Shown here in pieces: positions 1 to 58,456 of a stretch of 58,456 nucleotides of DNA. Position numbers and translations under genes: made by a program. Within the stretch, counting starts at the first letter, position 1. Every line of letters starts with the position of its first letter. Location: contig JWZX01003199.1 in NCBI GenBank assembly GCA_001275005.1, positions 1 through 58,456 of the forward strand, written 5' to 3'. Source of the DNA: Chrysochromulina tobinii. Lineage: Eukaryota. Under the pieces are notes generated by a model, which was given only the letters and a program-made list of their open reading frames with translations, was not told where the DNA came from and searched no databases.

Positions 1-159
1 TCTCTCTAAGGGGGGTGTAGTTAGTGTGCACCACAGCAGACAGTTCTGTACCGTAGTACACGTCCATCTCATTGGGGAGGTACGCTGAACCCTAGGGTGC
101 GTGCGTGTATAGGTATGGTCCGGTCACCAAAAGCAAACTTTCCTATTCGCTCACACACA

Positions 160-780
160 TCAGCCAAGACCGGGCCCCTCATGGCGTCCTAGCTCTACTG
201 GCAACAGTTTCCCATCCTCCTCATCCGCCAGGCTCGCAGGCATAGTCGCAGGGAGCGCATCCCGCGCATCCAGCAAGGACCCTTCGAAATCGGATGCCCA
301 TCGCGCCGGAAGGCGCGCGATGAGCTGCTCGGGGCCGAACTCGACCGCGCCGAAGGGCTCGTCTTCGCGGACGTGCAAGGCGCTGCCTTCGATGGAGCTG
401 ATGGCCGTCCCGATGATCCTGCCGTGCTCATGGTCTCCCGCAAAGTTGAGCTGCAGGACGTCCACTCTGGCGAGGAGGAGCCGAGGTGGATTTCCAGAGC
501 CGACCGGAGTGTAGTCGACATGCCAGGTCCCCACCTGGTACACGCACAGGTCTCCTTCTTTGAGGCGTGCAGACAAGTGCGCCAGTCCACGTCCACAGTC
601 CCGTTGCAGCTCCACGCTGCCCGAGGCTCGAACGCAAGAGGCACGCGCACGCACGTGGAAGTTCCGGTGCAGCTGAGCGCCTGGGCCATGCAAGTTCTGG
701 AGGCGGACAGCATCGACGATCAGGCATGGCCACCCTAGCAAGAGCGAGGTAACTATCGGGCGGATGGAGCTCCTCGTCAT
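160..780 (-). CDS. Hypothetical protein (~206 aa) with a possible N-terminal signal/targeting peptide
   Basis: Lies in ORF 160..912. First ATG at 780 gives MTRSSIRPIVTSLLLGWPCLIVDA (hydrophobic leader), followed by a globular-looking region (LKEGDLCVYQVGTWHVD...HEHGRIIG). Divergent from the giant gene. Confidence 0.55.
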   Translation of the reverse strand: MTRSSIRPIVTSLLLGWPCLIVDAVRLQNLHGPGAQLHRNFHVRARASCVRASGSVELQRDCGRGLAHLSARLKEGDLCVYQVGTWHVDYTPVGSGNPPRLLLARVDVLQLNFAGDHEHGRIIGTAISSIEGSALHVREDEPFGAVEFGPEQLIARLPARWASDFEGSLLDARDALPATMPASLADEEDGKLLPVELGRHEGPGLG

Positions 781-1228
781 GTCTGGAGCAGAGAGCTGCT
801 TCTCGAGACGCTCGATCGCCAGCAAGCAGGCCGTACGCAAACGCACGAACCCTCTCGTCCCGTAGGGGAGAATTTCGCCACTCGAGACTGTCGCAAGACG
901 TGTGATCAACACCCGTCACGCTCAATGGTAGGCCAACGATGACGGTCGAGTGCACAACGATACACTGCACGACCACGCGACACCGAAAACTAAACCCCTC
1001 TCCGTTCCCACTACACATTCACACATGTGACCAGAATCCCTGAGATCTTGCTGGACCTCTAGCGAGCCCACTGAGTAGGTATCAGCTGATTACCTGACTC
1101 ATCTCGCGACAAAACGAGCTCCAAAAGCGAGTTTGTGTGCGCCGCGAAGCAAAGCGCGCGCTCGCAAGACACTTTGCTCGCGCGCTCGAGCTCTCCCCCG
1201 TTCTCGCGGAGCGGATTCTGCCAGGGAT

Positions 1229-4200
1229 ATGGTCCAACACAGTTACGAGTCCTCGCCCGCGACCCCATCGGTAAGCAGGACAGCAGCTTGCGTGATAGCT
1301 CGCGCTGATGATTCTCGAGTGCTTGATTGGTTTTCCATCCTGACCGCCGCTTCGTTGGCTGCGCAGGCTAACCGGCGAGCCGTTCCACTCGACTCATACG
1401 AGGCCTTACGACACGAGTTGTCAGTCCATCTCGAGGAGAACGTGCCGTGGAACGTGCTCATAGCTTGCGTGAAGCTGCTGCCACTGCCACTCGAAGCTCG
1501 CTTCACCGCATCGCAAGCCGAACACCACGCAGCGGATCTCCATGTGCCTTCGGGCGCCAAGGACTGGAGCGATGCCGAGCTGAAAGAGTATTTTGAATCA
1601 GGAGGTATGAAGCTGCCGTCAGATGACCAGTTCTTTAAGATTCTCGGCGGTCATTGGCCAAGCTTGCAGCCTGATGACATCCGGATGTGCGCGCGGACGC
1701 TGTACCGAGCTCGTGCTGAGGGCCGGCTCGAGGAAGCCAAGCCTGCCTCCAGAGACGGCGCCCTTGATGAGCCTGCGGACACACAGGCCCCGCGGCACCC
1801 GGGGAGCGCGGGCGCTGCCTCGAGCTCGACTTCAGTGCCCATGGATCTGGACGAGCTTGACTCGCACGGCACGGCTGTGGACTCGTCCAGGACCCCTGCT
1901 GTGGAGAGCTTCTCAGGTCTGTATGCAACGATGCGTGGCCACGAAGCGTTCCGTCTTGAGGCTTTGGACCACCCCGGCGGCAATGCCGTGGGCCCCCTAT
2001 TCGTAGTCTACGCTGGCGTGCCAACACACGGATTCTTCAAGGGTGAGACTGCGAAAATGCCAACGCTCACTGGAACAGCTACCGGGAAGTGGGAGTATAG
2101 CGATCGCGGTGGACAGTGGAAGGTAAGCTGGCCAGAGAACAAAAATCCCTCCCCAGGCAGTATTGCTGTCGTTCGCGTTGACAAGTTCCGCTCAGCTTCG
2201 GCGAACACCGTCGGCGACGATGTCCGGCTACTATCGAGCGCGGTGAAAGCTCAATTTGGTGCTGTCGCGCTGCTCCTGATCCTCCCCACCGCGCCCACGG
2301 AGGAACAGCGTCTTGATCTCAGCAAGTCTGCTGATAACCTTGCCGTCCCTGTAATGGTCATCCGTGTGGACGACTCAAGAAAGATCACCAACCACGGTGA
2401 CCCGAAGAGCTTAAACGTGTTCCTCGCTGCAGACAAGAGCGCCTTGGCCAACCGGCGCGATACGCGTTGCATCAACGGGCAGCTGCAGTCGCAGCCGCCA
2501 CATCAGCTACTCGAGCAGCAGCAGCAGCAGCAACCGCAGGCCCGAGAAGGATGGAACTTGGTCAGCTTAGGACGCAATATTGTTTCTACCATTGTCAACT
2601 ATGTCTCGAATAAGCCAAAGCTCTCCGATGAGCTCAAAAAGGCGATTAAGGAGGGCGATTTCTCGCGAGTTCAAAATCTCCTCTTGGCATCTGCTGATGA
2701 TTTTCAGATCGACCTGGACACCTCGTGCTCGGTACTGGAGACTACTGCTACGCAGCTCGAAGAGCAGTACCCGTTGCTGCTGGTCTCGGCTCATCTCCTT
2801 CAGTCACGTGCGAAGAACGATAGCGCTAGCGGAGCAGAACGGCGCGCCATCGAGGTCGCATGCACAATTGCAACTAGGTACATCACCAACGGCACCTGGG
2901 TGACTCTTGGCGATCCGCCACTCTCACAAGTGGCATCGGCATCTGACCCCACCTATTGGAGAACCTTTCAAGATGTTGTTCTCTCGATCATCGAGGATGC
3001 GCCTTATTGCCACGACGTCGATGGTCTGGTAAGTTCGGCGCGAGTGCTGAAGCGGTGCTACGAGCTCAAGGCCTGCGACTCTGCGGACGCTCGAGCATTG
3101 TGGTCCAAGGTCCTGCAGAGGGTGATACGCATGCCCAATGGCAAGAGCATCCGCCTCGCGAAGGAGCTTGGAAGCGCGCTCAGCGAGTCCCACGTCGACG
3201 GACATACTGTCCATGCCTTTGATAAATCAGACCATCTCGGTCTCGTGCGAGCCTGGCGTGATGACATTCAGTCCATCGACGACTGCTGGGCGCTGCTCAC
3301 TTGTATTGGGCATCTCACTCAACCATCTCCTCAGGCTGTGCGCGAGTTCGAGGACATCTACGAGTGGGTTGCGCAACAAACGTGTGCGCAGCATGATCCA
3401 GATGTGGGTCCACTGCAACTGATTGACTTTGTTGAACGGCTCAGCCGCGTGCTCCAGCTCGGTTCTAGCCAAGTGGACTTCGCCTTGCAGAAGCTGCTCC
3501 AGGGCATGCTGTCGGCACGCAACGAGCCACGCGTCCATTATCAACGTGCAAACGTTGTCCTCCTCGGGCTTCACAAGCGCTTTCATACTTTTTGCCCGTC
3601 ACTATGGAAGGTTGCAGTCGATACGGTCACGGCTCACGTGCGGAAAACGTTCAAGTCACTTCGCCCCGATCACTTGGGTGAGTGGCTAGTGTCGGACGCC
3701 TATAAGCACGTGCGCGTTCCTCAACTTGACGGTGCCCTGGAAAGGCTTCGAGCATCCAATGACTCGACCGACTTTGATCCGTACCTCAAGCTTAAAGAGT
3801 GCATACGCCAGGCCATGCCGACCACGACTCGTGAGCATGATCTTTCGTCGGGGCTAATTTCCAGCCTGCACACGTGGCTGCGAGCCAAACCGACGAGGCT
3901 TACGTCGGGGTTTGGTGCACTTTTGAACAGTGCACCAGATCCAAATGTGGATGCGAGCTATGTTTTGCAGATAACGGATATCCTCAAGGAGACCAAAGCC
4001 AGCATTCGCGATCGCGATCCGCAGTTTCCACTTCAGCTCGCTCTCGTTCTGAGAGGCGTCACTCGGCTACCAAACCTGCGAAACCTGCTGACGCAAGGGT
4101 TGCTTCATCTCGCGGCTGAGTTCATGTGCCCTTCCACCCTCAACGTGCACGCACCAGGCTATGAGTTCCGTGATGTGATCGAATCCTTGACTCGATTACG

Positions 4201-7200
4201 CACGCCAGAGAGTCTGGCGTGCCGTGGCGTCGCAGCAAATATCCTCATCATATGTATGCAGTCCTTCGTCACCCAGACCGTGACCACCGACAATTGGGTC
4301 ACAGTCATAGCAAATGCCAATCACCGCACGGGCCAGGACTACACTTTCCTCTTTGTTGTCGTAAAGGCTGTCACTAGTGCTCTCGGCCCAGATGGAAATA
4401 TCATGGCGGACCTGGATGAGGAGCGGGCTCTTCTACACGAATTGCATGCATCCTTTGGAAGGCAGTTTGCGAGCGTTTGGGATCAAGTGCGGACTGAGTC
4501 CATCTCTCTTTGTCAACTGAAACAGATCCACCCCAATCTGCAACGAAAGGAGTACGACTTTTCCCAGAAATTGACAGCGCTCTTGCGATTGGAGTCTCCC
4601 CCCGTGGCGCAGCTTGAGCAGCAGATCAGAGATGGTGAGAGCATCCTCGTGTGGATTCTTCAGCAAAAGCAGACGGTGCGATCGATCGAGAAATGGGGCA
4701 TCGATAGGTCGCAGATTAGCGGGATCTTCGACCTCTTTGAGCGTGCTGATTCCAAAGACCACACTCTCACCGACCTTCGGCGCGCAGAAGCCTCGTTAAA
4801 GGCGTGGCTACACCCTCTTGGAGCCCCCGAACGTCAGTTCTTCGAGTACTTCAGTGGATTCGATCAACACGACGACATGGCATCACACCAACGACAGTCG
4901 GTGTTGTTCAGCCATTTCCTGGAGCAGCAGCTTCCGCCTGCCACCGACGGTGCGATTCGCACGACGCAAGCGTTAGCTGATGCGCTACGATCCGTCATCG
5001 AGCTGTTCGAGGCCCTGGTGCAAGGTCGCGGGGAAGTTCGCTTTAGCCAGCTCAGAGCTGCAGGCGAAAGGCTTCGAGAGGCAGGACGTACTCCAGACGC
5101 CGAGCTGCGTGTGATCGCTGGCTTCTTTGGAGAGCAGGCTCTGGTCGCCGATCGCGTTGAAAGCCTTCGATCAGTGCTTCAGCTCGGCCAGATAGTGGGG
5201 CCTCTGCGAAAGCTTGTCGATACGCTTGAGCAGTACACGTTCAGATGCAGTCGTGATGACGTCGCCGATGACACATACCACGTGCTGTGCGGCTACGCTG
5301 ACGGCTTGAGCGATGATCGAGACGAAGGTCTGATGCGCGGGCACTCGATGACGGACTATAATGACTTGCGTGCGAACATCCATCGATCGTTGCGTCCCTC
5401 GGGCGATCGCCGCGGTGCCGAGCAGCAGCGTGTGTCAGACCAAGAGCACGGCGAGGAGCTCGCGCTGCTCACACTGTTTGCGCAGCTCTCTGATCACGAT
5501 CGAGTGTGGCGCTTTGTTCTCGAACGCAAGTTCTTTGGCGGTGGCATGGCGCAATTCAAGGAGAAGCTCGAGCTGTTACAGAACCAAGTGACTGGCGTAG
5601 ATGCCGAACGGCTTCTCAACCAGCTGGAGGGTGCAGTGGCTTACCTCTCAGTCGTTGCAAGCCTACGTGAGCACAGCCTTTCGGAAATCCTTGCCGCGCT
5701 CTGGAGCAGCGAGCAAGTGATGCGCGAGGCCCGCCAGGCTGGGAGCGCTCGCTTTCAACAGCTTCGCGGGCTGCAGGAGCACATGGGCCGCCTTGAGGAG
5801 TGGTTCGATAAGGGTCTCGGCGGGCTCGATGCAGTCTTTGCGCAGTTCTTTTGCGTGCTCGCTACAGGATGCTTCGAATTCCACCTTGCGGACCCTCCCG
5901 GGCTCTGGCTGACTTACACGGATCATGATGTCGAACGCACGCTCAAGTCAGACGAGCTGGTTGACTTTGAACACCGTTTGGGCTTCGTGCAGAACGACGA
6001 CAAAATCACCAACCCCGTGAGTCAAGGCACCGACTACAAGTCCAACAGGTGTGCTCGATTCCTCGAGCGAGTTCAAGAGTATCGCAAGGCGTTCGCACTC
6101 ATGTGCGAGTTGTGCGCACTCGGCCATCCGGAGTACCAGTCCATTCCACGTGCGCCCGTTAATCCGGACGAGGTCTCGCAGCTCTCTGTGCAGCGCTTGA
6201 GCCGGGCTCTGAGCGCATGGAAGCGGAGGTTGGAAGAGGTATCAGCGGTGCACCCGTACTTGCGCTTCTATTCGACACGCGAGGCGCAACGTCTTCATCG
6301 GTTGCTGCTTGAAGGATGGCCATGGATTGCGGCGGATGGTTCAGCACAGGAGCTGACCTTGGCGTTGATTCCACTCTTCCAGCGGTCATCGGGTGTGTTC
6401 TCGCGTCTGCTCGATGTCGTCGAGAAAGCTCGCATCAAGCCTGCTGTCCAAGCTCTTGCAGTTGCTGATGATGATTCTGCTGTCGATGGCCCTGCACAGT
6501 GGCCTGCGATAGTAGGTGCTTTTCTTCAAACCGTTCAGCATGGCATGGGCAGCCCGCCGCTCCCCGTTCGTCCGGCCGGAAGCCCGCTTGTCCACTGGCC
6601 CGGGTTGCACGTGCACACGATCGAGCCGTCCTCTGATGCCATGCTTGCGCTCATCTATCGCATCTATCAGCGCTTACCGGAGCCTTTTGAGGTTCTCTGG
6701 TGCTCTGCGACGACCCATCTGCGAACTTTGGAGACCTTTCTTGACCGCGTTCGGCACCATGCTGCAACGGACACCAGCGCTGGGCGCTGCTTCGTGCTGG
6801 TACAGGTCGAGGCATTGGCACCGACTGCTCAGCAGGCTCTGCTGCGTCACTTGCTTGCCTCACGAGACACGGGTGTGCGCCACAATATGCACTGCTTACA
6901 GAGTGCCAGCACCTCGCTGCAGGCAGCACCATGGATTCGCCATCACAAGGGGACAGCTTCGACTGCGGCTTCCGAGAAAGATCAACTTTCCGGGTCGAGC
7001 TTACGCAAATGGGTCGTGGACGGCATGGACTTTAGAGCGGTCACATGCGTCATGGGCCCTTCAGGGAGCGGCAAGACCCATTGGATCAGGAAACGTATCC
7101 TGCAATGGATGCAAGAAGACGAGGCCCGCGCCGTATGCGTGTTCAGCATCACGGAGGCTTTCTCGCTTGAAGCCGTCTCGCAGAAGCTGCAGAGGACCAT

Positions 7201-10200
7201 CTTGAAGGAAGGCAGCTCGACTCAGCTTGCACTGTGCTTCCATCTCAACATGGGCAAATTCCGGACGTACGAGATGCATGAGTGGAAGGCACTCATGGAA
7301 AAGATCAATCGCTTCTTCTTCAGTCTGCTCGTTCTTCGCAGCGTCGAGGATTCCACTGGATTCGTCTTCAACGTACCGCCGGGCAGCCGCTGGGAAGTAA
7401 TCGTAGAGATTCCCGATCGGATCGGCCATCTTGATGAGGCTCCGGCAGACACACTGAGCCAGGATGATGGTTTATGGAAGGAGCTACCTGTGCTTGCTTC
7501 GATTGGCACGTTGCAAAGACCTGCCGATGCATTCGATCTCGATGGAGAAAATACTCGCCTCGTGTGCAAGTACCTCAAGGCATATCAAGACGGAACGATC
7601 GATGAGTTGTACACCTCAAATGGAGGCGGCTATGGCGGGCCCAAGGACGTGATCTTCGTCCTCGACGCGTCAGGCAGCATGGCGGGCGCCCCTTTTGAAA
7701 CCTGCCGTCGATGCCTTCTTGAACTCTGCAGAGGAAAGCTTCAACCTGTGGATCGTGTTGGCGTTGTCGTGTTCAACGGCAGGATCCTCTTAAACGTTCA
7801 GCCAGCGCCGTTGAGTGCCCGGCACCTGGCAAACATCGAGACCCAGTTGGTATTCGTCCAGCCGAGTGGTGGCACAGATTTGTGGGGCGCCATGTTCGAT
7901 GCTGCTGACCTTCTATGCTCGCTTCCTGATCGAAATCCGAGTTGGATGGTCAGCCTGACGGACGGCCATTCCGAAGGTGAAAACATGCAAGCGTGTACAG
8001 AACGCCTTCGCAAGCTCGATGCCTCCAACATCAACGTGCTCTCAATTACGATCAACCTTCAAGACTCTAGTCGTGATCTCATCCGACGCGTATGCGTCGA
8101 CGGTCGCATCGGTACGAATGAGATTGTTCCTGCAGATGGTGGCCTGGAGGCGATCGAGGAAGCGTGGGCTGTCGTCGGCGAGGCCATGACCGTGAGTGAG
8201 AGGGTTGAGCTAGCAGAGGTGACGGATGCTGAATGCCACGCTCTTCTTTCACACTACATGCTGCTACCTCAGAAAAGATGGTCCATGCTCAAGCAGTCTT
8301 ACTGGGTGCGTTACCTCGCGCGCCGATGCCACATCCTTCGCACGTCTGAGAAGTTCAACATGAACGATGGCTTCGAGCGATTCGGCAGCTCAACTTTGAA
8401 GATAATGATGGAAGAGGCGCATCATGCCCTGAGTGATGACTATCGCCACGACTGGGATGCAATCAATCACGAGCAATTCGTGTATTGGGAGGAAAATGGT
8501 GACTCGAAGTGGAGCCTGATCGCAACGAAGCCAAGCGAGATGAGTGTGGAGCGTAGGCAACTTCTCGACGAGCTCGAGCTTCACGTGCCATCTGCTGACG
8601 ATCTTCGCAAGCGCCGCGTGCTCGACAGTCTCCTTGCACGGGGCCTCGGCATCGATGCCGTGCTTCAAGATCGCGCCTTAGAGAGGCGACAGCGCCCGAT
8701 CGTGCGTGATGGCCAGCAATCGACGATAGACGTTGAGATCAATCTTGGGACTATCGCCGCTGTTGATGAGCACCGCTTTGTCCTGACTCTCGACTTTACG
8801 ATGAAGATGCTTTGTATGCACGAACGCATAGAATGCCGTGTGCCTTGCATTATGGAGGGCGAGACGGGTGTGAGCAAGACAGCGCTTACGCGAATGTACT
8901 TCATCCTCAAGAATCTGTCGAGCATGAGCGCGCAGATGCAAGATGTTGATAACCCGCGACTGCGAGTCACTGTGGACCAATTGCGCAATCTGGCAGCCGC
9001 TCAGCAGCCTCAGGATGCCGCCGTCGCCTTCGGGGAGATCCAGGTGGACCCGGTTGTCCGCACTCTGCAGAGTATGGCCCTGAGCCTCTTTTCCTTCTTC
9101 CTCCCTGACGCCGGCTTCCGGTCTGTGCCGCAAGAGGTCTGGAATGACGCTAAACGTCTCGCGACCTATCTTTGTGATAGTGCAGTGGACGGGTCTGCTG
9201 CGGTCAACATTCCGCCGTTTCGTGCCGCGCTCTTGATAGAGCTCAAGCAGGATCCGGGGCTCCTAGTCGACAACGGCTTGTGGCAGGCGGTGCAGACGGC
9301 GTGGAGCCCTGCCTGGCAAGATCCGATCAATGAGCGCTCAGCCGGTGACATTAGCGCCGAAGTGCTTGCTGATCTGCTGCTGTGCTACATCCGCGCAAAG
9401 ACTTCGCTGATGAGCAGCCCTGTTGGCTGGACTTTCCATCAGCTCAATGTGCACGCTGCACTCACACCTGCCGCCATTGAGACGGACCTCGCACCAATCA
9501 TCGAGCTTGGCTTCCGGCTGCAGACGGCTGCTGAGTTGCTTAACTCGCCCCGCCATCGCAACGTCAAACTTTGCATCTTCCTCGACGAAGTGAATACGAG
9601 TAGCACTATGGGCGTGTTCAAAGAGCTCATCGTCGACCGTAGGCTTGACGGTGTCGATTTGCCTGAAAACATCGTTGTCATCGCTGCGTGCAATCCAGCG
9701 CGTGAGAAGCTTGTGCATTTTTCCGCAGCGAACGCACGTCGCGAGGAGCTTGGTAAGGAATGGGCAATGGGCCACTACCAGGTTCACCCACTGCCGCTCT
9801 CGATCGAGCAGGTGACCTGGGACTACGGATCACTTAAGGCAGAGCAGGAAGCGGAGTTCATTGAGAAGCGGATGAGTGCGCTATATCGAGGCGAAGACGT
9901 GCGCTTCCCTTATCCCGAGCAACGTCAGCTTGCTGCACTAATGTGTCGCTCGCAAGATCTGACACGCGCCTTTGCACAGCAGCAGTTTGCTGGCCTGAAG
10001 GAGCGCATAATTGCCGCCTCGCCGCGACCACTCTCGACTGCTGAGCTCCAGCGCATGGATGCCGACCTCAACGCGCGCGCGAGCTCAGTCGTCTCTCTGC
10101 GAGACATCCAACGCGTGTTCGCGCTGTTCCGATTCTTCGACAATTTGCTGCAGACGCACAATGGCGAAGCTCATTTCTTCATGGAGGGCGGTGACGATCC

Positions 10201-13200
10201 TGCAAGTGCCCCCGAGCGTCGTCGCCGGTCCATGCTTCTCACAATCGGTGTGGTGTATTACCTGCGCCTCTCAACGGAGCAACGCGTTAGCTTCGAGTGC
10301 GACTTGCATCAGATGCTCCGAGATGAGCACAACTTACGGCTAGATAAAGTACTGACCGAGGCCATGGATGCGCTTATTCAGACAACCGAGCTTGAGCAGG
10401 GTATCGCACGTACCACAGGTCTCAAGGAAAACGTATTCATGGTCGTCGTGTGCACCTTGGCACGCATTCCTCTCATGATTGTACGTGCAGGCCACTTCCC
10501 TCTCCCACCGCCCCACGCCATGTGGATGGTTGCCGACTCACAGCTCTCCGCCTTCCGCAGATTGGTCCACCGGGATCCTCTAAGACACTGGCCGTCACCG
10601 TCGTGACTCAGAATGCGAAGGGCGACCAATCCAAGGCCCGGTCATTCTACCGGACGCAAAAGCGGCTTCTCAGCTTCCATTATCAGTGTAGCCGTCGCAG
10701 CACGAGCACGGAGATCGAAGCCGTGTTCAAACGAGCCGAGGACAAGCAGCAAATGACACACGGTGATACCTCGTGCTTTGTCTTCATGGACGAGGCCGGT
10801 TTACCCGAGGAGCAGCGCGAAAGCCTCAAGGTTCTTCACTACTACCTCGAAGATCACATGTCTAGGCCAGCCAAAGTCGGCTTTGTTGCCATCACCAACC
10901 ACGCACTCGACGCGGCCAAATCGAATCGCTGCGCAATTCTTCTGCGCGCGGAGCCTGACCATCGCGAGCTCATGCAGATCTGCATTGGCGGCCTCGGCTC
11001 CGAGGCAGAACAGCGGCGCCTACTCGCACAGACTGTAGTTGGCCTCGACGAGCGCCTCCCCGATGTGCTCGACAGACTCTGTTTAGCGTACCAGGATCTA
11101 ATGCGCGAGGAGCGGGAGCTCGCGTGGTTCAACACGTTCTTTGGCCTGCGTGACTTCATGCACGTCATCAGGCTGCTCGCGCGCCTGTCCAGTGGCTCTA
11201 CGATCAGCCTCGGAACCATTGTCCACGCGCTAGAGCGCAACATGAGTGGCGTAGAGGAGGCCGATCAGCTTCAGCTCATCAATTTCTGGCGTCGCCGTCT
11301 TGGTGCCGGTGACAAGCTTCGCATGGCCGAGCTCCGTAATCCATACACGCTGCTCCGCGAGAGCCTATCCGAGCAGGCACAAGCTGAGCGGCCGATAAGC
11401 CGCTACAAGCTCCTGATCGACACAACGGCCGATGATTCCATCCTTCGACTTCTGCATGCGCGGCGTGACCTCGACGTGAGTACGGACGAACACCGTGGTT
11501 CGATCATCCTCAAACTCAGTGACTTCCGTGAGGACACTAGCCTGCAGCAGGTGACGCTCGTGAGCAGCGTCAAAACAGCAGCTGAGAAGGGAGAGGTTGT
11601 TGTGCTCTCGCACACTGAACCCGTCAACGAGAGCTTTTACGATCTATTCAACCAGCATTTTCAACGGCAAGAAGACAGGCACGCGCGAGCACTCGTGAGT
11701 TTGACCGTCTCGCCAGGGGGTATTAGGATGGACATCACCGTCGGTCATGTTGCTGTCAACTCTTATCACGCCAACATAGCCGTGGGCTCGCATTCCAAAC
11801 TGTGCCGCGTCCATCAGTCGTTCCAGAGTGTGGTTCATATGCGCCTCTCCGAGCTTCGCTATGCGCCCGCCCCTTTCCTCCATCGCTTCGAGAAGTACCG
11901 ACTCTCGCATCGCAATCTGCTCGATGCGCACGTTGCGGAATATCCGAGTCGGTTCCGCAGTTTTGTCTCCAAGGTGCTCGCCAAGCTACACAGCCTTGTG
12001 GAGTGCATTGAATCGCTCAGTCTCTACGGGTACAAGGCGCAGCAAACGCTCGAGTCAATCCTCCTATATTCGGTGTCCACCCTGGGGAGCAACTTCTGCA
12101 ACGTCTTGACGCCCGCGTTTGCGACCTCGATCGCATCTGCAGCTGCAGCTGAGCTCCAGGCTGATCCAGAGGCGCTCGCGCTCCTGCAAGATGGTGTGCA
12201 GGAAATCGGCGAATCTGTTCGAGAGGCGATGCACTTCCTCCTGTCGTCCAATGAGTCAGGATCTGCAACGTCGCGGTTGGCTGTTGCGATCACTGGCCAG
12301 TGGCTGCTGCAGACTTCAGTGTCACGGCTGATCCAAGTGTGCACACCTGAAAGGCTCTACAAGCACCGCGCCGTTGTCCCCTTTGAGATGCTCGACACGT
12401 ACTTCAGGTGCCAGGAGCACTTTTCGCTGAAGCGGCTGCTGCAAGGCATGGTGAGCACACGTACTGCACAGAGGATGGTTGTCTACACGCGCACAACTGC
12501 GTCGCTATTATCCCTGCCGGCCCATGGCCTCGAGAGCTCAGAGGACGAGAGCTCAGCTTCGGAAATGCATCTGCTTGAGGCCCTCATTTGTGAGCCGTTC
12601 AGCCTTGAACTTCCTGATGGCGAAAACGAGATCATTACCCTGGCTGATTTTTCCCTCTGCCCACTGTCGCTGCTTACCACGCAAGAGGCTCTCCTGGCAT
12701 GCCTTCGCTCCTTCCGAAGCGCTGCAAGCTCAAAACGAGTACTCTTATTCTTCATCGATATGGCGGAGACGCCCACGAGCCGCGTAAATTTTGTTCGAAG
12801 TAAGGTGGACGAGCTCTGTAGCGATATGGCTTCCAACAAGTCCATCGTGGTTATCATGCATTTCCCTGCATCGAATGTCTATGTGCTGCCATGCTACGAC
12901 ACAACATTCTGTGATCAGTGGCAACCTGTGTTCCTGGACTCCATCAGCGAAGAGGCCAGTGCACTCGGTGCCCTCGACGTGAGAGAGTGGCTTAAGCTCG
13001 GCGCGTCCAATGACTACCAATCGCTCGTTGATGTAAAAGCGTGGGACCTCATGCCCGCTCTCCAGGGCTGGCTGAATACTGCGCTGACGACTGCTGCGAG
13101 CCGCATTGAGTATGCACGGGGGTGGAATGGGCAAAGTCCTGGAGACTTCAATCCAATGCAGCCAGTGCCCGTCCAAGCCCGCGTGAAGCTTCTGGAGGCT

Positions 13201-16200
13201 CTCATGTTGAAGAAGCTGAAAGACCCCCAAAACGGTGTTGAGAAGACAATCGAGCAGGTGCTGTGCACACGCTATTCGATGCTTTGGACCGACGGAGATC
13301 ATCTTATGATCAGGGATCGGGTGCAGTCCGCAACGCAGCTCCTCGCCTCTGGGCAGCTGCGTGTTTCTCTTGTGGAGGCAATCACTGGCGAGGTGCGAGA
13401 GGCTTTCTGCAATTATCTCACCCTCATGATCTGCAAGATGAACGAGCAGCTTAACTTGGACTTGCTCGACGAGATCTCGCTTTCAACGCTGGATCCTCAC
13501 GTCCAGGGTGTATTTCTTCGCTGCCTCACGCTGTTGCCCATCCCGCCCATTCCCGAGCTCAAGCTGCTCACTCAGCCGCGCCGCATTGTCGTCACAAGCC
13601 CACCTCCTCAAGCAAACTCGATGTTTCCGTTCTTTCACCTCGTCTCGGCGCTCTTTAGCCAGGCGACGGGTGAAGTGTTTGCAACTGCGGAGGGCCACAG
13701 TCTCTCTGAGAGGCACGCCGCAGCTGCAGTCGAAGATAAAATCAAAACATCCGATTCGCCACTTGCAGAAGTGGTTCGTTGGATGGCTGGTATTGACGTC
13801 ACATGCGAGCTTCCAGAAGAGCTGTGGAAGCGTTATGTGGCTCATTTTGTAAGCAAGCTGTGCTGTGGCTCGCCAATCGTTGAGCAGCGGATGGTGATTG
13901 CTTGGCTGCGCAACCGCTGCTACAGCATCGATGCAAAGCGGCCAGTGATTGCACTGCATATTGCAGCGCATCGTAACGAGGAGATGATCAAAGGCTTGGC
14001 TGCCATGCTTCGGCCGCTGAGTGTGCTCATGGAAAGCATGGGAGCAACGTCATCAGCGATGATGGAGGCGAAAATGGAAGATTTGGGGGATGCCGCCGCA
14101 ACTCGAGAGGTCGCCGCGAGTTTGCACGCCGCCATCGTGCAGGAGTTCTACAGGCAGATGGATCTTGCTGTTGCCAGCTCTGAGCAGGACCCTCAGCAGG
14201 CAGTCAAGTGGGCCAACGCATTTGGGTTGGTCGAGCTTCGTGACTTAGTCGTCGATAGCCAGGGTTCAAATATCCCCGAGAGCGCAACGAGCCTGCTCGT
14301 GATGAGCGTAGTGCACGCTGCTGCCAAAAGTGTCCGGGAGGGCGACGATTGCGCTTCCTTACGCCGTTTCGCCCAAGAGGCCAAGCTCGCCATCAATGCT
14401 CAACTGCGCCTCGAGAGCGTTTGGCGCATCACACAGCGGATCTATCCGGATCGAACGGGACTGATGCAGCGCATTTTGAAGCTTTGGTGCAGCACGGCTC
14501 AGTTTGAGTGCTCGCCGCTCAAGCCTGAGGTGCGCTCTGATGTGGGATTCTTGCTGAATACCCTTGTTCATGAGCACCAGCTACCCGAGACATTACGCAC
14601 TTATGTTGTCGAGTCCTTACTCTCGAACTCGCGGCTTGTCGGCACTCTGTGCGACTACAACGTCATGGAGCGTGATGCCGACTCGAGCAGCAGCGCCGAA
14701 GTGCTTGAGCTACTTGAGAGCCATCTCGTCGATCAGCTCGCAACAAGTCCTATTGCTGAAAGCTGGGAATGCGCGTATGTGCCCCCGTGGTTCAAGCAGG
14801 AGGGTGCGAAGCTCGATCGACCCGTCGCACACGCGTACTTCACTGTTGTACTCAAGCAACTGCTTGCCCAGCGGTCAGGAAAGCTTGAGGAGTCCATTGG
14901 CCTATACTGCAGCCTGAAGTCACAGCTCGATGGAATGATAGAAAGCCGCAGTCGTGCTGCGACGACTGTCTCTGTACGGCAAGCGCGTCTCCGAAAGTTG
15001 GAGCGTAAAGGGCCGTTGCGAGTGCCTCACTTGCGTGCTATCACCCTTGCTGCCTGCAAGCTCTTGGTGGTGCTTGACCTAGGCTCACGGCTCGCGGCTA
15101 CTGCTCGGCACGATCGCGATCCAGCGGAACCGTTGCTAGAAGGTCCAGAAGCGCAATTGATGAGCGAAGCGCCCTCACTGCAGCTCCAGGCACTTGTGGA
15201 GAGCCATCCGGACTGGGGGCATGAGCTCATGAATGCTTTAGCAGGAGAGGTCCGCAGCCGCGAGACGATGATCAAGTTCTTACGCGCACACGGCCGGCGG
15301 CTTTTACCTGCGGTCCTGAGCCAATGGTCCGAAATACCGGCGGCTGCAGAGGAGTGCGTCGGTCGGCATGCCAAGTTGGCATTTGCATTCGACCCTGACA
15401 ATGTGCTCCACACCACATACTGCTCACTAGCGGAATCAATGACTGACCGCGATTTGCTCATTGCGAAGGTCCGAGCGTTGTGCAGTGCGAGCGCGGGCGT
15501 GGACAGACACAGGCTCGACGTGATCATGATGATGTTCGCTGCAATCTATTACGAACGCAGCACAATCAACAATCATGCGGTCATGAGTGCGCTGGATGCG
15601 CTGCAGAACGAGTTAAAGTTGTCCCCAAGTGCAATGCGAGTCTTCCGTGGCTTTCTCCAGCCTGAAACTCTCATTGCTTTTCAGGAGCCCGGTATGCCGA
15701 GCGATACGCTATATGATCTGCTGAAGGCACCACCGGCGGAGCTTCAAAGCCGAGAGGATCGTGAACTGCAGTCGTGCATCATCGGCATGATCGCCCTCAC
15801 CCTCGGATCCAACGAAGCCACAACCCACCTTGCTACGCACATCCTCCAGCCAGACCGGCTTGTCAACACTTTTGGCGTTGGGAGCCAATACTCACAAGCG
15901 ATCGGGTCAGTCCATTACGACTGTGGGTGTGAGCTTACGTTTGATGGCGACGTTCCCGCGAATCGTCCGCGACGCGAACCGCTCGACCGCCACTCACGCT
16001 ACTTCGTCCTTTGGTCGTCCTTTGCGGCGCTGGGCGTGAGCTTGGTCACACAGCCGGAGTCGCAGCACACCATGCGTCGTGTGCTTTCGCTTCCGGGGCA
16101 GGGCCTTCGCGCAGGCGTCCTCAGCTTTTGTAAGGCGCCATGGCATCATTTGGGCGTGAAGCTTCAGCTCAACGCTGAGAGCCAGTGCCAGCTCGTCCTC

Positions 16201-19200
16201 CGTGCACTCGAGCATCACCGCGAGAGCTCGTTCCAAAGCCATCGCGGGTATGCCAACGTTTTCCACAGCATTCCAGCAGTGCAGATGTATGAACGCCAGA
16301 TGATGATCTCATTCCATCATGCTCGTCAGCGTCTGCCGGACTACATCGCCCTCCTTCGCCGCCGCGAGGCCGCGTCTCAGCTCTCGAGCCGACTCGACGA
16401 CTTCATCATAGAGCACCCGCCTCTGCACGTGGCAGTCCGTCCCTCAGTGCCACCCATCACGCCCAGCGTCATCTTTGAGGATGAACTCGAGCTTGTAGTC
16501 GGTAGGGACCCTACAGGAACGCGTGAATTGGCCATGCTACTCACCTTTACGCGCAAGTGCCGTCATTTGCGCTTCCTGTGGGTGCTCCCTGACTTGATCG
16601 AGTTCTACCAATTCCTGCACGTGCAGCTCGAGTACATCCTGCTTGAAGAGCAGGCCAAGCAGAAAAGCATTGGTGCGCTGCTCGAGTCGATGGCGACAAA
16701 GCGCGGTAATGAAGGCACCCGAACGCGCTTTAGCCAGAACGACGCGCGCCGCATCACCCAGCTTTGGCTTCGTGTAAAGATGGGCTTCAATCAGTTCGTG
16801 GCTGAAAATCAAGCCATCGGTGTTGGGGCGTGCGCTGCGAATCAAGAGGCTGCGGCTGCAAATGCGGCGGCACATGCGCAAGCTGCACTAGAAGCTGTCG
16901 AAGCGACCGTTGGAGGGGACGTTCATCGAGTAGCCGAGGCTGCAACGGCGGCTGCAGCTGCAGCTGCAGCTGCCCGCGCTGCTGAACAGCGGCTGACTCG
17001 AATCTCGCCTTTGGACGATTCTCATCCTATATGGCGTTTCCTGAGCACGAATGAGGATGAACTGTTCGACGACGGCGGCGTCCGCTTCAATGGCCAGGTG
17101 TTAACTTGCGACAGCCTGTTCCTTGTCATTAAGCGCATGGTTGCGATGCACAATGATTTGGTATTGGAGCTTTCCGAGCACGGTCTGGCGACTGCTCACG
17201 ACAAGAAGCCGATCAAACCGCTTGAGCTCAACACGGCAAGCGTTGCACTTGGCGACGTGCGACCTTGGGACCTGCACCTCGGCGTCGATGAAAGCAAGAG
17301 CCTCGCTCAGCAGACAGCGCAGATGGAGAGGCACTTGAAGGAGAGCCTGCTTCATTTGGATCACGCTGGAAGCTTTGCCAAGTTGGTGCAGCTCCACTGG
17401 CAACGTCAAAGCCAAACGTCAAAGACACCGTTTGATTTCGATGCTATCCGCCGAGAGGTGAATGGCCTCTACCTCGATCGGCTTGCAATAATTGAGGACC
17501 CGTCTGCCCACTTGCGCCGTGTATTTCGATTTCGACGGACGTCAGCAGGCAACGAGGCTGCCTCAGGAGACGAGGCGCTTGCTACAGCAGTTCGGTTGCA
17601 AAGCGACCTTACGCGTTTGCAGCACGCCCTGAGTGCCTCGCACACGCTAGGTGACGAGGAGACAAACGGCATGCATATCCTATACTTCCGCATGTTTCAC
17701 TCGCTCGAGCATGACCAGGTGGCCAAGCTGCTTCGTGGGCTTGACATGGTCGCCACCATTTGGATTCGAGCCGTCTCGGCTGGCGCTCATGATGAAGACG
17801 CAACGATTCGGACGCAACTCGGTGAAATGTTTCCAGATGTCAAGAGTGACGCCGAGCTACTGCAGCGCGTGCACATTGAGCTCTACGAGGAAGAGCAGTG
17901 CAACACCCTCCTGCAGGTGCGGTTCACGCAGCTCTCATTGTTGCTGAACTACCTTCGCATCTACCTTTCGTCGCAGGACTACATCTTCGCTCGCCTGCCC
18001 TTTGTGCTTAAGGCGCGGTGGGACGACGATGTCATCGTGACCCTCAATACGATCGAGCGCACGTACGACACAGACCGCTCGAATGACCGCTTACCTCTCT
18101 CTGCGGCGGCTGCGCAGCTCGAGTCAGGCATCGTTGACTACGAGCAGGTCTTCAGCTCCGAACCGGAGACGCCGCTGCATAGATTCATGGTCAACTGGGC
18201 AGGGAGCGAGCAAGCGCTGTACGAAGAGCTGCCACTGATGCGCGAGTTGCCCAAGAGAATTGCGCTGCAGCACTACGTCGAGCTGCGTAAGCTCCTGCAC
18301 CGCTGGTCGCATAGGCCTGTGACAGCGGCACCGATCGCGGAGAAGTGGGCATGGCCCTTAATATTCAACTCGCAGAAAGTTGCCAAGCCGGCAGCGACCG
18401 TTGAGCCGTCTGAGGACATTGCATCTCGCTGGGTTCTCTGGTTTGAGGACGGCGATGACCTTATAGATGCCAACACGGCAGGACAAGTAAGAGAGGTGCT
18501 GGACGAAATCATCAGCGCGCTGGCGTCAGAGGATCGCCGCATGAAGAAGCTCGAGATGAACGCCATACGTTGCCAGTTCCGCTGGCGCTATGTGCTCGGC
18601 TGTCGAAGGCGAAGGGCCGAGAAGGCTGTGGCGCAAGCAGCACTGGAGGCGGCACACTCTGCTTTCGAAAAGCTCAGAGGTGCAACTGACAAAGAGCTTC
18701 CAAGTGCGATTGCAGCTGCTAGGCCGCATGTCAGTGCGTTTGCTGAGCTGGCGGAGCTCCTACTGCAAAAGCAGGCTCGGATGGCAGAGATCAATCGCAA
18801 TTTGTCGGAGGCACGAATGAAGACGATGCGATGGTATGTACGAGTATTGGCTACTGCTGTGGGCTTCTTGATTTTGGCGATGGTCATTCCGTTGCTCATA
18901 AGCTCTGGCGACGCTGCGCTGGATTCGACGAGCCATCCTGAGCTTGAGAGCGCCACGCAGCAGGGGATCTCTATTGCTCGACTGACAGCATCGGATGATT
19001 TCCAGCTCGACTCCATCATCGAAGGCTTTGACGCAAGATTGGAAAAAGCATCCATGGAGATGAGCCATGGCCTTGATGCTGAAGAGAGCGGACCGCCTTT
19101 GGCAACTCCAGAGGTTGAGGGGCCTACTACTCAGTTGGCAGGGCCGACGGCACAGTCGATGCTGCAGCAGACGGACGCCACGGACGCAACGAGTTTGCTT

Positions 19201-19494
19201 CGCATTTTCGGGTTGATCGTGGGGCAAGGATGTGCATGGTGGTTTGTATGGAATAAGTTTTGTAACGAACGGCATGGCGATGCCCCGAAGTCGATGCTGC
19301 GACAGCTGACAAGCGTGGTGTTCATCCTTTTGCTGCTTCTCGGAGCATGGTGGTCCGTTTCGAGCGTGGTCCGCTGGGACGATCGCAAGAGTGTTCGTGA
19401 TCGCTTGAGTCACCTCGTTTCGCTCAGGGAGGCTGGACTGGTGACTGAGGAATACTATCTCGAACGTGAGAGGGAGCTCCTGCAAATGATCTGA
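1229..19494 (+). CDS. RNF213: Giant RNF213/mysterin-like AAA+ ATPase, join(1229..1270,1367..10480,10561..19494), ~6029 aa
   Basis: ORFs 1133..10606 and 10450..19494 join in frame across intron 10481-10560, giving RIPLMI|IGPPGSSKT. A colinear series of RNF213-type motifs is present: MGPSGSGKT; FVLTLDFTMKMLCMHERIECRVPCIMEGETGVSKT; FLDEVNT; IAACNP; YQVHPLP...WDYGSL; VSLRDIQR; YQCS; FMDEAGL; GFVAITNHALDAAKSNR; FFGLRDF; PFLHRFEKY; LPDLIEFYQFLH. The symbol means family-level similarity, not proven orthology. Confidence 0.88.
1271..1366 (+). other. Probable intron 1 of the RNF213-like gene (96 nt, in frame, no stop codon)
   Basis: GTAAGC donor at 1271, CTGAC branch motif near 1340, GCGCAG acceptor ending at 1366. 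Because it is 3n and stop-free, retention cannot be excluded. Confidence 0.65.
10481..10560 (+). other. Intron 2 of the RNF213-like gene (80 nt)
   Basis: GTACGT donor and CCTTCCGCAG acceptor. Removal restores the frame immediately before Walker A GPPGSSKT. Confidence 0.92.
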
Positions 19495-20147
19495 GCCAGT
19501 CATCGGGGCGGATCGAGCGTGTGCCCGTGGGCTGTGGCATGTTGAAGAGATGCCGTGCGCGCATGACCATGAGCCGTGATCGTGCAAAGGCCGAGGCGCG
19601 CGCGCGCGCGCGCGTCAAGTGTGTACTCCTGTAATTGGTATTGCTAGTGAGGTCTCTGACACTCTCTGAACTCCAAGTGGTCAACGCATCGCATGGCGTG
19701 GGGTCAGCGGGTTTTCCCTGCCGCGCCGCCCCCCTCGCGGTGCACCCACGGATTCCCACGCTTGCCGTCGGTGAGCGCCGCAGTACAGTGCCGACCATCT
19801 CGTGTCGCCCCGTTTTCACACACACACACACATGTACCGACCTGATGCGGGCGAGCTCCAGAGCTCTCCCAGTCCAACTAGGAATCCGGGATCTACCTGT
19901 GACGCCTGACGCCCCGCTGATGAGCCAACACCACACCGCTCCACATCACACTCGACACTCGACACAGGGCGGACGCGATTCCGTTCTATCTGCGACGTGC
20001 CACGCAGCGCGCACTCCATCTCACATCATGCGTCATCTGGTCACACACGGCAATGCAGTGTAGCGCTCACCACAGCGCCACGACACGTGCGCCGGCGCCG
20101 GTTGGCGGCGCAACGCGCCTCTTGCCGCAGCCGGCTGGATTTAGAAT

Positions 20148-20963
20148 TTAGAAGCCGTAGGCGTCGCCGCCAAGGACCACGTCGCCGCCGAGCACGGCCT
20201 CCGAAGTCATACGCTGGTTGATCGAGTGCGGCACAACGCCCGCGGTCATCGGGAACTCGACCGGCGCGGTGTTGACGATGCGCACGACGTTGCCCGAGCC
20301 CGGCGTCTCGAGGATGCAGAAAAAGGGCCGGTCGAGGCCATCCTCGGTGTACAGCTCGATCACCTGCTTGTTGTTGTTCGGGCCCTGCAGCAGCTCGATG
20401 CGCGCGTTGAGCGGGCGGCCGTCGGTCTTCAGAAGAACCTCAATGCTGTCCACAGTCGGATCGAAGGGGTACGTGCGCAGGGCACCACCCTGGATGGTGG
20501 CGGACGCGGCAATGCACTCAGCCGACGGGTTGTCAACCTGATCGGCGATGACGTTGGCAGCGATCGGGAACTCGATCTGGCCAATGTTGCGGATGGCAAC
20601 GGTGTTGGGGCCGCGGGGGGTCTCAATCGTCGCGCAGAAGGGACGCAGCTGGCCATTCTCCACATACACGCGCATCTTGCACGGCGTGTTGTCGGGCCCG
20701 TGCCAGAGCTCGATGTCGGCATCGAGCGGACGGCCCTCAGTGCTGAGCACGACCTGCACCTGCTCCACCGCCGGGGAGCGGTACGACCAGGTGCGAAGCG
20801 AGCCGCCCTGGATGAGGATGGCCGAATCGGCCGACGGAGGCATACGGGTGGGCACCACGCCACCAGTGTAGCCAGTGTAGGAGCCCGGGGGCGCGCTGAC
20901 GCCGTATTGCATCATCGGGGTGCCCATGCGGAGGCCAACGGTGCCAATCATGGTTGCGAGCAT
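20148..20963 (-). CDS. Algal protein of unknown function with an internally duplicated domain (~271 aa)
   Basis: ATG at 20963 (MLATMIG...). Two homologous halves: IQGGSLRTW...TEGRPLDADIELWHGPDN and IQGGALRTY...TDGRPLNARIELLQGPNN. Strong GC3 codon bias. Confidence 0.85.
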   Translation of the reverse strand: MLATMIGTVGLRMGTPMMQYGVSAPPGSYTGYTGGVVPTRMPPSADSAILIQGGSLRTWSYRSPAVEQVQVVLSTEGRPLDADIELWHGPDNTPCKMRVYVENGQLRPFCATIETPRGPNTVAIRNIGQIEFPIAANVIADQVDNPSAECIAASATIQGGALRTYPFDPTVDSIEVLLKTDGRPLNARIELLQGPNNNKQVIELYTEDGLDRPFFCILETPGSGNVVRIVNTAPVEFPMTAGVVPHSINQRMTSEAVLGGDVVLGGDAYGF

Positions 20964-21668
20964 GTCGAAGGCTTCGTGAGAAGGGGTTCGTGTCCGGCGA
21001 GGAATCCTCATCGAAGGAGATCGAAGCTCCAAAAGGATCCTCAATTCCATCCTGCAACCCAGCATAACACAACCGTCCTGCTCATTTTCGGAGCCGTGCC
21101 GGGGCATGCCGGTCCGTCGCTCGAGACCTGTGCCAGCTGCATAACTCTTGTCACTTGTGTGAACCGCGTCCGACACATAAGAAACCCCACGCGTTACAAG
21201 TATAGTATGAAGGAACCCGCGGCCGCGCGCGCGCGCGCGCTGCGCGTAGAGAGTCCGACCCCAAAGCGGACCGTGCAACCATGCAAGATGCATTGCACCA
21301 AGCACGCCCGCCGATGGCCCATGCCAGGCAGGACGCTCCAGCTGCCGGCCCCAAGATGTCAGTGACTCTCACCCCATCGCGCGGGTCTCCACTCTCCACA
21401 TGCGCACATGACTTGGTCGGGCAACTATAGGTTGATCAGACAGCCTTCAAACTGCGCTCCGCTCCATCAGTCTTAATTACTTGCTCCATCATGCCGTGTT
21501 CGTTTACATGTATTGGGATGTCCGTCACAATCTGCTGCGAGATTGCGATCTGCCCTTTCGAACTTGCGCTTTCACCTGCCGTTACCTCAAGCCAGATCCA
21601 CGCCGTCCTGAGCACTTATCCATGCAAGGCTGTTCACGCCCGGTAAGGCCGTTCACGCCCGGTAAGGC

Positions 21669-23300
21669 TCACCAAGCGAGCTGCTTGTGCCTCACCCTGA
21701 TGAGTTGATTGCCCAGGCACGCTTGCATCGCCTCACACAAGGATGCCAGCGGGGCATGGCCATACGTCAACAAGTTATGCTCGCCTGCGCTCAAGAGGGA
21801 AGGAGCATACTCGCCCGTACCGGTCGCATACTGCCAAGCGTTGAAGGCCGAGTTTGCCTTTCGGTACTTGAACTTCGCGACTCCCTCGGAGAGCATCTGG
21901 ACCATCTTTCGACTCGTCAGCCAGTAATCCACAAACTTGTTGAAGCCTGCGGCGAGCTTGCGATGCAGCATGTGGCCCATGCTAGCCTGGAGCAGGTGCA
22001 GATTCCTGGCGCGGCTCTCGGCGAACAAGAGCCACGAGTTCCACCCCTTGGCCAGTTGCTGCTGGGGCAGTCGCCTCAGCGCCTGGCGGCAGATTTCGTC
22101 GATTCGCTCCGCGCGCTCCTTGCGTGCGCGGCTGCTGTCGCTCATGTCGCCCTCGGGGCTGCTCGGGGGTGTCATCTCATCGACAGTTATTTCGAGCAGG
22201 GGCATGCTGGGCTGAACGTAACCCTCGAGCTCAGCATACTGCTGTCGCACGATCCTCGCCTTCGTGGCAGCCCTCGTGCGGCAATGCTTCATGCTTGTGG
22301 TCTGCGCATCGCGCTCGTGCCGTAGCTCATCGCCCTTCTTCTGCATCGCCTTGAGGGCTGCCGTGCATTCCTTGGCATCGAGCCTTCCGCTGCCGTCCGC
22401 GTCGATCACGTGAAAGAGCTCAGCGGCCTGCATGTGTGCGGAGGCGTCGAGTAACAGCCCACTGACCATATTTAGAAAGTCGCCCTTCGTCAGACCTTCC
22501 GAGCTGCTCGCAAACTGACCCACAAAGTCCGCCGCTTTGATGCGCCGGCGCGTGCAAGCGATGCCGAGCTGCACCTCCAGATCCGCCTCCATCTCGCGCT
22601 TCAGCCGCGTAAGCTCCGCCTCCCGCCGGTTGGCATCTTCCTCGAGGCCTTCTCCCTCGGCCGCGATGACGGCGATCTCGCGCAGCCTGGTAGCTTTGGC
22701 TGACTGGAGTTTGCGCACCTCAGCCTGTTCCTTCTGAATCGCAACAGCAACAGACTTCAAATCGACCAAGATCGTTTTGAGCTCGTTCGAGCTGATCACG
22801 CCCGACTTGTCTTTGTCATGAGAGTCGAAGAACGCGTCGATCTCCTTTGTTTCGAGATCGAAAGGTTCCTTGGGCCGGTGCTTTGCAAAGAGCGCTTTGA
22901 TGCGCAAGCGAAACTCGGTCTTCAGCACGCTGCCGCTGTTTGTTGGGTCCCACGCCCGGAGCTGTGCCGGTACATCGACATTCGCTTCAGCAAGAAGCTC
23001 ACGCAGCTGCACCGCCACCCCCTGCTTGCGAGGCTTGTTGTCGCCCTCTAGCGCTTCGGCCTCGGCTATGAGCTCGCTTGAACTCAGCTTCGTGACCACC
23101 GTGATTGCAGGTGCAGCCTTGCGAACGTTCTGGAGCCCGGCGAACGTGCCTCGGATGGGAACCACAGCCGGGGGAGAGTAGGCACCCAAGGGGGCTTCCC
23201 CTTGTGGTTTGAAAGAGCGCAGCTTGGCAGATTTTTTGAAATAGCGATGGCTTTGGCGCGGCGTCCAGATGTGAGGAGCGGCTGCAGTCGGCGAAGGCAT
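21669..23300 (-). CDS. EF-hand and coiled-coil protein with Sfi1-like Trp repeats (543 aa)
   Basis: EF-hand loops DKDKSGVISSNE and DADGSGRLDAKE. C-terminal repeats LAKGWNSW / LAAGFNKF / AFNAWQ. Confidence 0.8.
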   Translation of the reverse strand: MPSPTAAAPHIWTPRQSHRYFKKSAKLRSFKPQGEAPLGAYSPPAVVPIRGTFAGLQNVRKAAPAITVVTKLSSSELIAEAEALEGDNKPRKQGVAVQLRELLAEANVDVPAQLRAWDPTNSGSVLKTEFRLRIKALFAKHRPKEPFDLETKEIDAFFDSHDKDKSGVISSNELKTILVDLKSVAVAIQKEQAEVRKLQSAKATRLREIAVIAAEGEGLEEDANRREAELTRLKREMEADLEVQLGIACTRRRIKAADFVGQFASSSEGLTKGDFLNMVSGLLLDASAHMQAAELFHVIDADGSGRLDAKECTAALKAMQKKGDELRHERDAQTTSMKHCRTRAATKARIVRQQYAELEGYVQPSMPLLEITVDEMTPPSSPEGDMSDSSRARKERAERIDEICRQALRRLPQQQLAKGWNSWLLFAESRARNLHLLQASMGHMLHRKLAAGFNKFVDYWLTSRKMVQMLSEGVAKFKYRKANSAFNAWQYATGTGEYAPSLLSAGEHNLLTYGHAPLASLCEAMQACLGNQLIRVRHKQLAW

Positions 23301-23565
23301 TGAGCCTAGCGACGCCCGATTCCTAGTCTGCTTTCGCGATGCCGATCCTCTGCTCCTCTGTGCCGATCCTCTCCTGGATGCCTCGTGCGTCGGTCATCGG
23401 AGCACACGAGGAATCCAAGAGTTTCAAGTCTCAATTTCGCGGCCAATTTTACAAGAACTTTGATTACGAGCGTAGGGTGCGCGATCCGTCGTCCGTGTCG
23501 ACCGACTCGTCGCGTGTGTGGGTACCATCCTGACACACACTGATGAGACAGCAAGCATCTCGGTC

Positions 23566-24466
23566 TCAAAACCGTTCGTACTCGACCTCGAAGCCGCACG
23601 CACAGCGCTTGGTCCACGTGTCCTTGGCCTCATCGTACGTCTCGTCGGGCATGAAGACGTGCGTGTGCGACACAAACGCCGACTGCTGCGCTATGTGCTT
23701 TGCAGCCGCGGCTGGCCGCTTAGCCTGAGGCACGAGGATGGCTCCAGTGGCAATCAGAGGCAATCAGAGGCAATCAGAGGCAATCAGAGGTCATCAGAGG
23801 CCATCTCACCTGAGGCACGAGGATGGCTCCATCGCGCCGCGCCTGCTCACGTTCGGCCGCCTTGCGCTTGCGCGCCTCGCCCTTGACGACCCGATCACTC
23901 ATGCGGCGCTCGCGTTCGTTGAAGAGCCCTTCCGAGCTGCCCCACGCCTGCAGCGCTAGCGCCTCTACCTGCGTGCGCAGGAAGAGCTTCATGTCGCCGC
24001 CGTGCGAACGGCCCGACTGCGCGTATGGGTTGGGCCGGAGGAGGCAGCCGAGGCCGCCGCGCTCCTTGGTCAGCTGCCGATCGGTGAGAAAGTATTCGCC
24101 CTTGACTTTCGTCTTTATGATCAGCTCGTACTTGCCACCAGGGCCACGGGCCGCCTGCTGGCAGTCGTAGCACGCGCTCACTCCAAACGCTGCAAAGAAT
24201 TTCGGTTGTCCGCTCGCTTCGCCGCACTCATCGCAAATGCCCACCGTGCGCGGCGCGTGGTCATCCGGCGGCGGCGGTAGCACCATTCCCCGCTCCTGCC
24301 GCTCCAGCGCGTCCAGTGCTGCCTCACCCTCATAATCAAAGTCGTCGCTCTCCACGGGCGCCGTCACTTTCCGAGGTGGCGGTGGAACACCTCGCTGCCG
24401 GTTCACCTGCTGTGCCGGTGGTGGCTCGATGTAGTCGTCCTCGGCAAAGAAGCCGCCGCCTTGCAT
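23566..24466 (-). CDS. XPA: DNA repair protein XPA/Rad14 homolog, join(24466..23810,23724..23566), ~271 aa
   Basis: C4 zinc finger CDEC...CYDC. XPA_C motifs KYELIIKT...EYFLTD, PNPY, GDMKLFLRTQVE...WGS. C-terminal HTHVF...KRCACGFEVEYE. Confidence 0.9.
23725..23809 (-). other. Repeat-type intron in XPA (85 nt)
   Basis: GTGAGA donor, (CTGATTGCCT)n core, CAG acceptor. 23-bp direct repeat at 23724-23746 and 23809-23831. Confidence 0.9.
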
Positions 24467-24637
24467 TTTTCGTGTGAAGGCGCGATTCTTCCCGGAATCA
24501 ACACAAGACTCAACCGGAGACGTCAAAAATATGCTTCTCACGATTGTTTTCCGGCCACGCTTCCAAGAAGTCCCATCAGTGTGTTTCTATGGCTGCAAGT
24601 GGGGAAAAAGGCGAGCTTATTTCTCTCGCCACCCGCC

Positions 24638-27133
24638 ATGGCCGTGCCCTTCATCCAGGTGGATCCGTCCTCCAAGCGGCTGGTGGTCACCGAAGAGGCG
24701 CGCGCTTACCTTAGCCAGGTCTCCGGCACCGTCGGCGTCGTCGCTGTCGCAGGGGTCTACCGCACGGGCAAGAGCTACATCCTCAACCAGCTGGCGGGCA
24801 CCACGGGCTCGGGATTCGGCGTGGGCAACAGCGTGCAGGCGAAGACCAAGGGCATCTGGCTCTGGGGTGCGCCGCTGCGCCTTGCGCCGACGCCGGGCGC
24901 GCCCCAGAACCTGCTGCTGCTCGACACCGAGGGCCTGCAGTCGATCGCCCAGACCGAGGGGCATGACGCCAAGATCTTTTGCCTCGCCATCCTGCTCGCG
25001 TCCGCGTTCGTGTACAACTCAGAGAAGGCCATCAACAACGCCGCGATCGACCAGCTCTCGCTCGTCGCGCAGCTCACGCAGCGCATCCGCGTGCACGCCG
25101 AGGGCGAGGCCGCCGCCGCCAGAGCTGGTGGCGCGGACGCGCTCGCGCAGTTCTTCCCGCGCTTCACGTGGCTGCTGCGCGACTTCCAGCTCGAGCTGCT
25201 CGACGGCGATGGCGCCGCCCTCACGCCCGACGCGTACCTTGAGTCGTGCCTGCAGCCAGCGAAGGGCACGTCCGCCGCCATCCAGGAGCAGAATGCGACC
25301 CGCGCGGCGATCCGGACCCTCTTTACCGAGCGCTCGTGCATCGCGTTGCCGCACCCAACGCTCGGGACAGCGCTGCCACCCTCGGCGCTCAAGGCCCTCG
25401 ACAAGACGCCGCTCAGCGCGCTCAACGCCGACTTCGTCTCCGGCGTGCAGCAGCTCAAGAGGCGGCTCTTTGAAGGGGCACGTCCTAAGTCTCTCGGCGC
25501 GGGCGGACCAGCGCTCACTGGCCGAACGCTGCTGCAGTTGGCGGGCTCGTACTGCGAGGCGATCAACGCGGGCGCGCTCCCGACGATCTCGACGGCCTGG
25601 TCCGCCGTCATCAACCTCGAGTGCCAGCGGGCGCTCGACGAAGCAGCGAGACTATACGTCGACGGCGCGAGCGCGGCGACGCGCTCGGCGGACGCGCTGC
25701 CGGACGAGGTGCGCTGGAACGCGGAGCACGTGCGGCTTCAGGAGGCCTCGGTGCGTCACTTCCGGAGCCTCGCAATGGGCAGCGGCCCCGAGGCCGACGC
25801 CAAGGAGGCCAAGCTGCTCGAGCTCATCGGCGCGGAGAAGGGCAAGGTCGATGCACTCCTGGGAGCTCGCTCGGAGGCGTTGTGTGAAAAGCTCGTCGCG
25901 TCCCTCCTCGACCGTTTTGGGCGATGCGCGCGCGAGGCGACGGCCGCCGCCGTCGCCGCCGCCGCCGCCAGCGTGGCAGCTCCTCCTGCGGCCCCTGCTG
26001 CTGCTGCCGCTGCCTCCCCAGCGCACGCACTGCCGGCGGCGCTCGCGCAACTCCTGGCCGAGTACGATCGCTCGGCTCATGGCCCCTCGAAGGAGGCGGG
26101 GCGCGCGGCGCTCCTCACGCGCGCGGCTCCGTTGATGGCCGATGCTCTCGCCGCCGCAGAGCGCGAGCAGGCGCGTGCCGCCGCGGCCGCACAGCAGGCG
26201 GCAGTTGCGGCACGAGCCGATGCGGCGACGGCGATGAGCCGAGCGGCGAAGGCGGAGGCGGCGGCGGCGACGCACGAGCGCGACTTACGCGCCGCGCGTG
26301 AGCAGCTCGAGAGCGAGAGGGCGCGAGCTCGAGAGCGAGATCGTGAGCTCGAGAGCGAGAGAGTCAAAGGAGCCGCCGCCGCCGCCGAGCTGCGCACTCT
26401 GAGCGCCACAGCGGCCAACAAGGAGGCGACTCTCGCTTCGCTGCGAGCGGAGCTCGAGCGCACGGCGAGCACTCACCATACGGCCTCGCAGCAGGCACAC
26501 GCGCAGGCGCAGCAAATGGAGTTGCAAAGGCAGGAGGTTGTGCGCTTGACATGGGAGCTCACGACGGCGCGTACTAACCTCGAAGCCGCCACACGGGCTG
26601 CAAGCACGCAGGACGTGCGCATCGCCCAGCTCGAGGCGGAGGTGCACCGGCTGAGCAGCCAGCGCGCCGCCAGCGCCGCCGACGTCGCTTCCCTCCAGGC
26701 TCAGCTCCACGCTCGCCCACAAGCCACAGCGCCACCGCCGAGCACATCACTGCCGCCGCCGCCCGCGCCGCCCCCGCCCGCCGCGTCCTCAAAAGAGACC
26801 GCGCCCGTGTCCGCGGGGCGGAAGCGAGGCAAGGCCGCCGAACCCGCGCCCGAACCCGCGCCGCCGCCCGCGCCGCCGCCCGCGCCGCCGCCCGCACCGC
26901 CCGATGCCGATGAGGTCCCCATGGGCATCGAGGACGAGTACGAGGGGGAGATCGAGGGGGAGAAGGGCGCGCCGCCGCCCAAGCGGCGCTCGAGCGTGCA
27001 GCCCGAGCAGCTGGCGGTGCCCGTGCTGCAGGCAAAGCTCAAGCTCAAGCTAGGCAATGAGTACAAGAAGATTGTGGGGGCGACCAAGAAGAAGCCCGAG
27101 CTCCTTGCACTGTACATGCAGTACTGCACTTGA
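24638..27133 (+). CDS. GBP: Guanylate-binding protein (GBP/atlastin-family large GTPase) with coiled coil, Pro-rich tail and C-terminal HeH/SAP-like motif (~831 aa)
   Basis: G1 GVYRTGKS, G2 TKGIWLW, G3 LLDTEGL, DAKIFCLAILLASAFVYNS, G4 FFPRFTWLLRDF. Helical domain YCEAINAGALPTI. Confidence 0.92.
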   Translation: MAVPFIQVDPSSKRLVVTEEARAYLSQVSGTVGVVAVAGVYRTGKSYILNQLAGTTGSGFGVGNSVQAKTKGIWLWGAPLRLAPTPGAPQNLLLLDTEGLQSIAQTEGHDAKIFCLAILLASAFVYNSEKAINNAAIDQLSLVAQLTQRIRVHAEGEAAAARAGGADALAQFFPRFTWLLRDFQLELLDGDGAALTPDAYLESCLQPAKGTSAAIQEQNATRAAIRTLFTERSCIALPHPTLGTALPPSALKALDKTPLSALNADFVSGVQQLKRRLFEGARPKSLGAGGPALTGRTLLQLAGSYCEAINAGALPTISTAWSAVINLECQRALDEAARLYVDGASAATRSADALPDEVRWNAEHVRLQEASVRHFRSLAMGSGPEADAKEAKLLELIGAEKGKVDALLGARSEALCEKLVASLLDRFGRCAREATAAAVAAAAASVAAPPAAPAAAAAASPAHALPAALAQLLAEYDRSAHGPSKEAGRAALLTRAAPLMADALAAAEREQARAAAAAQQAAVAARADAATAMSRAAKAEAAAATHERDLRAAREQLESERARARERDRELESERVKGAAAAAELRTLSATAANKEATLASLRAELERTASTHHTASQQAHAQAQQMELQRQEVVRLTWELTTARTNLEAATRAASTQDVRIAQLEAEVHRLSSQRAASAADVASLQAQLHARPQATAPPPSTSLPPPPAPPPPAASSKETAPVSAGRKRGKAAEPAPEPAPPPAPPPAPPPAPPDADEVPMGIEDEYEGEIEGEKGAPPPKRRSSVQPEQLAVPVLQAKLKLKLGNEYKKIVGATKKKPELLALYMQYCT

Positions 27134-27138
27134 GAGCC

Positions 27139-27295
27139 GGGAGGCGCACGAGGGGACCTTCACAGCGCCGTATTGAGCACCCTCGGTGAGGCGCACGAGG
27201 GGACCTTTACAGCGCCGTATTGGTCACCCACCGGGAGGCGCACGAGGGGACCTTCACAGCGCCGTATTGGTCACCCACCGGGAGGCGCACGAGGG
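27139..27295. repeat. 47-bp minisatellite, ~3.3 copies
   Basis: GAGGCGCACGAGG recurs at 27141, 27188, 27235 and 27282. Confidence 0.9.
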
Positions 27296-27305
27296 CGTCG
27301 ACGGC

Positions 27306-27525
27306 CCAATGGCCCATTTGGTTCGGGTGACGAAGCCCAATGGCCCACGCTTGGTTCGGGTGACGAAGCCCTGTGGCCCACGTTTGGTTCGGGTGACGAA
27401 GCCCAATGGCCCGCGCTTGGTTCGGGTGACGACGCCCTGTGGCCCACGCTGGGTTGGGTGACGAAGCCCTGTGGCCCACGCTGGGTTGGGTGACGAAGCC
27501 CTGTGGCCCACGTTGGGTTCGGGTG
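27306..27525. repeat. 32-33 bp minisatellite, ~7 copies
   Basis: GGGTGACGA(A/C)GCCC core at 27325, 27358, 27391, 27424, 27456 and 27488, with a partial copy at 27521. Confidence 0.9.
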
Positions 27526-27919
27526 CGATGGCTGCGGCCAGGATGCGAAGTGGAAGCACGGATTAGGTGATTGGGACTGCTCTGACCATGGAACTGAATG
27601 CTGAATGTCTGAATCAGGCAGGCACTGAGAGCTGAAGATCTGCATGGATCTGGTCAAGATGTACCGTACTCGTGATTGTCTCATGGATGGTCTCTACATT
27701 TCTGTCCGGTCGCCAGTGTACGCACGCATGCTTGTGTTTGACAACTTCAGGTCGGCACGTGCCATGTGGGTTCTTTTGAGGCGTCCGAACCACCAAACTT
27801 AAAGATTAGAAACGACAGCGGGCGCCCCCTGGCCAAAGTTGTGTCCCAAAACCCGTGCGACGGCCATTTCTCTTTTAGCTGAGGCCTGCGCGGTACGCGC
27901 ACGTCACTGAGCGGCTCCG

Positions 27920-29467
27920 ATGCCCGGGAAGGCCGACGCACCGGCTGCTGCCGAGTCAGCCAAGCCCTCTGGGCCGCAAGCTCGGGCAGAGCTTCATGCT
28001 GCTAGGAAAGCTGCGAAGGCGCTGCGCATGGCCAAGTCGCCCGGTCCGGGCGCCTACTCCCCTGCAAATGCTAGCACCCTCAAGGCGACGGGGAAGCCGA
28101 CGTCGTCGTTCACAAGCAAGACCAAACGCTTGGTCGAAAGCTTGGGCGCGTCGGCAGCCGGCGACCCCGGCTCGTACGACCCCTATACGCTGAAGGACCT
28201 GGCATCGACCTCGAAGAAGTCGTTCGCCAAATCGTTCCGCTCGGGCTCGGGCGGCTTTGGCACGCGCGACAAGCGCGAGTTGCAGATTCAGCTTACGGGC
28301 GAAAACACGCCCGGGGCGGGCGCTTACAATGGAGGCGATATGATGCGCAACGGGATGAAGGGGGCGCTCTCAGCCATGGACACAGGCGAGAAGATGCCCT
28401 CGTCAGCCTTCAAGTCGAAGTCGAAGAAGGACGTCTCGTACCACGATGAAAAGGTGCCCGGCGCAGGCGCTTACTCGCCCGCGTGGTCCGCAATCGAGCC
28501 CGTGGCCCACAACCCAGCGAACGGGATGAAGGCCAAGGGCCAGCGGTTTGAGAAGATCAAACAGGTGACGGGTGACATGGTGGGTCCTGGCGCGTACGAG
28601 TCCCATCACGAGCGTTCGCTCGCGTCGGACCTGAAGAAGTCGGTGTCGATGGCGAGCCGCGCCAACCCCGGGTTCGGCTGCCTCATGCCCGCGCACGAGC
28701 TGCCCTTCCTCGATGACGTGCAGGACGCACAGGACATGCCCGGTCCGGGAGCGTACGAGTCGAATAAGTCGACGCTCAACTCACGCCCAGGCAGCGGCCA
28801 CGCGTCCGCGTTCAAGTCGCAGACGAAGCGGATGGTGGAAGGGCTGGGCGCCGCAGCGACGGGCGACCCTGGCTCGTACGACCCGTACACCAACATGGAG
28901 CTCGCCAAGACCTCCAAAAAGAGCTTCGGGCGCTCGAACCTGGCTGGCATGGGCGACTTCGGCACACGCGACAAGCGTGAGCTGCGCCTCGAGGTCATGG
29001 GTGAGAAGACCCCTGGGCCGGGCGCGTACAATGGCGACTTGATGATGAAGAACGGCATGAAGGCCAACCTATCCGCCTTCGACTCGAGCGAAAAGTACCC
29101 CTCGTCAGCCTTCCAGTCCAAGTCGAAGAAGGACGTCTCGTACCACGATGAAAAGGTGCCCGGCCCCGGCCAGTACGCACCCAAGTTCGACGTGATCCAG
29201 CCGAAGCTCTCGCAGAACCCGGCGCACAGTATGAAGGCGAAAGGCAACCGGTTCAAAAAGAACGATGCGTTCGAGCGCGCGCAGGCGTCTGAGCCGGGCC
29301 CTGGCGCGTACGAGACAGAGATCCTGCGCACGGGCGGCCGCAGCGCGCTCTCGGCGTACGACACGGGCGAGATGATGCCATCGGCCGCCTTCGCGTCGGA
29401 CACTATCCGCGCCATGCCTTGGCCCGATGCAGGCACGGGCAAGGTTGCGGCCGCGGCCGCCAGCTAA
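27920..29467 (+). CDS. PGP-repeat (SHIPPO/ODF3-like) protein, probably flagellar or cytoskeletal (515 aa)
   Basis: Many (S/T/V/M)PG(P/A)G(A/Q)Y repeats. Large internal duplication with GDPGSYDPY blocks ~702 nt apart. Confidence 0.85.
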   Translation: MPGKADAPAAAESAKPSGPQARAELHAARKAAKALRMAKSPGPGAYSPANASTLKATGKPTSSFTSKTKRLVESLGASAAGDPGSYDPYTLKDLASTSKKSFAKSFRSGSGGFGTRDKRELQIQLTGENTPGAGAYNGGDMMRNGMKGALSAMDTGEKMPSSAFKSKSKKDVSYHDEKVPGAGAYSPAWSAIEPVAHNPANGMKAKGQRFEKIKQVTGDMVGPGAYESHHERSLASDLKKSVSMASRANPGFGCLMPAHELPFLDDVQDAQDMPGPGAYESNKSTLNSRPGSGHASAFKSQTKRMVEGLGAAATGDPGSYDPYTNMELAKTSKKSFGRSNLAGMGDFGTRDKRELRLEVMGEKTPGPGAYNGDLMMKNGMKANLSAFDSSEKYPSSAFQSKSKKDVSYHDEKVPGPGQYAPKFDVIQPKLSQNPAHSMKAKGNRFKKNDAFERAQASEPGPGAYETEILRTGGRSALSAYDTGEMMPSAAFASDTIRAMPWPDAGTGKVAAAAAS

Positions 29468-30070
29468 GCCAGCTCGCAATCGAGAGGCCTCCCATGAGCG
29501 ATAGGGACATAGGGTCAGAGGAATGGCGTGTGGACTGTCTCTTTGTGTGCGCGGGTTCCGATGAGGGCGTGCCCGTGCGCATCATGCTGTGGGGGAATGC
29601 GTGTGTCGTGCGGCATGCCCTAGTGCGGGATGTGCAAGTGGCGTTTTAGGGTGTCTCGACCGTGCAATTTGTCGTAAAACGCGCGGTCGTCCCGACACAC
29701 GCTACGGCGTACGCGCGGTCCGGCCGGGGGCGCTACATGCTCTTAAGCACACGACCGCACTCCGCACGCGGCATTCGTCTCTTTTCTGATTTCATTGCCC
29801 CTGTGGCCTGTGGGCGCGCGATTCACATCGCATGACTATGGCGCAGTTGCACATCCCTCACGTCATCGCTCATGTCCGGGACAATCGCATTGCGTTCGAT
29901 GCATCTGGATGAATCTGTGACGGCCTGTAGCTAATGTTGATATGTTCCGCCTTCATGCCACACGCACTGCGGTTCGGTCAGCCCTCATCGCATGTGCCGC
30001 TCCTAGATCGCACTTCGCGCCTTCGGTTCAAAGCCTAGAGGTCCCTGTGCTGTCGTGAACACTTATGGAT

Positions 30071-31155
30071 CTAGGCTCGAAGTGAAGGCCGACCAGCGCG
30101 GTGGCCCTTGATGGCGCCCTCGAGCTCCTTCGCCACCGCGGCGCGCACCTCCTTGTTGGGTGTGAGCCGCTTCGAATCGAGATGCAGGCCCGTGAGAGGT
30201 GACGTGTCGTGCCGCTCGAGCCATTGGGTGATCGCGTACCTGATGAGGGAGGCAATCAAGAGGTCATCAGTGGTCATCATCAGTGCCGCTCGAGCCCTTG
30301 GGTGATCGCGTACCGTTCGTAGACGTGATGGTCGCACGTCGTGACTGGGTCGACGAGCAACGCGTGAGTGATCGGGCACAGCAGCGAGGGAGACAGCTCC
30401 GGAAGCAGCGACTCGAGCATCCCTTCCATCCCTTCCGACCCTTGCGAGGCGGATTCGTCAGTTTCGTCAAGCTCGTCCTCATCGCCGTCGTCCGAGGAGC
30501 TTTCGCAACGGCTGCACGCGTTCAGCAGGAGCCTGAGACGGCGCTCGTACTCCTCCTTGGTGACGGCGAGCGCGGGGCCACCCGGCAGGCACGCGCGCAG
30601 CTCCTCAGTCGAGGCGAGGTCCCGCGGCAACGCCCCGTCACGTGTCCGCAAGTCGGGGTTGGAGCCTCGCGCGACGAGCAGCTTTACGACGGCGAGATGC
30701 GGCGCGACGCGACCGCGCCTGGGGGTGGCCGAGTCGCGGCACGCGTAGTGGAGCGGGGTGTACTGCTCGATGCCGCGTGCGTCGATATCGGCGTGATGGT
30801 CGAGCAAGAGCTTGACCACCTCGAGATGCGCTGCGCTGGCCGCGAGGTGCAGGGCGGTGTTCTTACCCTTGTTGACGGCCTTGATCAGGCTCGGCTCGCA
30901 GCGCAGGAGCATGACGCACGCCTCCAAATGGCCACGCACAGCCGCGTGGTGCAAAGGCGTGTCCATGTATGCATCCTGCGCTTCCAAAGGGCTGAGCACG
31001 AAGAGTGACTTCTTCAAGCGAACCAAGTCGCCGTCCTTAGCCGCAAGAATCATGTAGCGCGTATCACAGGATGACACGCCCGCGTAGCGGCGGGCCTTCT
31101 GCTCATCTTCAGGCGAGCTCAGCCGCGCGGCGCGCGAGCCGAGAGAGGCTCCCAT
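30071..31155 (-). CDS. Ankyrin-repeat U-box E3 ubiquitin ligase, join(31155..30314,30239..30071), ~336 aa
   Basis: Ankyrin motifs TPLHHAA, TALHLAA, TPLHYAC. U-box LLCPITHALLVDPVTTCDHHVYER|YAITQWLERHDTSPLTG...LTPN is completed by splicing intron 30240-30313. MGASLGS start resembles a myristoylation site. Confidence 0.88.
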
Positions 31156-31726
31156 TTCTGTCCCCTCTACGATGTTCTTTCCCTCGGCGACCAGGACGCG
31201 CGCGGGAGGAGACGATGGTCGCAAAAATAGGACGCGCGAGGATGAATGAGTGCAAAATTAGAAAATTAAACCTGTGTGATGCCAGAAGCAAGCAAGAACT
31301 TTGAACACGGTTCGTGTCACTGAGGACCGCCGCCGCCGCGTCGCGGACGCGAATGCTGTCCATGGCTTGCCATGTTAGCGCTGCGCGAGCGTCCGAGCAC
31401 TATTCATATCTAAGCTAAGATAGAAAAATACCATAAGTCATGCCATAAGTAGAGGTGTGGCAGTTAGTGGCACCAGGTCGTGTGGAACGAGTCCTGAGAG
31501 CATTGCTGCGATGAGGCCGAGACTGCAGACAAAACATGCAAAACTATCACCACGACCGCGACGACCATGCCGAGCACACCGCCGACGACGCATGCACCCT
31601 CACTCACAAGGCGGTTCACGGCGCGCGCCCGTCCGTGCGGTTCTCGTTCTGGTGTAAGGTGAGTGAGGTGAGTAGGTGGTGAGGTCTGCAGCCGTCAGCG
31701 GCAATACCGTGTAGTGTCCGCGGCGT

Positions 31727-33810
31727 TCATGGTCCGGATGTTCCGGTGCTCGTGCTCGGCGCGGGCGCCGCATGAACGCGCACGACCTTGACGCCGGCTG
31801 CAATGAGAGACCTTTGTAGCTCGGCGATCCGCCGCTCGGCATCCTCTCGGACCAGAGCCGCGCCCGCCTCGGCCTCCTTCGCGATTCGATCAGCCGCTTG
31901 CATCCCCCGATCGAGCTCGAGCTCCGCGCGTGAGGCCACCTGATGATGGAGGCAATTCGTGGTCATCAGAGGCTCAATCAGAGGCTCAATCAGAGGCAGT
32001 GAGAGCTCGCATCCCCAGATCGAGGTTCGAGCTCAAGCTCCGCTCGATGATGGTGGCCATCCGATAGCCATCCGATGTGATGAGGCAGGCAATCAAAGGC
32101 AATCAGCCAGCTAACAGCCACAGCAATCAGTGAGTCACTCAGGTCGGGCTCGAGACGGCGCGCGTTGATGAGGCAGGCAATCAACCAGGAACCAGCAATC
32201 AGAGGCACTCAGGTCGGGCTCGAGACGGCGCTCATGAGGGAGTACTACGCGGGAGGCGCGCCACCTGCTGCAGCAAGAGCTGCTGCTGGTCGAGCTGCGC
32301 TTGCATACTCACGCGCGCCGTCTCTAGCTGCTCGTCGAGCTCTTCTTGCATGCGCGTGCGCGCCGTCTCGAGCGCCCGCTGCAGCGCTTCGCGCTCCACC
32401 TCCAGCCGCGCCTCAAAGCTCGCGGTGAGCGTCGCCGTCACCTCCGCGGTCACCTCCGCGGTCACCGTCTCACGCGCCTCCTTCCAAGCGTGCACTGTCG
32501 CTTGCTGCCAGGCTTCCGCCTTCGCCGCGATGACTGCCTTGCTGACCATCTCGTCCTCGTGCCGCTGCCTCGCGACCTGACGCGCCTCCGCCTCGGCGTG
32601 CTCACGTTGCTGAAGGGCCTCGTCGGCCTTCTGTGCGGCACGCTGCGCGAGCTTCGCCTGCTCGGCCAGCCGGCTGACTGCCGCCTTGGCCGCCGCTGAC
32701 TCCGCCGCAGCCCTGCCCGTCGCCTCCATCGCCTCGTCCACGGCCTGGGAAGCCGAGCGCCTGGCGGCGGCGATAGCAGCCACAGCTTCCGTCTCGGTGG
32801 CCGCGAGCTCAGCCCGAAGCGCACCACACAGCGCGTCTCGCTCGGCCAAAGCGCGCTTCAGTGCGTCAGCGAGCTTCGCGGCCGCGGCGGCCTCGTTGGC
32901 CGCCATTGACTCCTTGAGCATACCTGATGAGGATGTAATGAGGATGGCCATCAGAAAACACATCGGAGGTCATCGCTCATCGGAGGTCATCGGAGGTTAT
33001 CGTAGGTCATTAGAGGCCATCAGTAGGCCATCAGAGGGCTCCTTGAGCAGAGCAGCTACAGAGCAGCCTACTCGTGCTCTCCTGCAACAGTCTCCGACTG
33101 CTCACGAGCATCGCATTCGTATCCTCGAGCTCGTGCTTGGCTTTCGTCTGGAAGCTCCGCGCGCGCTCCTCGGCAATGGAGAGGCTGCCCTCAAGCTCGG
33201 AGAGAGCGCGCGAATAGCTGGCGCGCTCGATGGCGCCGCGCTCGCTCTCCGCGCCTTTGGCCGTTAGCAGCCGCTCGAGCACACGTCGACTGTTGCCCAG
33301 TGGGAAGTCGGGCGCGAGCAACTTGCCGCCGTTGTCGAGCAAGCAGCTCAGGATTTCGGAGGAGAGCGCGGCGTTGCTCGTCTGAGCCTTGACGCCGTGT
33401 CGCAGGAGATGGCACGCTGCGTCTCGCGCGCCACCCTGCGCCAGGTCCCTACCTATCACCAAGAAGATGGTCGCGAGCTCTTCGGCGAGGTGCGCCGTCT
33501 CCGTCTGGAACTGCTGCTGGTTCGACATTTCTGCGGACGCTCGTGAGGCGGCGTCAAGATTTCGTCCGTCTGCTGAGCTCATGCTGCTGCTGTTACCCTC
33601 TCGACCAGACGTCGTGACGGCCAACCCCCACCCTGTTGGCTGAAGGCCCGCCAAGCCCAAGGGACCCAGAGTCTTGCTGTGCGGGCCAAGGCGGTCAGCG
33701 TTGAAGACCTCCACCGAGGATGACGACTTCATGACGCGCTTACCCACTTCCTTGAAGCGCAGCACCGCGGGATCAAGTGTCGCCCGCGGTGTCAATTGTC
33801 CCAAGGGCAT
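31727..33810 (-). CDS. Coiled-coil protein, join(33810..33072,32923..32265,31939..31727), ~536 aa
   Basis: Three ORFs join in frame through GT-AG introns 32924-33071 and 31940-32264, both with ...CATCAG acceptors. A/E/Q-rich heptads. Confidence 0.7.
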
Positions 33811-33941
33811 GCTTGTCCCTGAAGACTGGTGCTCTCGAGAAAACCGCCATCACTTTTTGCGAATGCCGACGTTGCGGAGCATGCATGCACCGGCCGCACG
33901 TCACGTTGTCCAAATTAACTGAAAACTTTGGTGCGACTAAC

Positions 33942-36704
33942 CTATGAAAACGACGAGTCTCCCCATAGGGAGTCGTGGGGGCATCGGCCGCACGTGCGCA
34001 TGCAAATGTCGCGCACGAATAGAGAGTTCTTGCGCGAAGGCACCGGGCTGTCGCAGCTGAACGCGCCGTCCCGAGCACCAAACAAGCTCGTGGCGAGGCC
34101 GCCGGTGCCACTCCTGTTCCCCCCAGTGCTGCCCCCTGCGTGGTCCCCCCCGACGAGCGCCGCGCACGAGCGTGGCGCAGTCTTCCACAGCTCGTGAGCC
34201 TCGAGAGTCTTCCACGCGCGCAAGGTGGTTCGACGCATCTGCTCGGGGTACGCGTCGGCGCACGCGCTGTGCCGGTTCGCGCGCTCAAGGGACGCCTGCA
34301 GCCTCGCGGGCAGCGGCTGCGAGGCCGCCTCATCCAGAGCGCGTAGCAGCAGCTCGAGCGCATCGCCAGGTGTGTCGCCCATCCCATAATGCATTCGATG
34401 TGCATGCATGCTGATGGACTGTTGCATCTGGCGAACGCGATCAGCCGGGATGGCGCGCAGTGCGGCCGCGACGTCAATCTCGCCCGAGAGCACCTGTGAA
34501 CCAACGGCGAGCGCAGTGTGAATGAACCAAGGGCGCCCATCGACCGCCATCGGTCGCAATCAGCCGCAATCAGCCGCAATCAGCCGCAATCGGTCGTACT
34601 CGGCCGTACTGGCCGTACTCCTACGCACTCCGACGCACTCGCACCTTGCGCATATCGAGCAGCACGCTCGACGTATCGCGAAAGGGCCCCCAGTGCAGGG
34701 GCCACAGGTACTGGTATGCATGGGGTGTGAAGATGACTGGTATGCACCCGAGGGTGAGCGCGTCGACCTGCGACTTGCGGTGGTCCGCACATCAGAGGCC
34801 GTCAGAGGCCATCAGAGGCCATCAGAGGCTATCAGAGGCTATCAGAGGCAATCAGCCGCGTACCTGCGACTTGCGGTGGTCCCCGAAGCCCGGCGGCTCG
34901 AGGCAGAAGACAGACTCGCGCTTCGATCGAAGGGCGTCGACAAGTACGGTATCCATTCGATAGTGGGACACAAGCCGACAAGTCGCGTTGCCGAGCTGCA
35001 GGCATTGCTTCACGAGCAGCGAGCGCAGGCGCGACGCCTCTGGGGATCCTTCGGTCGAGCCGCCATAGCTCATGAGGTAGGGGCGCGTGCTTGCCTGATG
35101 AGGGTTGGGCGCCGTGCTGAGCGCCGTGTTGAGCGCCCATGGCCGAGGCTCACCCGCGCGCAGATGCACGCTCGACACGAGCGGTGCCGAGAAGAGCCGT
35201 TGGCGTACCTGATGAGAGAGGCAATCAGAGCCTGATGAGCTTTTGGCGCGAAGGCAGCGGTGCCGAAAGGAGCCGTTGGCGTACCATCGCGCCAAAGGTA
35301 CTCTCGCCGCTGAGGAGAGAGGCAATCAGAGCCGTTGGCGTACCATCGCGCCGAAAGTACTCTCGCCGCTGAGGAGAGAGGCAATCAGAGCCGTTGGCGT
35401 ACCATCGCGCCAAAGGTACTCTCGCCGCTGAGGAGAGAGGCAATCAGAGCCGTTGGCGTACCATCGCGCCAAAGGTACTCTCGCCGAGCAGCTCGCTATA
35501 GAGCGGCCCCGTCCTGATGGCAGGCGTCAGGGCGAGCAGCTCGGCGTTCGCGCGGCGCGACTCGACGAGCAAGTCGTACCTGATTAAGGAGGCCATCAGT
35601 CGCCATCAGTAGCCATCAGCCGCCATCAGCCGCCATCAGTCGCCATCAGCCGCCATCAGACGCAATCAGCCGCCATCAGAGGCAATCAGTCGCAATCAGA
35701 GGCCGATTCGACGAACCAGTCGTATCTGGTAGGTGGACGCGCTGTGCTGAGCACTAGCATGCAAGGCAGGTCATCAGTGGCAATCAGCGTACGCAGGCTC
35801 CGCGCCTCGACAGAAGCGCGCCGTGCTGAGCACTTGCATGCAAGGCAGGTCATCAGTGGCAATCAGCGTACGCAGGCTCCGCGCCTCGACAGAAGCCATC
35901 GAGCTCAAAGAAGTGGATGGGCACGAAGACGTGCTTCCTGGCGGTCTGTGGGGACCAGTGCTCGAGCACGTGTCGCCAGTCCTCCTCATACAACCGCTTG
36001 CACACGTGCCACAAGCGCTCCTCGTCGGCCGGGGGCATGAACTCCCACACTCTCGCGATCTCCTTAGGCGTCGCTTGGCGACTTGGAGGGAACTCGAGCG
36101 GGACAAGGAAGAGACTCGCCTCTTGAGGATCGCTCACGAGCCGACAGCGCTTCGAGCTCAGTACGCGCCCGAGCACCACGGCCCCTGTATTGTGCTGGTC
36201 TGAATAGAAGAGCCACGGCTCGTTGAGCGGCCACCCAAAGCCGACGTCCAGGAGCTGCTTGGAGCTGAACTGGGACGCGTTGTACACGAACACGGATGGG
36301 CAATCACGCTCGCCCACCGCGCTGTTCGAGGTCGACGTCGCGACGACGGCGGCGGCAGTCCTCGTGGCCGCCGCCGGAAGCTCCACAAATCCTTCACCAC
36401 GGGCAGTTGTGGCGATGGCATCGACGCTGTCGACCACTGCAGCACGTGCTGCTGCTGATGTAAAAATGGTAGTGCCCGACCGTCGGGTGAGCTTTGGAAG
36501 TGCCGTCTCCTCGCTCGCCTGTGCTTCCAGTTGCTGCTGCTGCTGCTTCTGTTGCTCCGTGAGTGAGCGCCACCGCGCGCTGTGCTTCTTGTTGCTCGCA
36601 CGATGAGGCGACTCGAACGCAAGCAGGTCCGACTGAAGGATCAGAGAGAGCGCTGCCAAGAGCACCAGAGCATAGGCAAGCAGCTCGCGGTTGGAGCACC
36701 TCAT
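33942..36704 (-). CDS. Exostosin-family (GT47) glycosyltransferase, join(36704..35872,35579..35462,35208..34864,34767..34645,34493..33942), ~656 aa
   Basis: N-terminal signal anchor. Motifs CPSVFVY, DPQEASLFLVP, SVFCLEPPGFGDHRKSQ|VDALTLGCIPVIF, LRAIPADRVRQMQ. All four intron phases are consistent. Confidence 0.85.
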
Positions 36705-37470
36705 GATCGGAGGTCGGCCCGAGCGCTCAGGCCTTTGACCGCGGCCCTATACACTGGATCCTGGGCCCCAACCGGAAAGTTTCGTTCACAGCCAATGTTT
36801 ATAATTCGACACCAAACACGGATCGCTCTTCATAAGCAATGCATCTTTGAGCCCGCCATGGTGAGCAACCATCTCTCCTCGATGGGTCGGCCTCGTGTCA
36901 TCCACCTCGCAGTGATCATCACAGCGCCACAATTTCCCCAAGGATTTTCCCTACAGGTGAGCAGCCTGCTCTCCTCGATATACGGCTGCTTGGCGACGCC
37001 TCGCACTGCTTCGCCCGCCCTGTGGCCCATGTGGGTCATGTGGGAACTGTGCGATGTGGCAATCTGAAACTGAATCTCCGCAAATGCCCGCGGCCCCGGG
37101 GGGCAATTGCCGGGGGGGGCGGCGCCGACCCCGAGCAGCGTTTGACCCCTCGGCGGCCGTTTCGCAATAGAGATCATACCAATATCTGACTAACTTTAGT
37201 CTCGACTTCAAATTTTATACTAAGTTTCGTCGACTAGATCGACCCCGCGTATTTTCTCGAGACTCAACTCGAGACGGGGTCTCGCTCGGGGTGAGATGGA
37301 CCATTGGGGCGTCGAACAATGGCGACATCGCTCCACATTGTCGAGCCACGCACTGAGCTCACGCTCGATGTTTGGCATGCCCCGAAACGGCCCAGCGGTG
37401 CTTGCCACCCCCTCGGGCAACGGCAGCTGCTCCTCGCAAACTGTAGAGTCTAACGCTCCAGTCTGTGCTC

Positions 37471-37791
37471 TCACAGCTCCTCCTTCGAGCAAACGCCGTC
37501 CACACCAGGACAAAGCACTTGCTTCTCGATGTTCCACGTGTACTGCACCTTTTCATGAGGGTCATAGACATTGCTGATCTTTTGAGAATCTGCGAAGTGA
37601 GCACGGGCGAGCTGGGGGCTAGAAAAGAGTCAAGGAGATCAGGGTGGCTGCAACGGTAGCATTAGCGCACGTTCCGCTCGGAGCAGCGCCTCCAGCTCCT
37701 CCTTCTTGAACTGAGGATCCTGCTCTGCAACCGAGCTGTTCACTAACGTGGCGACGAGTACGGCCACCGAAGTAAGCATCCACCGCGGCAT
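37471..37791 (-). CDS. Small secretory-pathway protein with C-terminal KEEL, join(37791..37671,37589..37471), 79 aa
   Basis: Signal-peptide-like MPRWMLTSVAVLVATLVNSSVA. GTGCGC...TCGCAG intron at 37590-37670. Spliced product ends CPGVDGVCSKEEL-stop. Confidence 0.6.
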
Positions 37792-37840
37792 GCGGCGCAA
37801 AATGCTCGTGCGGAATTTGTGTGTGAATCGGATTTGCAAG

Positions 37841-38010
37841 GTCAAGTCAAGTCAAGTCAAGTCAAGTCAGCATTTATGACGTGTCGCCTCTAGATGGATC
37901 CCCCTCCGCCATCTCCATCGACTCCCGTCCTCCACTGCTGGCTTCCGGAGCACACTCGATAGGCTTCCGTATGGTTGTCTGTTGTTTATGTATAGACTTG
38001 ACTTGACTTG
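37841..38010. mobile_element. MITE-like element with (GTCAA)n/(TTGAC)n inverted ends
   Basis: Inverted pentamer arrays at both ends. ATTTGCAAG direct repeat at 37832-37840 and 38011-38019. 41 bp (37971-38011) match 57307-57347 exactly in reverse complement. Confidence 0.65.
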
Positions 38011-38256
38011 ATTTGCAAGTCAAGTCAAGTCAAGACAAGACAAGACTATCGGATAGTCAAGTCCAGTCTAGTCTAGTCTCAATTAAATTCAATTCCATTC
38101 ATAAAAACTATTTGAACTTATCCTTTTCACACCCCCATTTCGATGAAAATGAGGCCTTCACCCTGAAAATGAGGCCTCACTCACACCTCGATGGTCCCCG
38201 AATGGTGGCGCGAATCGCTTCACATACCCGCGCCTAGGAGCTCCACTTCGCCACCG

Positions 38257-39000
38257 ATGGAGCCCCTGCTCTCGCTCCTCGCGAATGTACGCACCGACTA
38301 CCACGCTCAAGGGCTGCGGACCGCGGCCTTAGCGGCTGATGTGCGCAGCATGGCCTTTCGGCGCGCCATGGAGCGGCTTGACAACAGCTCGCCGGCGTAT
38401 GCCTTTGCGACGCTGAGTCCGCGACAGTGGTGGCGTGCGCTGCGCCTCCTCGGAATCAGGGAGCCCAGTTTCATGGCACGGTCGGCGCTGCCTGAACGAG
38501 AGTGCGAAGCAGCGCTGGCACCAGCAAATGTGACGCAGCTTTTTGAGCAGTCCTTGCGGTGGCGCATGTTGACCGTTGGTGGGTTGAAGGGATCCGGCAT
38601 GCACCTGCATGTCGATAACCCTCCATTCAGCAGCTGGCACGTGCAGCTTCGCGGACGAAAGCGCTTCACATTGTGCCGTCCGACCCGTCCACTCAAATGC
38701 AGCTCGACAACGCTCGAGCCGCTTGCGAGCCTGTACTACCCATCCTCTTACGCGCACAGCACGCACACACTGGACGATGGGGCCATCTCGCTCTCACGCT
38801 CGCTCATCACTCCCAGCCACGCCGCTCGCACGGCCGACGCCCTCGGCCGATTCTTTGGATGCTTCCCGGTAGGCTCAGGCTCCGCACTGATCGCTGCATA
38901 TCCGATGGCTTATCCGCGCCTGTGCGCCGCGCTGCGACCGTGCTTGAGGAGGCTCGCGCTCTGGGGGCACGGGGTCGACGCTGTGGGGCGAGTAGATTAG
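38257..39000 (+). CDS. JmjC/cupin-like domain protein (~247 aa)
   Basis: GSGMHLHVD (HxD), WHVQLRGRKRFTL, LEP...LYYPSSYAHST (distal His). Confidence 0.75.
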   Translation: MEPLLSLLANVRTDYHAQGLRTAALAADVRSMAFRRAMERLDNSSPAYAFATLSPRQWWRALRLLGIREPSFMARSALPERECEAALAPANVTQLFEQSLRWRMLTVGGLKGSGMHLHVDNPPFSSWHVQLRGRKRFTLCRPTRPLKCSSTTLEPLASLYYPSSYAHSTHTLDDGAISLSRSLITPSHAARTADALGRFFGCFPVGSGSALIAAYPMAYPRLCAALRPCLRRLALWGHGVDAVGRVD

Positions 39001-39433
39001 GAGGGCGGAACGCCGATACCGATTTGAGCAATGATCTCAGAACACACTCCGCCTCCAGGCGGTTATCATGGCATGTGTCGTGTGCCGGAGCGCCGGGCTA
39101 GCCCTCTTAGCTAATTAGTGTGTATTTTATTAGCTGGAACATGTACTGTGGCTAGAGTATGAAGCGGTTACGAACGGAACAATAACGCACGCCGAAGGCA
39201 AACCTCAAACTCCGTACGCTCCAAACGGACACGGGAAAGCGGCCGGAAACGTCGCGTCGTGTACGAAACGAAAGAGAGCAAGACGGCACCCCAGCGGTCG
39301 GGTTCAGCACAGGGCGCACCGCCGCGCCGTTCCTTATCCTCGTACGAGGGGCGCGGTTTGTTACAGTGCGCGTCCAGCTCATCCCGACGCAGACAACAAT
39401 CAGTCGCTCGACTCGTGTGTGAAGCGCTCCAGC

Positions 39434-39520
39434 CTGTGAAGAGCTCGAGAGGGAAGAGCTCGAAACTGTGAAGAGCTCGAGACTGTGAAGAGCTCGAGAC
39501 TGTGAGCTCGAGACTGTGAA
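39434..39520. repeat. Degenerate ~17-bp tandem repeat (CTGTGAAGAGCTCGAGA)
   Basis: About five imperfect copies visible in intergenic DNA. Confidence 0.75.
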
Positions 39521-40422
39521 GCGCAGGGCAGCCAGCATGCATGCGCATGCGCGTGTGAGCGCGAGAACGAGCAGGCATCGGAATAAGGCACAGGAAGTTT
39601 CCTCACAAGGCCGAGTAGGTTAGACGAGTTACGCGTCCGCACGGGCCGCGGTGAGCGACCCTCAGCAGTCATATGCATTCATTCATGGTCATCATTCCTG
39701 AGGCGGCTTCGGTGAGCGCAGTGCGGAGGCGAGGATGCGTGGGCGCGCGCACCTCAACTGCCGTCCGCATCAATTGTACTCCATATTCACGAAGGCCGTC
39801 GAGTCACTTTGGAGCGAACGGCTCGCCGGATAAGGCAAGTGGTCGTGAGCTGCTCGCCGCACCGTCCTGCCGGCCACATTGGATGGCCACCAGCGGTGAC
39901 TTGCTGGATGCACTCCAGGCTCCATACCATCACGGCCTTGTCTGGTCCGCGGTGCCCGCCCGACGGCCTCGCGAACGGCGTCGCCTGCCAATCGCCCGTG
40001 ATGCCGTGACGCTTCACAAATGCAGGGACTTTTGGCTTCGGGCTGCCTGCTCCGACATGAAGAGCACTCCCTCGCTGTCCGGCGTGTCGCGTCGTCGCTA
40101 TCGCCTCGTCGGCCTCGCTAAGGGCTCTTAGCTCTTACCCATAGCCTCGTCGCTGGCTCCGCACGGGGCGTTCTCATGTTGGCACGTCGCTGTGTGACGC
40201 CGCCAGGAAAATCGCTCGCTACCGCGCGTTCTGGACCTCAGGTATCGAGGACTGAAGTCCTGCGGGGCGTCTTTCGACCGTGAACGAACTAGCATTCGAC
40301 TTGTGTTCGTGTTACATGTATTTTAACGCGAAGAGACAAAAAATGAAAAACCGGGTCGTCGCATGTGTCAGCTCTCACCTCAACATCGATCCGCACATCC
40401 GACGCGATCATGCGAGATTGTG

Positions 40423-43400
40423 TCAATCTTCATCGCCATCCTTTTCGTCGCGCAGCTGGAAGCGCAGCCCTCTGGTGAGCTTCTCCGGCCCCCCTGCAGC
40501 CTTTCGCTCCCTCGCGGGCGGCCGGCTGCTCGCCGTACTCACCTGGTCGGGGAAGCACTCAGACGCACTCAGTGGCACTCAAACTGACACAGACGCACTC
40601 AGAGGCAAAGCTATAGGCGTGGTCTCACCGACGAGAGCCAAGCGCTCGTCGAACGGCCGCGGCTCGTAAAGCGCTTGGCCGCCTCCGTCGCGCGCGCCGT
40701 CTCGAGCGCCTTGCGCACACCCTCGATGCCCGACACGACGCCCTGCGCCCACGGGTGGCGCACCAGGCACTCGTCGTACGTCTCGAGGGCCTCTGCGTAC
40801 CGGCGCAGCCCGTGCAGCGCCGCCGCGCGCGAGCGGAGCGCGCCTGATGAGGGAGGCAATCAGCGGTCATCACAGTTCATCACAGTTCATCAGAGGTCAT
40901 CAGAGGTCATCAGAGGTCATCAGAGGTCATCAGAGGCCGCGCGCGAGCAGAGCGCGCCTAATGAGGGACGCACTCAAGGACGCACTCAAGGAAGCCACAA
41001 TCAGAGTTCATCAGAGGCACTCAGAGGCACTCAGAGGCACTCAGAGGCACTCAGAGGCACTCAGAGGCGAGCAGCTTCGCGCACCGATATGTCGAGGCTC
41101 GAGGGCGAGCGATCAGACGCAATCAGACGCAATCAGACGCAATCAGAGGCGTAGGCATCTCACCGATATGTCGAGGCTCGAGGGCGAGCGCCTTCTCAGC
41201 GTCGGCCAGGGCGCGCTGATGCTTGGATTGGCGCACATGCACGTTCGCGCGGCGCGCATAGCTTTCGGCATGGGTCGCATCGAGGGCAAGCGCCGCATCG
41301 AGCTCGATCTGCGCCGCAGCGAGATCGTCGCGCTCGAGCGCCGTGTCGGCGCGCCGCGTGAGTTCCGTCAACGAGTCGGACGGGTGGGCGGCGAGAATGG
41401 TGCTGGTGAGTCGCTCGGCGGTGCTTGCCTGATGAGGGACACAATCAGAGGTCCATCAGAGGGACATCAGAGGTCCATCAGAGGTCCATCAGAGGGACAT
41501 CAGAGGGCCATCAGAGGTCCATCAGAGGGCCATCAGAGGGCCATCAGAGGTCCATCAGAGGGACATCAGAGGGACATCAGAGGTCCATCAGAGGGACATC
41601 AGAGGGACATCAGAGGTCCATCAGAGGGCCATCAGAGGGACATCAGAGGGCCATCAGAGGGACATCAGAGGTCCATCAGAGGGACATCAGAGGGACATCA
41701 GAGGTCCATCAGAGGGCCATCAGAGGGACATCAGAGGTCCATCAGAGGGACATCAGAGGGACATCAGAGGTCCATCAGAGGTCCATCAGAGGGACATCAG
41801 AGGTCCATCAGAGGGACATCAGAGGGACATCAGAGGTCCATCAGAGGCACTCAGAGGTCCATCAGAGGTCCATCAGAGGTCCATCAGAGGTCCATCAGAG
41901 GTCCATCAGAGGTCCATCAGAGGTCCATCAGAGGGACATCAGAGGCACTCAGAGGTCCATCAGAGGTCCATCAGAGGGACATCAGAGGGACATCAGAGGT
42001 CCATCAGAGGTCCATCAGAGGTCCATCAGAGGTCCATCAGAGGTCCATCAGAGGGACATCAGAGGCACTCAGAGGGACATCAGAGAGTAAATCGCTCTCG
42101 GTCTCTGTAGCTCTCGGCGGTGCTTGCCTCGGTGGAGTCGCGCGCCGTTCCGAGCAGCGCGAGGGCCGCATCCAGGTGCTGTGAACGCACTGCATCCGAG
42201 GAGGCGATGGCATGTGCTCGCAACAGCGCGCGCGCCGACTTGATGACATGAACGACGACGCCCATCGAATGCGCGTGCTCGGCCGCCATCGTCGCCGACG
42301 CGTTGCTCGAAACGGAACTAGTGCTGGCGGCGGCGGAGGCGGCGGTGGAGGCGGCGGTGGTGGTGGAGGCGGCGGCGGCGGTGGAAGCGGCGGCGGTGGT
42401 GGCGAAGGAGGAGGAGAGGGTGGAGACGGCATCATCTCCCAAAGGCAGCGGGGGCGGTTCGTCTACCGGATACCAGTACGCGAGCTGCTGCACAGGCCGG
42501 TACGTGCCACTGCGCTGATCGAAGGCTGTGAATAGGTGCGGAATGAGCTCGTGCTCGATGCGCGCCTGATGAGGGAGGCCATCAGACGCAATCAGACGTA
42601 CTCAGACGCAATCAGACGCACTCAGATGGGGAAGGAGCTCGTGCTCTACACATCGCCTCTGCCGCCGACGGGAGCTTCTCGAGATTCTCATCAGCGGCAA
42701 TCAGCGGCAATCAGTGGCAATCAGCGGCGCAATCACCTCTGCCGCCGACGGGAGCTTCTCGAGATTCTCCTGCGGAGGTGCGGGGTGCACACTCAGAGGC
42801 CGTCAGTGGCAGTCAGTGGCGCAATCAGCGTCATAATCAGTGGCAATCAGTGATGCAACCAGTGACCATCAGTGGCAATCAGTGACGCAATCAGTGGCAA
42901 TCAGTGACGCAATCAGTGGCAATCAGTGACGCGATCAGTGGCAATCGGAGACGCAACCAGTGGCAATGACCTGGGCGACGTAGCGCACGCCACGCGGGCC
43001 TCCAAGCAGAGAATAGCAGTCGCCATCATCGGGCACCATCCGGTAGAAGGGCTGCGATGGCCCTGAAGGGAGGCCGACGACCCCATCCCACTGGGAGACG
43101 TCGATCTGAGGACGCGCGTCCCAGCCAAAGACGACGGCGCGGAATCCGAACTTGCGATGGCGGAGTACCTGATGAAGGACGCAATCAGACGCACTCAGGT
43201 GCAATCTCCCAAGGGGCAGAGTACCTGATGAAGGAGGCAATCAGACGCACTCAGATGCAATCTCCCAAGGGGCGGAGTACCTGATGAAGGAGGCAATCAG
43301 ACGCACTCAGGTGCAATCTCCCAAGGGGCGGCGCACCTGACGAATCAACGCGACGAGGCAATCAGAGGCCCTCAGAGAGGCCCTCAGATGAAAGCAGCGG

Positions 43401-45580
43401 CCCTCAGCGGCCCTCACGCCCGTACTAGATGAGGGGAGCAATCAGTTGCAATCAGTTGCAATCAGTTGCAATCAGTTGCAATCAGTTGCAATCAGTTGCA
43501 ATCAGTTGCAATCAGTTGCAATCAGCGGCCCGTACCTGGCCCACATGGAACTGGATGCCCTCGCGGCCCGACTTAGCCTCGCGCTCGGCGAGGTTGGTCG
43601 CGAGATATTCCTCGATCTGGCCCACGTGCCTGATGAGGGAGGCCATCAGCTGCCATCAGCTGCCATTCGGTGCCATCAGTTGCCATGAAGTGCCATCAGC
43701 TGCCATCAGTTGCCATCAGCTGCCATCAGCTGCCATTCGGTGCCATTCGGTGCCATCAGTTGCCATCAGCTGCCATCAGTTGCCATCAGTTGCCATCAGT
43801 TGCCATCAGTTGCCATCCATTGCCATCGATCTTTCTCGATCTGGCCCACGTGCCTGATGGCGCGGTACGTGGCGCTGAGCGCCGCCCTCGAGGCCATTGC
43901 AACGTCGGGCGCCGTGCCGGGCGCGGCGGCGGCGAGGCGGAGTGTGGCGTTCACGGCGCTGCGATGGGCGTTCACGGCGCTGCGATGGGCGTTCACGGTC
44001 GCGGCGGCGGCATCGTCGCCGGCGGCGGCCTCATCAGCGCCCGACACAGCGCCGTCCTCGTCCTCGACGTCGTCGTCCTCCTCCTCCTCGTGCCCTTGCT
44101 CGGCATCCATTGCCAAGGTTGCCGGGGCGCCGTGCTGGGCGCTCGCCGCCGCCGGAGCCAACGGCCCTCCGGCCGCGCCAGACGCCGCGCCGTGCCGAGC
44201 ACTTGCATGCGCCGCGCCCTCGTGCATCGCTATCCCTGCGAGCGTCATCGCCGCCTCGGCTTGCATGCACGAGCGCACGGCGCGCCGCGAGAGCGCGCGC
44301 ACGTCGCGCAGCATGCAAGTGCTCGGCACGGCGCGGCTTGGCCCGAGGCGGCGGGCAGGGGCGGCGCTCGACACGACGCCCTCGCCGAGCAGCTCACGGG
44401 GAGAGGCGGTGGCGCCCGGGACGGCGCTCGCTCCGCGCGGGTGCAGCAGCTCGATCCCGCCGGCCTGCTCGCGCTGTGTGGAGCGGACGAGCGCTGTGTT
44501 GAGCGCATCCACGGCGTCGGCGGGAGAGCGGGCAGAGGCCACCGCAGAGGCCAGGGTTGCAGCAGCAGACGCCGCCGCTGCGCTCTCCGCCGATGCCGAT
44601 GCCGCCGCCGCCGCCGCCGCCGCCAGCCGCCGCCTCGCGAGTTCCGTGGCTTCCCGTTCGGTGGCCGCGAGCACGAAGGCACCCATGCCGGCGGAGACGC
44701 TAGAGAACGAGGCGAGCAGCGGCGCCACCTGATGAGGGACGCACTCAGCGGCAATCAGCATGCAATCAGCATGCAATCAGCATGCAATCAGCATGCAATC
44801 AGGGTTGGGCATGGGGCGAGGGCTGGGAGCCGGCTGAGGCGGAGCAGCGGGCGGTACCTGCCGCAGCAGCGCCGCCAGCGGTGGCTCGTGTCTGGAAGGC
44901 TCGAGCTCGCTCCCCGGATAGGCGAATGCGAGCTGCTCGGAGGGCACGAAGCGGCCGTGCGTGCCATCAAACGCCGGGAAGATGGCCGCGGACAGGCTCG
45001 GGTGCAGGATGCGTCGATGCGAGAGCGGCACTCGCTCGAGATTCTCCTGGGCGACGTATCGAACATCACGTGGGCCACCGAGGTGCTCGATGCAGTCGGC
45101 GAGGTCGGGGAGCATCTTGTAAAAGGGCTGCTCGGTGCCGCTCGGCAGGTTCTGCACGCCGTCCCACGAGGAGACATCCACCGCGGGCCGCCGGTCCCAC
45201 CCGATCACGACGGCGCGGAAGCCGAAGACCTTGTGTCTCAGAACTTCGCCGATCTGGTAGTGGATGCCTCGCCTGTCGGCCTTGTCCACGCGCCGCTTGA
45301 CCGTCTCCTCGCACTCGCTGTGCAGCTCGCCGAGCGCGCGGAGGGCTTGGAACGCGCCGTCCAGGGTGCCTCCCTCGTCGCGCCACGCCGCGCGCAGCAG
45401 CGCCTGCAAGCCACGCTGGTCCGTGGGCTTGAGCCGTCGCGCGAGCGCGCTCACATTGTCAGGGAGATTTCCGAGGGGCACCGTGAAGCGCGAGTGGCGG
45501 ACGGCCGGTGCCATCGTCGAGCGCCACATCGCGCGGTAGAGACTGAGCGTCACCGAGCGCTCTGCGGCTGGGATCGCCAT
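40423..45580 (-). CDS. Protein with two YccV/HspQ-like (hemimethylated-DNA-binding) domains and C-terminal TPRs, join(45580..44858,44728..43854,43629..43536,43168..42971,42769..42737,42565..42128,41428..41164,40843..40629,40542..40423), ~986 aa
   Basis: Domain 1: YQIGEVLRHKVFGFRAVVIGWD...QPFY...RYVAQENL. Domain 2 is rebuilt by splicing: FHVGQ|VLRHRKFGFRAVVFGWD...QPFY...RYVAQ|ENLE. TPR: AESYARRANVHVRQSKHQRALADAEKALALEP. All eight intron phases are consistent; two introns have GC donors. The last exon is less certain. Confidence 0.82.
41429..42127 (-). repeat. 699-nt GC-AG intron filled with an 11-nt microsatellite mosaic (ATCAGAGGTCC/ATCAGAGGGAC/ATCAGAGGGCC on +)
   Basis: Array spans ~41444-42085. 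17-bp direct repeat CTCGGCGGTGCTTGCCT at 41414-41430 and 42113-42129. Confidence 0.88.
43630..43853 (-). repeat. 224-nt GC-AG intron of (ATCAG(C/T)TGCC)n decamers
   Basis: 25-bp direct repeat CTCGATCTGGCCCACGTGCCTGATG at 43611-43635 and 43835-43859. Confidence 0.85.
44184..44337. repeat. Perfect 27-bp inverted repeat pair inside a predicted exon
   Basis: 44184-44210 (GCCGCGCCGTGCCGAGCACTTGCATGC) is the exact reverse complement of 44311-44337. Confidence 0.9.
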
Positions 45581-45723
45581 TCGAGAAAAAAGTCAAACTC
45601 TTTCATATGAAAACACACAACACGTAAGCAGCACACAGCGTGTAAAAATTCCACACCCATCATGGTGAGCCGCACTTTGTACATGTTCCGGAAGCGTCCA
45701 TTTATGGGAGCGACGAAACTGCA

Positions 45724-46662
45724 ATGGTGCCGATGGATGTACCCTCTGGCACCGCCGCCGCCTGCAATGCGGCCGCGCCAACACTCAACGCTAGCAGCAC
45801 CTTCTCGCTGCGCGAGGGCGGCGAGATGCCCATCGTCGGCTTGGGAGGAGGCATCTTTCAGGACGCCGAAAGTGCCTTCGCATCCGCCCTCGAGGTGGGG
45901 TACCGCCTGATAGACACAGCTCCCAAGTACGGCGAGTCTGAGGCCGCGCTAGGCCGCGCGTGGACGACCAGCGGCGTGCCACGGTCGGAGCTCTTCCTGA
46001 CATCCAAGGTCGGAAACGTCGGCTACGCGGCCGCGCTGCAATCGCTCGAAGCGAGCCTCGCCAAGCTTCAGACGACATACCTGGATCTGCTGCTCATGCA
46101 CTCAGCGGTGCACCAGCCCGTCGCCAAGCAGCCGCGCTCCAAGCTCCACGCTGAGAACAGGCTGGCCACATGGAAGGCGCTGCTCGAGGCGCGCGCCGCG
46201 GGCAAGGTGAGGGCGATAGGCGTGTGTAACCACTCTCCGCGGCAGATTTCGCAGTATGTGCCACTGCCAGCCGTGTGGCAGCTCGAGTACCACGCGCTTC
46301 GTCAGCATCCCGCGTGGCTGCAGTACGCCCGCGAGAAGGGCATCGCTCTGCAGGCGTACGGCGGCGGCGGCGGCGGCTGGCAGCTGTGGAAGAAGGACCC
46401 AAATTTGGACTTGCTCGGCCGAGCGCCCATTACGGCGGCCGCGAAAGCGCACGCACGCTCGCCGCACCAGATCTCACTGCGCTGGCAGATCGAGCAGGGC
46501 CTCTGCATCATCCCCAAGGCCGCCACGCGTGCGCACCAGATCGAGAATCGAATCCTGTTTGACTTTGCCCTTAGTGAATCGGAGGCCGAGGCGATCGGCG
46601 CGCTGCGCAGCGAGGGGCCTCTGTCGCTGTACGGGTTTCGGGATCCCGATGAGTACCTGTGA
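45724..46662 (+). CDS. Aldo-keto reductase (312 aa)
   Basis: MPIVGLG, GYRLIDTAPKYGESE, RSELFLTSK, LQTTYLDLLLMH, GKVRAIGVCN, QISLRW...IIPK. Confidence 0.95.
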   Translation: MVPMDVPSGTAAACNAAAPTLNASSTFSLREGGEMPIVGLGGGIFQDAESAFASALEVGYRLIDTAPKYGESEAALGRAWTTSGVPRSELFLTSKVGNVGYAAALQSLEASLAKLQTTYLDLLLMHSAVHQPVAKQPRSKLHAENRLATWKALLEARAAGKVRAIGVCNHSPRQISQYVPLPAVWQLEYHALRQHPAWLQYAREKGIALQAYGGGGGGWQLWKKDPNLDLLGRAPITAAAKAHARSPHQISLRWQIEQGLCIIPKAATRAHQIENRILFDFALSESEAEAIGALRSEGPLSLYGFRDPDEYL

Positions 46663-46776
46663 CAGATCGGATCTCGCTTGAAGATAAGGGGTCCGAGATT
46701 ACAGGGAGAACCCCCCGCTCACGTGTTCACAACGCTCTCCCATTTCACGCGACAACCGCTGTCCTGCGCCACAGCC

Positions 46777-47760
46777 ATGCCGATGATCAAATACGTGCAG
46801 AATCGCAGCAACTTGACATGTGCGATCGGCCATCGACGAGTGGCCTTTGACACCCCCGACATCCTGTACCGCACCTATTGCAACTTGTCGGCCAGCCGGT
46901 GCATCTGCAGCGAAGGCTGCGGCTCCTCGTGGCTTTGTAGGCCGTCGGAATTGTGTAACACGCCGTCGCCGCCTAATGTGAGCGCCGACGACCGGCCGCT
47001 GCCACCGCGTGTCGCGCTGCTGCTCTTCTTGATGTACAACAGGTCGCTCGTCCGCACCAAGTTCCAGCACAAGCCTTGGTTGGCGTACGACCGCGAGTTT
47101 AATCGCATCAGCTGGTTCATCCGTTCGGCGGGCAAGGTGAAGACGCGGCTGCCGTTGCACGTGATCGTCGGGCCGGAGCGCGACTTAAGCAAGGAGCGCA
47201 AACTCATCCAGGAAGGGCACCGGCACAAGGTCAACGTGAGCGTGACCGAGGGACCGTTTGTAGTGCCCCCATTGTGGGCCAACCGTTACCACCGATTGAC
47301 GTTTGGCAAGATTGGTGCGCTCGCGCTGACGCAGTTCGACAAGGTGTTCGTGTTCGACAACGACATGGCGCTCGCCCACAATATCGACCACCTCGCATTC
47401 GTGCAGACGCCCTCTGCTGTGTGGCATACCTCGATGGCTCGATGGCAGTGGCGACATAATGAGTCTTGCGCGGTGACCACGGGACTGCTCGGGCTGACGC
47501 CGTCGGCTGCGGAGTTTGGGCGGGCGCTGAGGCATCTGTACTCGATGTCCAACAAGTCCACGTACGACGGCGGCGACCAGGAGTTTTGGCGCCTCTTTTA
47601 CACTTGGTATGAGCTGCCGCTTCGATACCAGGCGCACCAAGCACTCAACATGCCCGCGCGAGATTGGCACGAGATCCGCGTGATCCATTCCATCTCGGCG
47701 CTGCGCGAGGTGAATAGGATACCGAAGGACATGCGCCACCTCATCAAGTACTATTACTGA
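46777..47760 (+). CDS. Glycosyltransferase family 8 (glycogenin-like) protein
   Basis: TFGKIGALALTQFDKVFVFDND (DxD), NIDHL, DGGDQEF, ELPLRYQ, VIH. Start codon uncertain. Confidence 0.85.
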   Translation: MPMIKYVQNRSNLTCAIGHRRVAFDTPDILYRTYCNLSASRCICSEGCGSSWLCRPSELCNTPSPPNVSADDRPLPPRVALLLFLMYNRSLVRTKFQHKPWLAYDREFNRISWFIRSAGKVKTRLPLHVIVGPERDLSKERKLIQEGHRHKVNVSVTEGPFVVPPLWANRYHRLTFGKIGALALTQFDKVFVFDNDMALAHNIDHLAFVQTPSAVWHTSMARWQWRHNESCAVTTGLLGLTPSAAEFGRALRHLYSMSNKSTYDGGDQEFWRLFYTWYELPLRYQAHQALNMPARDWHEIRVIHSISALREVNRIPKDMRHLIKYYY

Positions 47761-48276
47761 CTGGGCTAGCGAGTGGCTCATGGATGGTGCCGTAAGGTGC
47801 CCGTTACGCAATGCCGTTACGGCGCTTGATTGGCAGTCTCGACAGACAGGGCACTGGCCACTGTTGCGTTGCCGACGCCTGCGATGACCCGAGACACGAC
47901 GAAACGACCTGTGGGCTTACAGGTGTTTTTCCTTGGTGTTCAACACTTACCCTAAATAAGTAATGACAGCGGTCTGACACCGATCTCGCCGCCAAATTCA
48001 CACTAAGTTTTGAAGGATGTAGTACTGACAACGAGTGTGTGTCCCGTGTGTGTCCCGGCTCCCCCCGGAGTCTTTTTACCGGTACTGACAACGAGGAACT
48101 CTCCTTCTCGTACGCACGTTGAACCGCGGAGAATGCCGCTGCGCAGACACTCCCATGGAGGCCGCGATTGGCTGCTTCACGGTGACGCCCAAGCTCAAAC
48201 GTGCGGAGGCGCGCCAGAGAATCTGCGGCGTGCGGCGCTCTAAGCCCAGGACGTTACATATAGTAGACACATTCTG

Positions 48277-49601
48277 ATGTTGCCTGGCGAGGAGGACGTT
48301 GCGCCTCGCCAGCGCCGCAAGTGGGTGATCGGCACGCCGACGCACGTGCTCCCCACTGAAAGTGGGGACTATGTGCTACTCACCCGGCCGCGGCTTACGC
48401 CTCCACCTGGATCGCCACAACTGACTCCGATCCAGCCACCACCCTTGAGAGGGCGGCCCAACCAGTTGTTTTCGCCGCCTGTGGATTGGGAGCGATTGGA
48501 GTCGCGCTTGCAGCCGCTGGCTGCGCTCAATAAGGCACCGGTGGGTGCGTCCAAACCGGACCTGTGCGTGCAGTCCAGCGGCATGCGGCTCACAGCGGCG
48601 AGGTGTGCAAGCGAGGTTGTGCAGCCACGCCGCCGAATGGAAGCGTGATGCGCATGCGACGTGCACGCACGCGCGCGAGAGGAGGTCCAGCTTGCCGCAG
48701 CGCTCCGCGAGAGCGAGCGACTCGCGGTGGCGCACCGGGCGGCGCCTCTCACCGCTGCCGAGGAGGCGGCGTCGCTCGAGGTAGCGGTGCGAGCGAGCTT
48801 GCAGCTTGGACGACGCGGCGGCGCCGAACTCGTCGGCAGTGCACGCCGCGTACGCATCGCAGTTGATTGCAGAGATGGAGCCGAGCTCTCGGTGGCTGCG
48901 GGCCGAAGGTCTTCGTCGGAGGAATCGAGTGAGGCGACAAGGAGCGGTGAGGACGCGCCAGGCAACGAAGCAGTGCCAGGCAGTCAAGCGGCGCCAGGCG
49001 AGGCGGCGGAGGCAGGGCACCTAGCGGGGGCAGGGCACACAGCGGCGGCGCTCGAAGCTGTTTGCGCGAGCGCCGCGGCGCGTGCACGATAATCGCTCAG
49101 TACGGCGCGTCGCACGAAGGCGGCTGTGGAAGAGTGCTCAGTACGGCGCGTTACGCGAAGGCGACTGTGGAAGAGCGCTCAGTACGGCGCGTCGCACGAA
49201 GGCGGTTGTGGAAGAGCGCTCAGTACGGCGCGTTGCGCGAAGGTGGCTGTGGAAGAGCGCTCAGTACGGCGCGTCGCACGAAGGCGGCTGTGGAAGAGCG
49301 ACAGCTCGTCGCCGCCATCGAAGCCAGTCTGGCGTCGCGCGCGTCGTGGCGGGGCACCGCGGACTCGGACGGGCGTTACACTCGCGAGGTCACGCGGCTC
49401 GCATGCATGCAGGCGGAGGCAGCCACATGGGCATGCACAGGGGCACCCGCCAGCCATGTCGCCATCTCGAGGTACGGCGCTCAGCACGGCGCGCGTGGAT
49501 CCCGCGTGGTGGCGCCGGCGCGGGAAGCGCCCTCGGCGCGCGGGCGATTGGACGTGCCATTGCCTATTGCACGTCGCATTCTCGAGACCTCTGTCGCCTG
49601 A
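48277..49601 (+). CDS. Putative UIM-motif protein; exon structure unresolved or gene disrupted
   Basis: Three consecutive + ORFs. The second and third carry UIM-like helices EEVQLAAALRES, EAASLEVAVRASL and ERQLVAAIEASL. Stops at 48646 and 49090 are not explained by obvious introns. Confidence 0.35.
49095..49300. repeat. 41-bp minisatellite, 5 copies
   Basis: CTCAGTACGGCGCG at 49096, 49137, 49178, 49219 and 49260. Confidence 0.92.
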
Positions 49602-50099
49602 TCGCTGATGAGGGAGAGCACTAGTGACTAGATGACCCTGCCAGGGTCTTCGGTTTGGGAACCGGTCGCGCCCCGCGCGGGCGCGGGCCCGCCCCCGGTA
49701 CCGCGCGCAGTATAAATCTAAAAAACCGTAAAAGAAAAAACCGGTAAGCGGTAGGCGCGGCGGCGAGAAATCATAACATCATGCCCTCCCAGCACTGGCC
49801 GACTGTGGGGAACGCAATCGGACAACGCGACAGAAACTGATGGTATGCGGCATGAGATCGGGCATGAGACACGAGACCAGCTTTCAATATCCACACGACG
49901 AATCATATCCCCCCCGAACGAAATCCAATCACTGCGAACTTGCATCGTTCTCCGGCTGGTGCCTCGCGCCGCCTTCCACGATCGGCTTCCACATGCATGC
50001 ACAAGATAAGTCCAGTTCTTAGTTCCGTACCCCGTGCTGTGGGCTGGGCAGCGGAGCCACCAGAGGTGCACGTGCCAAGTCCCAAGACCCTGCCAGGCT

Positions 50100-50969
50100 T
50101 TAGACGATGTACGTCTTCGTGGAGGGCGGCGACTTGGTCTCATATTGCAAGCGCTGGACCTGGCCAGGCATCCGCTGCCTAAAGTGGCGCTTGAGGCGCT
50201 CGAGGAGCTTTTCTGAGCGCTGCTCGAAGGCACGGCTCAGCACGATCACGACCGTCGAAGCAGGTCCTCCAGGCCCCCCGACCAGCCGCACCTCCGCAAA
50301 CATGTCGCGAGCTTGGCCCCATTGCGACGGCGAGACGTTGCAGTACTCGCAAATGGCTTTGGCGTAGTCGCTCGCCGCAAACTCCTGCAGCACTGCGTAC
50401 ACGGACTCCATCTCTGATGAGCCGCCATGCACTCTGGTCTCCCCCTGGTCGCCCGGGTGGTTCGTGATCGATGCCTCGGGCGCGTATGCGGAATCTGAAG
50501 CGCCCACTCCCGCCCGCAATCGGCTGCGCTGGGAGGCCATGAGCTGCTCGCGTACCGACAGCCCTCGCGCTGGGACTTGCTGGGGCGGCGGCCTGGCAAA
50601 CTGCTGCGGCGGCATGGCCTGCTGGGGCGGCGGCCTGGCAAACTGCTGCGGTGGCATGGCTTGTGGAGGCGGCGGCCTGGCAAACTGCTGCTGCGGCATC
50701 GAGCTCCGCGGAGGCGCGGTCACTAAAGGTGAGGCGTCTCGCGTTGGGGCAGCGTGCTGAGGGGCCATGGACGCGCCGCTTCTTGCTGCTCGAGCAGCAG
50801 CCCTGCTAGCAGCAGAGTCTGCGGAGTACCGTTGCTGCAGTATGGGATATGCCCGTGCTTGCGCTGTAGTGGTGGTCGAGCAGCTCACACTTGACTGGAA
50901 GGCCGAGGCGCAACCAGCCTGCAGCAGAGCGGCAGCGACGGCGAGCACCATCTGCAATGACCGTACCAT
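50100..50969 (-). CDS. Hypothetical, probably plastid-targeted protein with PPQQFARPPP repeats (~289 aa)
   Basis: Signal peptide followed by ASAF motif (LLQAGCASAF). Three 42-bp repeats. Globular C-terminus with CxxC (CEYC). Confidence 0.7.
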   Translation of the reverse strand: MVRSLQMVLAVAAALLQAGCASAFQSSVSCSTTTTAQARAYPILQQRYSADSAASRAAARAARSGASMAPQHAAPTRDASPLVTAPPRSSMPQQQFARPPPPQAMPPQQFARPPPQQAMPPQQFARPPPQQVPARGLSVREQLMASQRSRLRAGVGASDSAYAPEASITNHPGDQGETRVHGGSSEMESVYAVLQEFAASDYAKAICEYCNVSPSQWGQARDMFAEVRLVGGPGGPASTVVIVLSRAFEQRSEKLLERLKRHFRQRMPGQVQRLQYETKSPPSTKTYIV

Positions 50970-51156
50970 GTGATCGTGCGTGAGAAGATTGTCGAGACGA
51001 AGAGAAAGTGAGCACAAAAATCGTCAAAAATGATGCAGCGATGTGATCAACACAACGCGCGTTTCTCCTCACTACATGTATCACCATGGACGGAGGTGTG
51101 GCCGACACAACCTTTGTTTCGTCAGTATTACCAGCCAATTCACACCGGATGACGAG

Positions 51157-52822
51157 ATGCTCACGACGATGTGGACCTCGGTGGCTTTGGGCCTGCATGG
51201 CGTCGTGCGACCACCGCGAGTGGTCGTGCGAGTCGCCGAGGCTGGTTTCGTCGACCACGAAAACCTCGAGCGTGGCGAGACCTGCTCGCTCGCGCTCAAG
51301 GCGTTTGATGCCTCGGACCACTTCCTCTGCGCTGGCGCCCTCGTGCGGCGGCGCAGCTCGTCGCTCGGCTACGAGGTGCACGACTGCTGGATCGCGGATA
51401 GCATCGAGAGTGGCGTGGGGCCCAATCTGCAGACGCGCGGCGCGCAGCTCATCCTCGATGCGCTATTCCTGCACCACCTGGAGGCGAGGACGCGTGGCAA
51501 TGACGTGGTGCAATTCTCTGTCTTCGCCGGCGACGGTACCGGGTGCTACGCGGCCTCGCACGTGGCCGCGCGCTCGCGCGGCTTCGTGCGCGAGTCCACG
51601 TGCGCCGATAGTGACGAACGCACCCTCACCTTTTGTGAAGACACGGGACGCCAGCGCTATGAGGAGGAGATCGCTGCTTTCGGGACGGCGGTCGAGACGG
51701 CGCCCGAGACGGCGCCCGAGACGGCGCCTGCGACGGCGCCCGAGACGGCGGCGGCAGAGGACGGTGCGGCGGCGGCAGAGGACGGTGCGGCGGCGGCGGC
51801 ACGAGTGCAGCAGCTTCGCGTCGTGCGCGGCATCCTGCAGCACTTGCGCGTCCAGACGCCGGACACGACGCTCGAAGGTGGCTCACGAGGACGTGCCCGG
51901 CGCAGTGCCCGCCACGTCGTCCGGGGCCCAACGATGTCGTCGTCGCTCCTGACGAACCTTCCAAGAGATGACGACGACTACTCGCTCCCTCCGCATCTTT
52001 TGGAAGGTTCGTCCGGTTCGTCAGGTTCGTCAGGTTCGTCAGATGACGACGACTCCTCCCTCCCTCCGCCGGACGATGACTACTCTCTTCCAATCGCGCC
52101 TACTCGCACCACCTCAATCAGCGGCACTCATGGGTCATCAGTGGCAATCACCTCAATCAGCGGCAGCCGCGGCAGCCGCGGCTTCAGCAACGTCCTTCCT
52201 CATGGTTTCATCAGTGGCTTCAGCGACGTCCTTGCGGATTTACGCTCCGATGAGTGGCAGCCGTTACGCACCTCGTCGCGTTGGCGCAACCCGTGCTTCA
52301 TTTCGTCCTTCTTCACGGTTTCGTCAGTGGCGAGCGCGTGCCATCACGGCGCGGTGCACTTTGGCGTTGGGCCGCTCCTCGTTCTCTTGTCATCTATTCT
52401 CTACTGGCAGAATCCGGTCGGGGAGATCGCCTCCACCCTGATCGTCTCTTTGTGGCCACTGATGACCACTGATTGCCACTGATTGCCGCTGAGGGTCACT
52501 GATTGCCACTGATTGCCACTGAGGGCCACTGATGACCTTTGATGGCCTCCATCATCAGGTGAAGGAGAGCGCCCGGCGCGCTGTCGACCTTGTCACCGTG
52601 CGTGTAGGCATGGCTTGCCAGATATGGTTAGCAAGCCGCTCATGCGCACCGGGCTGGGCGCCGCGGATCTTTGGCGGGTACGCACTTGGGGCGCTCTGCT
52701 ATGCCGTCGGCCGAGTGCTCACGGTGCGTGGTCATCTGCTGCCGGGCGCGTTCGTGCACTGTGGCGTGCACCTCTTCGCGAATGTAGGCAACCTGCTCAT
52801 CTTGCCGTTGGTTCGGGGCTGA
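51157..52822 (+). CDS. Hypothetical protein with a soluble N-terminal domain and C-terminal multi-pass membrane domain, join(51157..52416,52559..52822), ~507 aa
   Basis: Repeat-type intron 52417-52558 with CCTCCATCATCAG acceptor. Spliced SSILYWQNP|VKESARRAVD and HCGVHLFANVGN. Could be two adjacent genes. Confidence 0.6.
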
Positions 52823-53401
52823 ACACTGGAACTGCCAACAGTAAACGTAAGTAAACGGGTATGCCAAGGGGAAGCCCCTTGGGTATGCGAAGCTCACCGT
52901 GCACCTTGCACCTACCTTGCACCGTGGGGCTAGGGCTGGGCGAGGGCTGGGGGCTGGGCGTACCCCCTTCATCTTCCGCCATCGAGGACGGCCCGGCTAT
53001 ACCACATGGGCTATAACGGCATCCACGCCCTGTGTGCCCACGCCACAAGCACATTGTGAGCACAATGACAAATACGAGCGCATCTCCTAAAATTCATCTG
53101 ACGTGGCGGTAGATGTTGACGCCCAGCGCTTACGTTATAGTTTCGTTATAGTCCGGTCCTCCCCGCACCTCGACCTCCACCGTCTCCGCTCCACCCTCAC
53201 CACGCGACGCCGACGACGCGCGCACGATCGTGGCGTATCGTATGGTGAGTTGTATACCCCGCGTGCCCGAAAGCCGAATATGAAGAGTTTCAGTTTCGAG
53301 TTATAACGAGTTCGCGCAATCGTGCAGAACGCGCGACGCTGAACGAGCTACGCTTGTATCATTTGAACCGAACCGAATAAGCACAAGAACGCTTTTAACG
53401 G

Positions 53402-55908
53402 CTAAGACAGCTTGAGGTCGCGTGACGTAGGCAACGGCATCCAACCCCCCACCTCCTCCGCGGCTCCATGTGAGCCGCCCGCCCCAGCGCCTCCCCCACG
53501 CGATCCTCCGTGGTTCATGCTCATCGGCAGCGCGGCTGGCCGGCGTGCGCCGCCGCTGACTCGGCCGCGGAGCATCCAGCCGATCAGGCTGCCGCCCACG
53601 CCGCTGATGAGCAGTGCAATCGGATCGCATCCTCCGGGCATCGACGACGGCGCTCGGCACGGCGCCGCGCTGCCGCCCTCGCCGCCCGCTCCGCCGCCGC
53701 CGCCACTAGCGCCGCCGCCGCCGCCGCCGCCATGCATTGACGCCTCGGCCTCGGCGTGTCCGTCGCCCGACACGGCGCCCATCCCGGCGCCCGTCCCGGC
53801 GTTCGTCGCCTTGGACGGTGGAGGCGGCGCACCGGTCGATGCGTCGTGTTGGGCGGCTCGAAGCTTGGAAAGCTCCGCTTGGCAATCGGCCTCCAGGGCA
53901 CGGTACACCTGCGATGGTCATCAGAGGTCATCAGAGGTCATCAGAGGTCATCAGAGGTCATCAGAGGCAATCGGCCTCCAGGGCACGGTACACCTGCAAG
54001 AGCCACAGCCACCAACGGAACTCAGTGGCACTCAGTGGCACTCAACGGCACTCGACGGTACTCAGCGGCACTCAGCGGCACTCAGAGGCATTCAGCGGCA
54101 CTCAGCGGCACTCAGAGGCATTCAGCGGCACTCAGCGGCACTCAGAGGCATTCAGCGGCACTCGACGGTACTCAACGGCAGTCAGTTTGGAAATCGGCGG
54201 CCTCGACGGCACGGTACAGCTGCCCGCCGAGCAATCCGTGGCTATCAAGAACAAGAGCAATCAGTGGCCATCAGGAACGGTCAGTGGCTATCCGAAACGC
54301 AATCAGTGGCAATCAGTGGCAATCAGTGGTCATCAGGAACGGTCAGTGGCTATCCGGAACGCAATCAGTGGCAATCAGTGGCAATCAGTGGTCATCAGGA
54401 ACGGTCAGTGGCTATCCGGAACGCAAGGCTGCACCTCCGTCAGCTTCGAGTGCTTGCCCTCAATCGCGTCCTCGAGCTGCTCCTTCTGCTCAAGCTTTCG
54501 ACGAAGGACGCCGAGCTGCGCCTGGACCTGCTGCTGCTGCGCCTCGGCGCTGGCCGTCTGTGAGGTCGCGCAGGGGAGCGAAGCGCCGTGGTGAGCACAT
54601 GCATGCGCCTCGGCGCTGGCCGTCTGTGATGTCGAGCACCACCATCCGAGCTCATCATCGATCATCAGTGGCCATCCGACGCCATCAGTGGCCATCAGAC
54701 GCACTCCGACGCACTCCGATGCACTCCGATGCACTCCGATGCACTCAGACGCACTCAGAGGCACTCAGATGCACTCAGATGCACTCAGATGCACTCCGAC
54801 GCACTCCGATGCCCTCAGCGCACAATCCGACACCCTCAGCTCGCACCTGCTCTCAATGAGGGAGGCAATCAGTGGCAATCAGAGGCCATCAGCGAGCTCG
54901 CACCTGCTCTCAATGAGGGAGGCAATCAGTGGCAATCAGAGGCCATCAGCGAGCTCGCACCTGCTCGAGCTGCGTCTTGCATGCGGCCTCGGCGCTCGTC
55001 GCCTGCTGCAGGCGCGAACGCGCCGTCGCGAGCTGCTTCTGGGCGGCGTTTGTGATCGTCTCGGCGCGCCCCTTCTCGTCAGCGAGCTCCTGCGTGCGTG
55101 CCTGCAGCTGCTCGCGCGTGTGCTGCAGCTGGACCAGGCAATGCTGTGCCTCCGTCTGCAGATGCTGGTCGTCGCTCAGATGGCGCTTATCTTCCGCGAG
55201 AGTGCCCGCTCGGCACACCTCAAGCTCGTTGTTGCACTGCTGGCGCGCGGCGCGGCAGCTGCGCACCTCGCGCAGCGCGCTCGTCAGGCCGGTTCGCGCC
55301 TGCTGCAGGATCGTGCTCGATAGAGCGCTCATATTGCCGGGCAGCCGTGCGGCGCCGTAGCGGGCATGTCCCTTGGGCTCGTCCTCGCCGGAGGAGGTGA
55401 GCTTGGGAGCGAGCAGGTCCTCGACGACGACGTCGGCGGCGCTGGCGGTGGCAGTGCTGGCGGTGGCGTTGCTGGAAGCAGTACTGCTGGCAGCAGTACT
55501 GCTGGCAGCGGTCTTGCTGGCGGTGGCGCGAGCGGGTGAAGGCGACAGTGGTGGCGGCAGCTCCTCGGGTGACGGTGAGGGCGGCGATGGCGATGGTGGT
55601 GGCGAAGGTGGCGGCCGTTCCTTGGGTATCGCCGCCGACGCTGCCGGCGCGGCAGCCGGATTCGACGCGCTGCTGCTGCTGGGCGCGGTCCGGCTCGGAA
55701 GGTCGCAGACGCCGCACGCAACTGGGCATGAGGCGAGCATGTACCTGCGGTTCTTCTCGCACTCACCGTTTGCTGCCCACGCGCCGCAATGGGGCGCCTC
55801 GTCGATGCACGGCTCGGTCGTCGGTCCGGTCGTCGGTGCGCCGATGACGATGACAGAGGCGACCAGGCAGAGAGACATCGATCGACGCCCGCCGCAGCCG
55901 AGAATCAT
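53402..55908 (-). CDS. ShKT-domain, mucin-like, coiled-coil single-pass membrane protein, join(55908..54961,54557..54435,53908..53402), ~525 aa
   Basis: ShK pattern CIDEAPHCGAWAANGECEKNRRYMLASCPVACGVC. P/S/T-rich stalk. Hydrophobic segment IALLISGVGGSLIGWML. Phase-0 introns at 54558-54960 and 53909-54434. Confidence 0.75.
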
Positions 55909-56142
55909 TAGGCAAGTCTAGTCGCCGGACTGAATCGTTGCCGGCACCGCGGCCGCGTGAAGCGCGTCCAGCCACTTGAGTGCGCTCTGGAAAAAATGCG
56001 TCAAATTAGGCAAGTCAAGTCAAGTCAAGAACCGGAAATAAGACACCGGGGAGCTATCCCGCGTGTGTCCCGGCTCCCTGCCGCCCCTCATCAACCGGCG
56101 TCTTTTTTTTGTCTTTTTATCGGCCGAGAACCTGCACGATCG

Positions 56143-57078
56143 ATGGCTCTGACCCAGATGTGGTTGGCGACCGCGGCCTTGACGGCCAGCTCGCGCGCAG
56201 GACCCGCGCTGATGCGAGCAGCTTCCACCGTCGTCGCACCGGTCCTCACGCAGACGGGCGTGAACACCGAGCTCAAGATGAAGATCCTCATCTCTGCCGC
56301 TGCGTTGGACCGCGGGCAGTCGTACAACCCTACTTCGTCGGATGCATATCGCGAGCGCATGGAGATCACCACGTCGCTCATGCGCGAGCTCATCGCGGCA
56401 TCTCCCCCGCTGCCCACCAACCTAGCGGCGCTCGACGGCGAATGGGAGCTCGTCTTCACCAACGTCGCGCACGGCATCTTTCGCTCGTCGCCCTTCTTCC
56501 TAGCGATTCAGGAGGCATACGCGAACGCGGGCGCCCCCGACAAGGCCGAACTCTTCTTCAAGCTGCATGAGCTGCAGACATGCTCCTGGGGCGTCTCCAA
56601 GATCGGGCGCGTCGCCCAGACAATTGATGCCGCGACTGGACGTCTCTATTCCGAGTTCGACACCAACCTTCTCTCCCTCACCGTGATTCCGATCCTGGGA
56701 TGGTTCAAGCTGCTGCCCACGTTTGGCGGGTGCGTGATCACAGCCTCGTCCGCGGCGCTCAACGGCGACAAGATCGACATGGAGGTGCTCTACACGACGA
56801 GTCGGCCTGTCCCTGGCCTCTCGGGACTGCGCCCTCTACCTGGGGACCTGGGCAAGCAGATTGCTCAATTAATCTGGAGCCTCAAAGTGCCGGTCGGGTT
56901 TGTGTGGAAGCTGCTGCCGTGGAACCAGGGGCGCGCACCCACGTGCTCCGTGAAGCTCGTCTACTTTGATGGCGACATTCGGATCGTCGAGGACCGGTCG
57001 GGCGAGCTCTTCTTGTACGCTCGGCCCGTGGCGCCGCGGCCTCTCGCGGCCAAGATTGCCGAGATCGAGGGCGCCTAG
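56143..57078 (+). CDS. Plastid lipid-associated PAP/fibrillin-family protein (~311 aa)
   Basis: Transit-like N-terminus. AALDRG, LDGEWELVFT, FRSSPFF, GRVAQTID, YFDGDIRIVEDRSGELFLY. Confidence 0.85.
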   Translation: MALTQMWLATAALTASSRAGPALMRAASTVVAPVLTQTGVNTELKMKILISAAALDRGQSYNPTSSDAYRERMEITTSLMRELIAASPPLPTNLAALDGEWELVFTNVAHGIFRSSPFFLAIQEAYANAGAPDKAELFFKLHELQTCSWGVSKIGRVAQTIDAATGRLYSEFDTNLLSLTVIPILGWFKLLPTFGGCVITASSAALNGDKIDMEVLYTTSRPVPGLSGLRPLPGDLGKQIAQLIWSLKVPVGFVWKLLPWNQGRAPTCSVKLVYFDGDIRIVEDRSGELFLYARPVAPRPLAAKIAEIEGA

Positions 57079-57306
57079 GCTCGCGGGAGTGCGTGTGCCG
57101 TTGGAGAGAAGGTAGCCAGTAACCGCCATTTTGTCATTAAGCACAGTTGCTTAATACACACACTGTTGTGCTTAATACACACACTGTAATGAATACACAC
57201 ACGGCGGGCACTGTTACGTTGTGTGTATTCATATGAATGAGCTCACATCCATGAGCGGGCAGTAACAGTGCCGTAGCACCGGTTGTCGCGTCTGTAGTGT
57301 TAACGT

Positions 57307-57367
57307 TCAAGTCAAGTCAAGTCTATACATAAACAACAGACAACCATGACTTGACTTGACTTGACTT
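57307..57367. mobile_element. Internally deleted copy of the (GTCAA)n-ended element
   Basis: (CAAGT)3 + CTATACATAAACAACAGACAACCAT + (GACTT)4. The first 41 bp are the reverse complement of 37971-38011. Confidence 0.6.
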
Positions 57368-57429
57368 ACGGGTAACGTTCACATCCGACGCTGTGTCCGC
57401 TCTCCACACGCACCACACGGTCGCAGCCG

Positions 57430-57888
57430 ATGGATCTGATCGATCCGAGGAGTTTCGATGCGGCTGGCAAGGTGCTGTGGATGCCGTCCATAATCACCGG
57501 CCTTCTCTACGTCGTCTTATGCGCGCTGGTGTATCACAGCGTCGCAACGTCCATCGCCCAAGACAGAACCAATTTGAATCTGTCAACGTTTGCGGATATG
57601 TGGGAGAGTGTGTTCAAAATTGCGTTGCTCGCGTTCAACTACATCCTCGTCGGCGTAGCTTTCATCACGCACGCCAAGTCCCAGGTCACTGGCTTCTCGC
57701 TCGGAGGCATGGCAGGCTTCATTCTCGGCACTGGAGGAGGCTGGCTTTACTTTGTCCCAACCGGCTGGTATGCTTTCTTTATGATCAGCTCGATCTCGGG
57801 CGGGCTGATCGGTTCGAGCCTGCGATTCGGCAAACGCCCCAAGCGCGAAAAGTCGAAGGAGAAAGAGGAAGACTTGCACGGGTCCTGA
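57430..57888 (+). CDS. Small multi-pass membrane protein (152 aa)
   Basis: About four hydrophobic/Gly-rich segments and a charged C-terminal tail. ATG in CCGATGG context. Confidence 0.6.
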   Translation: MDLIDPRSFDAAGKVLWMPSIITGLLYVVLCALVYHSVATSIAQDRTNLNLSTFADMWESVFKIALLAFNYILVGVAFITHAKSQVTGFSLGGMAGFILGTGGGWLYFVPTGWYAFFMISSISGGLIGSSLRFGKRPKREKSKEKEEDLHGS

Positions 57889-58456
57889 ACGTGCTTCTCT
57901 TCTGTGGATTGGAGCGGGTGGCCGCAGGAAGCGCCCCACGACTTGATGCAGCCTGCCTCACCCTGAGGCAAGAGGCGCGGCGAAACAGTCGTCCGCCGTC
58001 CGGGAGGAGTGTGTGCACATGGGCATGCATGTGGGATCCGGGACCGGGGCGACGCGTGTGAAACCTGAACGACCGTGCACCGTGCACCGTCGCACCGTCG
58101 CATTCGCACCTCGGAAAGCCCGGATACGATACAACATGATACCACAGTACTGTGTATGCCGAGGCGCGTGGAAGCGCGTGCTGGCCCTTTCCGTAAATCT
58201 TTCAGCACCCTAGGCAGAATTACGAACTTAGGGAAAATTCACTGAACACATACAGCTCTGACCATCTACACCTGTTTTGAAACCTCCGACGCGGGAACGA
58301 CTCCGCCCTGAAGCTACAGATGCAACATAAATCCACTGCGGTCCTTCACCGCATCTTGCAATGCTTGCTTTCCTGCATCTCCCATGCTATTGCTACCAAG
58401 CCACAGCTTGGTCAGCACCCCTGTGCCCGAGGACAGGGCACCCGCGATGGCCTTGG

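Follow-up and report, generated by a model that had tools for sequence, protein, structure and literature searches.

The window analysed here, a 58,456-nt stretch of DNA from the haptophyte alga Chrysochromulina tobinii (contig JWZX01003199.1), encodes on its plus strand a single protein of exactly 6029 amino acids, which is colinear with RNF213 from the stalk through the six-AAA ring and the E3 scaffold to the C-terminal domain (CTD). It is a full-length RNF213-type AAA+/E3 scaffold devoid of RING and RZ fingers, and we propose with moderate confidence that it works as a ubiquitin ligase of the cysteine type, gated by ATP and held at a membrane by its tail, with an Asp-Cys-Gly (DCG) loop standing in for the RZ finger. 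RNF213, the principal moyamoya gene, encodes a ligase that coats pathogens and whose chemistry is generally attributed to the RZ zinc finger. A widespread branch that retains the entire machine, with one conserved cysteine in the RZ place, would test whether the scaffold defines a broader ligase class, and a tethered member would show the machine at work without the recruitment on which most research on animal RNF213 has centred. Should the cysteine prove purely structural, the protein would simply be another protist relative of RNF213 carrying unusual additions.

Transcript and gene model

Two plus-strand open reading frames (1079-10606, 3175 aa; 10396-19494, 3032 aa) are united by splicing, as the original prediction had supposed for a protein of about 6000 residues. 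One spliced RNA contig (run X14, record 18; 18,307 nt) spans 1149..19631 with both introns removed, giving coding exon 1 (1229..1270, from the ATG; residues 1-14), exon 2 (1367..10480; residues 15-3052) and exon 3 (10561..19494; residues 3053-6029 and the stop codon). Intron 1 (1271..1366) is 96 nt long and in frame, and intron 2 (10481..10560) measures 80 nt and lies directly 5' of the AAA4 Walker A; both are bounded by GT..AG. Intron 1 was removed in 3/3 RNA runs examined and not in the DNA run. Likewise the predicted junction 10480/10561 was present in 3/3 RNA runs examined and missing from the DNA run, and removal of intron 2 restores 'LMI|IGPPGSSKT', the AAA4 Walker A. The same contig covers all hydrophobic segments and the stop codon, so the transcript does not end before the transmembrane (TM) region. 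The 3' ends of other RNA contigs fall at 19623-19775, and the length of one from X15 (18,451 nt, end 19775) would fit 1149-19775 minus both introns.

X11 and X12 hold RNA pieces in which intron 2 is unspliced, and X12 also has pieces that retain intron 1; these are probably pre-mRNA or DNA. The same two runs show greater contig depth on the 5' side of intron 2, which we do not read as a short isoform because contigs cannot show levels. The unspliced intron 2 contigs and the greater 5' depth are what a pair of distinct genes, or a fault of assembly, could have offered as support; the idea can be practically dismissed, however, as the spliced contig rules out a split gene, the intron 2 flanks fall in the alignment on consecutive residues of RNF213 (2204 and 2206), and both open reading frames recur on three metagenome contigs.

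The locus corresponds to KOO23374.1, publicly labelled 'e3 ubiquitin-protein ligase rnf213'. The automated annotation had been expected to split the gene in two, whereas KOO23374.1 is one 5921-aa model, which agrees with the RNA-based model in locus, in single gene and in RNF213 label. Its errors concern three introns and the C-terminus: intron 1 is retained, two stretches of about 27 and 29 aa are removed though kept in the RNA contigs, and the model stops before the last TM helix and tail. The corrected model thus gives back the membrane tail missing from the public record.

RNF213-type stalk and AAA ring

The colinear RNF213 AAA motif series claimed in the original prediction was confirmed. 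The stalk end, linker and AAA1 region (4790..7024) match RNF213 in hhalign at probability 100 and E 4e-43 (1061 columns, residues 1156-2543). They are followed by a Walker A in AAA2 (GPSGSGKT, 7055..7078) and by intact Walker A and B motifs in AAA3 (8858..9592) and AAA4 (GPPGSSKT and VFMDE, 10564..10797). The AAA3 motifs are 239 residues apart, as against 64 in vertebrate RNF213, owing to a family-specific insert. AAA5/6, the hinge and the first half of the E3 scaffold (11896..15357) align over 987 columns at hhalign probability 98.7. PDB sequence searches returned no dynein or midasin, and the AAA matches in PDB were to RNF213 only, which rules out a dynein or midasin identity; a Pfam dynein-type P-loop match was weak (E 7e-4).

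A vWA domain (7628..8194; Pfam VWA 8.5e-9, above the cut-off) bears out another element of the original prediction. It sits in the loop after the AAA2 large domain as a clean insert, with a corresponding gap in RNF213 by hhalign, and carries a DxSxS MIDAS motif (DASGS at residue 2114, then SGGTDL and SLTDG). The insert is common to one large clade and occurs in 25/79 relatives with a judgeable site.

The N-terminus is less informative. No homologue was found for residues 1-1150, and residues 15-1114 had 0 homologues among 7,980 candidates of 1670-5317 aa, a weak negative. Neither CBM20 nor a CBM20-like sensor gave a Pfam match, and the single-sequence N-terminal model was too poor to use. A short beta-alpha-beta-alpha-beta segment (2147..2374), earlier called PA-like, could not be confirmed as such: its model has a mean pLDDT of 40, no Pfam, NCBIfam or fold match to a PA domain was obtained, and the best Z score (6.1) was to unrelated folds.

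E3 scaffold with an Asp-Cys-Gly loop at the RZ site

The RNF213-type E3 scaffold around the RZ position (15358..16830) was recognised by hhalign at probability 96.8, and the distal scaffold and CTD, including the point where RNF213 ends (16834..18324), at probability 99.1 (E 1.5e-18, 437 columns). The model of 15358..16830 (pLDDT 77) has the RNF213 E3 module as its best fold match (Z 23.5), and all top 8 Foldseek matches are RNF213. In the superposition on RNF213 (VIA), 353 residues align with an rmsd of 20.9, a high value indicating that the model domains are not placed as in RNF213. A phmmer search of PDB with the E3 region alone gave no RNF213 match, whereas profiles and fold did find it.

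Within this scaffold both zinc fingers are missing, a loss not noted in the original prediction. The RING position is a gap in hhalign and has no Pfam match; the RING of RNF213 is dispensable for activity. The RZ profile PF20173 gave no match on the algal protein, whereas the control P0103 matched at 1e-21, and the whole protein has no cysteine cluster (maximum 4 Cys per 50 residues). With neither finger present, the LPS-ubiquitylating chemistry of animal RNF213 cannot be assumed. Instead of a finger with CHCC ligands and catalytic Cys/His, the RZ site holds a DCG loop of about 30 residues (Asp-Cys-Gly at 15919..15927), placed exactly in the RZ insertion between two scaffold anchors. Its Cys4840 is conserved in 24/28 aligned relatives from haptophytes, sponges and Naegleria, at a median pairwise identity of about 19%, in a set found through AAA4 independently of the DCG motif; in a second sample, whose search included the motif, it was present in 36/38. 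Cys5143 aside, the remaining Cys columns reach at most 11/28. The nucleophile of RNF213 lies within the RZ insertion, with the CTD holding the E2 opposite (10.1101/2021.05.10.443411), and position and conservation make Cys4840 a candidate catalytic cysteine. DCG also resembles the catalytic [DEN]-C-G of RZ.

Several observations weigh against a catalytic loop. The RZ finger is mobile and has to extend to the E2, whereas the DCG loop is short, confidently folded (pLDDT 94-97) and predicted to be rigid. At low confidence, hhalign paired DCG with the zinc-ligand CxxC of RZ and not with its catalytic cysteine, and DCG could instead match the stub following the RZ finger. There is no invariant histidine to act as general base, the best being His4808 (21/28 aligned proteins), followed by His5072 (19/28). 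The E2-contact residues of the mammalian CTD are not kept, and these are also variable among RZ-bearing relatives such as P0108. The rigid loop, the pairing with zinc ligands and the two histidines are also what would be expected if the conserved cysteines were structural, for example as zinc ligands together with His4808 or His5072, and the protein were a non-ligase AAA+/vWA membrane remodeller like midasin or the MoxR-vWA pairs. Such a remodeller, possible though rather doubtful in our judgement, draws further support from the MIDAS-bearing vWA inside the ring, since in midasin a MIDAS domain is coupled to the AAA ring (PMC7311170).

Distribution and exchange of modules among relatives

RNF213 relatives are common among protists. 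Our systematic search covered proteins up to 5,210 aa, and an E3-region search among longer ones yielded three close copies only. The 62 classifiable relatives comprise 23 with DCG, 14 with an Rcat-like module, 11 with RZ and 14 with no Cys module. Rcat-like members do not have the DCG part of the scaffold, and P0089 combines D-S-G with an Rcat-like insert. In the tree, the sister group is entirely without a Cys module and often has extra AAA domains, from which it follows that the scaffold persists without E3 chemistry; this again suits a structural role. In the opposite direction, a loop with a single Cys persists at the catalytic position in distantly related lineages, relatives carry Rcat-like or RZ modules as alternatives, and no vWA was found in the sponge and Naegleria DCG members.

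A search of the literature, in which subscription papers were little covered and bioRxiv supplements may hold such alignments, returned no vWA-, DCG- or TM-bearing RNF213 relative. Pattern searches found viral copies in 0/58 candidate stretches in viral contigs, a weak negative. Ten prokaryotic loci turned up in 2/185,579 genomes, both MAGs (7 Nitrospirales, 3 Verrucomicrobiaceae); the seven Nitrospirales loci are likely host contamination, because they are broken into exon-sized pieces and resemble sponge proteins.

A second conserved cysteine

Cys5143 (16831..16833), 300 residues past Cys4840, is present in all 43/43 non-gap rows of 59 and kept in most family members, RNF213 included. By alignment it maps into the RNF213 omega motif region (PMC7311170). 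A cysteine occurs in this loop in 19/19 DCG, 12/13 Rcat-like and 8/10 RZ proteins, the single Rcat-like miss being a protein cut short, whereas a window of this width would contain a cysteine by chance in 26% of cases. The loop is shortened and the cysteine gone in P0053, where DCG has been lost as well, and in most members of the sister group that has no module. This pattern is what would be seen if ubiquitin were carried by Cys5143, or by a Cys4840-Cys5143 relay, and not by Cys4840 alone. We regard this as improbable, in view of exceptions in both directions (P0084, P0097 and P0058 keep the cysteine without a module; P0100 and P0106 are without it despite RZ), of a window test positive in 6/11 module-less proteins, and of a co-loss that represents few events. 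Moreover, in mouse RNF213 the cross-links of an activity probe were located only in the RZ finger (10.1101/2021.05.10.443411).

C-terminal tail and predicted membrane anchor

Animal RNF213 is soluble and ends at the CTD, whereas the algal protein extends 390 residues beyond it. The tail carries a degenerate motif, which we take to be IQ-like, followed by a helical spacer (18559..18600); an IQxWWR pattern occurs at this site in 11 relatives. Of the three TM helices originally proposed, two are strongly predicted: TM helix 1 (18835..18903, KD 2.8), which has basic residues before it and acidic ones after it and is kept in close relatives, and the last helix (19312..19374, KD 2.3). The third (19195..19254, KD 1.4) is marginal and missing from the 62%-identical relative P0003. 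A lipid-droplet hairpin was set aside as the anchor because about 135 mostly acidic residues separate the TMs. The SHOCT-like tail also stood in part: a short two-helix end (19387..19491) is conserved in relatives, but SHOCT (PF09851) has no Pfam match on the algal protein itself. Below the cut-off are a GvpG match at the C-terminal end (6.6e-6) and weak SHOCT matches in P0181 and P0183 (E 0.007-0.01). Hydrophobic tails occur in 8/47 relatives with a measurable tail, and a TM followed by a SHOCT- or SAM-like end recurs across separate 50% clusters; tail anchors also recur within the vWA-bearing clade. Given these tails and the vWA counts, an architecture peculiar to this alga is not supported.

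A predicted permanent anchor without any sensor domain found, together with transcription in each of the six RNA runs from routine mixed cultures (possibly from one campaign), would also suit a cysteine-type ligase for housekeeping, which would oversee the quality of lipids or of proteins in the ER or other membranes and have no role in defence. RNF213 itself has also been linked to lipid droplets and energy charge. We think a purely housekeeping enzyme unlikely: since bacteria are present in the cultures, expression favours neither side, and the family has undergone lineage expansions (three Seminavis proteins, many sponge copies) with fast module swapping. Lineage expansion and fast module swapping are typical of conflict systems. 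Nothing, for its part, ties the gene to infection.

Discussion

Under the preferred reading of a tail-anchored, ATP-gated cysteine-type ligase, and by analogy with RNF213, ATP binding at AAA3/4 would license transfer, and an E2 docked on the CTD would pass ubiquitin to the candidate Cys4840. To judge from the predicted topology, TM1 would keep the body of 5,800 residues cytosolic and place the CTD some 170 residues away from the membrane, and the ligase could thus act on membrane-near targets for which recruitment would not be needed. The vWA MIDAS may grip a substrate or partner, and calmodulin might exert additional control through the IQ-like motif. C. tobin is a phagocytotic mixotroph (PMC4580454), and the setting might be, on weak support, surveillance of phagosomal or other internal membranes.

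More tentatively, the zinc-free DCG loop might represent a new transthiolation active-site class and a second ancient RNF213 branch, extending from haptophytes and Naegleria to sponges. The family would then consist of a ligase with exchangeable catalytic modules (DCG, RZ or Rcat-like) and equally exchangeable address tags (TM anchor, SAM, extra AAA), the algal protein would be a membrane-tethered phagosome guard, and the second cysteine, which human RNF213 also has, in the omega motif sealed by the moyamoya variant R4810K, would be an unrecognised transfer part.

Among known systems, mammalian RNF213/mysterin (PDB 6TAX, 7OIK, 8S24, 9JWG) has in common with the algal protein the stalk, linker, AAA ring, E3 scaffold and CTD, the AAA2 Walker A and a complete Walker A/B pair in each of AAA3 and AAA4. 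The algal protein differs in having no RING, RZ zinc finger or detectable CBM20, and in possessing a DCG loop at the RZ site, a vWA in AAA2, about 175 more AAA3 residues, and a tail of some 390 residues with an IQ-like motif, TMs and a SHOCT-like end. Midasin/Rea1 and the dynein heavy chain likewise have six AAA units in one chain, but the MIDAS is C-terminal in midasin and inside AAA2 in the algal protein. RNF213-like proteins of sponges (Oscarella, Oopsacas), Naegleria and Pinguiococcus share the E3 scaffold, the DCG loop and the second cysteine, whereas no vWA was found in them and a SAM domain or no tail replaces the TMs. Conversely, the ochrophyte (Seminavis, Chrysophaeum, Ochromonas) and Strigomonas proteins belong to the same AAA4-tree clade and share the vWA, the IQ-like motif and often the TM tail, whereas the DCG part of the scaffold is missing and an Rcat-like finger, or no Cys module, is present.

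Results

An ORF scan of the window revealed two long forward-strand ORFs, at positions 1079-10606 and 10396-19494, which are fused directly upstream of the AAA4 Walker A motif by excision of an 80-nt GT..AG intron (10481-10560). The giant gene (1229-19494, forward strand) was present in 16 of the 20 listed sequencing runs, six of the 16 being RNA runs that may all stem from one campaign, and three RNA runs and one DNA run were compared with window positions 500-20400. The results showed that the 80-nt joint, together with a 96-nt in-frame joint at 1271-1366, occurred in all three RNA runs and was absent from the DNA run. A single 18,307-nt RNA contig spans 1149-19631, reaching past the TM region and beyond the stop codon, and a contig of run X15 matches the full spliced transcript by length. 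The spliced reading frame encodes 6029 aa with no internal stop, which confirmed the original prediction of one ~6029-aa protein joined over this intron. When four RNA runs were compared with 19400-33000, zero depth was found at 20762-21215, so the RNA libraries are not plain DNA. At window positions 2357, 16551, 18124 and 19453, all four runs compared, the DNA run included, carried a differing base; three of these differences alter a residue and none creates a stop, reflecting either a strain difference or an assembly error. The public model KOO23374.1 (Chrysochromulina tobinii; named RNF213), found as a cluster member, is 5921 aa long, retains intron 1, lacks two stretches that the RNA retains, and ends upstream of the last TM.

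In a PDB search, both protein halves matched RNF213 (E 2e-19 and 8e-24), the alignment of the first stopping at residue 2204 and that of the second beginning at residue 2206 of the same chain; the only other matches were vWA domains of inter-alpha-inhibitor chains, and RNF213 thus held its predicted place as the best relative. Profile-profile alignments against RZ-bearing relatives were colinear from the stalk to AAA3 (prob 100, 1061 columns), from AAA5 to the E3 scaffold (prob 98.7, 987 columns), in the RZ region (prob 96.8, 393 columns) and over the distal scaffold and CTD (prob 99.1, 437 columns). The Walker A motif of AAA2 and the Walker A and B motifs of AAA3 and AAA4 are intact. The predicted vWA module, which carries a MIDAS motif (Pfam 8.5e-9), was upheld as a clean insert of ~190 residues behind the AAA2 large domain in the profile alignment. 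Judged by sequence, the giant protein is a member of the wider RNF213 family, in which database labels already name several protist relatives RNF213.

No RING finger was found at the RING position of the profile alignment or in a Cys-cluster scan, and no RZ finger by Pfam or in the alignment at the RZ site; by this failed RZ test, the protein is not an animal-type RNF213. A ~30-residue loop with Asp-Cys-Gly (DCG) sits between both RZ-flanking anchors. An AAA4 search gave 189 relatives, of which the best 120 were used for classification; with an identical copy left out, 62 of 119 were classifiable (57 being too short or too divergent), and four individual labels were corrected by eye. These 62 comprised 23 DCG sites, 14 fingers that we take to be Rcat-like from their pattern, 11 RZ fingers, 11 proteins without this scaffold part or module, and three with the scaffold but no Cys. 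Among the giant protein and 27 scaffold-covering relatives (median identity 19%), the loop cysteine Cys4840 was conserved in 24 of 28 rows, the Asp in 26 and the Gly in 23. A HMMER search of 1.84 billion representatives, biased toward the DCG motif, returned 79 matches, of which 38 span the site and 36 of these keep the Cys. In the AlphaFold model of the E3 region (pLDDT 77), the DCG loop scored 94-97; the top eight Foldseek rows were all RNF213, and the human E3 module aligned with Z 23.5 over 353 residues (rmsd 20.9).

The RZ finger of RNF213 is described, in the available portions of 10.1101/2021.05.10.443411 and 10.1101/2024.09.24.614677, as binding zinc through CHCC, with the nucleophile on a loop opposite the CTD-held E2. 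By motif, the DCG Cys resembles the catalytic RZ Cys; hhalign, with low confidence, pairs it with the last RZ zinc ligand. That the conserved cysteine is structural and the protein a non-ligase remodeller appears fairly improbable. A second cysteine, Cys5143, was found in 43/43 non-gap rows of a 59-row alignment. In a window test (chance 26%), a Cys was present in 19/19 DCG, 12/13 Rcat-like, 8/10 RZ and 2/3 Cys-less proteins, and in 6/11 module-less ones, several of the last lying out of homologous place by eye. The fold alignment equates model residue 566 with human 4842, so Cys5143 would lie, by a mapping from ranges, within the RNF213 omega motif, given in the accessible text of PMC7311170 as mouse 4750-4809 and sealed by the residue affected in R4810K.

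In the tail, a degenerate IQ-like motif (recognised clearly in 11 relatives) and a helical spacer precede two strong TMs; between these lie an acidic linker and, after it, a hydrophobic segment of marginal strength, and the SHOCT-like end follows the second TM. Of the three TMs predicted originally, the two strong ones stood, while the third corresponds to the marginal segment, which is lost in the relative P0003. Of the AAA4 relatives, 47 had a tail that could be measured; the hydropathy (KD) peak was at least 2.1 in eight of these, all of them members of the vWA clade. P0087, outside that clade, has a hydrophobic tail too. Among 20 tails picked from the 79 HMMER matches and read by eye, a hydrophobic segment was followed by a SHOCT-like end in six and a SAM-like end in three; these have one or two TMs, so the side on which the tail ends may vary. 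Further relatives terminate in SAM or extra AAA domains.

A quick, unrooted IQ-TREE analysis of the AAA4 region (71 rows, SH-aLRT support), limited to rows of sufficient alignment length that have a classified E3 site, a vWA or both, recovered an RZ-type group (support 100) and a vWA group of 33 rows (support 97), which is embedded among the DCG proteins. Within the vWA group, only the giant protein and two close relatives are DCG members; the sister of these three is a set of 14 rows in which no module was detected. The simple, provisional reading would be that the vWA was gained once and the DCG part was then lost or replaced. The relatives P0007, P0012, P0014, P0019, P0210, P0224 and P0243 form a sister lineage without a Cys module, with 2-4 extra AAA domains behind the CTD, and P0007 and P0014 bear a small C-terminal CPMG...WRC cysteine motif. 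P0062 (Strigomonas culicis), P0063, P0064 and P0070 are kinetoplastid-type vWA-clade members with no recognisable E3 Cys module. Two bacterial MAGs contained ten RNF213-like loci (L050-L056 and L057-L059). The seven from a Nitrospirales MAG are broken up at exon size and carry DCG motifs resembling those of sponges, which suggests that contigs of a host were filed in the MAG.

A guanylate-binding protein (GBP) gene with a long coiled tail (24281-27133, forward; Pfam GBP 1.6e-62) lies 4.8 kb downstream of the giant gene, and RNA contigs extend over it. In animals, GBPs cooperate with RNF213 in cell-autonomous defence; the linkage here may be chance. An ORF at 30283-31257 (reverse) combines ankyrin repeats with a weak U-box/MIZ-like end and is, by its domains, possibly another E3; a spliced RNA joint lies in its region at ~30223-30298. 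A protein of the diatom pyrenoid shell (PyShell) family is encoded, here in a haptophyte, at 20151-21368 (reverse; Pfam 9e-88), and low-depth RNA contigs cover a 251-aa ORF without a Pfam match (160-915, reverse), head to head with the giant gene. Domain searches also identified EF-hand (21672-23393, reverse), SHIPPO-repeat (27911-29464, forward), aldo-keto reductase (45646-46659, forward) and ShK-domain (54949-55917, reverse) ORFs.

Discussion

We established the transcript, architecture, motifs and conservation of the giant gene, whose product, by analogy, probably works like RNF213. Ubiquitin would pass from a CTD-bound E2 to the candidate Cys4840, gated by ATP; the predicted anchor would hold the protein body in the cytosol, and targets near the membrane might be acted upon. 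A role in phagosome surveillance is plausible, because the genome paper of C. tobin (PMC4580454) presents this alga as a mixotroph that feeds by phagocytosis; the available text of that paper contains neither 'RNF213' nor 'ubiquitin'. That the protein is instead a housekeeping ligase seems improbable.

RZ domains have been traced to unicellular eukaryotes, according to the accessible part of 10.1101/2025.10.14.682297. In the literature covered, which included subscription papers sparsely, no description was found of a vWA-, DCG- or TM-bearing RNF213 relative, and four supplements of PMC7311170 named none of the queried non-animal species. The AAA2/AAA3/AAA4 Walker pattern of the giant protein is the same as that reported for mouse RNF213 in the available text of PMC7311170. 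In contrast, the AAA3 Walker A-B spacing is 239 residues, compared with 64 in vertebrate RNF213, the E2-contact residues of mammalian RNF213 are not retained (RZ-bearing relatives vary at them as well), and whereas RNF213 ends at the CTD, the giant protein continues for ~390 residues.

Follow-up and report, generated by a model that had tools for sequence, protein, structure and literature searches.

RNF213 (mysterin) and midasin (Rea1/Mdn1) are the known systems closest to the protein described here. PMC7311170 describes the RNF213 ring as an auto-inhibited, regulated switch and not a processive motor: ATP is bound but not hydrolysed by AAA2, the active sites are those of AAA3 and AAA4, and each rigid body consists of one small domain and the next large domain. 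ATP binding alone has been described as activating the ligase (10.1101/2021.05.10.443411), and ATP hydrolysis as being required for the coats that RNF213 forms on pathogens (PMC11549300). Target sensing and ring mechanics of RNF213 are presented as open questions (PMC7311170; PMC11549300).

AAA+ proteins and vWA domains are described as long-standing partners (PMC7159879), and three arrangements are worth comparing with the algal protein: 1) Midasin likewise unites a series of AAA domains and a MIDAS vWA in a single chain, but its MIDAS domain is C-terminal, is separated by a linker of ~2,300 residues and docks at the ring centre (PMC13036017, PMC8837202), whereas the algal vWA lies inside AAA2 on short linkers; the part of the midasin linker that is unstructured and precedes the MIDAS is given as about 517 residues long (PMC8837202). 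2) The MoxR-vWA pairs (NorQ-NorD, ternary conflict systems) also combine an AAA+ protein with a MIDAS vWA, with variable effectors in conflict settings (PMC7159879), but they are prokaryotic and made of separate chains, with a homohexameric ring and a vWA finger in the pore (PMC13036017), whereas the algal protein is a single eukaryotic chain with tandem AAA domains. 3) The integrin alpha I domain is a vWA inserted in a larger scaffold, with a MIDAS affinity that responds to force (PMC8837202), but it is extracellular, its host is a beta-propeller, and no ATPase is present.

The protein is encoded in the window, i.e. the whole 58,456-nt stretch of Chrysochromulina tobinii contig JWZX01003199.1 that was analysed. 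It shares with animal RNF213 a homologous AAA core, the Walker pattern of AAA2 to AAA4, the fold of the E3 module and a similar giant size, but differs in having a vWA domain in AAA2 and hydrophobic C-terminal stretches, and in that RING, RZ finger and CBM20 were undetected. What appears to be new is the placement of a vWA within the small domain of AAA2 in an RNF213-like ring, where it defines a clade and is apparently exchangeable; no description of a vWA in RNF213 homologues was found in the literature searched, which covered main texts and few subscription journals. The algal branch would offer a natural experiment, with a well-understood, single-site, mutable grip in the ring through which any coupling between binding and ring state would be directly measurable. 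It also represents a case in which a dynein-type ring and a MIDAS were paired separately in evolution, in a geometry unlike that of midasin.

Gene structure and RNF213-like scaffold

Two long ORFs, 1079-10606 and 10396-19494 (+), were found from RNA contigs to be a single gene (Table 1), with intron 2 explaining the change of frame between them. One RNA contig of 18,307 bases covers 1149-19631 with two introns only. The RNA evidence consists of contigs from 4 of the 14 RNA runs listed, and such contigs drop rare isoforms. The start codon was provisionally placed at the first ATG of the spliced frame.

Table 1. Features of the RNF213-like gene and of its ordinary neighbours in the window
Feature	Position	Strand	Basis or remark
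RNF213-like gene, three exons, 6,029 aa	1229..19494	+	ORFs, RNA joints, spliced translation; start codon putative
Exons of the RNF213-like gene	1229-1270, 1367-10480, 10561-19494	+	
Intron 1, 96 nt, GT..AG, in frame	1271..1366	+	Joint in 3/4 RNA runs
Intron 2, 80 nt, GT..AG, just 5' of AAA4 Walker A	10481..10560	+	Joint in 4/4 RNA runs
AAA2 Walker A (GPSGSGKT)	7055..7078	+	Weak profile match, mouse 6TAX 1424-1549 (E 0.12); motif survey
AAA2 Walker B strand, without acidic residues, as RNF213 AAA2	7232-7249	+	Motif survey
Putative first helix (H5) of AAA2 small domain, left flank	7547..7591	+	Model helix 207-221 after last core strand
Inserted vWA domain, about 184 aa	7643..8194	+	Pfam, model, motifs
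MIDAS ligands	D 7664, S 7670, S 7676, T 7874, D 7961	+	
Last vWA helix running into the AAA2 small domain junction V-S-x-x-x-E	8147..8209	+	Model helices 406-419, 422-428
Putative H6 and H7 of AAA2 small domain, right flank (ECHALL ... YWVRYLARR)	8225..8326	+	Model, alignment
AAA3 Walker A (GETGVSKT)	8858..8881	+	Motif survey
AAA3 Walker B (IFLDEVN), intact	9575..9595	+	PDB match, motif survey
AAA4 (Walker A, Walker B, sensors, arginine finger) to AAA5 arginine finger, intact	10564..11895	+	
RNF213-type E3-module scaffold	15352..17526	+	Model, Foldseek
Conserved D-C motif (HYDCGC)	15913..15930	+	D in 38/42, C in 34/41 relatives having the region
C-terminal tail, two hydrophobic stretches (18832-18888, 19303-19359), short final helical hairpin	18832..19491	+	Hydropathy scan
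EF-hand ORF	21669-23393	-	Ordinary eukaryotic neighbour
SHIPPO-repeat ORF	27911-29467	+	Ordinary eukaryotic neighbour
Ankyrin ORF with U-box-like finger	30280-31257	-	Ordinary eukaryotic neighbour
Aldo-keto reductase ORF	45646-46662	+	Ordinary eukaryotic neighbour
ShK-domain ORF	54946-55917	-	Ordinary eukaryotic neighbour

The first-pass annotation, made from the sequence alone, had proposed that a MIDAS domain sits in an RNF213-like scaffold, and this assignment of the scaffold is borne out by PDB matches, Walker layout and the fold of the E3 module. Mouse RNF213 was the best PDB match for both halves of the protein, and no midasin chain was among the PDB matches listed for the AAA regions. 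The dynein-like, RNF213-type layout is present, with Walker A only in AAA2 and full motifs in AAA3 and AAA4. Of the six AAA units of RNF213, AAA1, AAA5 and AAA6 are degenerate; in the algal protein AAA5 matched RNF213, and the AAA1 region did so only through the profile of the sister group. The subfamily differs from that of animal RNF213: a protein of the RZ branch scored 509 bits against mouse, as against 74 and 88 bits for the two ORFs of the window. Across 29 vWA carriers, the Walker, sensor and arginine-finger motifs of AAA3 and AAA4 are kept. The residue before the lysine in AAA3 Walker A is S in 29/29 carriers and G in 12/12 sisters without vWA, but the change goes back to a single event in a common ancestor and so cannot count as independent evidence of coupling.

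The E3-like region (residues 4650-5720) was modelled from an 18-row alignment with pLDDT 72.9 and pTM 0.44. In Foldseek the top 9 matches to this model were all RNF213; the model matched human RNF213 4320-4979 with Z 23.0 (rmsd 5.0, 537 aligned), the next match having 7.9. No RING was found in the protein with Pfam, nor was there a CBM20 match or, at E up to 1, a zf-RZ match, though relatives carry PF20173; the RZ pattern was also absent from the protein, this pattern being weak and matching 2 proteins only. With neither RING nor RZ finger detected, ubiquitin transfer by the scaffold is unproven. A homologue search with the E3-like region returned 1 protein among 7,993 candidates. The C-terminal tail gave a weak GvpG match below the Pfam cut-off, and from its hydropathy it is likely to be a membrane anchor.

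The N-terminal arm (1229-4700, +), in which no Pfam domain was found, differs from that of a close relative (P0167) by 17-34% per 200 residues; over the AAA core and the vWA, the two proteins differ by 3-10% per 200 residues. This divergence echoes the fast evolution described for the N-terminus of primate RNF213 (PMC11549300).

The vWA domain and its junction with AAA2

A complete MIDAS site had been claimed at 7646..8190, and all five ligands (DxSxS...T...D, as defined in PMC13036017) are indeed present at D2114, S2116, S2118, T2184 and D2213 of the protein. The four motifs quoted in support of that claim, DVIFVLDASGSM at 7646-7681 with the DxSxS motif, DRVGVVVFN at 7751-7777, GGTDLWGAM at 7868-7894 and VSLTDG at 7949-7966, are all in frame within ORF 1079-10606 (+). 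The spaced MIDAS pattern matched once in the real protein and was found in 3/5000 shuffles. The motifs lie where first annotated, and the domain ends slightly later than stated there, its last helix reaching about 8194-8209. It scored 36.1 bits with Pfam VWA (cut-off 23.8, E 9.5e-9) and 34.2 bits with VWA_2 (cut-off 27). In an AlphaFold2 model of the region, built from a 72-row alignment with a mean pLDDT of 89.5, the segment folds as a compact, Rossmann-like vWA that matches the vWA of the inter-alpha-inhibitor heavy chain over 187 residues (Z 22.8, rmsd 2.3). It is not spliced out, as contigs of all 4 RNA runs examined cross it without any joint. The five MIDAS ligands are predicted to bind a divalent metal and, through it, an acidic residue of a partner. 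Matches in the ESM Atlas (VWA8-like and AAA_5 clusters) all scored under 0.9 and serve as leads only.

In the model, the insert comes after the first helix past the last AAA2 core strand and before the next two helices, which we have putatively labelled H5, H6 and H7 of the small domain from the model. The left-flank helix could be aligned in relatives of both the vWA-less and the RZ type by profile-profile alignment, in which the two flanks are contiguous both in the sister group without vWA and in the group that bears an RZ finger. The vWA would accordingly lie in the H5-H6 loop of AAA2 and, from the order of secondary structures and the analogy with dynein, is predicted to stand at the outer rim of the ring.

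To compare spacing, 281 proteins were collected in searches that included two limited listings, one of the top 150 among 1,289 matches and one of the top 120 among 423. Both flanks were found in 108 of them, and a vWA lies between the flanks in 56 and is absent in 52. The distance between flanks is two-peaked, with 1-42 residues in 44 proteins, 55-158 in 8 and 180-260 in 56; all but one of the 56 long gaps hold a vWA, as does one shorter gap, where it is truncated, and none was found in gaps of up to 100 residues among the 108 proteins. The counts of 56 carriers include the window's own protein and near-copies, 49 inserts remaining below 85% identity. The site of insertion is identical in all 56, and a vWA profile search found no second site in the 154 proteins with an AAA core. 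The N-terminal linker has 6-13 residues, and the C-terminal linker has 11 residues in 42/51. On the right flank, the first R of the RR pair is invariant (56/56 rows) and the second is conserved in 55/56. At the junction V-S-x-x-x-E the V is 93%, the S 80% and the E 77% conserved, and the last vWA helix that runs into it is a candidate allosteric lever.

A clean insertion of about 180 residues, as first suggested, is borne out by the adjacent flanks of the relatives, the two-peaked spacing and the shorter mouse protein, in which the anchors E1537 and Y1831 of mouse 6TAX are 294 residues apart as against 457 in the algal protein, i.e. mouse RNF213 is 163 residues shorter. The comparison with mouse rests on this anchor spacing and on profile bridges, in place of a residue-by-residue alignment to human or mouse RNF213 across the junction, as the PDB alignments stopped short of mouse 6TAX 1562-1727.

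Distribution of the insert and exchange of its vWA class

A FastTree tree was built from AAA3-AAA5 with the insert left out, using 116 of 154 rows (36 of low coverage and 2 duplicates were dropped). All 33 carriers, together with 2 rows of undetermined insert state, form one branch with a support of 99. The groups represented are diatoms, a pelagophyte, a chrysophyte and a haptophyte, with Seminavis robusta, Thalassiosira exigua, Chrysophaeum taylorii, Ochromonas danica and Prymnesium parvum among the named carriers; Triparma retinervis (via cluster membership) and a record labelled Ectocarpus fasciculatus also carry the insert. Some carriers have the UniRef name 'VWFA domain-containing protein'. 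The nearest named relative of the window's protein in the tree is that of Prymnesium parvum, with 60% identity over 850 columns. The rows sister to the carrier branch in this tree belong to Pinguiococcus and to sponges and have no vWA, and the domain is absent too from amoebozoan, fungal and rotifer relatives. The survey of protist homologues called for in the first annotation therefore shows that the vWA marks a whole algal branch and is not a one-off, and the objection that it might be a routine feature of non-animal homologues was not upheld, since it is not general to them and no published description was found in the literature searched. Because vertebrate RNF213 is absent from the tree and the root was not inferred, a single gain is the simplest reading but not a proven one. 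A search with one query found no relative of the algal protein in viral contigs.

The vWA-less subfamily of sponges (Oscarella, Amphimedon, Oopsacas) and Pinguiococcus is the nearest branch and shares the region of the D-C motif with the algal protein, but its sponge members have a loop of 16-31 residues at the site of the insert, and several members of the subfamily carry SAM domains. No characterisation of this subfamily was found in the literature searched. In one vWA-less protein (P0191), a different insert lies just upstream, at about 2210-2400; by eye it comprises a UBA-like stretch and a cysteine-rich finger, and it gave no Pfam match. An apparent DASGS in P0021 was rejected as a vWA.

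Selection on metal binding is indicated by the inserts, which average a pairwise identity of only 0.30 and yet keep a complete MIDAS in 52 of 56. With identities of 0.30 for the insert and 0.29 for the left flank, the insert does not vary more than the flank, and no arms race on it is apparent. Of the other four inserts, one is truncated and three (P0010, P0056, P0117) have another class of vWA at the same junction, which Pfam recognises as VWA_4 in two of the three and which BLAST does not significantly match to the common type. These three proteins derive from gene calls on metagenomes. They nest within the carrier branch, and in their flanks identity to a carrier of the common type (type A) reaches 55-67%. 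An unrelated vWA class at an unchanged junction means that a MIDAS-type grip is retained at the site with a changed surface, which is what a specificity module would be expected to show. One swap to the second class is shown, and two are likely: the tree of the flanks needs two swaps, with a single origin not rejected (p-AU 0.148), and the core tree rejects a single origin (p-AU 1e-94) only if P0020 continues P0056, a link that rests on contigs of equal size and source and on the reading frame of the P0056 tail. In another carrier sequence (L001), an apparent GT..AG intron at about 652-711, seen in DNA only, lies exactly before the first vWA strand; such an intron could ease domain exchange.

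The C-terminal modules vary. Among 26 other long proteins of the vWA branch, some of them partial, 9 carry additional Walker A motifs, between one and three of them, towards the C-terminus. These nine (P0020, P0024, P0195-P0197, P0200-P0202 and P0207) end in one to three further AAA domains, which we take to be of the CbbX/SpoVK type; Pfam AAA_lid_6 was matched in several, and in eight a short cysteine- and tryptophan-rich tail follows. The D-C motif region is common to the window's protein and vWA-less relatives, and was matched by 0/26 of the other long vWA-branch proteins, the Prymnesium sister being among those that did not match. Either repeated loss or regain by recombination would give this pattern. 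The motif appears to lie about where RNF213 has its RZ finger, and its cysteine is a candidate alternative catalytic cysteine, which suggests that the RNF213 E3 scaffold might work independently of an RZ finger.

Possible roles of the vWA in the ring

Our main reading, with a probability of about one half, is that the vWA is a ring-coupled, metal-dependent grip facing outward on a defence-type RNF213-like ATPase, its hold being set by the nucleotide state. It would work as follows: i) a divalent metal at the MIDAS would bind an Asp or Glu of a target protein, ii) the vWA would ride, pointing outward, on the rigid body made of the AAA2 small and AAA3 large domains, iii) ATP binding at AAA3 and AAA4 would move this body, strain the last vWA helix and thereby alter affinity as in integrin I domains or, alternatively, target binding would free the auto-inhibited ring, and iv) the C-terminal module would deliver the output: in this protein an E3 scaffold of RNF213 type, close to a likely membrane anchor, and in relatives other modules. 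In an integrin-like lever, control of the MIDAS is transmitted through the last vWA helix, and the termini of a vWA lie opposite the MIDAS. Force is described as raising MIDAS affinity in both integrins and midasin (PMC8837202). By analogy with animal RNF213, from which it is borrowed, the setting is likely to be defence against intracellular invaders, and the branch would represent a candidate cell-autonomous defence family in bloom-forming algae.

A bolder version, which we hold only tentatively and consider rather improbable as a whole, is that the branch is an undescribed RNF213-like immune lineage acting as a modular receptor, in which the rim MIDAS recognises invader proteins and has been swapped for an unrelated vWA class more than once, and the ring signals to variable C-terminal effectors, here an E3 scaffold using the D-C cysteine instead of an RZ finger.

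A convergent pulling device had been proposed at first. Its convergence is supported, with an origin separate from midasin; pulling of the midasin type is disfavoured by the short linkers, the site in the AAA2 small domain and the switch-type Walker layout of RNF213. In a remodeller like midasin or MoxR, the MIDAS would grip a substrate and movement of the ring would pull or twist it off a complex. The recurrence of vWA partners in the MoxR/midasin AAA+ group (PMC7159879), the catch bonds described for MIDAS under load (PMC8837202) and the intact AAA3 and AAA4 motifs are in keeping with it, and since hydrolysis is required for RNF213 coats on pathogens (PMC11549300), the algal protein may do some mechanical work, perhaps as a short lever stroke at the rim. 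But midasin and NorD reach the pore via a vWA finger, and the midasin tether is long (PMC13036017, PMC8837202), whereas the algal linkers are short and the model is a minimal vWA, with no long insertion that could form a pore finger in it or in the length survey; the ATPase rate of RNF213 is also given as tenfold below that of a processive machine (PMC7311170). We therefore judge remodelling unlikely, at roughly one chance in five.

Slightly less probable still is a self-assembly contact, in which the MIDAS would bind an acidic residue of a neighbouring copy or of another arm of its own chain and so build coats or lock the ring. RNF213 coats are described as growing cooperatively with a need for the ATPase (PMC11549300), the RNF213 ring as having regulatory insertions (PMC7311170), and the insert is kept throughout the branch regardless of the C-terminal module. 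A fixed self-contact is hard to square with an unrelated vWA class between unchanged flanks, and no candidate acidic loop was identified.

There is only a small chance that the vWA is a passive adaptor, i.e. an ordinary binding domain in a tolerant surface loop, uncoupled from the ATPase cycle. The AAA2 H5-H6 loop of Dictyostelium dynein tolerates insertions, other relatives such as P0191 have inserts nearby, and AAA2 itself lacks the Walker B acids; but a conserved C-terminal junction of near-fixed length would be needless for a passive tether, and the single position used throughout the carriers also speaks against it. Finally, the idea that the insert is an artefact (intron, mobile element or assembly chimera) draws on the metagenomic origin of many homologues and nothing more, and its chance is negligible, having been refuted by the spliced RNA contigs that keep the vWA and by its occurrence in named genomes and proteomes whose carriers form one tree branch.

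Other ORFs in the window are ordinary eukaryotic neighbours (Table 1). A gene of the guanylate-binding protein family (24281-27133, +) is found 5 kb downstream, and animal GBPs also coat pathogens; the closeness of the two genes may be due to chance. Directly downstream of the RNF213-like gene, on the opposite strand, lies a gene for a pyrenoid shell protein (20148-21368, -; Pfam DiatomPyrShell, E 9e-88).

What the first reader, a model, noticed from the sequence alone, without database searches (positions are those of the whole stretch)
18550..19494. C-terminal IQ-like helix, three TM helices and a SHOCT-like tail on an RNF213-like protein
Seen in the same open frame: NAIRCQFRWRYVLGCRR (IQ-like); hydrophobic segments at ~18832-18900, ~19195-19251 and ~19306-19371; terminal RDRLSHLVSLREAGLVTEEYYLERERELL. 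Established: SHOCT has the pattern L-x-x-L-x-x-x-G-x-(I/L)-(T/S)-E-E-E-(F/Y) and often terminates membrane proteins. Inference: the ATPase is tethered to an organelle or vacuole membrane and may oligomerise, unlike soluble animal RNF213.
Basis: partly seen in the sequence, partly recalled or inferred. Interest (0 to 1): 0.7.

Follow-up and report, generated by a model that had tools for sequence, protein, structure and literature searches.

The report
Membrane-anchored algal RNF213-like motor
An alga makes a 6,029-residue relative of the human immune enzyme RNF213 that lacks RNF213's two ubiquitin-transfer zinc fingers and ends in an extra tail predicted to anchor it in a membrane and possibly bind calmodulin, a tail type that recurs in diatoms and other algae.

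Summary
The tail is real. One spliced RNA contig covers the whole 6,029-codon gene including the tail. All 6 RNA runs laid cross unspliced the intron that the public model (KOO23374.1, Chrysochromulina tobinii) uses to drop the last helix and the SHOCT-like end. Vertebrate RNF213 ends where the tail begins (HH-align 97.6%). Two helices are strongly hydrophobic; the middle one is marginal, lineage-specific and probably a local duplication. Relatives with the same end have 1, 2 or 3 helices. The IQ is degenerate here but canonical-looking in diatom and pelagophyte relatives, many of which also end in a membrane helix. The last 34 residues are SHOCT-like but fail the Pfam cut-off, and the SHOCT paper's own test found no oligomerisation. 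RING and RZ fingers are absent; a MIDAS-vWA domain sits in the AAA ring. Best reading: a membrane-tethered AAA+/vWA remodelling motor, probably not an RNF213-type ligase. The scan met RNF213-like protist genes before, but not this tail. New variant of a known kind.

The parts
1229..19494 (+). Whole gene, 3 exons, 6,029 aa, RNF213-family AAA+ protein
   Evidence: first in-frame ATG 1229, stop 19492-19494; one RNA contig of 18,307 nt covers 1149-19631 with two joints
1271..1366 (+). Intron 1, 96 nt, GT..AG, in frame (kept as coding in the public model)
   Evidence: Joint in 4 of 4 RNA runs
10481..10560 (+). Intron 2, 80 nt, GT..AG, joins the two long open frames just before the AAA4 Walker A
   Evidence: 4 of 4 runs
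7055..7078 (+). Walker A, by position the AAA2-like site
   Evidence: assignment by order relative to RNF213 (PMC7311170), inferred
7646..8071 (+). vWA domain with intact DxSxS MIDAS start, inserted in the AAA ring; no counterpart in vertebrate RNF213
   Evidence: Pfam VWA E=9.5e-9, above cut-off; tile 2001-2500 matches 0 of 21 vertebrate proteins
8858..9589 (+). AAA3-like unit: Walker A (8858-8881) and Walker B (9572-9589)
10564..10794 (+). AAA4-like unit: Walker A (10564-10587) and Walker B (10777-10794)
   Evidence: RNF213 chains E about 1e-24
15913..15930 (+). HYDCGC, short remnant at the place of the RZ finger
   Evidence: HH-align; the DCG cysteine is kept in 24 of 30 covering relatives
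18247..18309 (+). Last helix of the RNF213-type C-terminal domain; vertebrate RNF213 ends about 10 residues later
18427..18450 (+). Conserved xWxLWFE motif that opens the tail
18553..18612 (+). Degenerate IQ-like helix (CQ in place of IQ)
   Evidence: helical in model
18604..18831 (+). About 75-residue Ala-rich helical spacer
   Evidence: (pLDDT 74-88)
18832..18900 (+). TM1, strong, basic residues before it (predicted N-in)
   Evidence: a hydrophobic segment at this place in 9 of 9 full tails (KD 1.30-2.76; 7 of 9 at 1.6 or more)
18901..19191 (+). Acidic, low-complexity, poorly conserved loop, predicted disordered and luminal
19192..19251 (+). Marginal hydrophobic segment (TM2), probably a local duplication of the TM3 block
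   Evidence: 6 of 5000 protein shuffles, 107 of 5000 codon shuffles; in 2 of 9 tails, the second 94% identical
19306..19371 (+). TM3, strong; equivalent helix in 6 of 9 full tails
19390..19491 (+). SHOCT-like / GvpG-like two-helix end, the best conserved part of the tail

Best explanation
This expressed gene encodes an RNF213-family ATPase without RING or RZ finger whose extra C-terminal tail is predicted to insert into a membrane, likely holding the motor on the cytosolic face as a tethered remodelling machine. Shown: transcript, domain order, loss of the fingers, hydrophobic helices, recurrence in relatives. Inferred: TM1 acts as an internal signal-anchor with the 5,800-residue body in the cytosol; the two complete ATPase sites and the MIDAS-vWA domain grip and remodel a target, as AAA+/vWA pairs do (established for MoxR/VWA and Mdn1; seen as listings); the IQ-like helix between body and anchor is a calmodulin or EF-hand docking site in the family, weakened or lost in this copy; the SHOCT-like hairpin binds the membrane surface or a partner and does not build the ring, which is a single chain. 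The tail gives by sequence the membrane address that animal RNF213 reaches by recruitment to vacuoles. A defence or membrane-surveillance role is an inference from kinship only. Odds per step: membrane-bound 0.85; not an RNF213-type ligase 0.75; calmodulin binds this copy 0.4.
For: Spliced contig through the tail; no joint in the tail in 6 of 6 RNA runs. Top two hydrophobic windows of the protein lie in the tail. K/R-rich flank before TM1 in 9 of 9 tails (3-7 K/R in 15 residues). No hydrophobic N-terminus. Among 35 non-vertebrate relatives with a recognisable CTD end, 10 tails have a window with summed insertion scale <=0, against 1 of 231 body windows. IQxxW[RK]-type motif 16 times in 6,699 tail residues against 3 in 105,844 elsewhere. 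Named carriers of IQ plus TM: Seminavis robusta (P0063, P0089) and Chrysophaeum taylorii (P0056). RZ ligands and catalytic cysteine missing in the alignment; Pfam finds RING and RZ in a lizard RNF213 control but not here.
Against: No dedicated TM predictor was available; hydropathy scales were recalled values. Helix number varies (1 in P0007, P0009, P0010; 2 in P0005, P0006, P0008, L005; 3 in the window and P0004), so the conserved SHOCT-like end would face different sides if all helices span; this is unexplained. The IQ pattern is absent in 4 of 9 SHOCT-type tails, and Pfam IQ was hit by none of the relatives scanned. My IQ pattern allowed C after I had seen the window's sequence. 19 of 35 tails have no helix at KD 1.6 in the first 400 residues. 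The 35 include near-duplicates and kin. Structure models were poor overall (pLDDT 51.7 and 47.3) and gave no fold match.
Confidence: 0.62

Rival explanations
1. The protein is a membrane-anchored ubiquitin ligase after all: a conserved cysteine in the YDCG remnant (or the GAC motif) replaces the RZ nucleophile, or a separate RING/RBR partner supplies catalysis.
For: The E3-core and CTD scaffold are kept end to end. Cysteines are conserved in 24 of 30 (DCG) and 32 of 35 (GAC) covering relatives. One relative has a weak IBR-like hit (P0077, E=0.012).
Against: The DCG cysteine aligns with a zinc ligand, not the nucleophile (with PMC11549300, PMC12075652). The vertebrate E2-docking motif, whose W5097A and E5108R changes abolish activity (PMC12075652), is not seen in the window or its group, though alignment confidence there is low. 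No Pfam family in the two upstream frames.
Confidence: 0.2
2. The hydrophobic segments do not cross a bilayer but dip into one leaflet or a lipid-droplet monolayer, so the whole tail stays cytosolic whatever the helix number.
For: It would explain 1, 2 or 3 helices before an unchanged end. SHOCT-like domains are proposed to bind the inner leaflet (PMC11237479). Animal RNF213 is linked to lipid droplets (title in a reference list; not read).
Against: TM1 is an ordinary 19-23-residue helix with basic residues on one side and an acidic loop on the other, and no central proline. Diatom relatives end in plain tail-anchor-like helices.
Confidence: 0.14
3. The tail is not part of the main protein: it is spliced as in the public model, or is a chance extension.
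For: KOO23374.1 drops TM3 and the SHOCT-like end through a 209-nt intron near 19219-19427. Contigs hide rare isoforms.
Against: 6 of 6 RNA runs cross that stretch unspliced, one in a contig that lacks both true introns. The dropped end is the best conserved part in relatives.
Confidence: 0.03

Closest known systems
Vertebrate RNF213 / mysterin (PDB 6TAX, 7OIK, 8S24; PMC7311170, PMC12075652, PMC11549300)
   Same: Stalk-side region, dynein-like AAA core with three Walker A and two Walker B sites in the same order, E3-core and CTD scaffold to the last helix.
   Different: No RING, RZ collapsed, E2-docking motif not recognisable, vWA inserted in the ring, 393 extra residues with IQ-like helix, membrane helices and SHOCT-like end; residues 1-800 have no match in my set.
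SHOCT domain (Pfam PF09851; PMC3581485) and GvpG C-terminus (PF05120)
   Same: About 30 residues, two helices, conserved Gly and Glu, no indels, at the very C-terminus after a membrane helix.
   Different: Below both Pfam cut-offs; family consensus is [ST]E[QEH]NY instead of EEE[FY] (the latter recalled); carried by a giant eukaryotic ATPase.
IQ / IQ-like calmodulin-binding motif (definition recalled)
   Same: Helical [hydrophobic]-Q-x-x-W-R with basic residues after it, at a fixed place in the family.
   Different: CQ instead of IQ and no G-x-x-x-R half in the window; binding untested.
AAA+/vWA remodellers (MoxR-VWA pairs, midasin/Mdn1)
   Same: AAA+ ring plus MIDAS-type vWA domain.
   Different: Here the vWA lies inside a single-chain RNF213-type ring and the protein has a membrane tail; known only from search listings.

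Membership tests
RNF213 family | Dynein-like AAA core with catalytic AAA3 and AAA4 and ATP-binding AAA2 | tested here: met
   Walker motifs present; arginine fingers and sensors not checked
RNF213 family | E3-core and CTD scaffold | tested here: met
   HH-align 97.6%, E=3.2e-12, 717 columns
RNF213 E3 ligase | RZ finger with four zinc ligands and catalytic cysteine | tested here: not met
   control hit
RNF213 E3 ligase | RING finger | tested here: not met
   control hit
RNF213 E3 ligase | E2-docking residues of the CTD | tested here: inconclusive
   Not conserved in the alignment, but column confidence is 1-4
RNF213 E3 ligase | N-terminal CBM20 | tested here: inconclusive
   No Pfam or profile match; model too poor
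SHOCT (PF09851) | Score above the Pfam cut-off | tested here: not met
   0 of 10 tail-bearing proteins pass; 1 of 10 (P0010) hits at 16.5 bits against 27
SHOCT (PF09851) | About 30 aa, two helices, conserved Gly and Glu, no indels, within 50 aa of the C-terminus | tested here: met
   Gly invariant in 8 of 8; helix-turn-helix, pLDDT 67-82
IQ motif | Full consensus [FILV]QxxxRGxxxR | tested here: not met
IQ-like motif | First half of the motif at a conserved place | tested here: met
   degenerate in the window
IQ-like motif | Binds calmodulin | not testable with these tools
Integral membrane protein | Spanning helices and topology | tested here: inconclusive
   Hydropathy and flank charge support TM1 and TM3; TM2 and sidedness open

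The most novel reading that the evidence does not exclude
Haptophytes, diatoms and pelagophytes share an undescribed branch of RNF213-type motors that are integral membrane proteins gated by calcium/calmodulin through an IQ helix and that act through a MIDAS-vWA grip instead of ubiquitin transfer; the RNF213 scaffold would then be an old membrane-surveillance machine with a swappable addressing tail (TM, SAM, extra AAA), of which the soluble animal ligase is one version.
Probability: 0.3. Interest if true: 0.75.

Novelty: new variant of a known kind. Interest (0 to 1): 0.55.

Why it matters
What RNF213's ATPase ring does mechanically, and how it finds membranes, is open. A natural version with no ubiquitin fingers, a built-in vWA grip and a hard-wired membrane anchor separates the motor from the ligase and marks the target membrane directly; the diatom relatives make this testable in algae. 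It also corrects a public record: the model lacks the conserved end and the name 'E3 ligase' is unsupported. No paper on this turned up (RNF213 + haptophyte, 0 papers; RNF213 + MoxR, 0; listings without such a description); subscription papers and supplements were not searched.

Tried and rejected
No whole genome was held, so copy number in this organism is unknown. ESM Atlas gave no usable hit for the tail and only a 0.76 lead for the N-terminal domain. The tail model (pLDDT 51.7) gave no fold match. A PA-domain reading of 2150-2370, recalled from its look, was not confirmed: no Pfam hit, model pLDDT 47.3, no Foldseek match at E<=0.001. Direct phmmer of the post-AAA region against PDB found nothing; only profile-profile comparison did. 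The 39-sequence alignment A3 was too scattered to fold. The complex predictor was not available, so self-association of the SHOCT-like end stays untested. P0011 (repeat protein) was dropped as spurious; P0012 and P0013 are fragments and were left out of helix counts; L004 equals P0005; members of the window's own cluster and duplicate members were left out before counts. The tree kept 100 of 120 segments (16 vertebrate and 4 short ones dropped) and is FastTree only. X15 and X17 were of unknown kind and fragmentary. The EF-hand neighbour gene was not taken as a partner: adjacency alone is no evidence.

Full report
Gene and transcript. Two long open frames, 1079-10606 and 10396-19494, overlap. 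An 80-nt GT..AG intron at 10481-10560 joins them just before the last Walker A. RNA contigs confirm it and a second, in-frame 96-nt intron at 1271-1366 in 4 of 4 runs; one contig of 18,307 nt covers 1149-19631 with only these two joints. The protein is 6,029 residues. Two more RNA runs cover the tail in one piece. In 5 of 6 RNA runs a single contig spans IQ-like helix to stop; the sixth shows pieces 14079-18669 and 18920-19644. These are short-read contigs, not long-read cDNA, rare isoforms would be missed, and five of the six runs may be one campaign. The protein's cluster holds KOO23374.1 of Chrysochromulina tobinii, named 'e3 ubiquitin-protein ligase rnf213'. That model leaves the frame inside the middle hydrophobic segment through a 209-nt intron and loses TM3 and the SHOCT-like end; 6 of 6 RNA runs cross the stretch unspliced. 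Base 19453 is A in 7 of 7 covering runs and 3 of 3 other assemblies, giving EENY, as in relatives.

The body. The AAA core matches solved RNF213 chains (E about 1e-24 and 1e-20). Three Walker A and two Walker B motifs lie in RNF213's order, where only AAA3 and AAA4 are catalytic and AAA2 binds ATP (PMC7311170, passages). A vWA domain with an intact DxSxS lies between the first and second Walker A; vWA is common among the nearest relatives and absent from vertebrate RNF213. A profile of 51 non-vertebrate sequences aligns with vertebrate E3-core plus CTD over 717 columns at 97.6%. In it the RZ finger is collapsed to HYDCGC: three of four zinc ligands and the nucleophile named in PMC11549300 and PMC12075652 (passages) have no counterpart. 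Pfam finds RING and RZ in a lizard control but not here. The E2-docking motif of the CTD is not recognisable, at low alignment confidence. Vertebrate RNF213 ends about ten residues after the helix at 18247-18309, so the last 393 residues are an addition.

Membrane helices. TM1 and TM3 are the two most hydrophobic windows of the protein; TM2 ranks eighth. Two windows of that strength arose in 0 of 2000 tail shuffles. Searches gave nine full tails with the same opening motif and the same end, from 94% identical down to about 30%. All nine have a hydrophobic segment at TM1 preceded by 3-7 K/R (7 of 9 at KD 1.6 or more), then an acidic, unconserved loop. Six have a helix just before the end; three have none. 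TM2 occurs only in the window and its 94% relative, and its block resembles the TM3 block (6 of 5000 protein shuffles and 107 of 5000 codon shuffles reach the score), so it is probably a recent duplication. If all helices span, the conserved end faces the cytosol in four tails and the lumen in five. I cannot explain that. Only the window's cluster among the nine is named, so restriction to haptophytes is not shown.

IQ-like helix. The window fails strict and IQ-like patterns and Pfam. But relatives found through the AAA core (120 of 156 listed) carry IQxxWR at the same place, after the same LWF motif. Of 35 non-vertebrate proteins with a recognisable CTD end, 16 have the motif in the next 200 residues: 16 in 6,699 residues against 3 in 105,844 elsewhere (the pattern was widened to allow C). 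A matrix from 11 relatives without the SHOCT-like end ranks the window's site first (11.8, next 2.3). Four of nine SHOCT-type tails lack the pattern. Pfam IQ hit none of the relatives scanned. So the site is a real, inherited IQ-like motif that is decaying in this lineage; calmodulin binding is untested.

SHOCT-like end. It is the best conserved part and models as two helices with a turn at Gly-Leu. It meets the paper's description (PMC3581485, parts 1-2 of 4 read) but 0 of 10 proteins pass the Pfam cut-off; all ten give sub-threshold GvpG hits. PMC11237479 (passages) proposes that SHOCT-like domains hold cargo at the inner leaflet.

Family view. In a FastTree of the AAA4 region the window sits in a branch (support 0.98) with stramenopile, Pavlovales, Strigomonas and unnamed proteins, apart from sponge and vertebrate branches. 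Tails in the wider group vary: IQ plus TM (Seminavis, Chrysophaeum, several unnamed), TM alone (Ochromonas label), SAM-like ends, extra AAA units. Strong insertion windows occur in 10 of 35 tails against 1 of 231 body windows; 19 of 35 tails have none at KD 1.6; 0 of 21 vertebrate proteins reach 1.6 in their last 400 residues. These counts include kin and near-duplicates and are not independent events.

Mechanism and verdict. The best reading is a membrane-tethered, single-chain AAA+/vWA motor with its body in the cytosol, an inherited calmodulin-type site near the anchor and a small membrane-side hairpin at the end; ligase activity of the RNF213 type is unlikely, though conserved cysteines keep a rival open. 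It works like RNF213 in its motor and is a member of the family by scaffold, but fails two defining ligase features. Ten literature searches showed no description of such a tail; listings only were seen except for the five papers named. Earlier scan notes describe other RNF213-like protist and fungal genes, including a fungal tail with an ER-docking motif, but not this tail. New variant of a known kind; interest 0.55.

Noticed in passing
window 7646-8071: MIDAS-type vWA domain inserted inside the RNF213-type AAA ring, shared with many protist relatives.
   Followed up: partly
window 15913-15930 and 16816-16833: Two conserved cysteines in the E3-core/CTD scaffold (DCG 24 of 30, GAC 32 of 35) in a group without RZ finger that includes sponge proteins.
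   Followed up: partly
window 2080-2370: Small alpha/beta domain near the N-terminus, where animal RNF213 has its CBM20 sensor; unidentified.
   Followed up: partly
window 20148-21368 (-): Neighbouring gene of the diatom pyrenoid shell family (Pfam DiatomPyrShell, E=9e-88).
   Followed up: no
window 21669-23393 (-): EF-hand and coiled-coil protein two genes downstream.
   Followed up: no
window 160-1018 (-): Expressed upstream region, head to head with the giant gene; two open frames without Pfam family.
   Followed up: partly
window 2514-2539 and 5543-5562: In two RNA runs a contig matches short pieces here and runs on unlike the window, possibly a paralogue or chance.
   Followed up: no
window 2357, 16551, 18124, 19453: Four bases differ from the window in all four RNA runs; 18124 and 19453 change residues. 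Possibly assembly errors or alleles.
   Followed up: partly
P0018 (public model) against window 1229-10480: The public model keeps intron 1 and removes two coding stretches of 26 and 29 residues that RNA contigs cover unspliced.
   Followed up: yes

What the first reader, a model, noticed from the sequence alone, without database searches (positions are those of the whole stretch)
23725..54960. Family of ~19 introns built from oriented CTGAT microsatellites with a shared acceptor
Seen: introns in XPA (1), U-box (1), coiled-coil (2), GT47 (4), YccV-TPR (8), the 51157 gene (1) and ShKT (2) contain 10-11 nt tandem units reading xxxxxCTGA(T/G) on the transcribed strand. They appear as ATCAG/CTCAG on + for minus-strand genes and as CTGATTGCCA in the one plus-strand gene. 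Twelve end in variants of TGATTGCCTCCCTCATCAG (acceptors at 30240, 31940, 32924, 35209, 35580, 40844, 41429, 42566, 43169, 43630, 44729, 52558). The dominant unit differs between introns. Established: CTGAT fits the CTRAY branch-point consensus, and introner elements create intron families in algae. Inference: a propagating intron family whose body is an expanding array of branch-point motifs, without the TIRs of typical DNA-transposon introners.
Basis: partly seen in the sequence, partly recalled or inferred. Interest (0 to 1): 0.8.

Follow-up and report, generated by a model that had tools for sequence, protein, structure and literature searches.

The report
Repeat-filled introns made by exon duplication
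Genes of a Chrysochromulina alga hold many introns filled with short repeats of a splice-signal-like motif, most of them also carrying a copy of the gene's own neighbouring coding sequence and one of them likely missing from sister strains, so new introns are likely still being made here by duplication plus insertion rather than by a standard transposon.

Summary
Nineteen GT/GC-AG introns in a Chrysochromulina (haptophyte) contig carry 10-11-nt CTGAT-type units, 141 unit pairs sense and 0 antisense. Four are spliced exactly in RNA contigs; 12 of 19 have RNA or homologue support. The XPA intron (perfect 22-nt copy) looks absent from most sister alleles, including ORFs on 13- and 22-kb contigs. 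A footprint-bearing intron also differs between two other haptophyte contigs. There are no TIRs, no fixed duplication length and no end-to-end element; a published screen lists 0 introner families for C. tobinii. Best reading: ongoing intron gain and junction remodelling by duplication plus filler likely copied from other introns, with arrays then expanding. Branch-point use is untested; DNA versus RNA template is open. The scan noted the same footprint earlier on another piece of this genome (e1-2577349).

The parts
23725..23809 (-). XPA intron, 85 nt, GT-AG; its last 22 nt are a perfect copy of the upstream exon end (acceptor from the duplication); likely polymorphic
   Evidence: spliced model identical to P0088; continuous and read-through alleles in one cluster
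30240..30313 (-). Ankyrin/U-box intron, 74 nt; first 31 nt copy the downstream exon start (30/31), then units and the shared acceptor
   Evidence: spliced in RNA run X18; spliced model has 2 differences from C. parva P0085
31940..32264 (-). Coiled-coil gene intron 2, 325 nt; exon copy borderline
   Evidence: restores the ORF; gapped test p 0.079
32924..33071 (-). Coiled-coil gene intron 1, 148 nt; 14-nt copy of the downstream exon start (12/14)
   Evidence: 8 of 8 exon-1 ORFs listed read into it
34494..34644 (-). GT47 last intron, 151 nt; no exon copy found
   Evidence: restores the frame
34768..34863 (-). GT47 intron, 96 nt; last 19 nt are a perfect copy of the upstream exon end
35209..35461 (-). 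GT47 compound intron, 253 nt; 59-bp units made of both exon ends plus an acceptor-like piece; removed as one piece
   Evidence: spliced in X13 and X17
35580..35871 (-). GT47 first intron, 292 nt, compound; copies of both exon ends and two copies of a second dispersed motif
   Evidence: spliced in X17; same junction in public model P0136
40543..40628 (-). YccV-TPR intron 8, 86 nt; no clear exon copy
   Evidence: spliced in X13
40844..41163 (-). YccV-TPR intron 7, 320 nt, three modules; 27/27 copy of the upstream exon end and 21/22 copy of the downstream exon start
41429..42127 (-). YccV-TPR intron 6, 699 nt, GC-AG; 15/15 exon-start copy and a 58-copy 11-nt array
42566..42736 (-). YccV-TPR intron 5, 171 nt; internal 33/33 copy of the whole 33-nt upstream micro-exon
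42770..42970 (-). YccV-TPR intron 4, 201 nt; no exon copy; by eye, the matching site in the protein's first YccV domain has no intron
43169..43535 (-). YccV-TPR intron 3, 367 nt; chain of GT..AG modules ending in a 56-bp array; the one position shared with L018, L019 and L022
   Evidence: the array has 3 and 4 more units in L027 and L015
43630..43853 (-). YccV-TPR intron 2, 224 nt, GC-AG; 24/26 exon-start copy plus 6 nt of the upstream exon end
44729..44857 (-). YccV-TPR intron 1, 129 nt; decayed, gapped exon-start copy
   Evidence: 15 of 15 listed ORFs read into it
52417..52558 (+). Intron of the plus-strand gene, 142 nt; decayed exon-start copy (11/15)
   Evidence: junction continuous in 5 of the 6 distant homologues aligned
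53909..54434 (-). ShK-domain gene intron 2, 526 nt, compound; 28/28 and 19/22 exon-start copies, each behind an older AG
54558..54960 (-). ShK-domain gene intron 1, 403 nt, compound; 20/20 exon-start copy and the second dispersed motif
52110..52165 (-). Antisense run of degenerate units between two 17-nt direct repeats, in frame inside the plus-strand ORF's linker
   Evidence: same peptide in P0024-P0026, linker short and unalignable in distant homologues
44187..44334 (.). Two opposite-strand copies (44187-44211 on -, 44310-44334 on +) of the second dispersed motif inside modelled YccV exon 2
   Evidence: 5 matches in the window, 0.00 expected

Best explanation
These are real spliceosomal introns of a Chrysochromulina alga, most carrying a 10-33-nt copy of the adjoining exon, and they are likely made and rebuilt by a DNA-repair or replication template switch that duplicates the target and likely copies filler from other introns. 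Inferred steps: (1) a broken or slipped strand leaves the exon and pairs by a few bases with a repeat array in another intron; (2) it copies units plus one splice site; (3) it returns behind its start point at an AG|GT-like match, which leaves the duplication and puts the new splice site in register; (4) the duplicated exon end gives the other site, so splicing restores the old mRNA exactly (shown for U-box and two GT47 introns); (5) products that cannot be spliced are purged, and antisense arrays, which would carry a CAG every 10 nt, are selected against; (6) arrays then grow and homogenise by slippage; (7) repeat events at existing junctions build compound introns. CTGAT likely serves as the branch motif, which would make the filler pre-adapted; this is untested.
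For: Exon copies in 13 of 19 introns against 3 of 380 permuted pairs, 6 of them exactly terminal against 0 of 380; a gapped test adds YccV intron 1. Both polarities occur (donor or acceptor from the copy), and copy length varies from 10 to 33 nt with 81-100% identity, as expected of a continuing process. Exact splicing of U-box and two GT47 introns, the compound ones as single units. XPA: of 15 cluster members listed, 9 run through the junction, 4 read into the intron and 2 are a neighbouring gene; two continuous ORFs have longest contigs of 13,255 and 21,602 nt, the same lengths listed for unspliced U-box ORFs. L018 has a 132-nt GT-AG intron with an exon-start copy and CTGAT/CTAAT units that is absent from L019, L017 and the window. 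L018's seven introns show the footprint with other repeats (permutation 2 of 5040). Neighbouring modules in one intron use different units and acceptors. Junction microhomology averages 2.2 nt against 1.2, p 0.016. Antisense or inverted inserts survive in frame.
Against: Five of 19 introns show no significant copy in either test. No donor locus for any filler was found, because no genome was held. The microhomology signal is weak and rests on 12 of 22 module rows (8 uninformative rows and 2 redundant copies dropped). Arrays are absent from intergenic DNA here, which an unguided repair process does not predict and which hints at a link to transcription or splicing. One of 8 YccV positions is shared with a distant haptophyte. 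U-box, YccV-1, coiled-coil-1 and GT47-1 introns were present in every unannotated ORF listed that reaches the junction. XPA absence is inferred from ORF calls and matching contig lengths, not from DNA that I read; transcript contigs or assembly collapse across the short repeat are not excluded. A second dispersed 25-nt motif suggests a small mobile element also contributes.
Confidence: 0.5

Rival explanations
1. RNA-templated insertion: a LINE-type reverse transcriptase primes at a nick on intron or pre-mRNA molecules (or on a short SINE-like RNA with a repeat tail) and leaves 5'-truncated copies between variable-length target duplications.
For: Variable 10-33-nt duplications; fixed 3' end and ragged 5' end in the acceptor-carrying type; strict sense orientation and confinement to introns; a dispersed non-tandem motif inside three introns and a matching peptide in a polymorphic insertion of sister alleles; a Pavlovales introner is classed non-LTR.
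Against: Donor-carrying inserts have the reverse build (XPA, 34768-34863, 41163); no A-tail seen in the introns; antisense and inverted pieces exist; no end-to-end element.
Confidence: 0.25
2. Old introns with secondary change: positions are ancient, microsatellites expand in them because CTGAT is tolerated or favoured, and local tandem duplications across splice junctions leave the exon copies; little or no new intron gain.
For: Compound introns and the 56- and 59-bp junction arrays are local tandem duplications, with copy number varying between assemblies; one position is shared with L018, L019 and L022; four introns are fixed among listed alleles; 10-11-bp intron repeats in Emiliania huxleyi are recalled from Read et al. 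2013 (not held).
Against: In XPA, U-box and 34768-34863 the whole intron is an exon copy plus filler, with no old intron left to duplicate; 7 of 8 YccV positions are not shared with L018 and L017 has no introns; presence/absence at XPA and at L018/L019.
Confidence: 0.17
3. A classical DNA-transposon introner (MITE with a short fixed target duplication) whose copies have decayed and filled with repeats.
For: Introners with a 4-bp TSD and no TIR are reported in a marine Chrysochromulina MAG; shared acceptor motif.
Against: No TIR signal (4.9 against 4.8), best pairwise identity 0.70; duplications are long and variable even in introns with perfect copies; the 2025 screen lists 0 families for C. 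tobinii.
Confidence: 0.08

Closest known systems
Daphnia pulex neo-introns from staggered double-strand-break repair (PMC4202315, passages read)
   Same: A direct repeat of the adjacent exon end lies at the far end of a new intron; presence/absence polymorphism; later internal repeats; parallel gains at one site.
   Different: Daphnia repeats are 4-12 bp in that paper; here copies reach 33 nt and the filler is one recognisable family of splice-signal repeats with a shared acceptor.
Intron gain by tandem genomic duplication of AGGT-bearing exon sequence (review PMC3443670, passages read)
   Same: A duplicated exon end supplies a splice site and the mRNA is unchanged.
   Different: Here foreign filler sits between the copies and brings the second splice site; in the textbook model both sites come from the duplication.
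Introners: Chrysochromulina sp. MAG family with a 4-bp TSD and no TIR (bioRxiv 10.1101/2022.06.06.494994, passages); Polarella and Symbiodinium ILEs with 4- or 8-nt TSDs (bioRxiv 10.1101/2020.10.14.339549, first of four parts read)
   Same: One splice site is carried and one co-opted from the duplication; repeated intron creation in algae.
   Different: No fixed TSD, no TIR, no end-to-end family identity, both polarities, tandem-repeat body, compound introns; C. tobinii scored 0 families (PMC12130899 supplement file 7).
Emiliania huxleyi introner fam24, '10bp terminal direct repeats', mechanism unknown (PMC12130899 supplement file 8, one row)
   Same: Haptophyte; longer direct repeats; donor co-opted and acceptor carried.
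   Different: Five copies of a homologous element in that table; not compared by sequence here.
10-11-bp tandem repeats enriched in E. huxleyi introns (Read et al. 2013; recalled, paper not held)
   Same: Same period and intronic location in a haptophyte, from memory.
   Different: I recall no link there to exon duplications or intron gain; I could not check the text.

Membership tests
Spliceosomal (U2-type) introns | Removed from RNA at GT/GC..AG ends | tested here: met
   4 of 10 laid introns seen spliced exactly; 8 more supported by homologous proteins
TIR DNA-transposon introner | Terminal inverted repeats | tested here: not met
   mean score 4.9 against 4.8 for permuted pairs, 19 introns
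TIR DNA-transposon introner | Short, fixed-length target-site duplication | tested here: not met
   copies of 10-33 nt
Introner-like element (any type) | Many introns homologous end to end | tested here: not met
   best of all pairs among 19 window introns is 0.70; genome-wide not testable
Introner-like element (any type) | Recent gain with presence/absence between relatives | tested here: met
   XPA by ORF calls, inferred; L018/L019 in DNA
Introner-like element (any type) | One splice site carried, one taken from the duplication | tested here: met
   six introns with exactly terminal copies
Break-repair neo-introns (Daphnia type) | Direct repeat of the adjacent exon beyond the background in other pairings | tested here: met
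   13 of 19 against 3 of 380; permutation 0 of 10,000
Break-repair neo-introns (Daphnia type) | Filler traceable to an ectopic template, with junction microhomology | tested here: inconclusive
   microhomology p 0.016 on 12 junctions; donor search impossible
Pure tandem genomic duplication | Intron made only of duplicated exon | tested here: not met
   non-exonic filler lies beside every copy
Non-LTR retroposition (TPRT) | Variable target duplication with a fixed 3' end | tested here: inconclusive
   fits acceptor-carrying inserts, not donor-carrying ones
Non-LTR retroposition (TPRT) | Autonomous reverse-transcriptase partner sharing the tail | not testable with these tools
   no genome held
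   no lariat reads; last CTRAY adenine at -17 in 9 of 19, none in 1

The most novel reading that the evidence does not exclude
Introns breed introns without any transposon: haptophyte introns are a self-feeding pool of branch-point-like microsatellites and splice sites that repair or template switching copies piecemeal into exons, in register, with a long duplication. That would be a boundary-less intron generator, active across Prymnesiophyceae, that introner screens miss because no two products are alike end to end.
Probability: 0.35. Interest if true: 0.88.

Novelty: new variant of a known kind. Interest (0 to 1): 0.7.

Why it matters
How new introns get working splice signals is an open question; outside introners, most gained introns have no identified source (PMC3443670). 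Here the filler is recognisable, both splice-site polarities can be read off the sequence, events range from likely polymorphic to decayed, and the alga is cultured and sequenced. A species listed with 0 introner families appears to be gaining introns, so homology-based screens may miss a whole route. It would also explain why haptophyte gene models are often wrong at junctions.

Tried and rejected
No whole genome was held, so genome-wide strand bias and donor searches were not run. The acceptor motif gave 0 hits in viral contigs and 14 single hits in prokaryote genomes, about the chance level by my estimate; neither was used. A candidate 20th intron ending at 35095 was rejected: it broke the GT47 frame, the ORF is open without it and RNA contigs run through it. 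It stays in the 20 and 380 denominators. Lake run X21 held only repeat matches and told nothing on intron presence. X14 and X15 could not be read. Missing RNA cover for XPA, coiled-coil and the 3' GT47 introns is not evidence against them. Seven of 10 look-ups were not in the collection. Loci L030-L048 are weak matches (24-29% identity) and were not used; L020-L026, L028 and L029 cover only parts of the gene. The giant ORFs at 1079-19494 are not polyketide synthases by Pfam. Literature: 10 full-text searches listed no paper on these repeats or duplications in Chrysochromulina. Read et al. 2013 was not held. Passages of PMC2784329, PMC4580454, PMC10290126 and PMC12480563 did not describe them. 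Supplement files 13-14 of PMC12130899 were not searched and file 1 of PMC9860276 is cut; either could bear on novelty.
Full report
Organism. The YccV-TPR protein's only named relative in the first search is from Prymnesium parvum (51%). The window's U-box and GT47 ORFs fall in 90% clusters with named Chrysochromulina parva and C. tobinii proteins. The DNA is therefore from a Chrysochromulina of that group. No whole genome was held.

Observation. The repeats are real and far above chance. The unit motif occurs 180 times on - and 15 on +, against 36.7 in shuffles, and the acceptor motif 17 times against 0.17. I placed all 19 introns (17 GT-AG, 2 GC-AG). Adjacent-unit pairs number 141 sense and 0 antisense inside them, and 1 in 53,764 nt outside. 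The commonest unit differs by intron. GC donors are common in Emiliania (56-65%, PMC4028052 passages).

Are they spliced? RNA contigs join exactly across 30240-30313 (X18), 35209-35461 (X13, X17), 35580-35871 (X17) and 40543-40628 (X13). The eight-intron YccV model gives a 969-aa ORF that aligns without gaps to five homologues at junctions 2-7. The spliced XPA model is identical to P0088, and the U-box model differs from the C. parva protein at 2 of 336 residues. The plus-strand junction is continuous in 5 of 6 distant homologues. In all, 12 of 19 have RNA or homologue support; 7 rest on frame restoration.

Thirteen of the 19 introns contain an ungapped copy of the adjoining exon end scoring 9 or more, against 3 of 380 permuted intron-exon pairs. 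Six of these are exactly terminal, against 0 of 380 (the denominators include one candidate intron later rejected). A gapped test adds YccV intron 1; two introns are borderline and three show nothing. Copies are 10-33 nt long and 81-100% identical. Two builds occur. In the first, the intron starts with a copy of the downstream exon start, which gives the GT/GC, and ends in units plus the shared acceptor (U-box, YccV 2 and 6). In the second, it starts with a foreign GT and units and ends in a copy of the upstream exon end, which gives the AG (XPA, 34768-34863). Either way splicing leaves one copy and the original mRNA. Many introns are chains of such modules: internal exon-start copies sit behind an older AG and internal exon-end copies before an older GT/GC. 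The two compound GT47 introns are removed whole.

Are they new? For XPA, 15 of 62 cluster members were listed: 9 run through the junction, 4 read into the intron and 2 belong to a neighbouring gene. Two continuous ORFs have longest contigs of 13,255 and 21,602 nt, the same lengths listed for two U-box ORFs that read into their intron. I infer these are the same DNA contigs, called without splicing, and so lack the XPA intron; I did not read that DNA. Seven distant XPA homologues also reach the C-terminus. The U-box, YccV-1, coiled-coil-1 and GT47-1 introns were present in all unannotated ORFs listed that reach the junction. Among YccV orthologues, L017 has no introns, and L018 has seven modelled, one of which shares a position with the window; L019 and L022 share it too. 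L018's introns use other repeats but show the same footprint (mean 8.3 of 12 matches against 4.6; 2 of 5040 permutations). One of them, 132 nt with an exon-start copy and CTGAT/CTAAT units, is cleanly absent from its close relative L019 and from L017 and the window. In the plus-strand gene's sister cluster, 6 of 13 ORFs examined carry a frame-shifting insertion that 5 lack, and 2 diverge nearby.

Mechanism. There are no TIRs and no two introns exceed 0.70 identity end to end, so a classical introner does not fit. Long, variable duplications fit break repair, template switching or reverse transcription. Three things favour a DNA-level switch: both polarities occur; junctions show modest microhomology (2.2 against 1.2 nt, p 0.016, on 12 of 22 module rows); and opposite-strand inserts survive in frame, namely a unit run between 17-nt repeats at 52110-52165 and two inverted copies of a second dispersed motif in YccV exon 2. 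Sense-only orientation in introns can follow from selection, since the antisense array has a CAG every 10 nt (inference). Against it, arrays are missing from intergenic DNA, which suits an RNA-linked route, and the second motif hints at a small mobile element. I give template switching 0.5, RNA-templated insertion 0.25, old introns with secondary change 0.17 and a DNA-transposon introner 0.08. That gain with long duplications is recent or ongoing I put near 0.8. Branch-point use is untested: the last CTRAY adenine lies at -17 in 9 of 19 introns.

Comparison. It works like Daphnia break-repair introns (4-12-bp repeats; PMC4202315 passages) and like the tandem-duplication model (PMC3443670 passages), and it shares splice-site co-option with introners. 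It is not a member of the TIR or fixed-TSD introners. The 2022 survey included C. tobinii and C. parva in its genome list, and the 2025 table gives C. tobinii 0 families. The nearest listed case is an E. huxleyi family with 10-bp terminal direct repeats. Direct repeats of 4-30 bp near splice sites have been reported broadly (PMC11782384, abstract only), which lowers the surprise of the footprint as such. Intronic 10-11-bp repeats in E. huxleyi are recalled from Read et al. 2013, which I could not read. Ten searches listed no description of this system.

Verdict. Observation confirmed; interpretation partly supported; a new variant of a known kind; interest 0.7.

Noticed in passing
window 1079-10606 and 10396-19494 (+): Two adjacent open frames of 3175 and 3032 aa without stops, at lower GC (55-61%), with VWA and weak AAA/NACHT hits; perhaps one giant ATPase gene or an inserted island.
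   Followed up: no
window 35739-35842, 44187-44334, 54583-54607: A second dispersed 25-nt motif, in introns and, in both orientations, in a modelled exon; high RNA-contig depth at 35841 suggests many copies elsewhere.
   Followed up: partly
window 35095-35136 (-): In-frame stretch of the GT47 exon that ends in the shared acceptor motif but is not spliced in X13 or X17 contigs; possibly an exonised module.
   Followed up: partly
window 43159-43344: The 56-bp junction array has 3 and 4 more units in L027 and L015; assembly collapse or true length variation.
   Followed up: partly
window 37589-37671: An 81-nt intron without unit pairs, spliced in X13, in a transcript whose nearby repeats are highly repeated elsewhere.
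   Followed up: no
window 37841-37869, 38016-38044, 57347-57367: 5-nt (GACTT)n arrays in intergenic DNA, in both orientations; very high depth in lake run X21 near 37848-38449.
   Followed up: no
L018 2802-2947: An intron filled with telomere-like CCCTAA runs, which contain CTAAC, and carrying the same exon-start copy; different haptophytes may recruit different branch-like repeats.
   Followed up: partly
window 49094-49300 and 49611-49630: A 41-bp array with a piece resembling the second motif, and a lone acceptor-like motif; no gene model made.
   Followed up: no
window 20148-21365 (-): ORF with a strong match to the diatom pyrenoid shell protein family PF25192.
   Followed up: no
P0096: An XPA allele that reads through the usual stop codon.
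   Followed up: no
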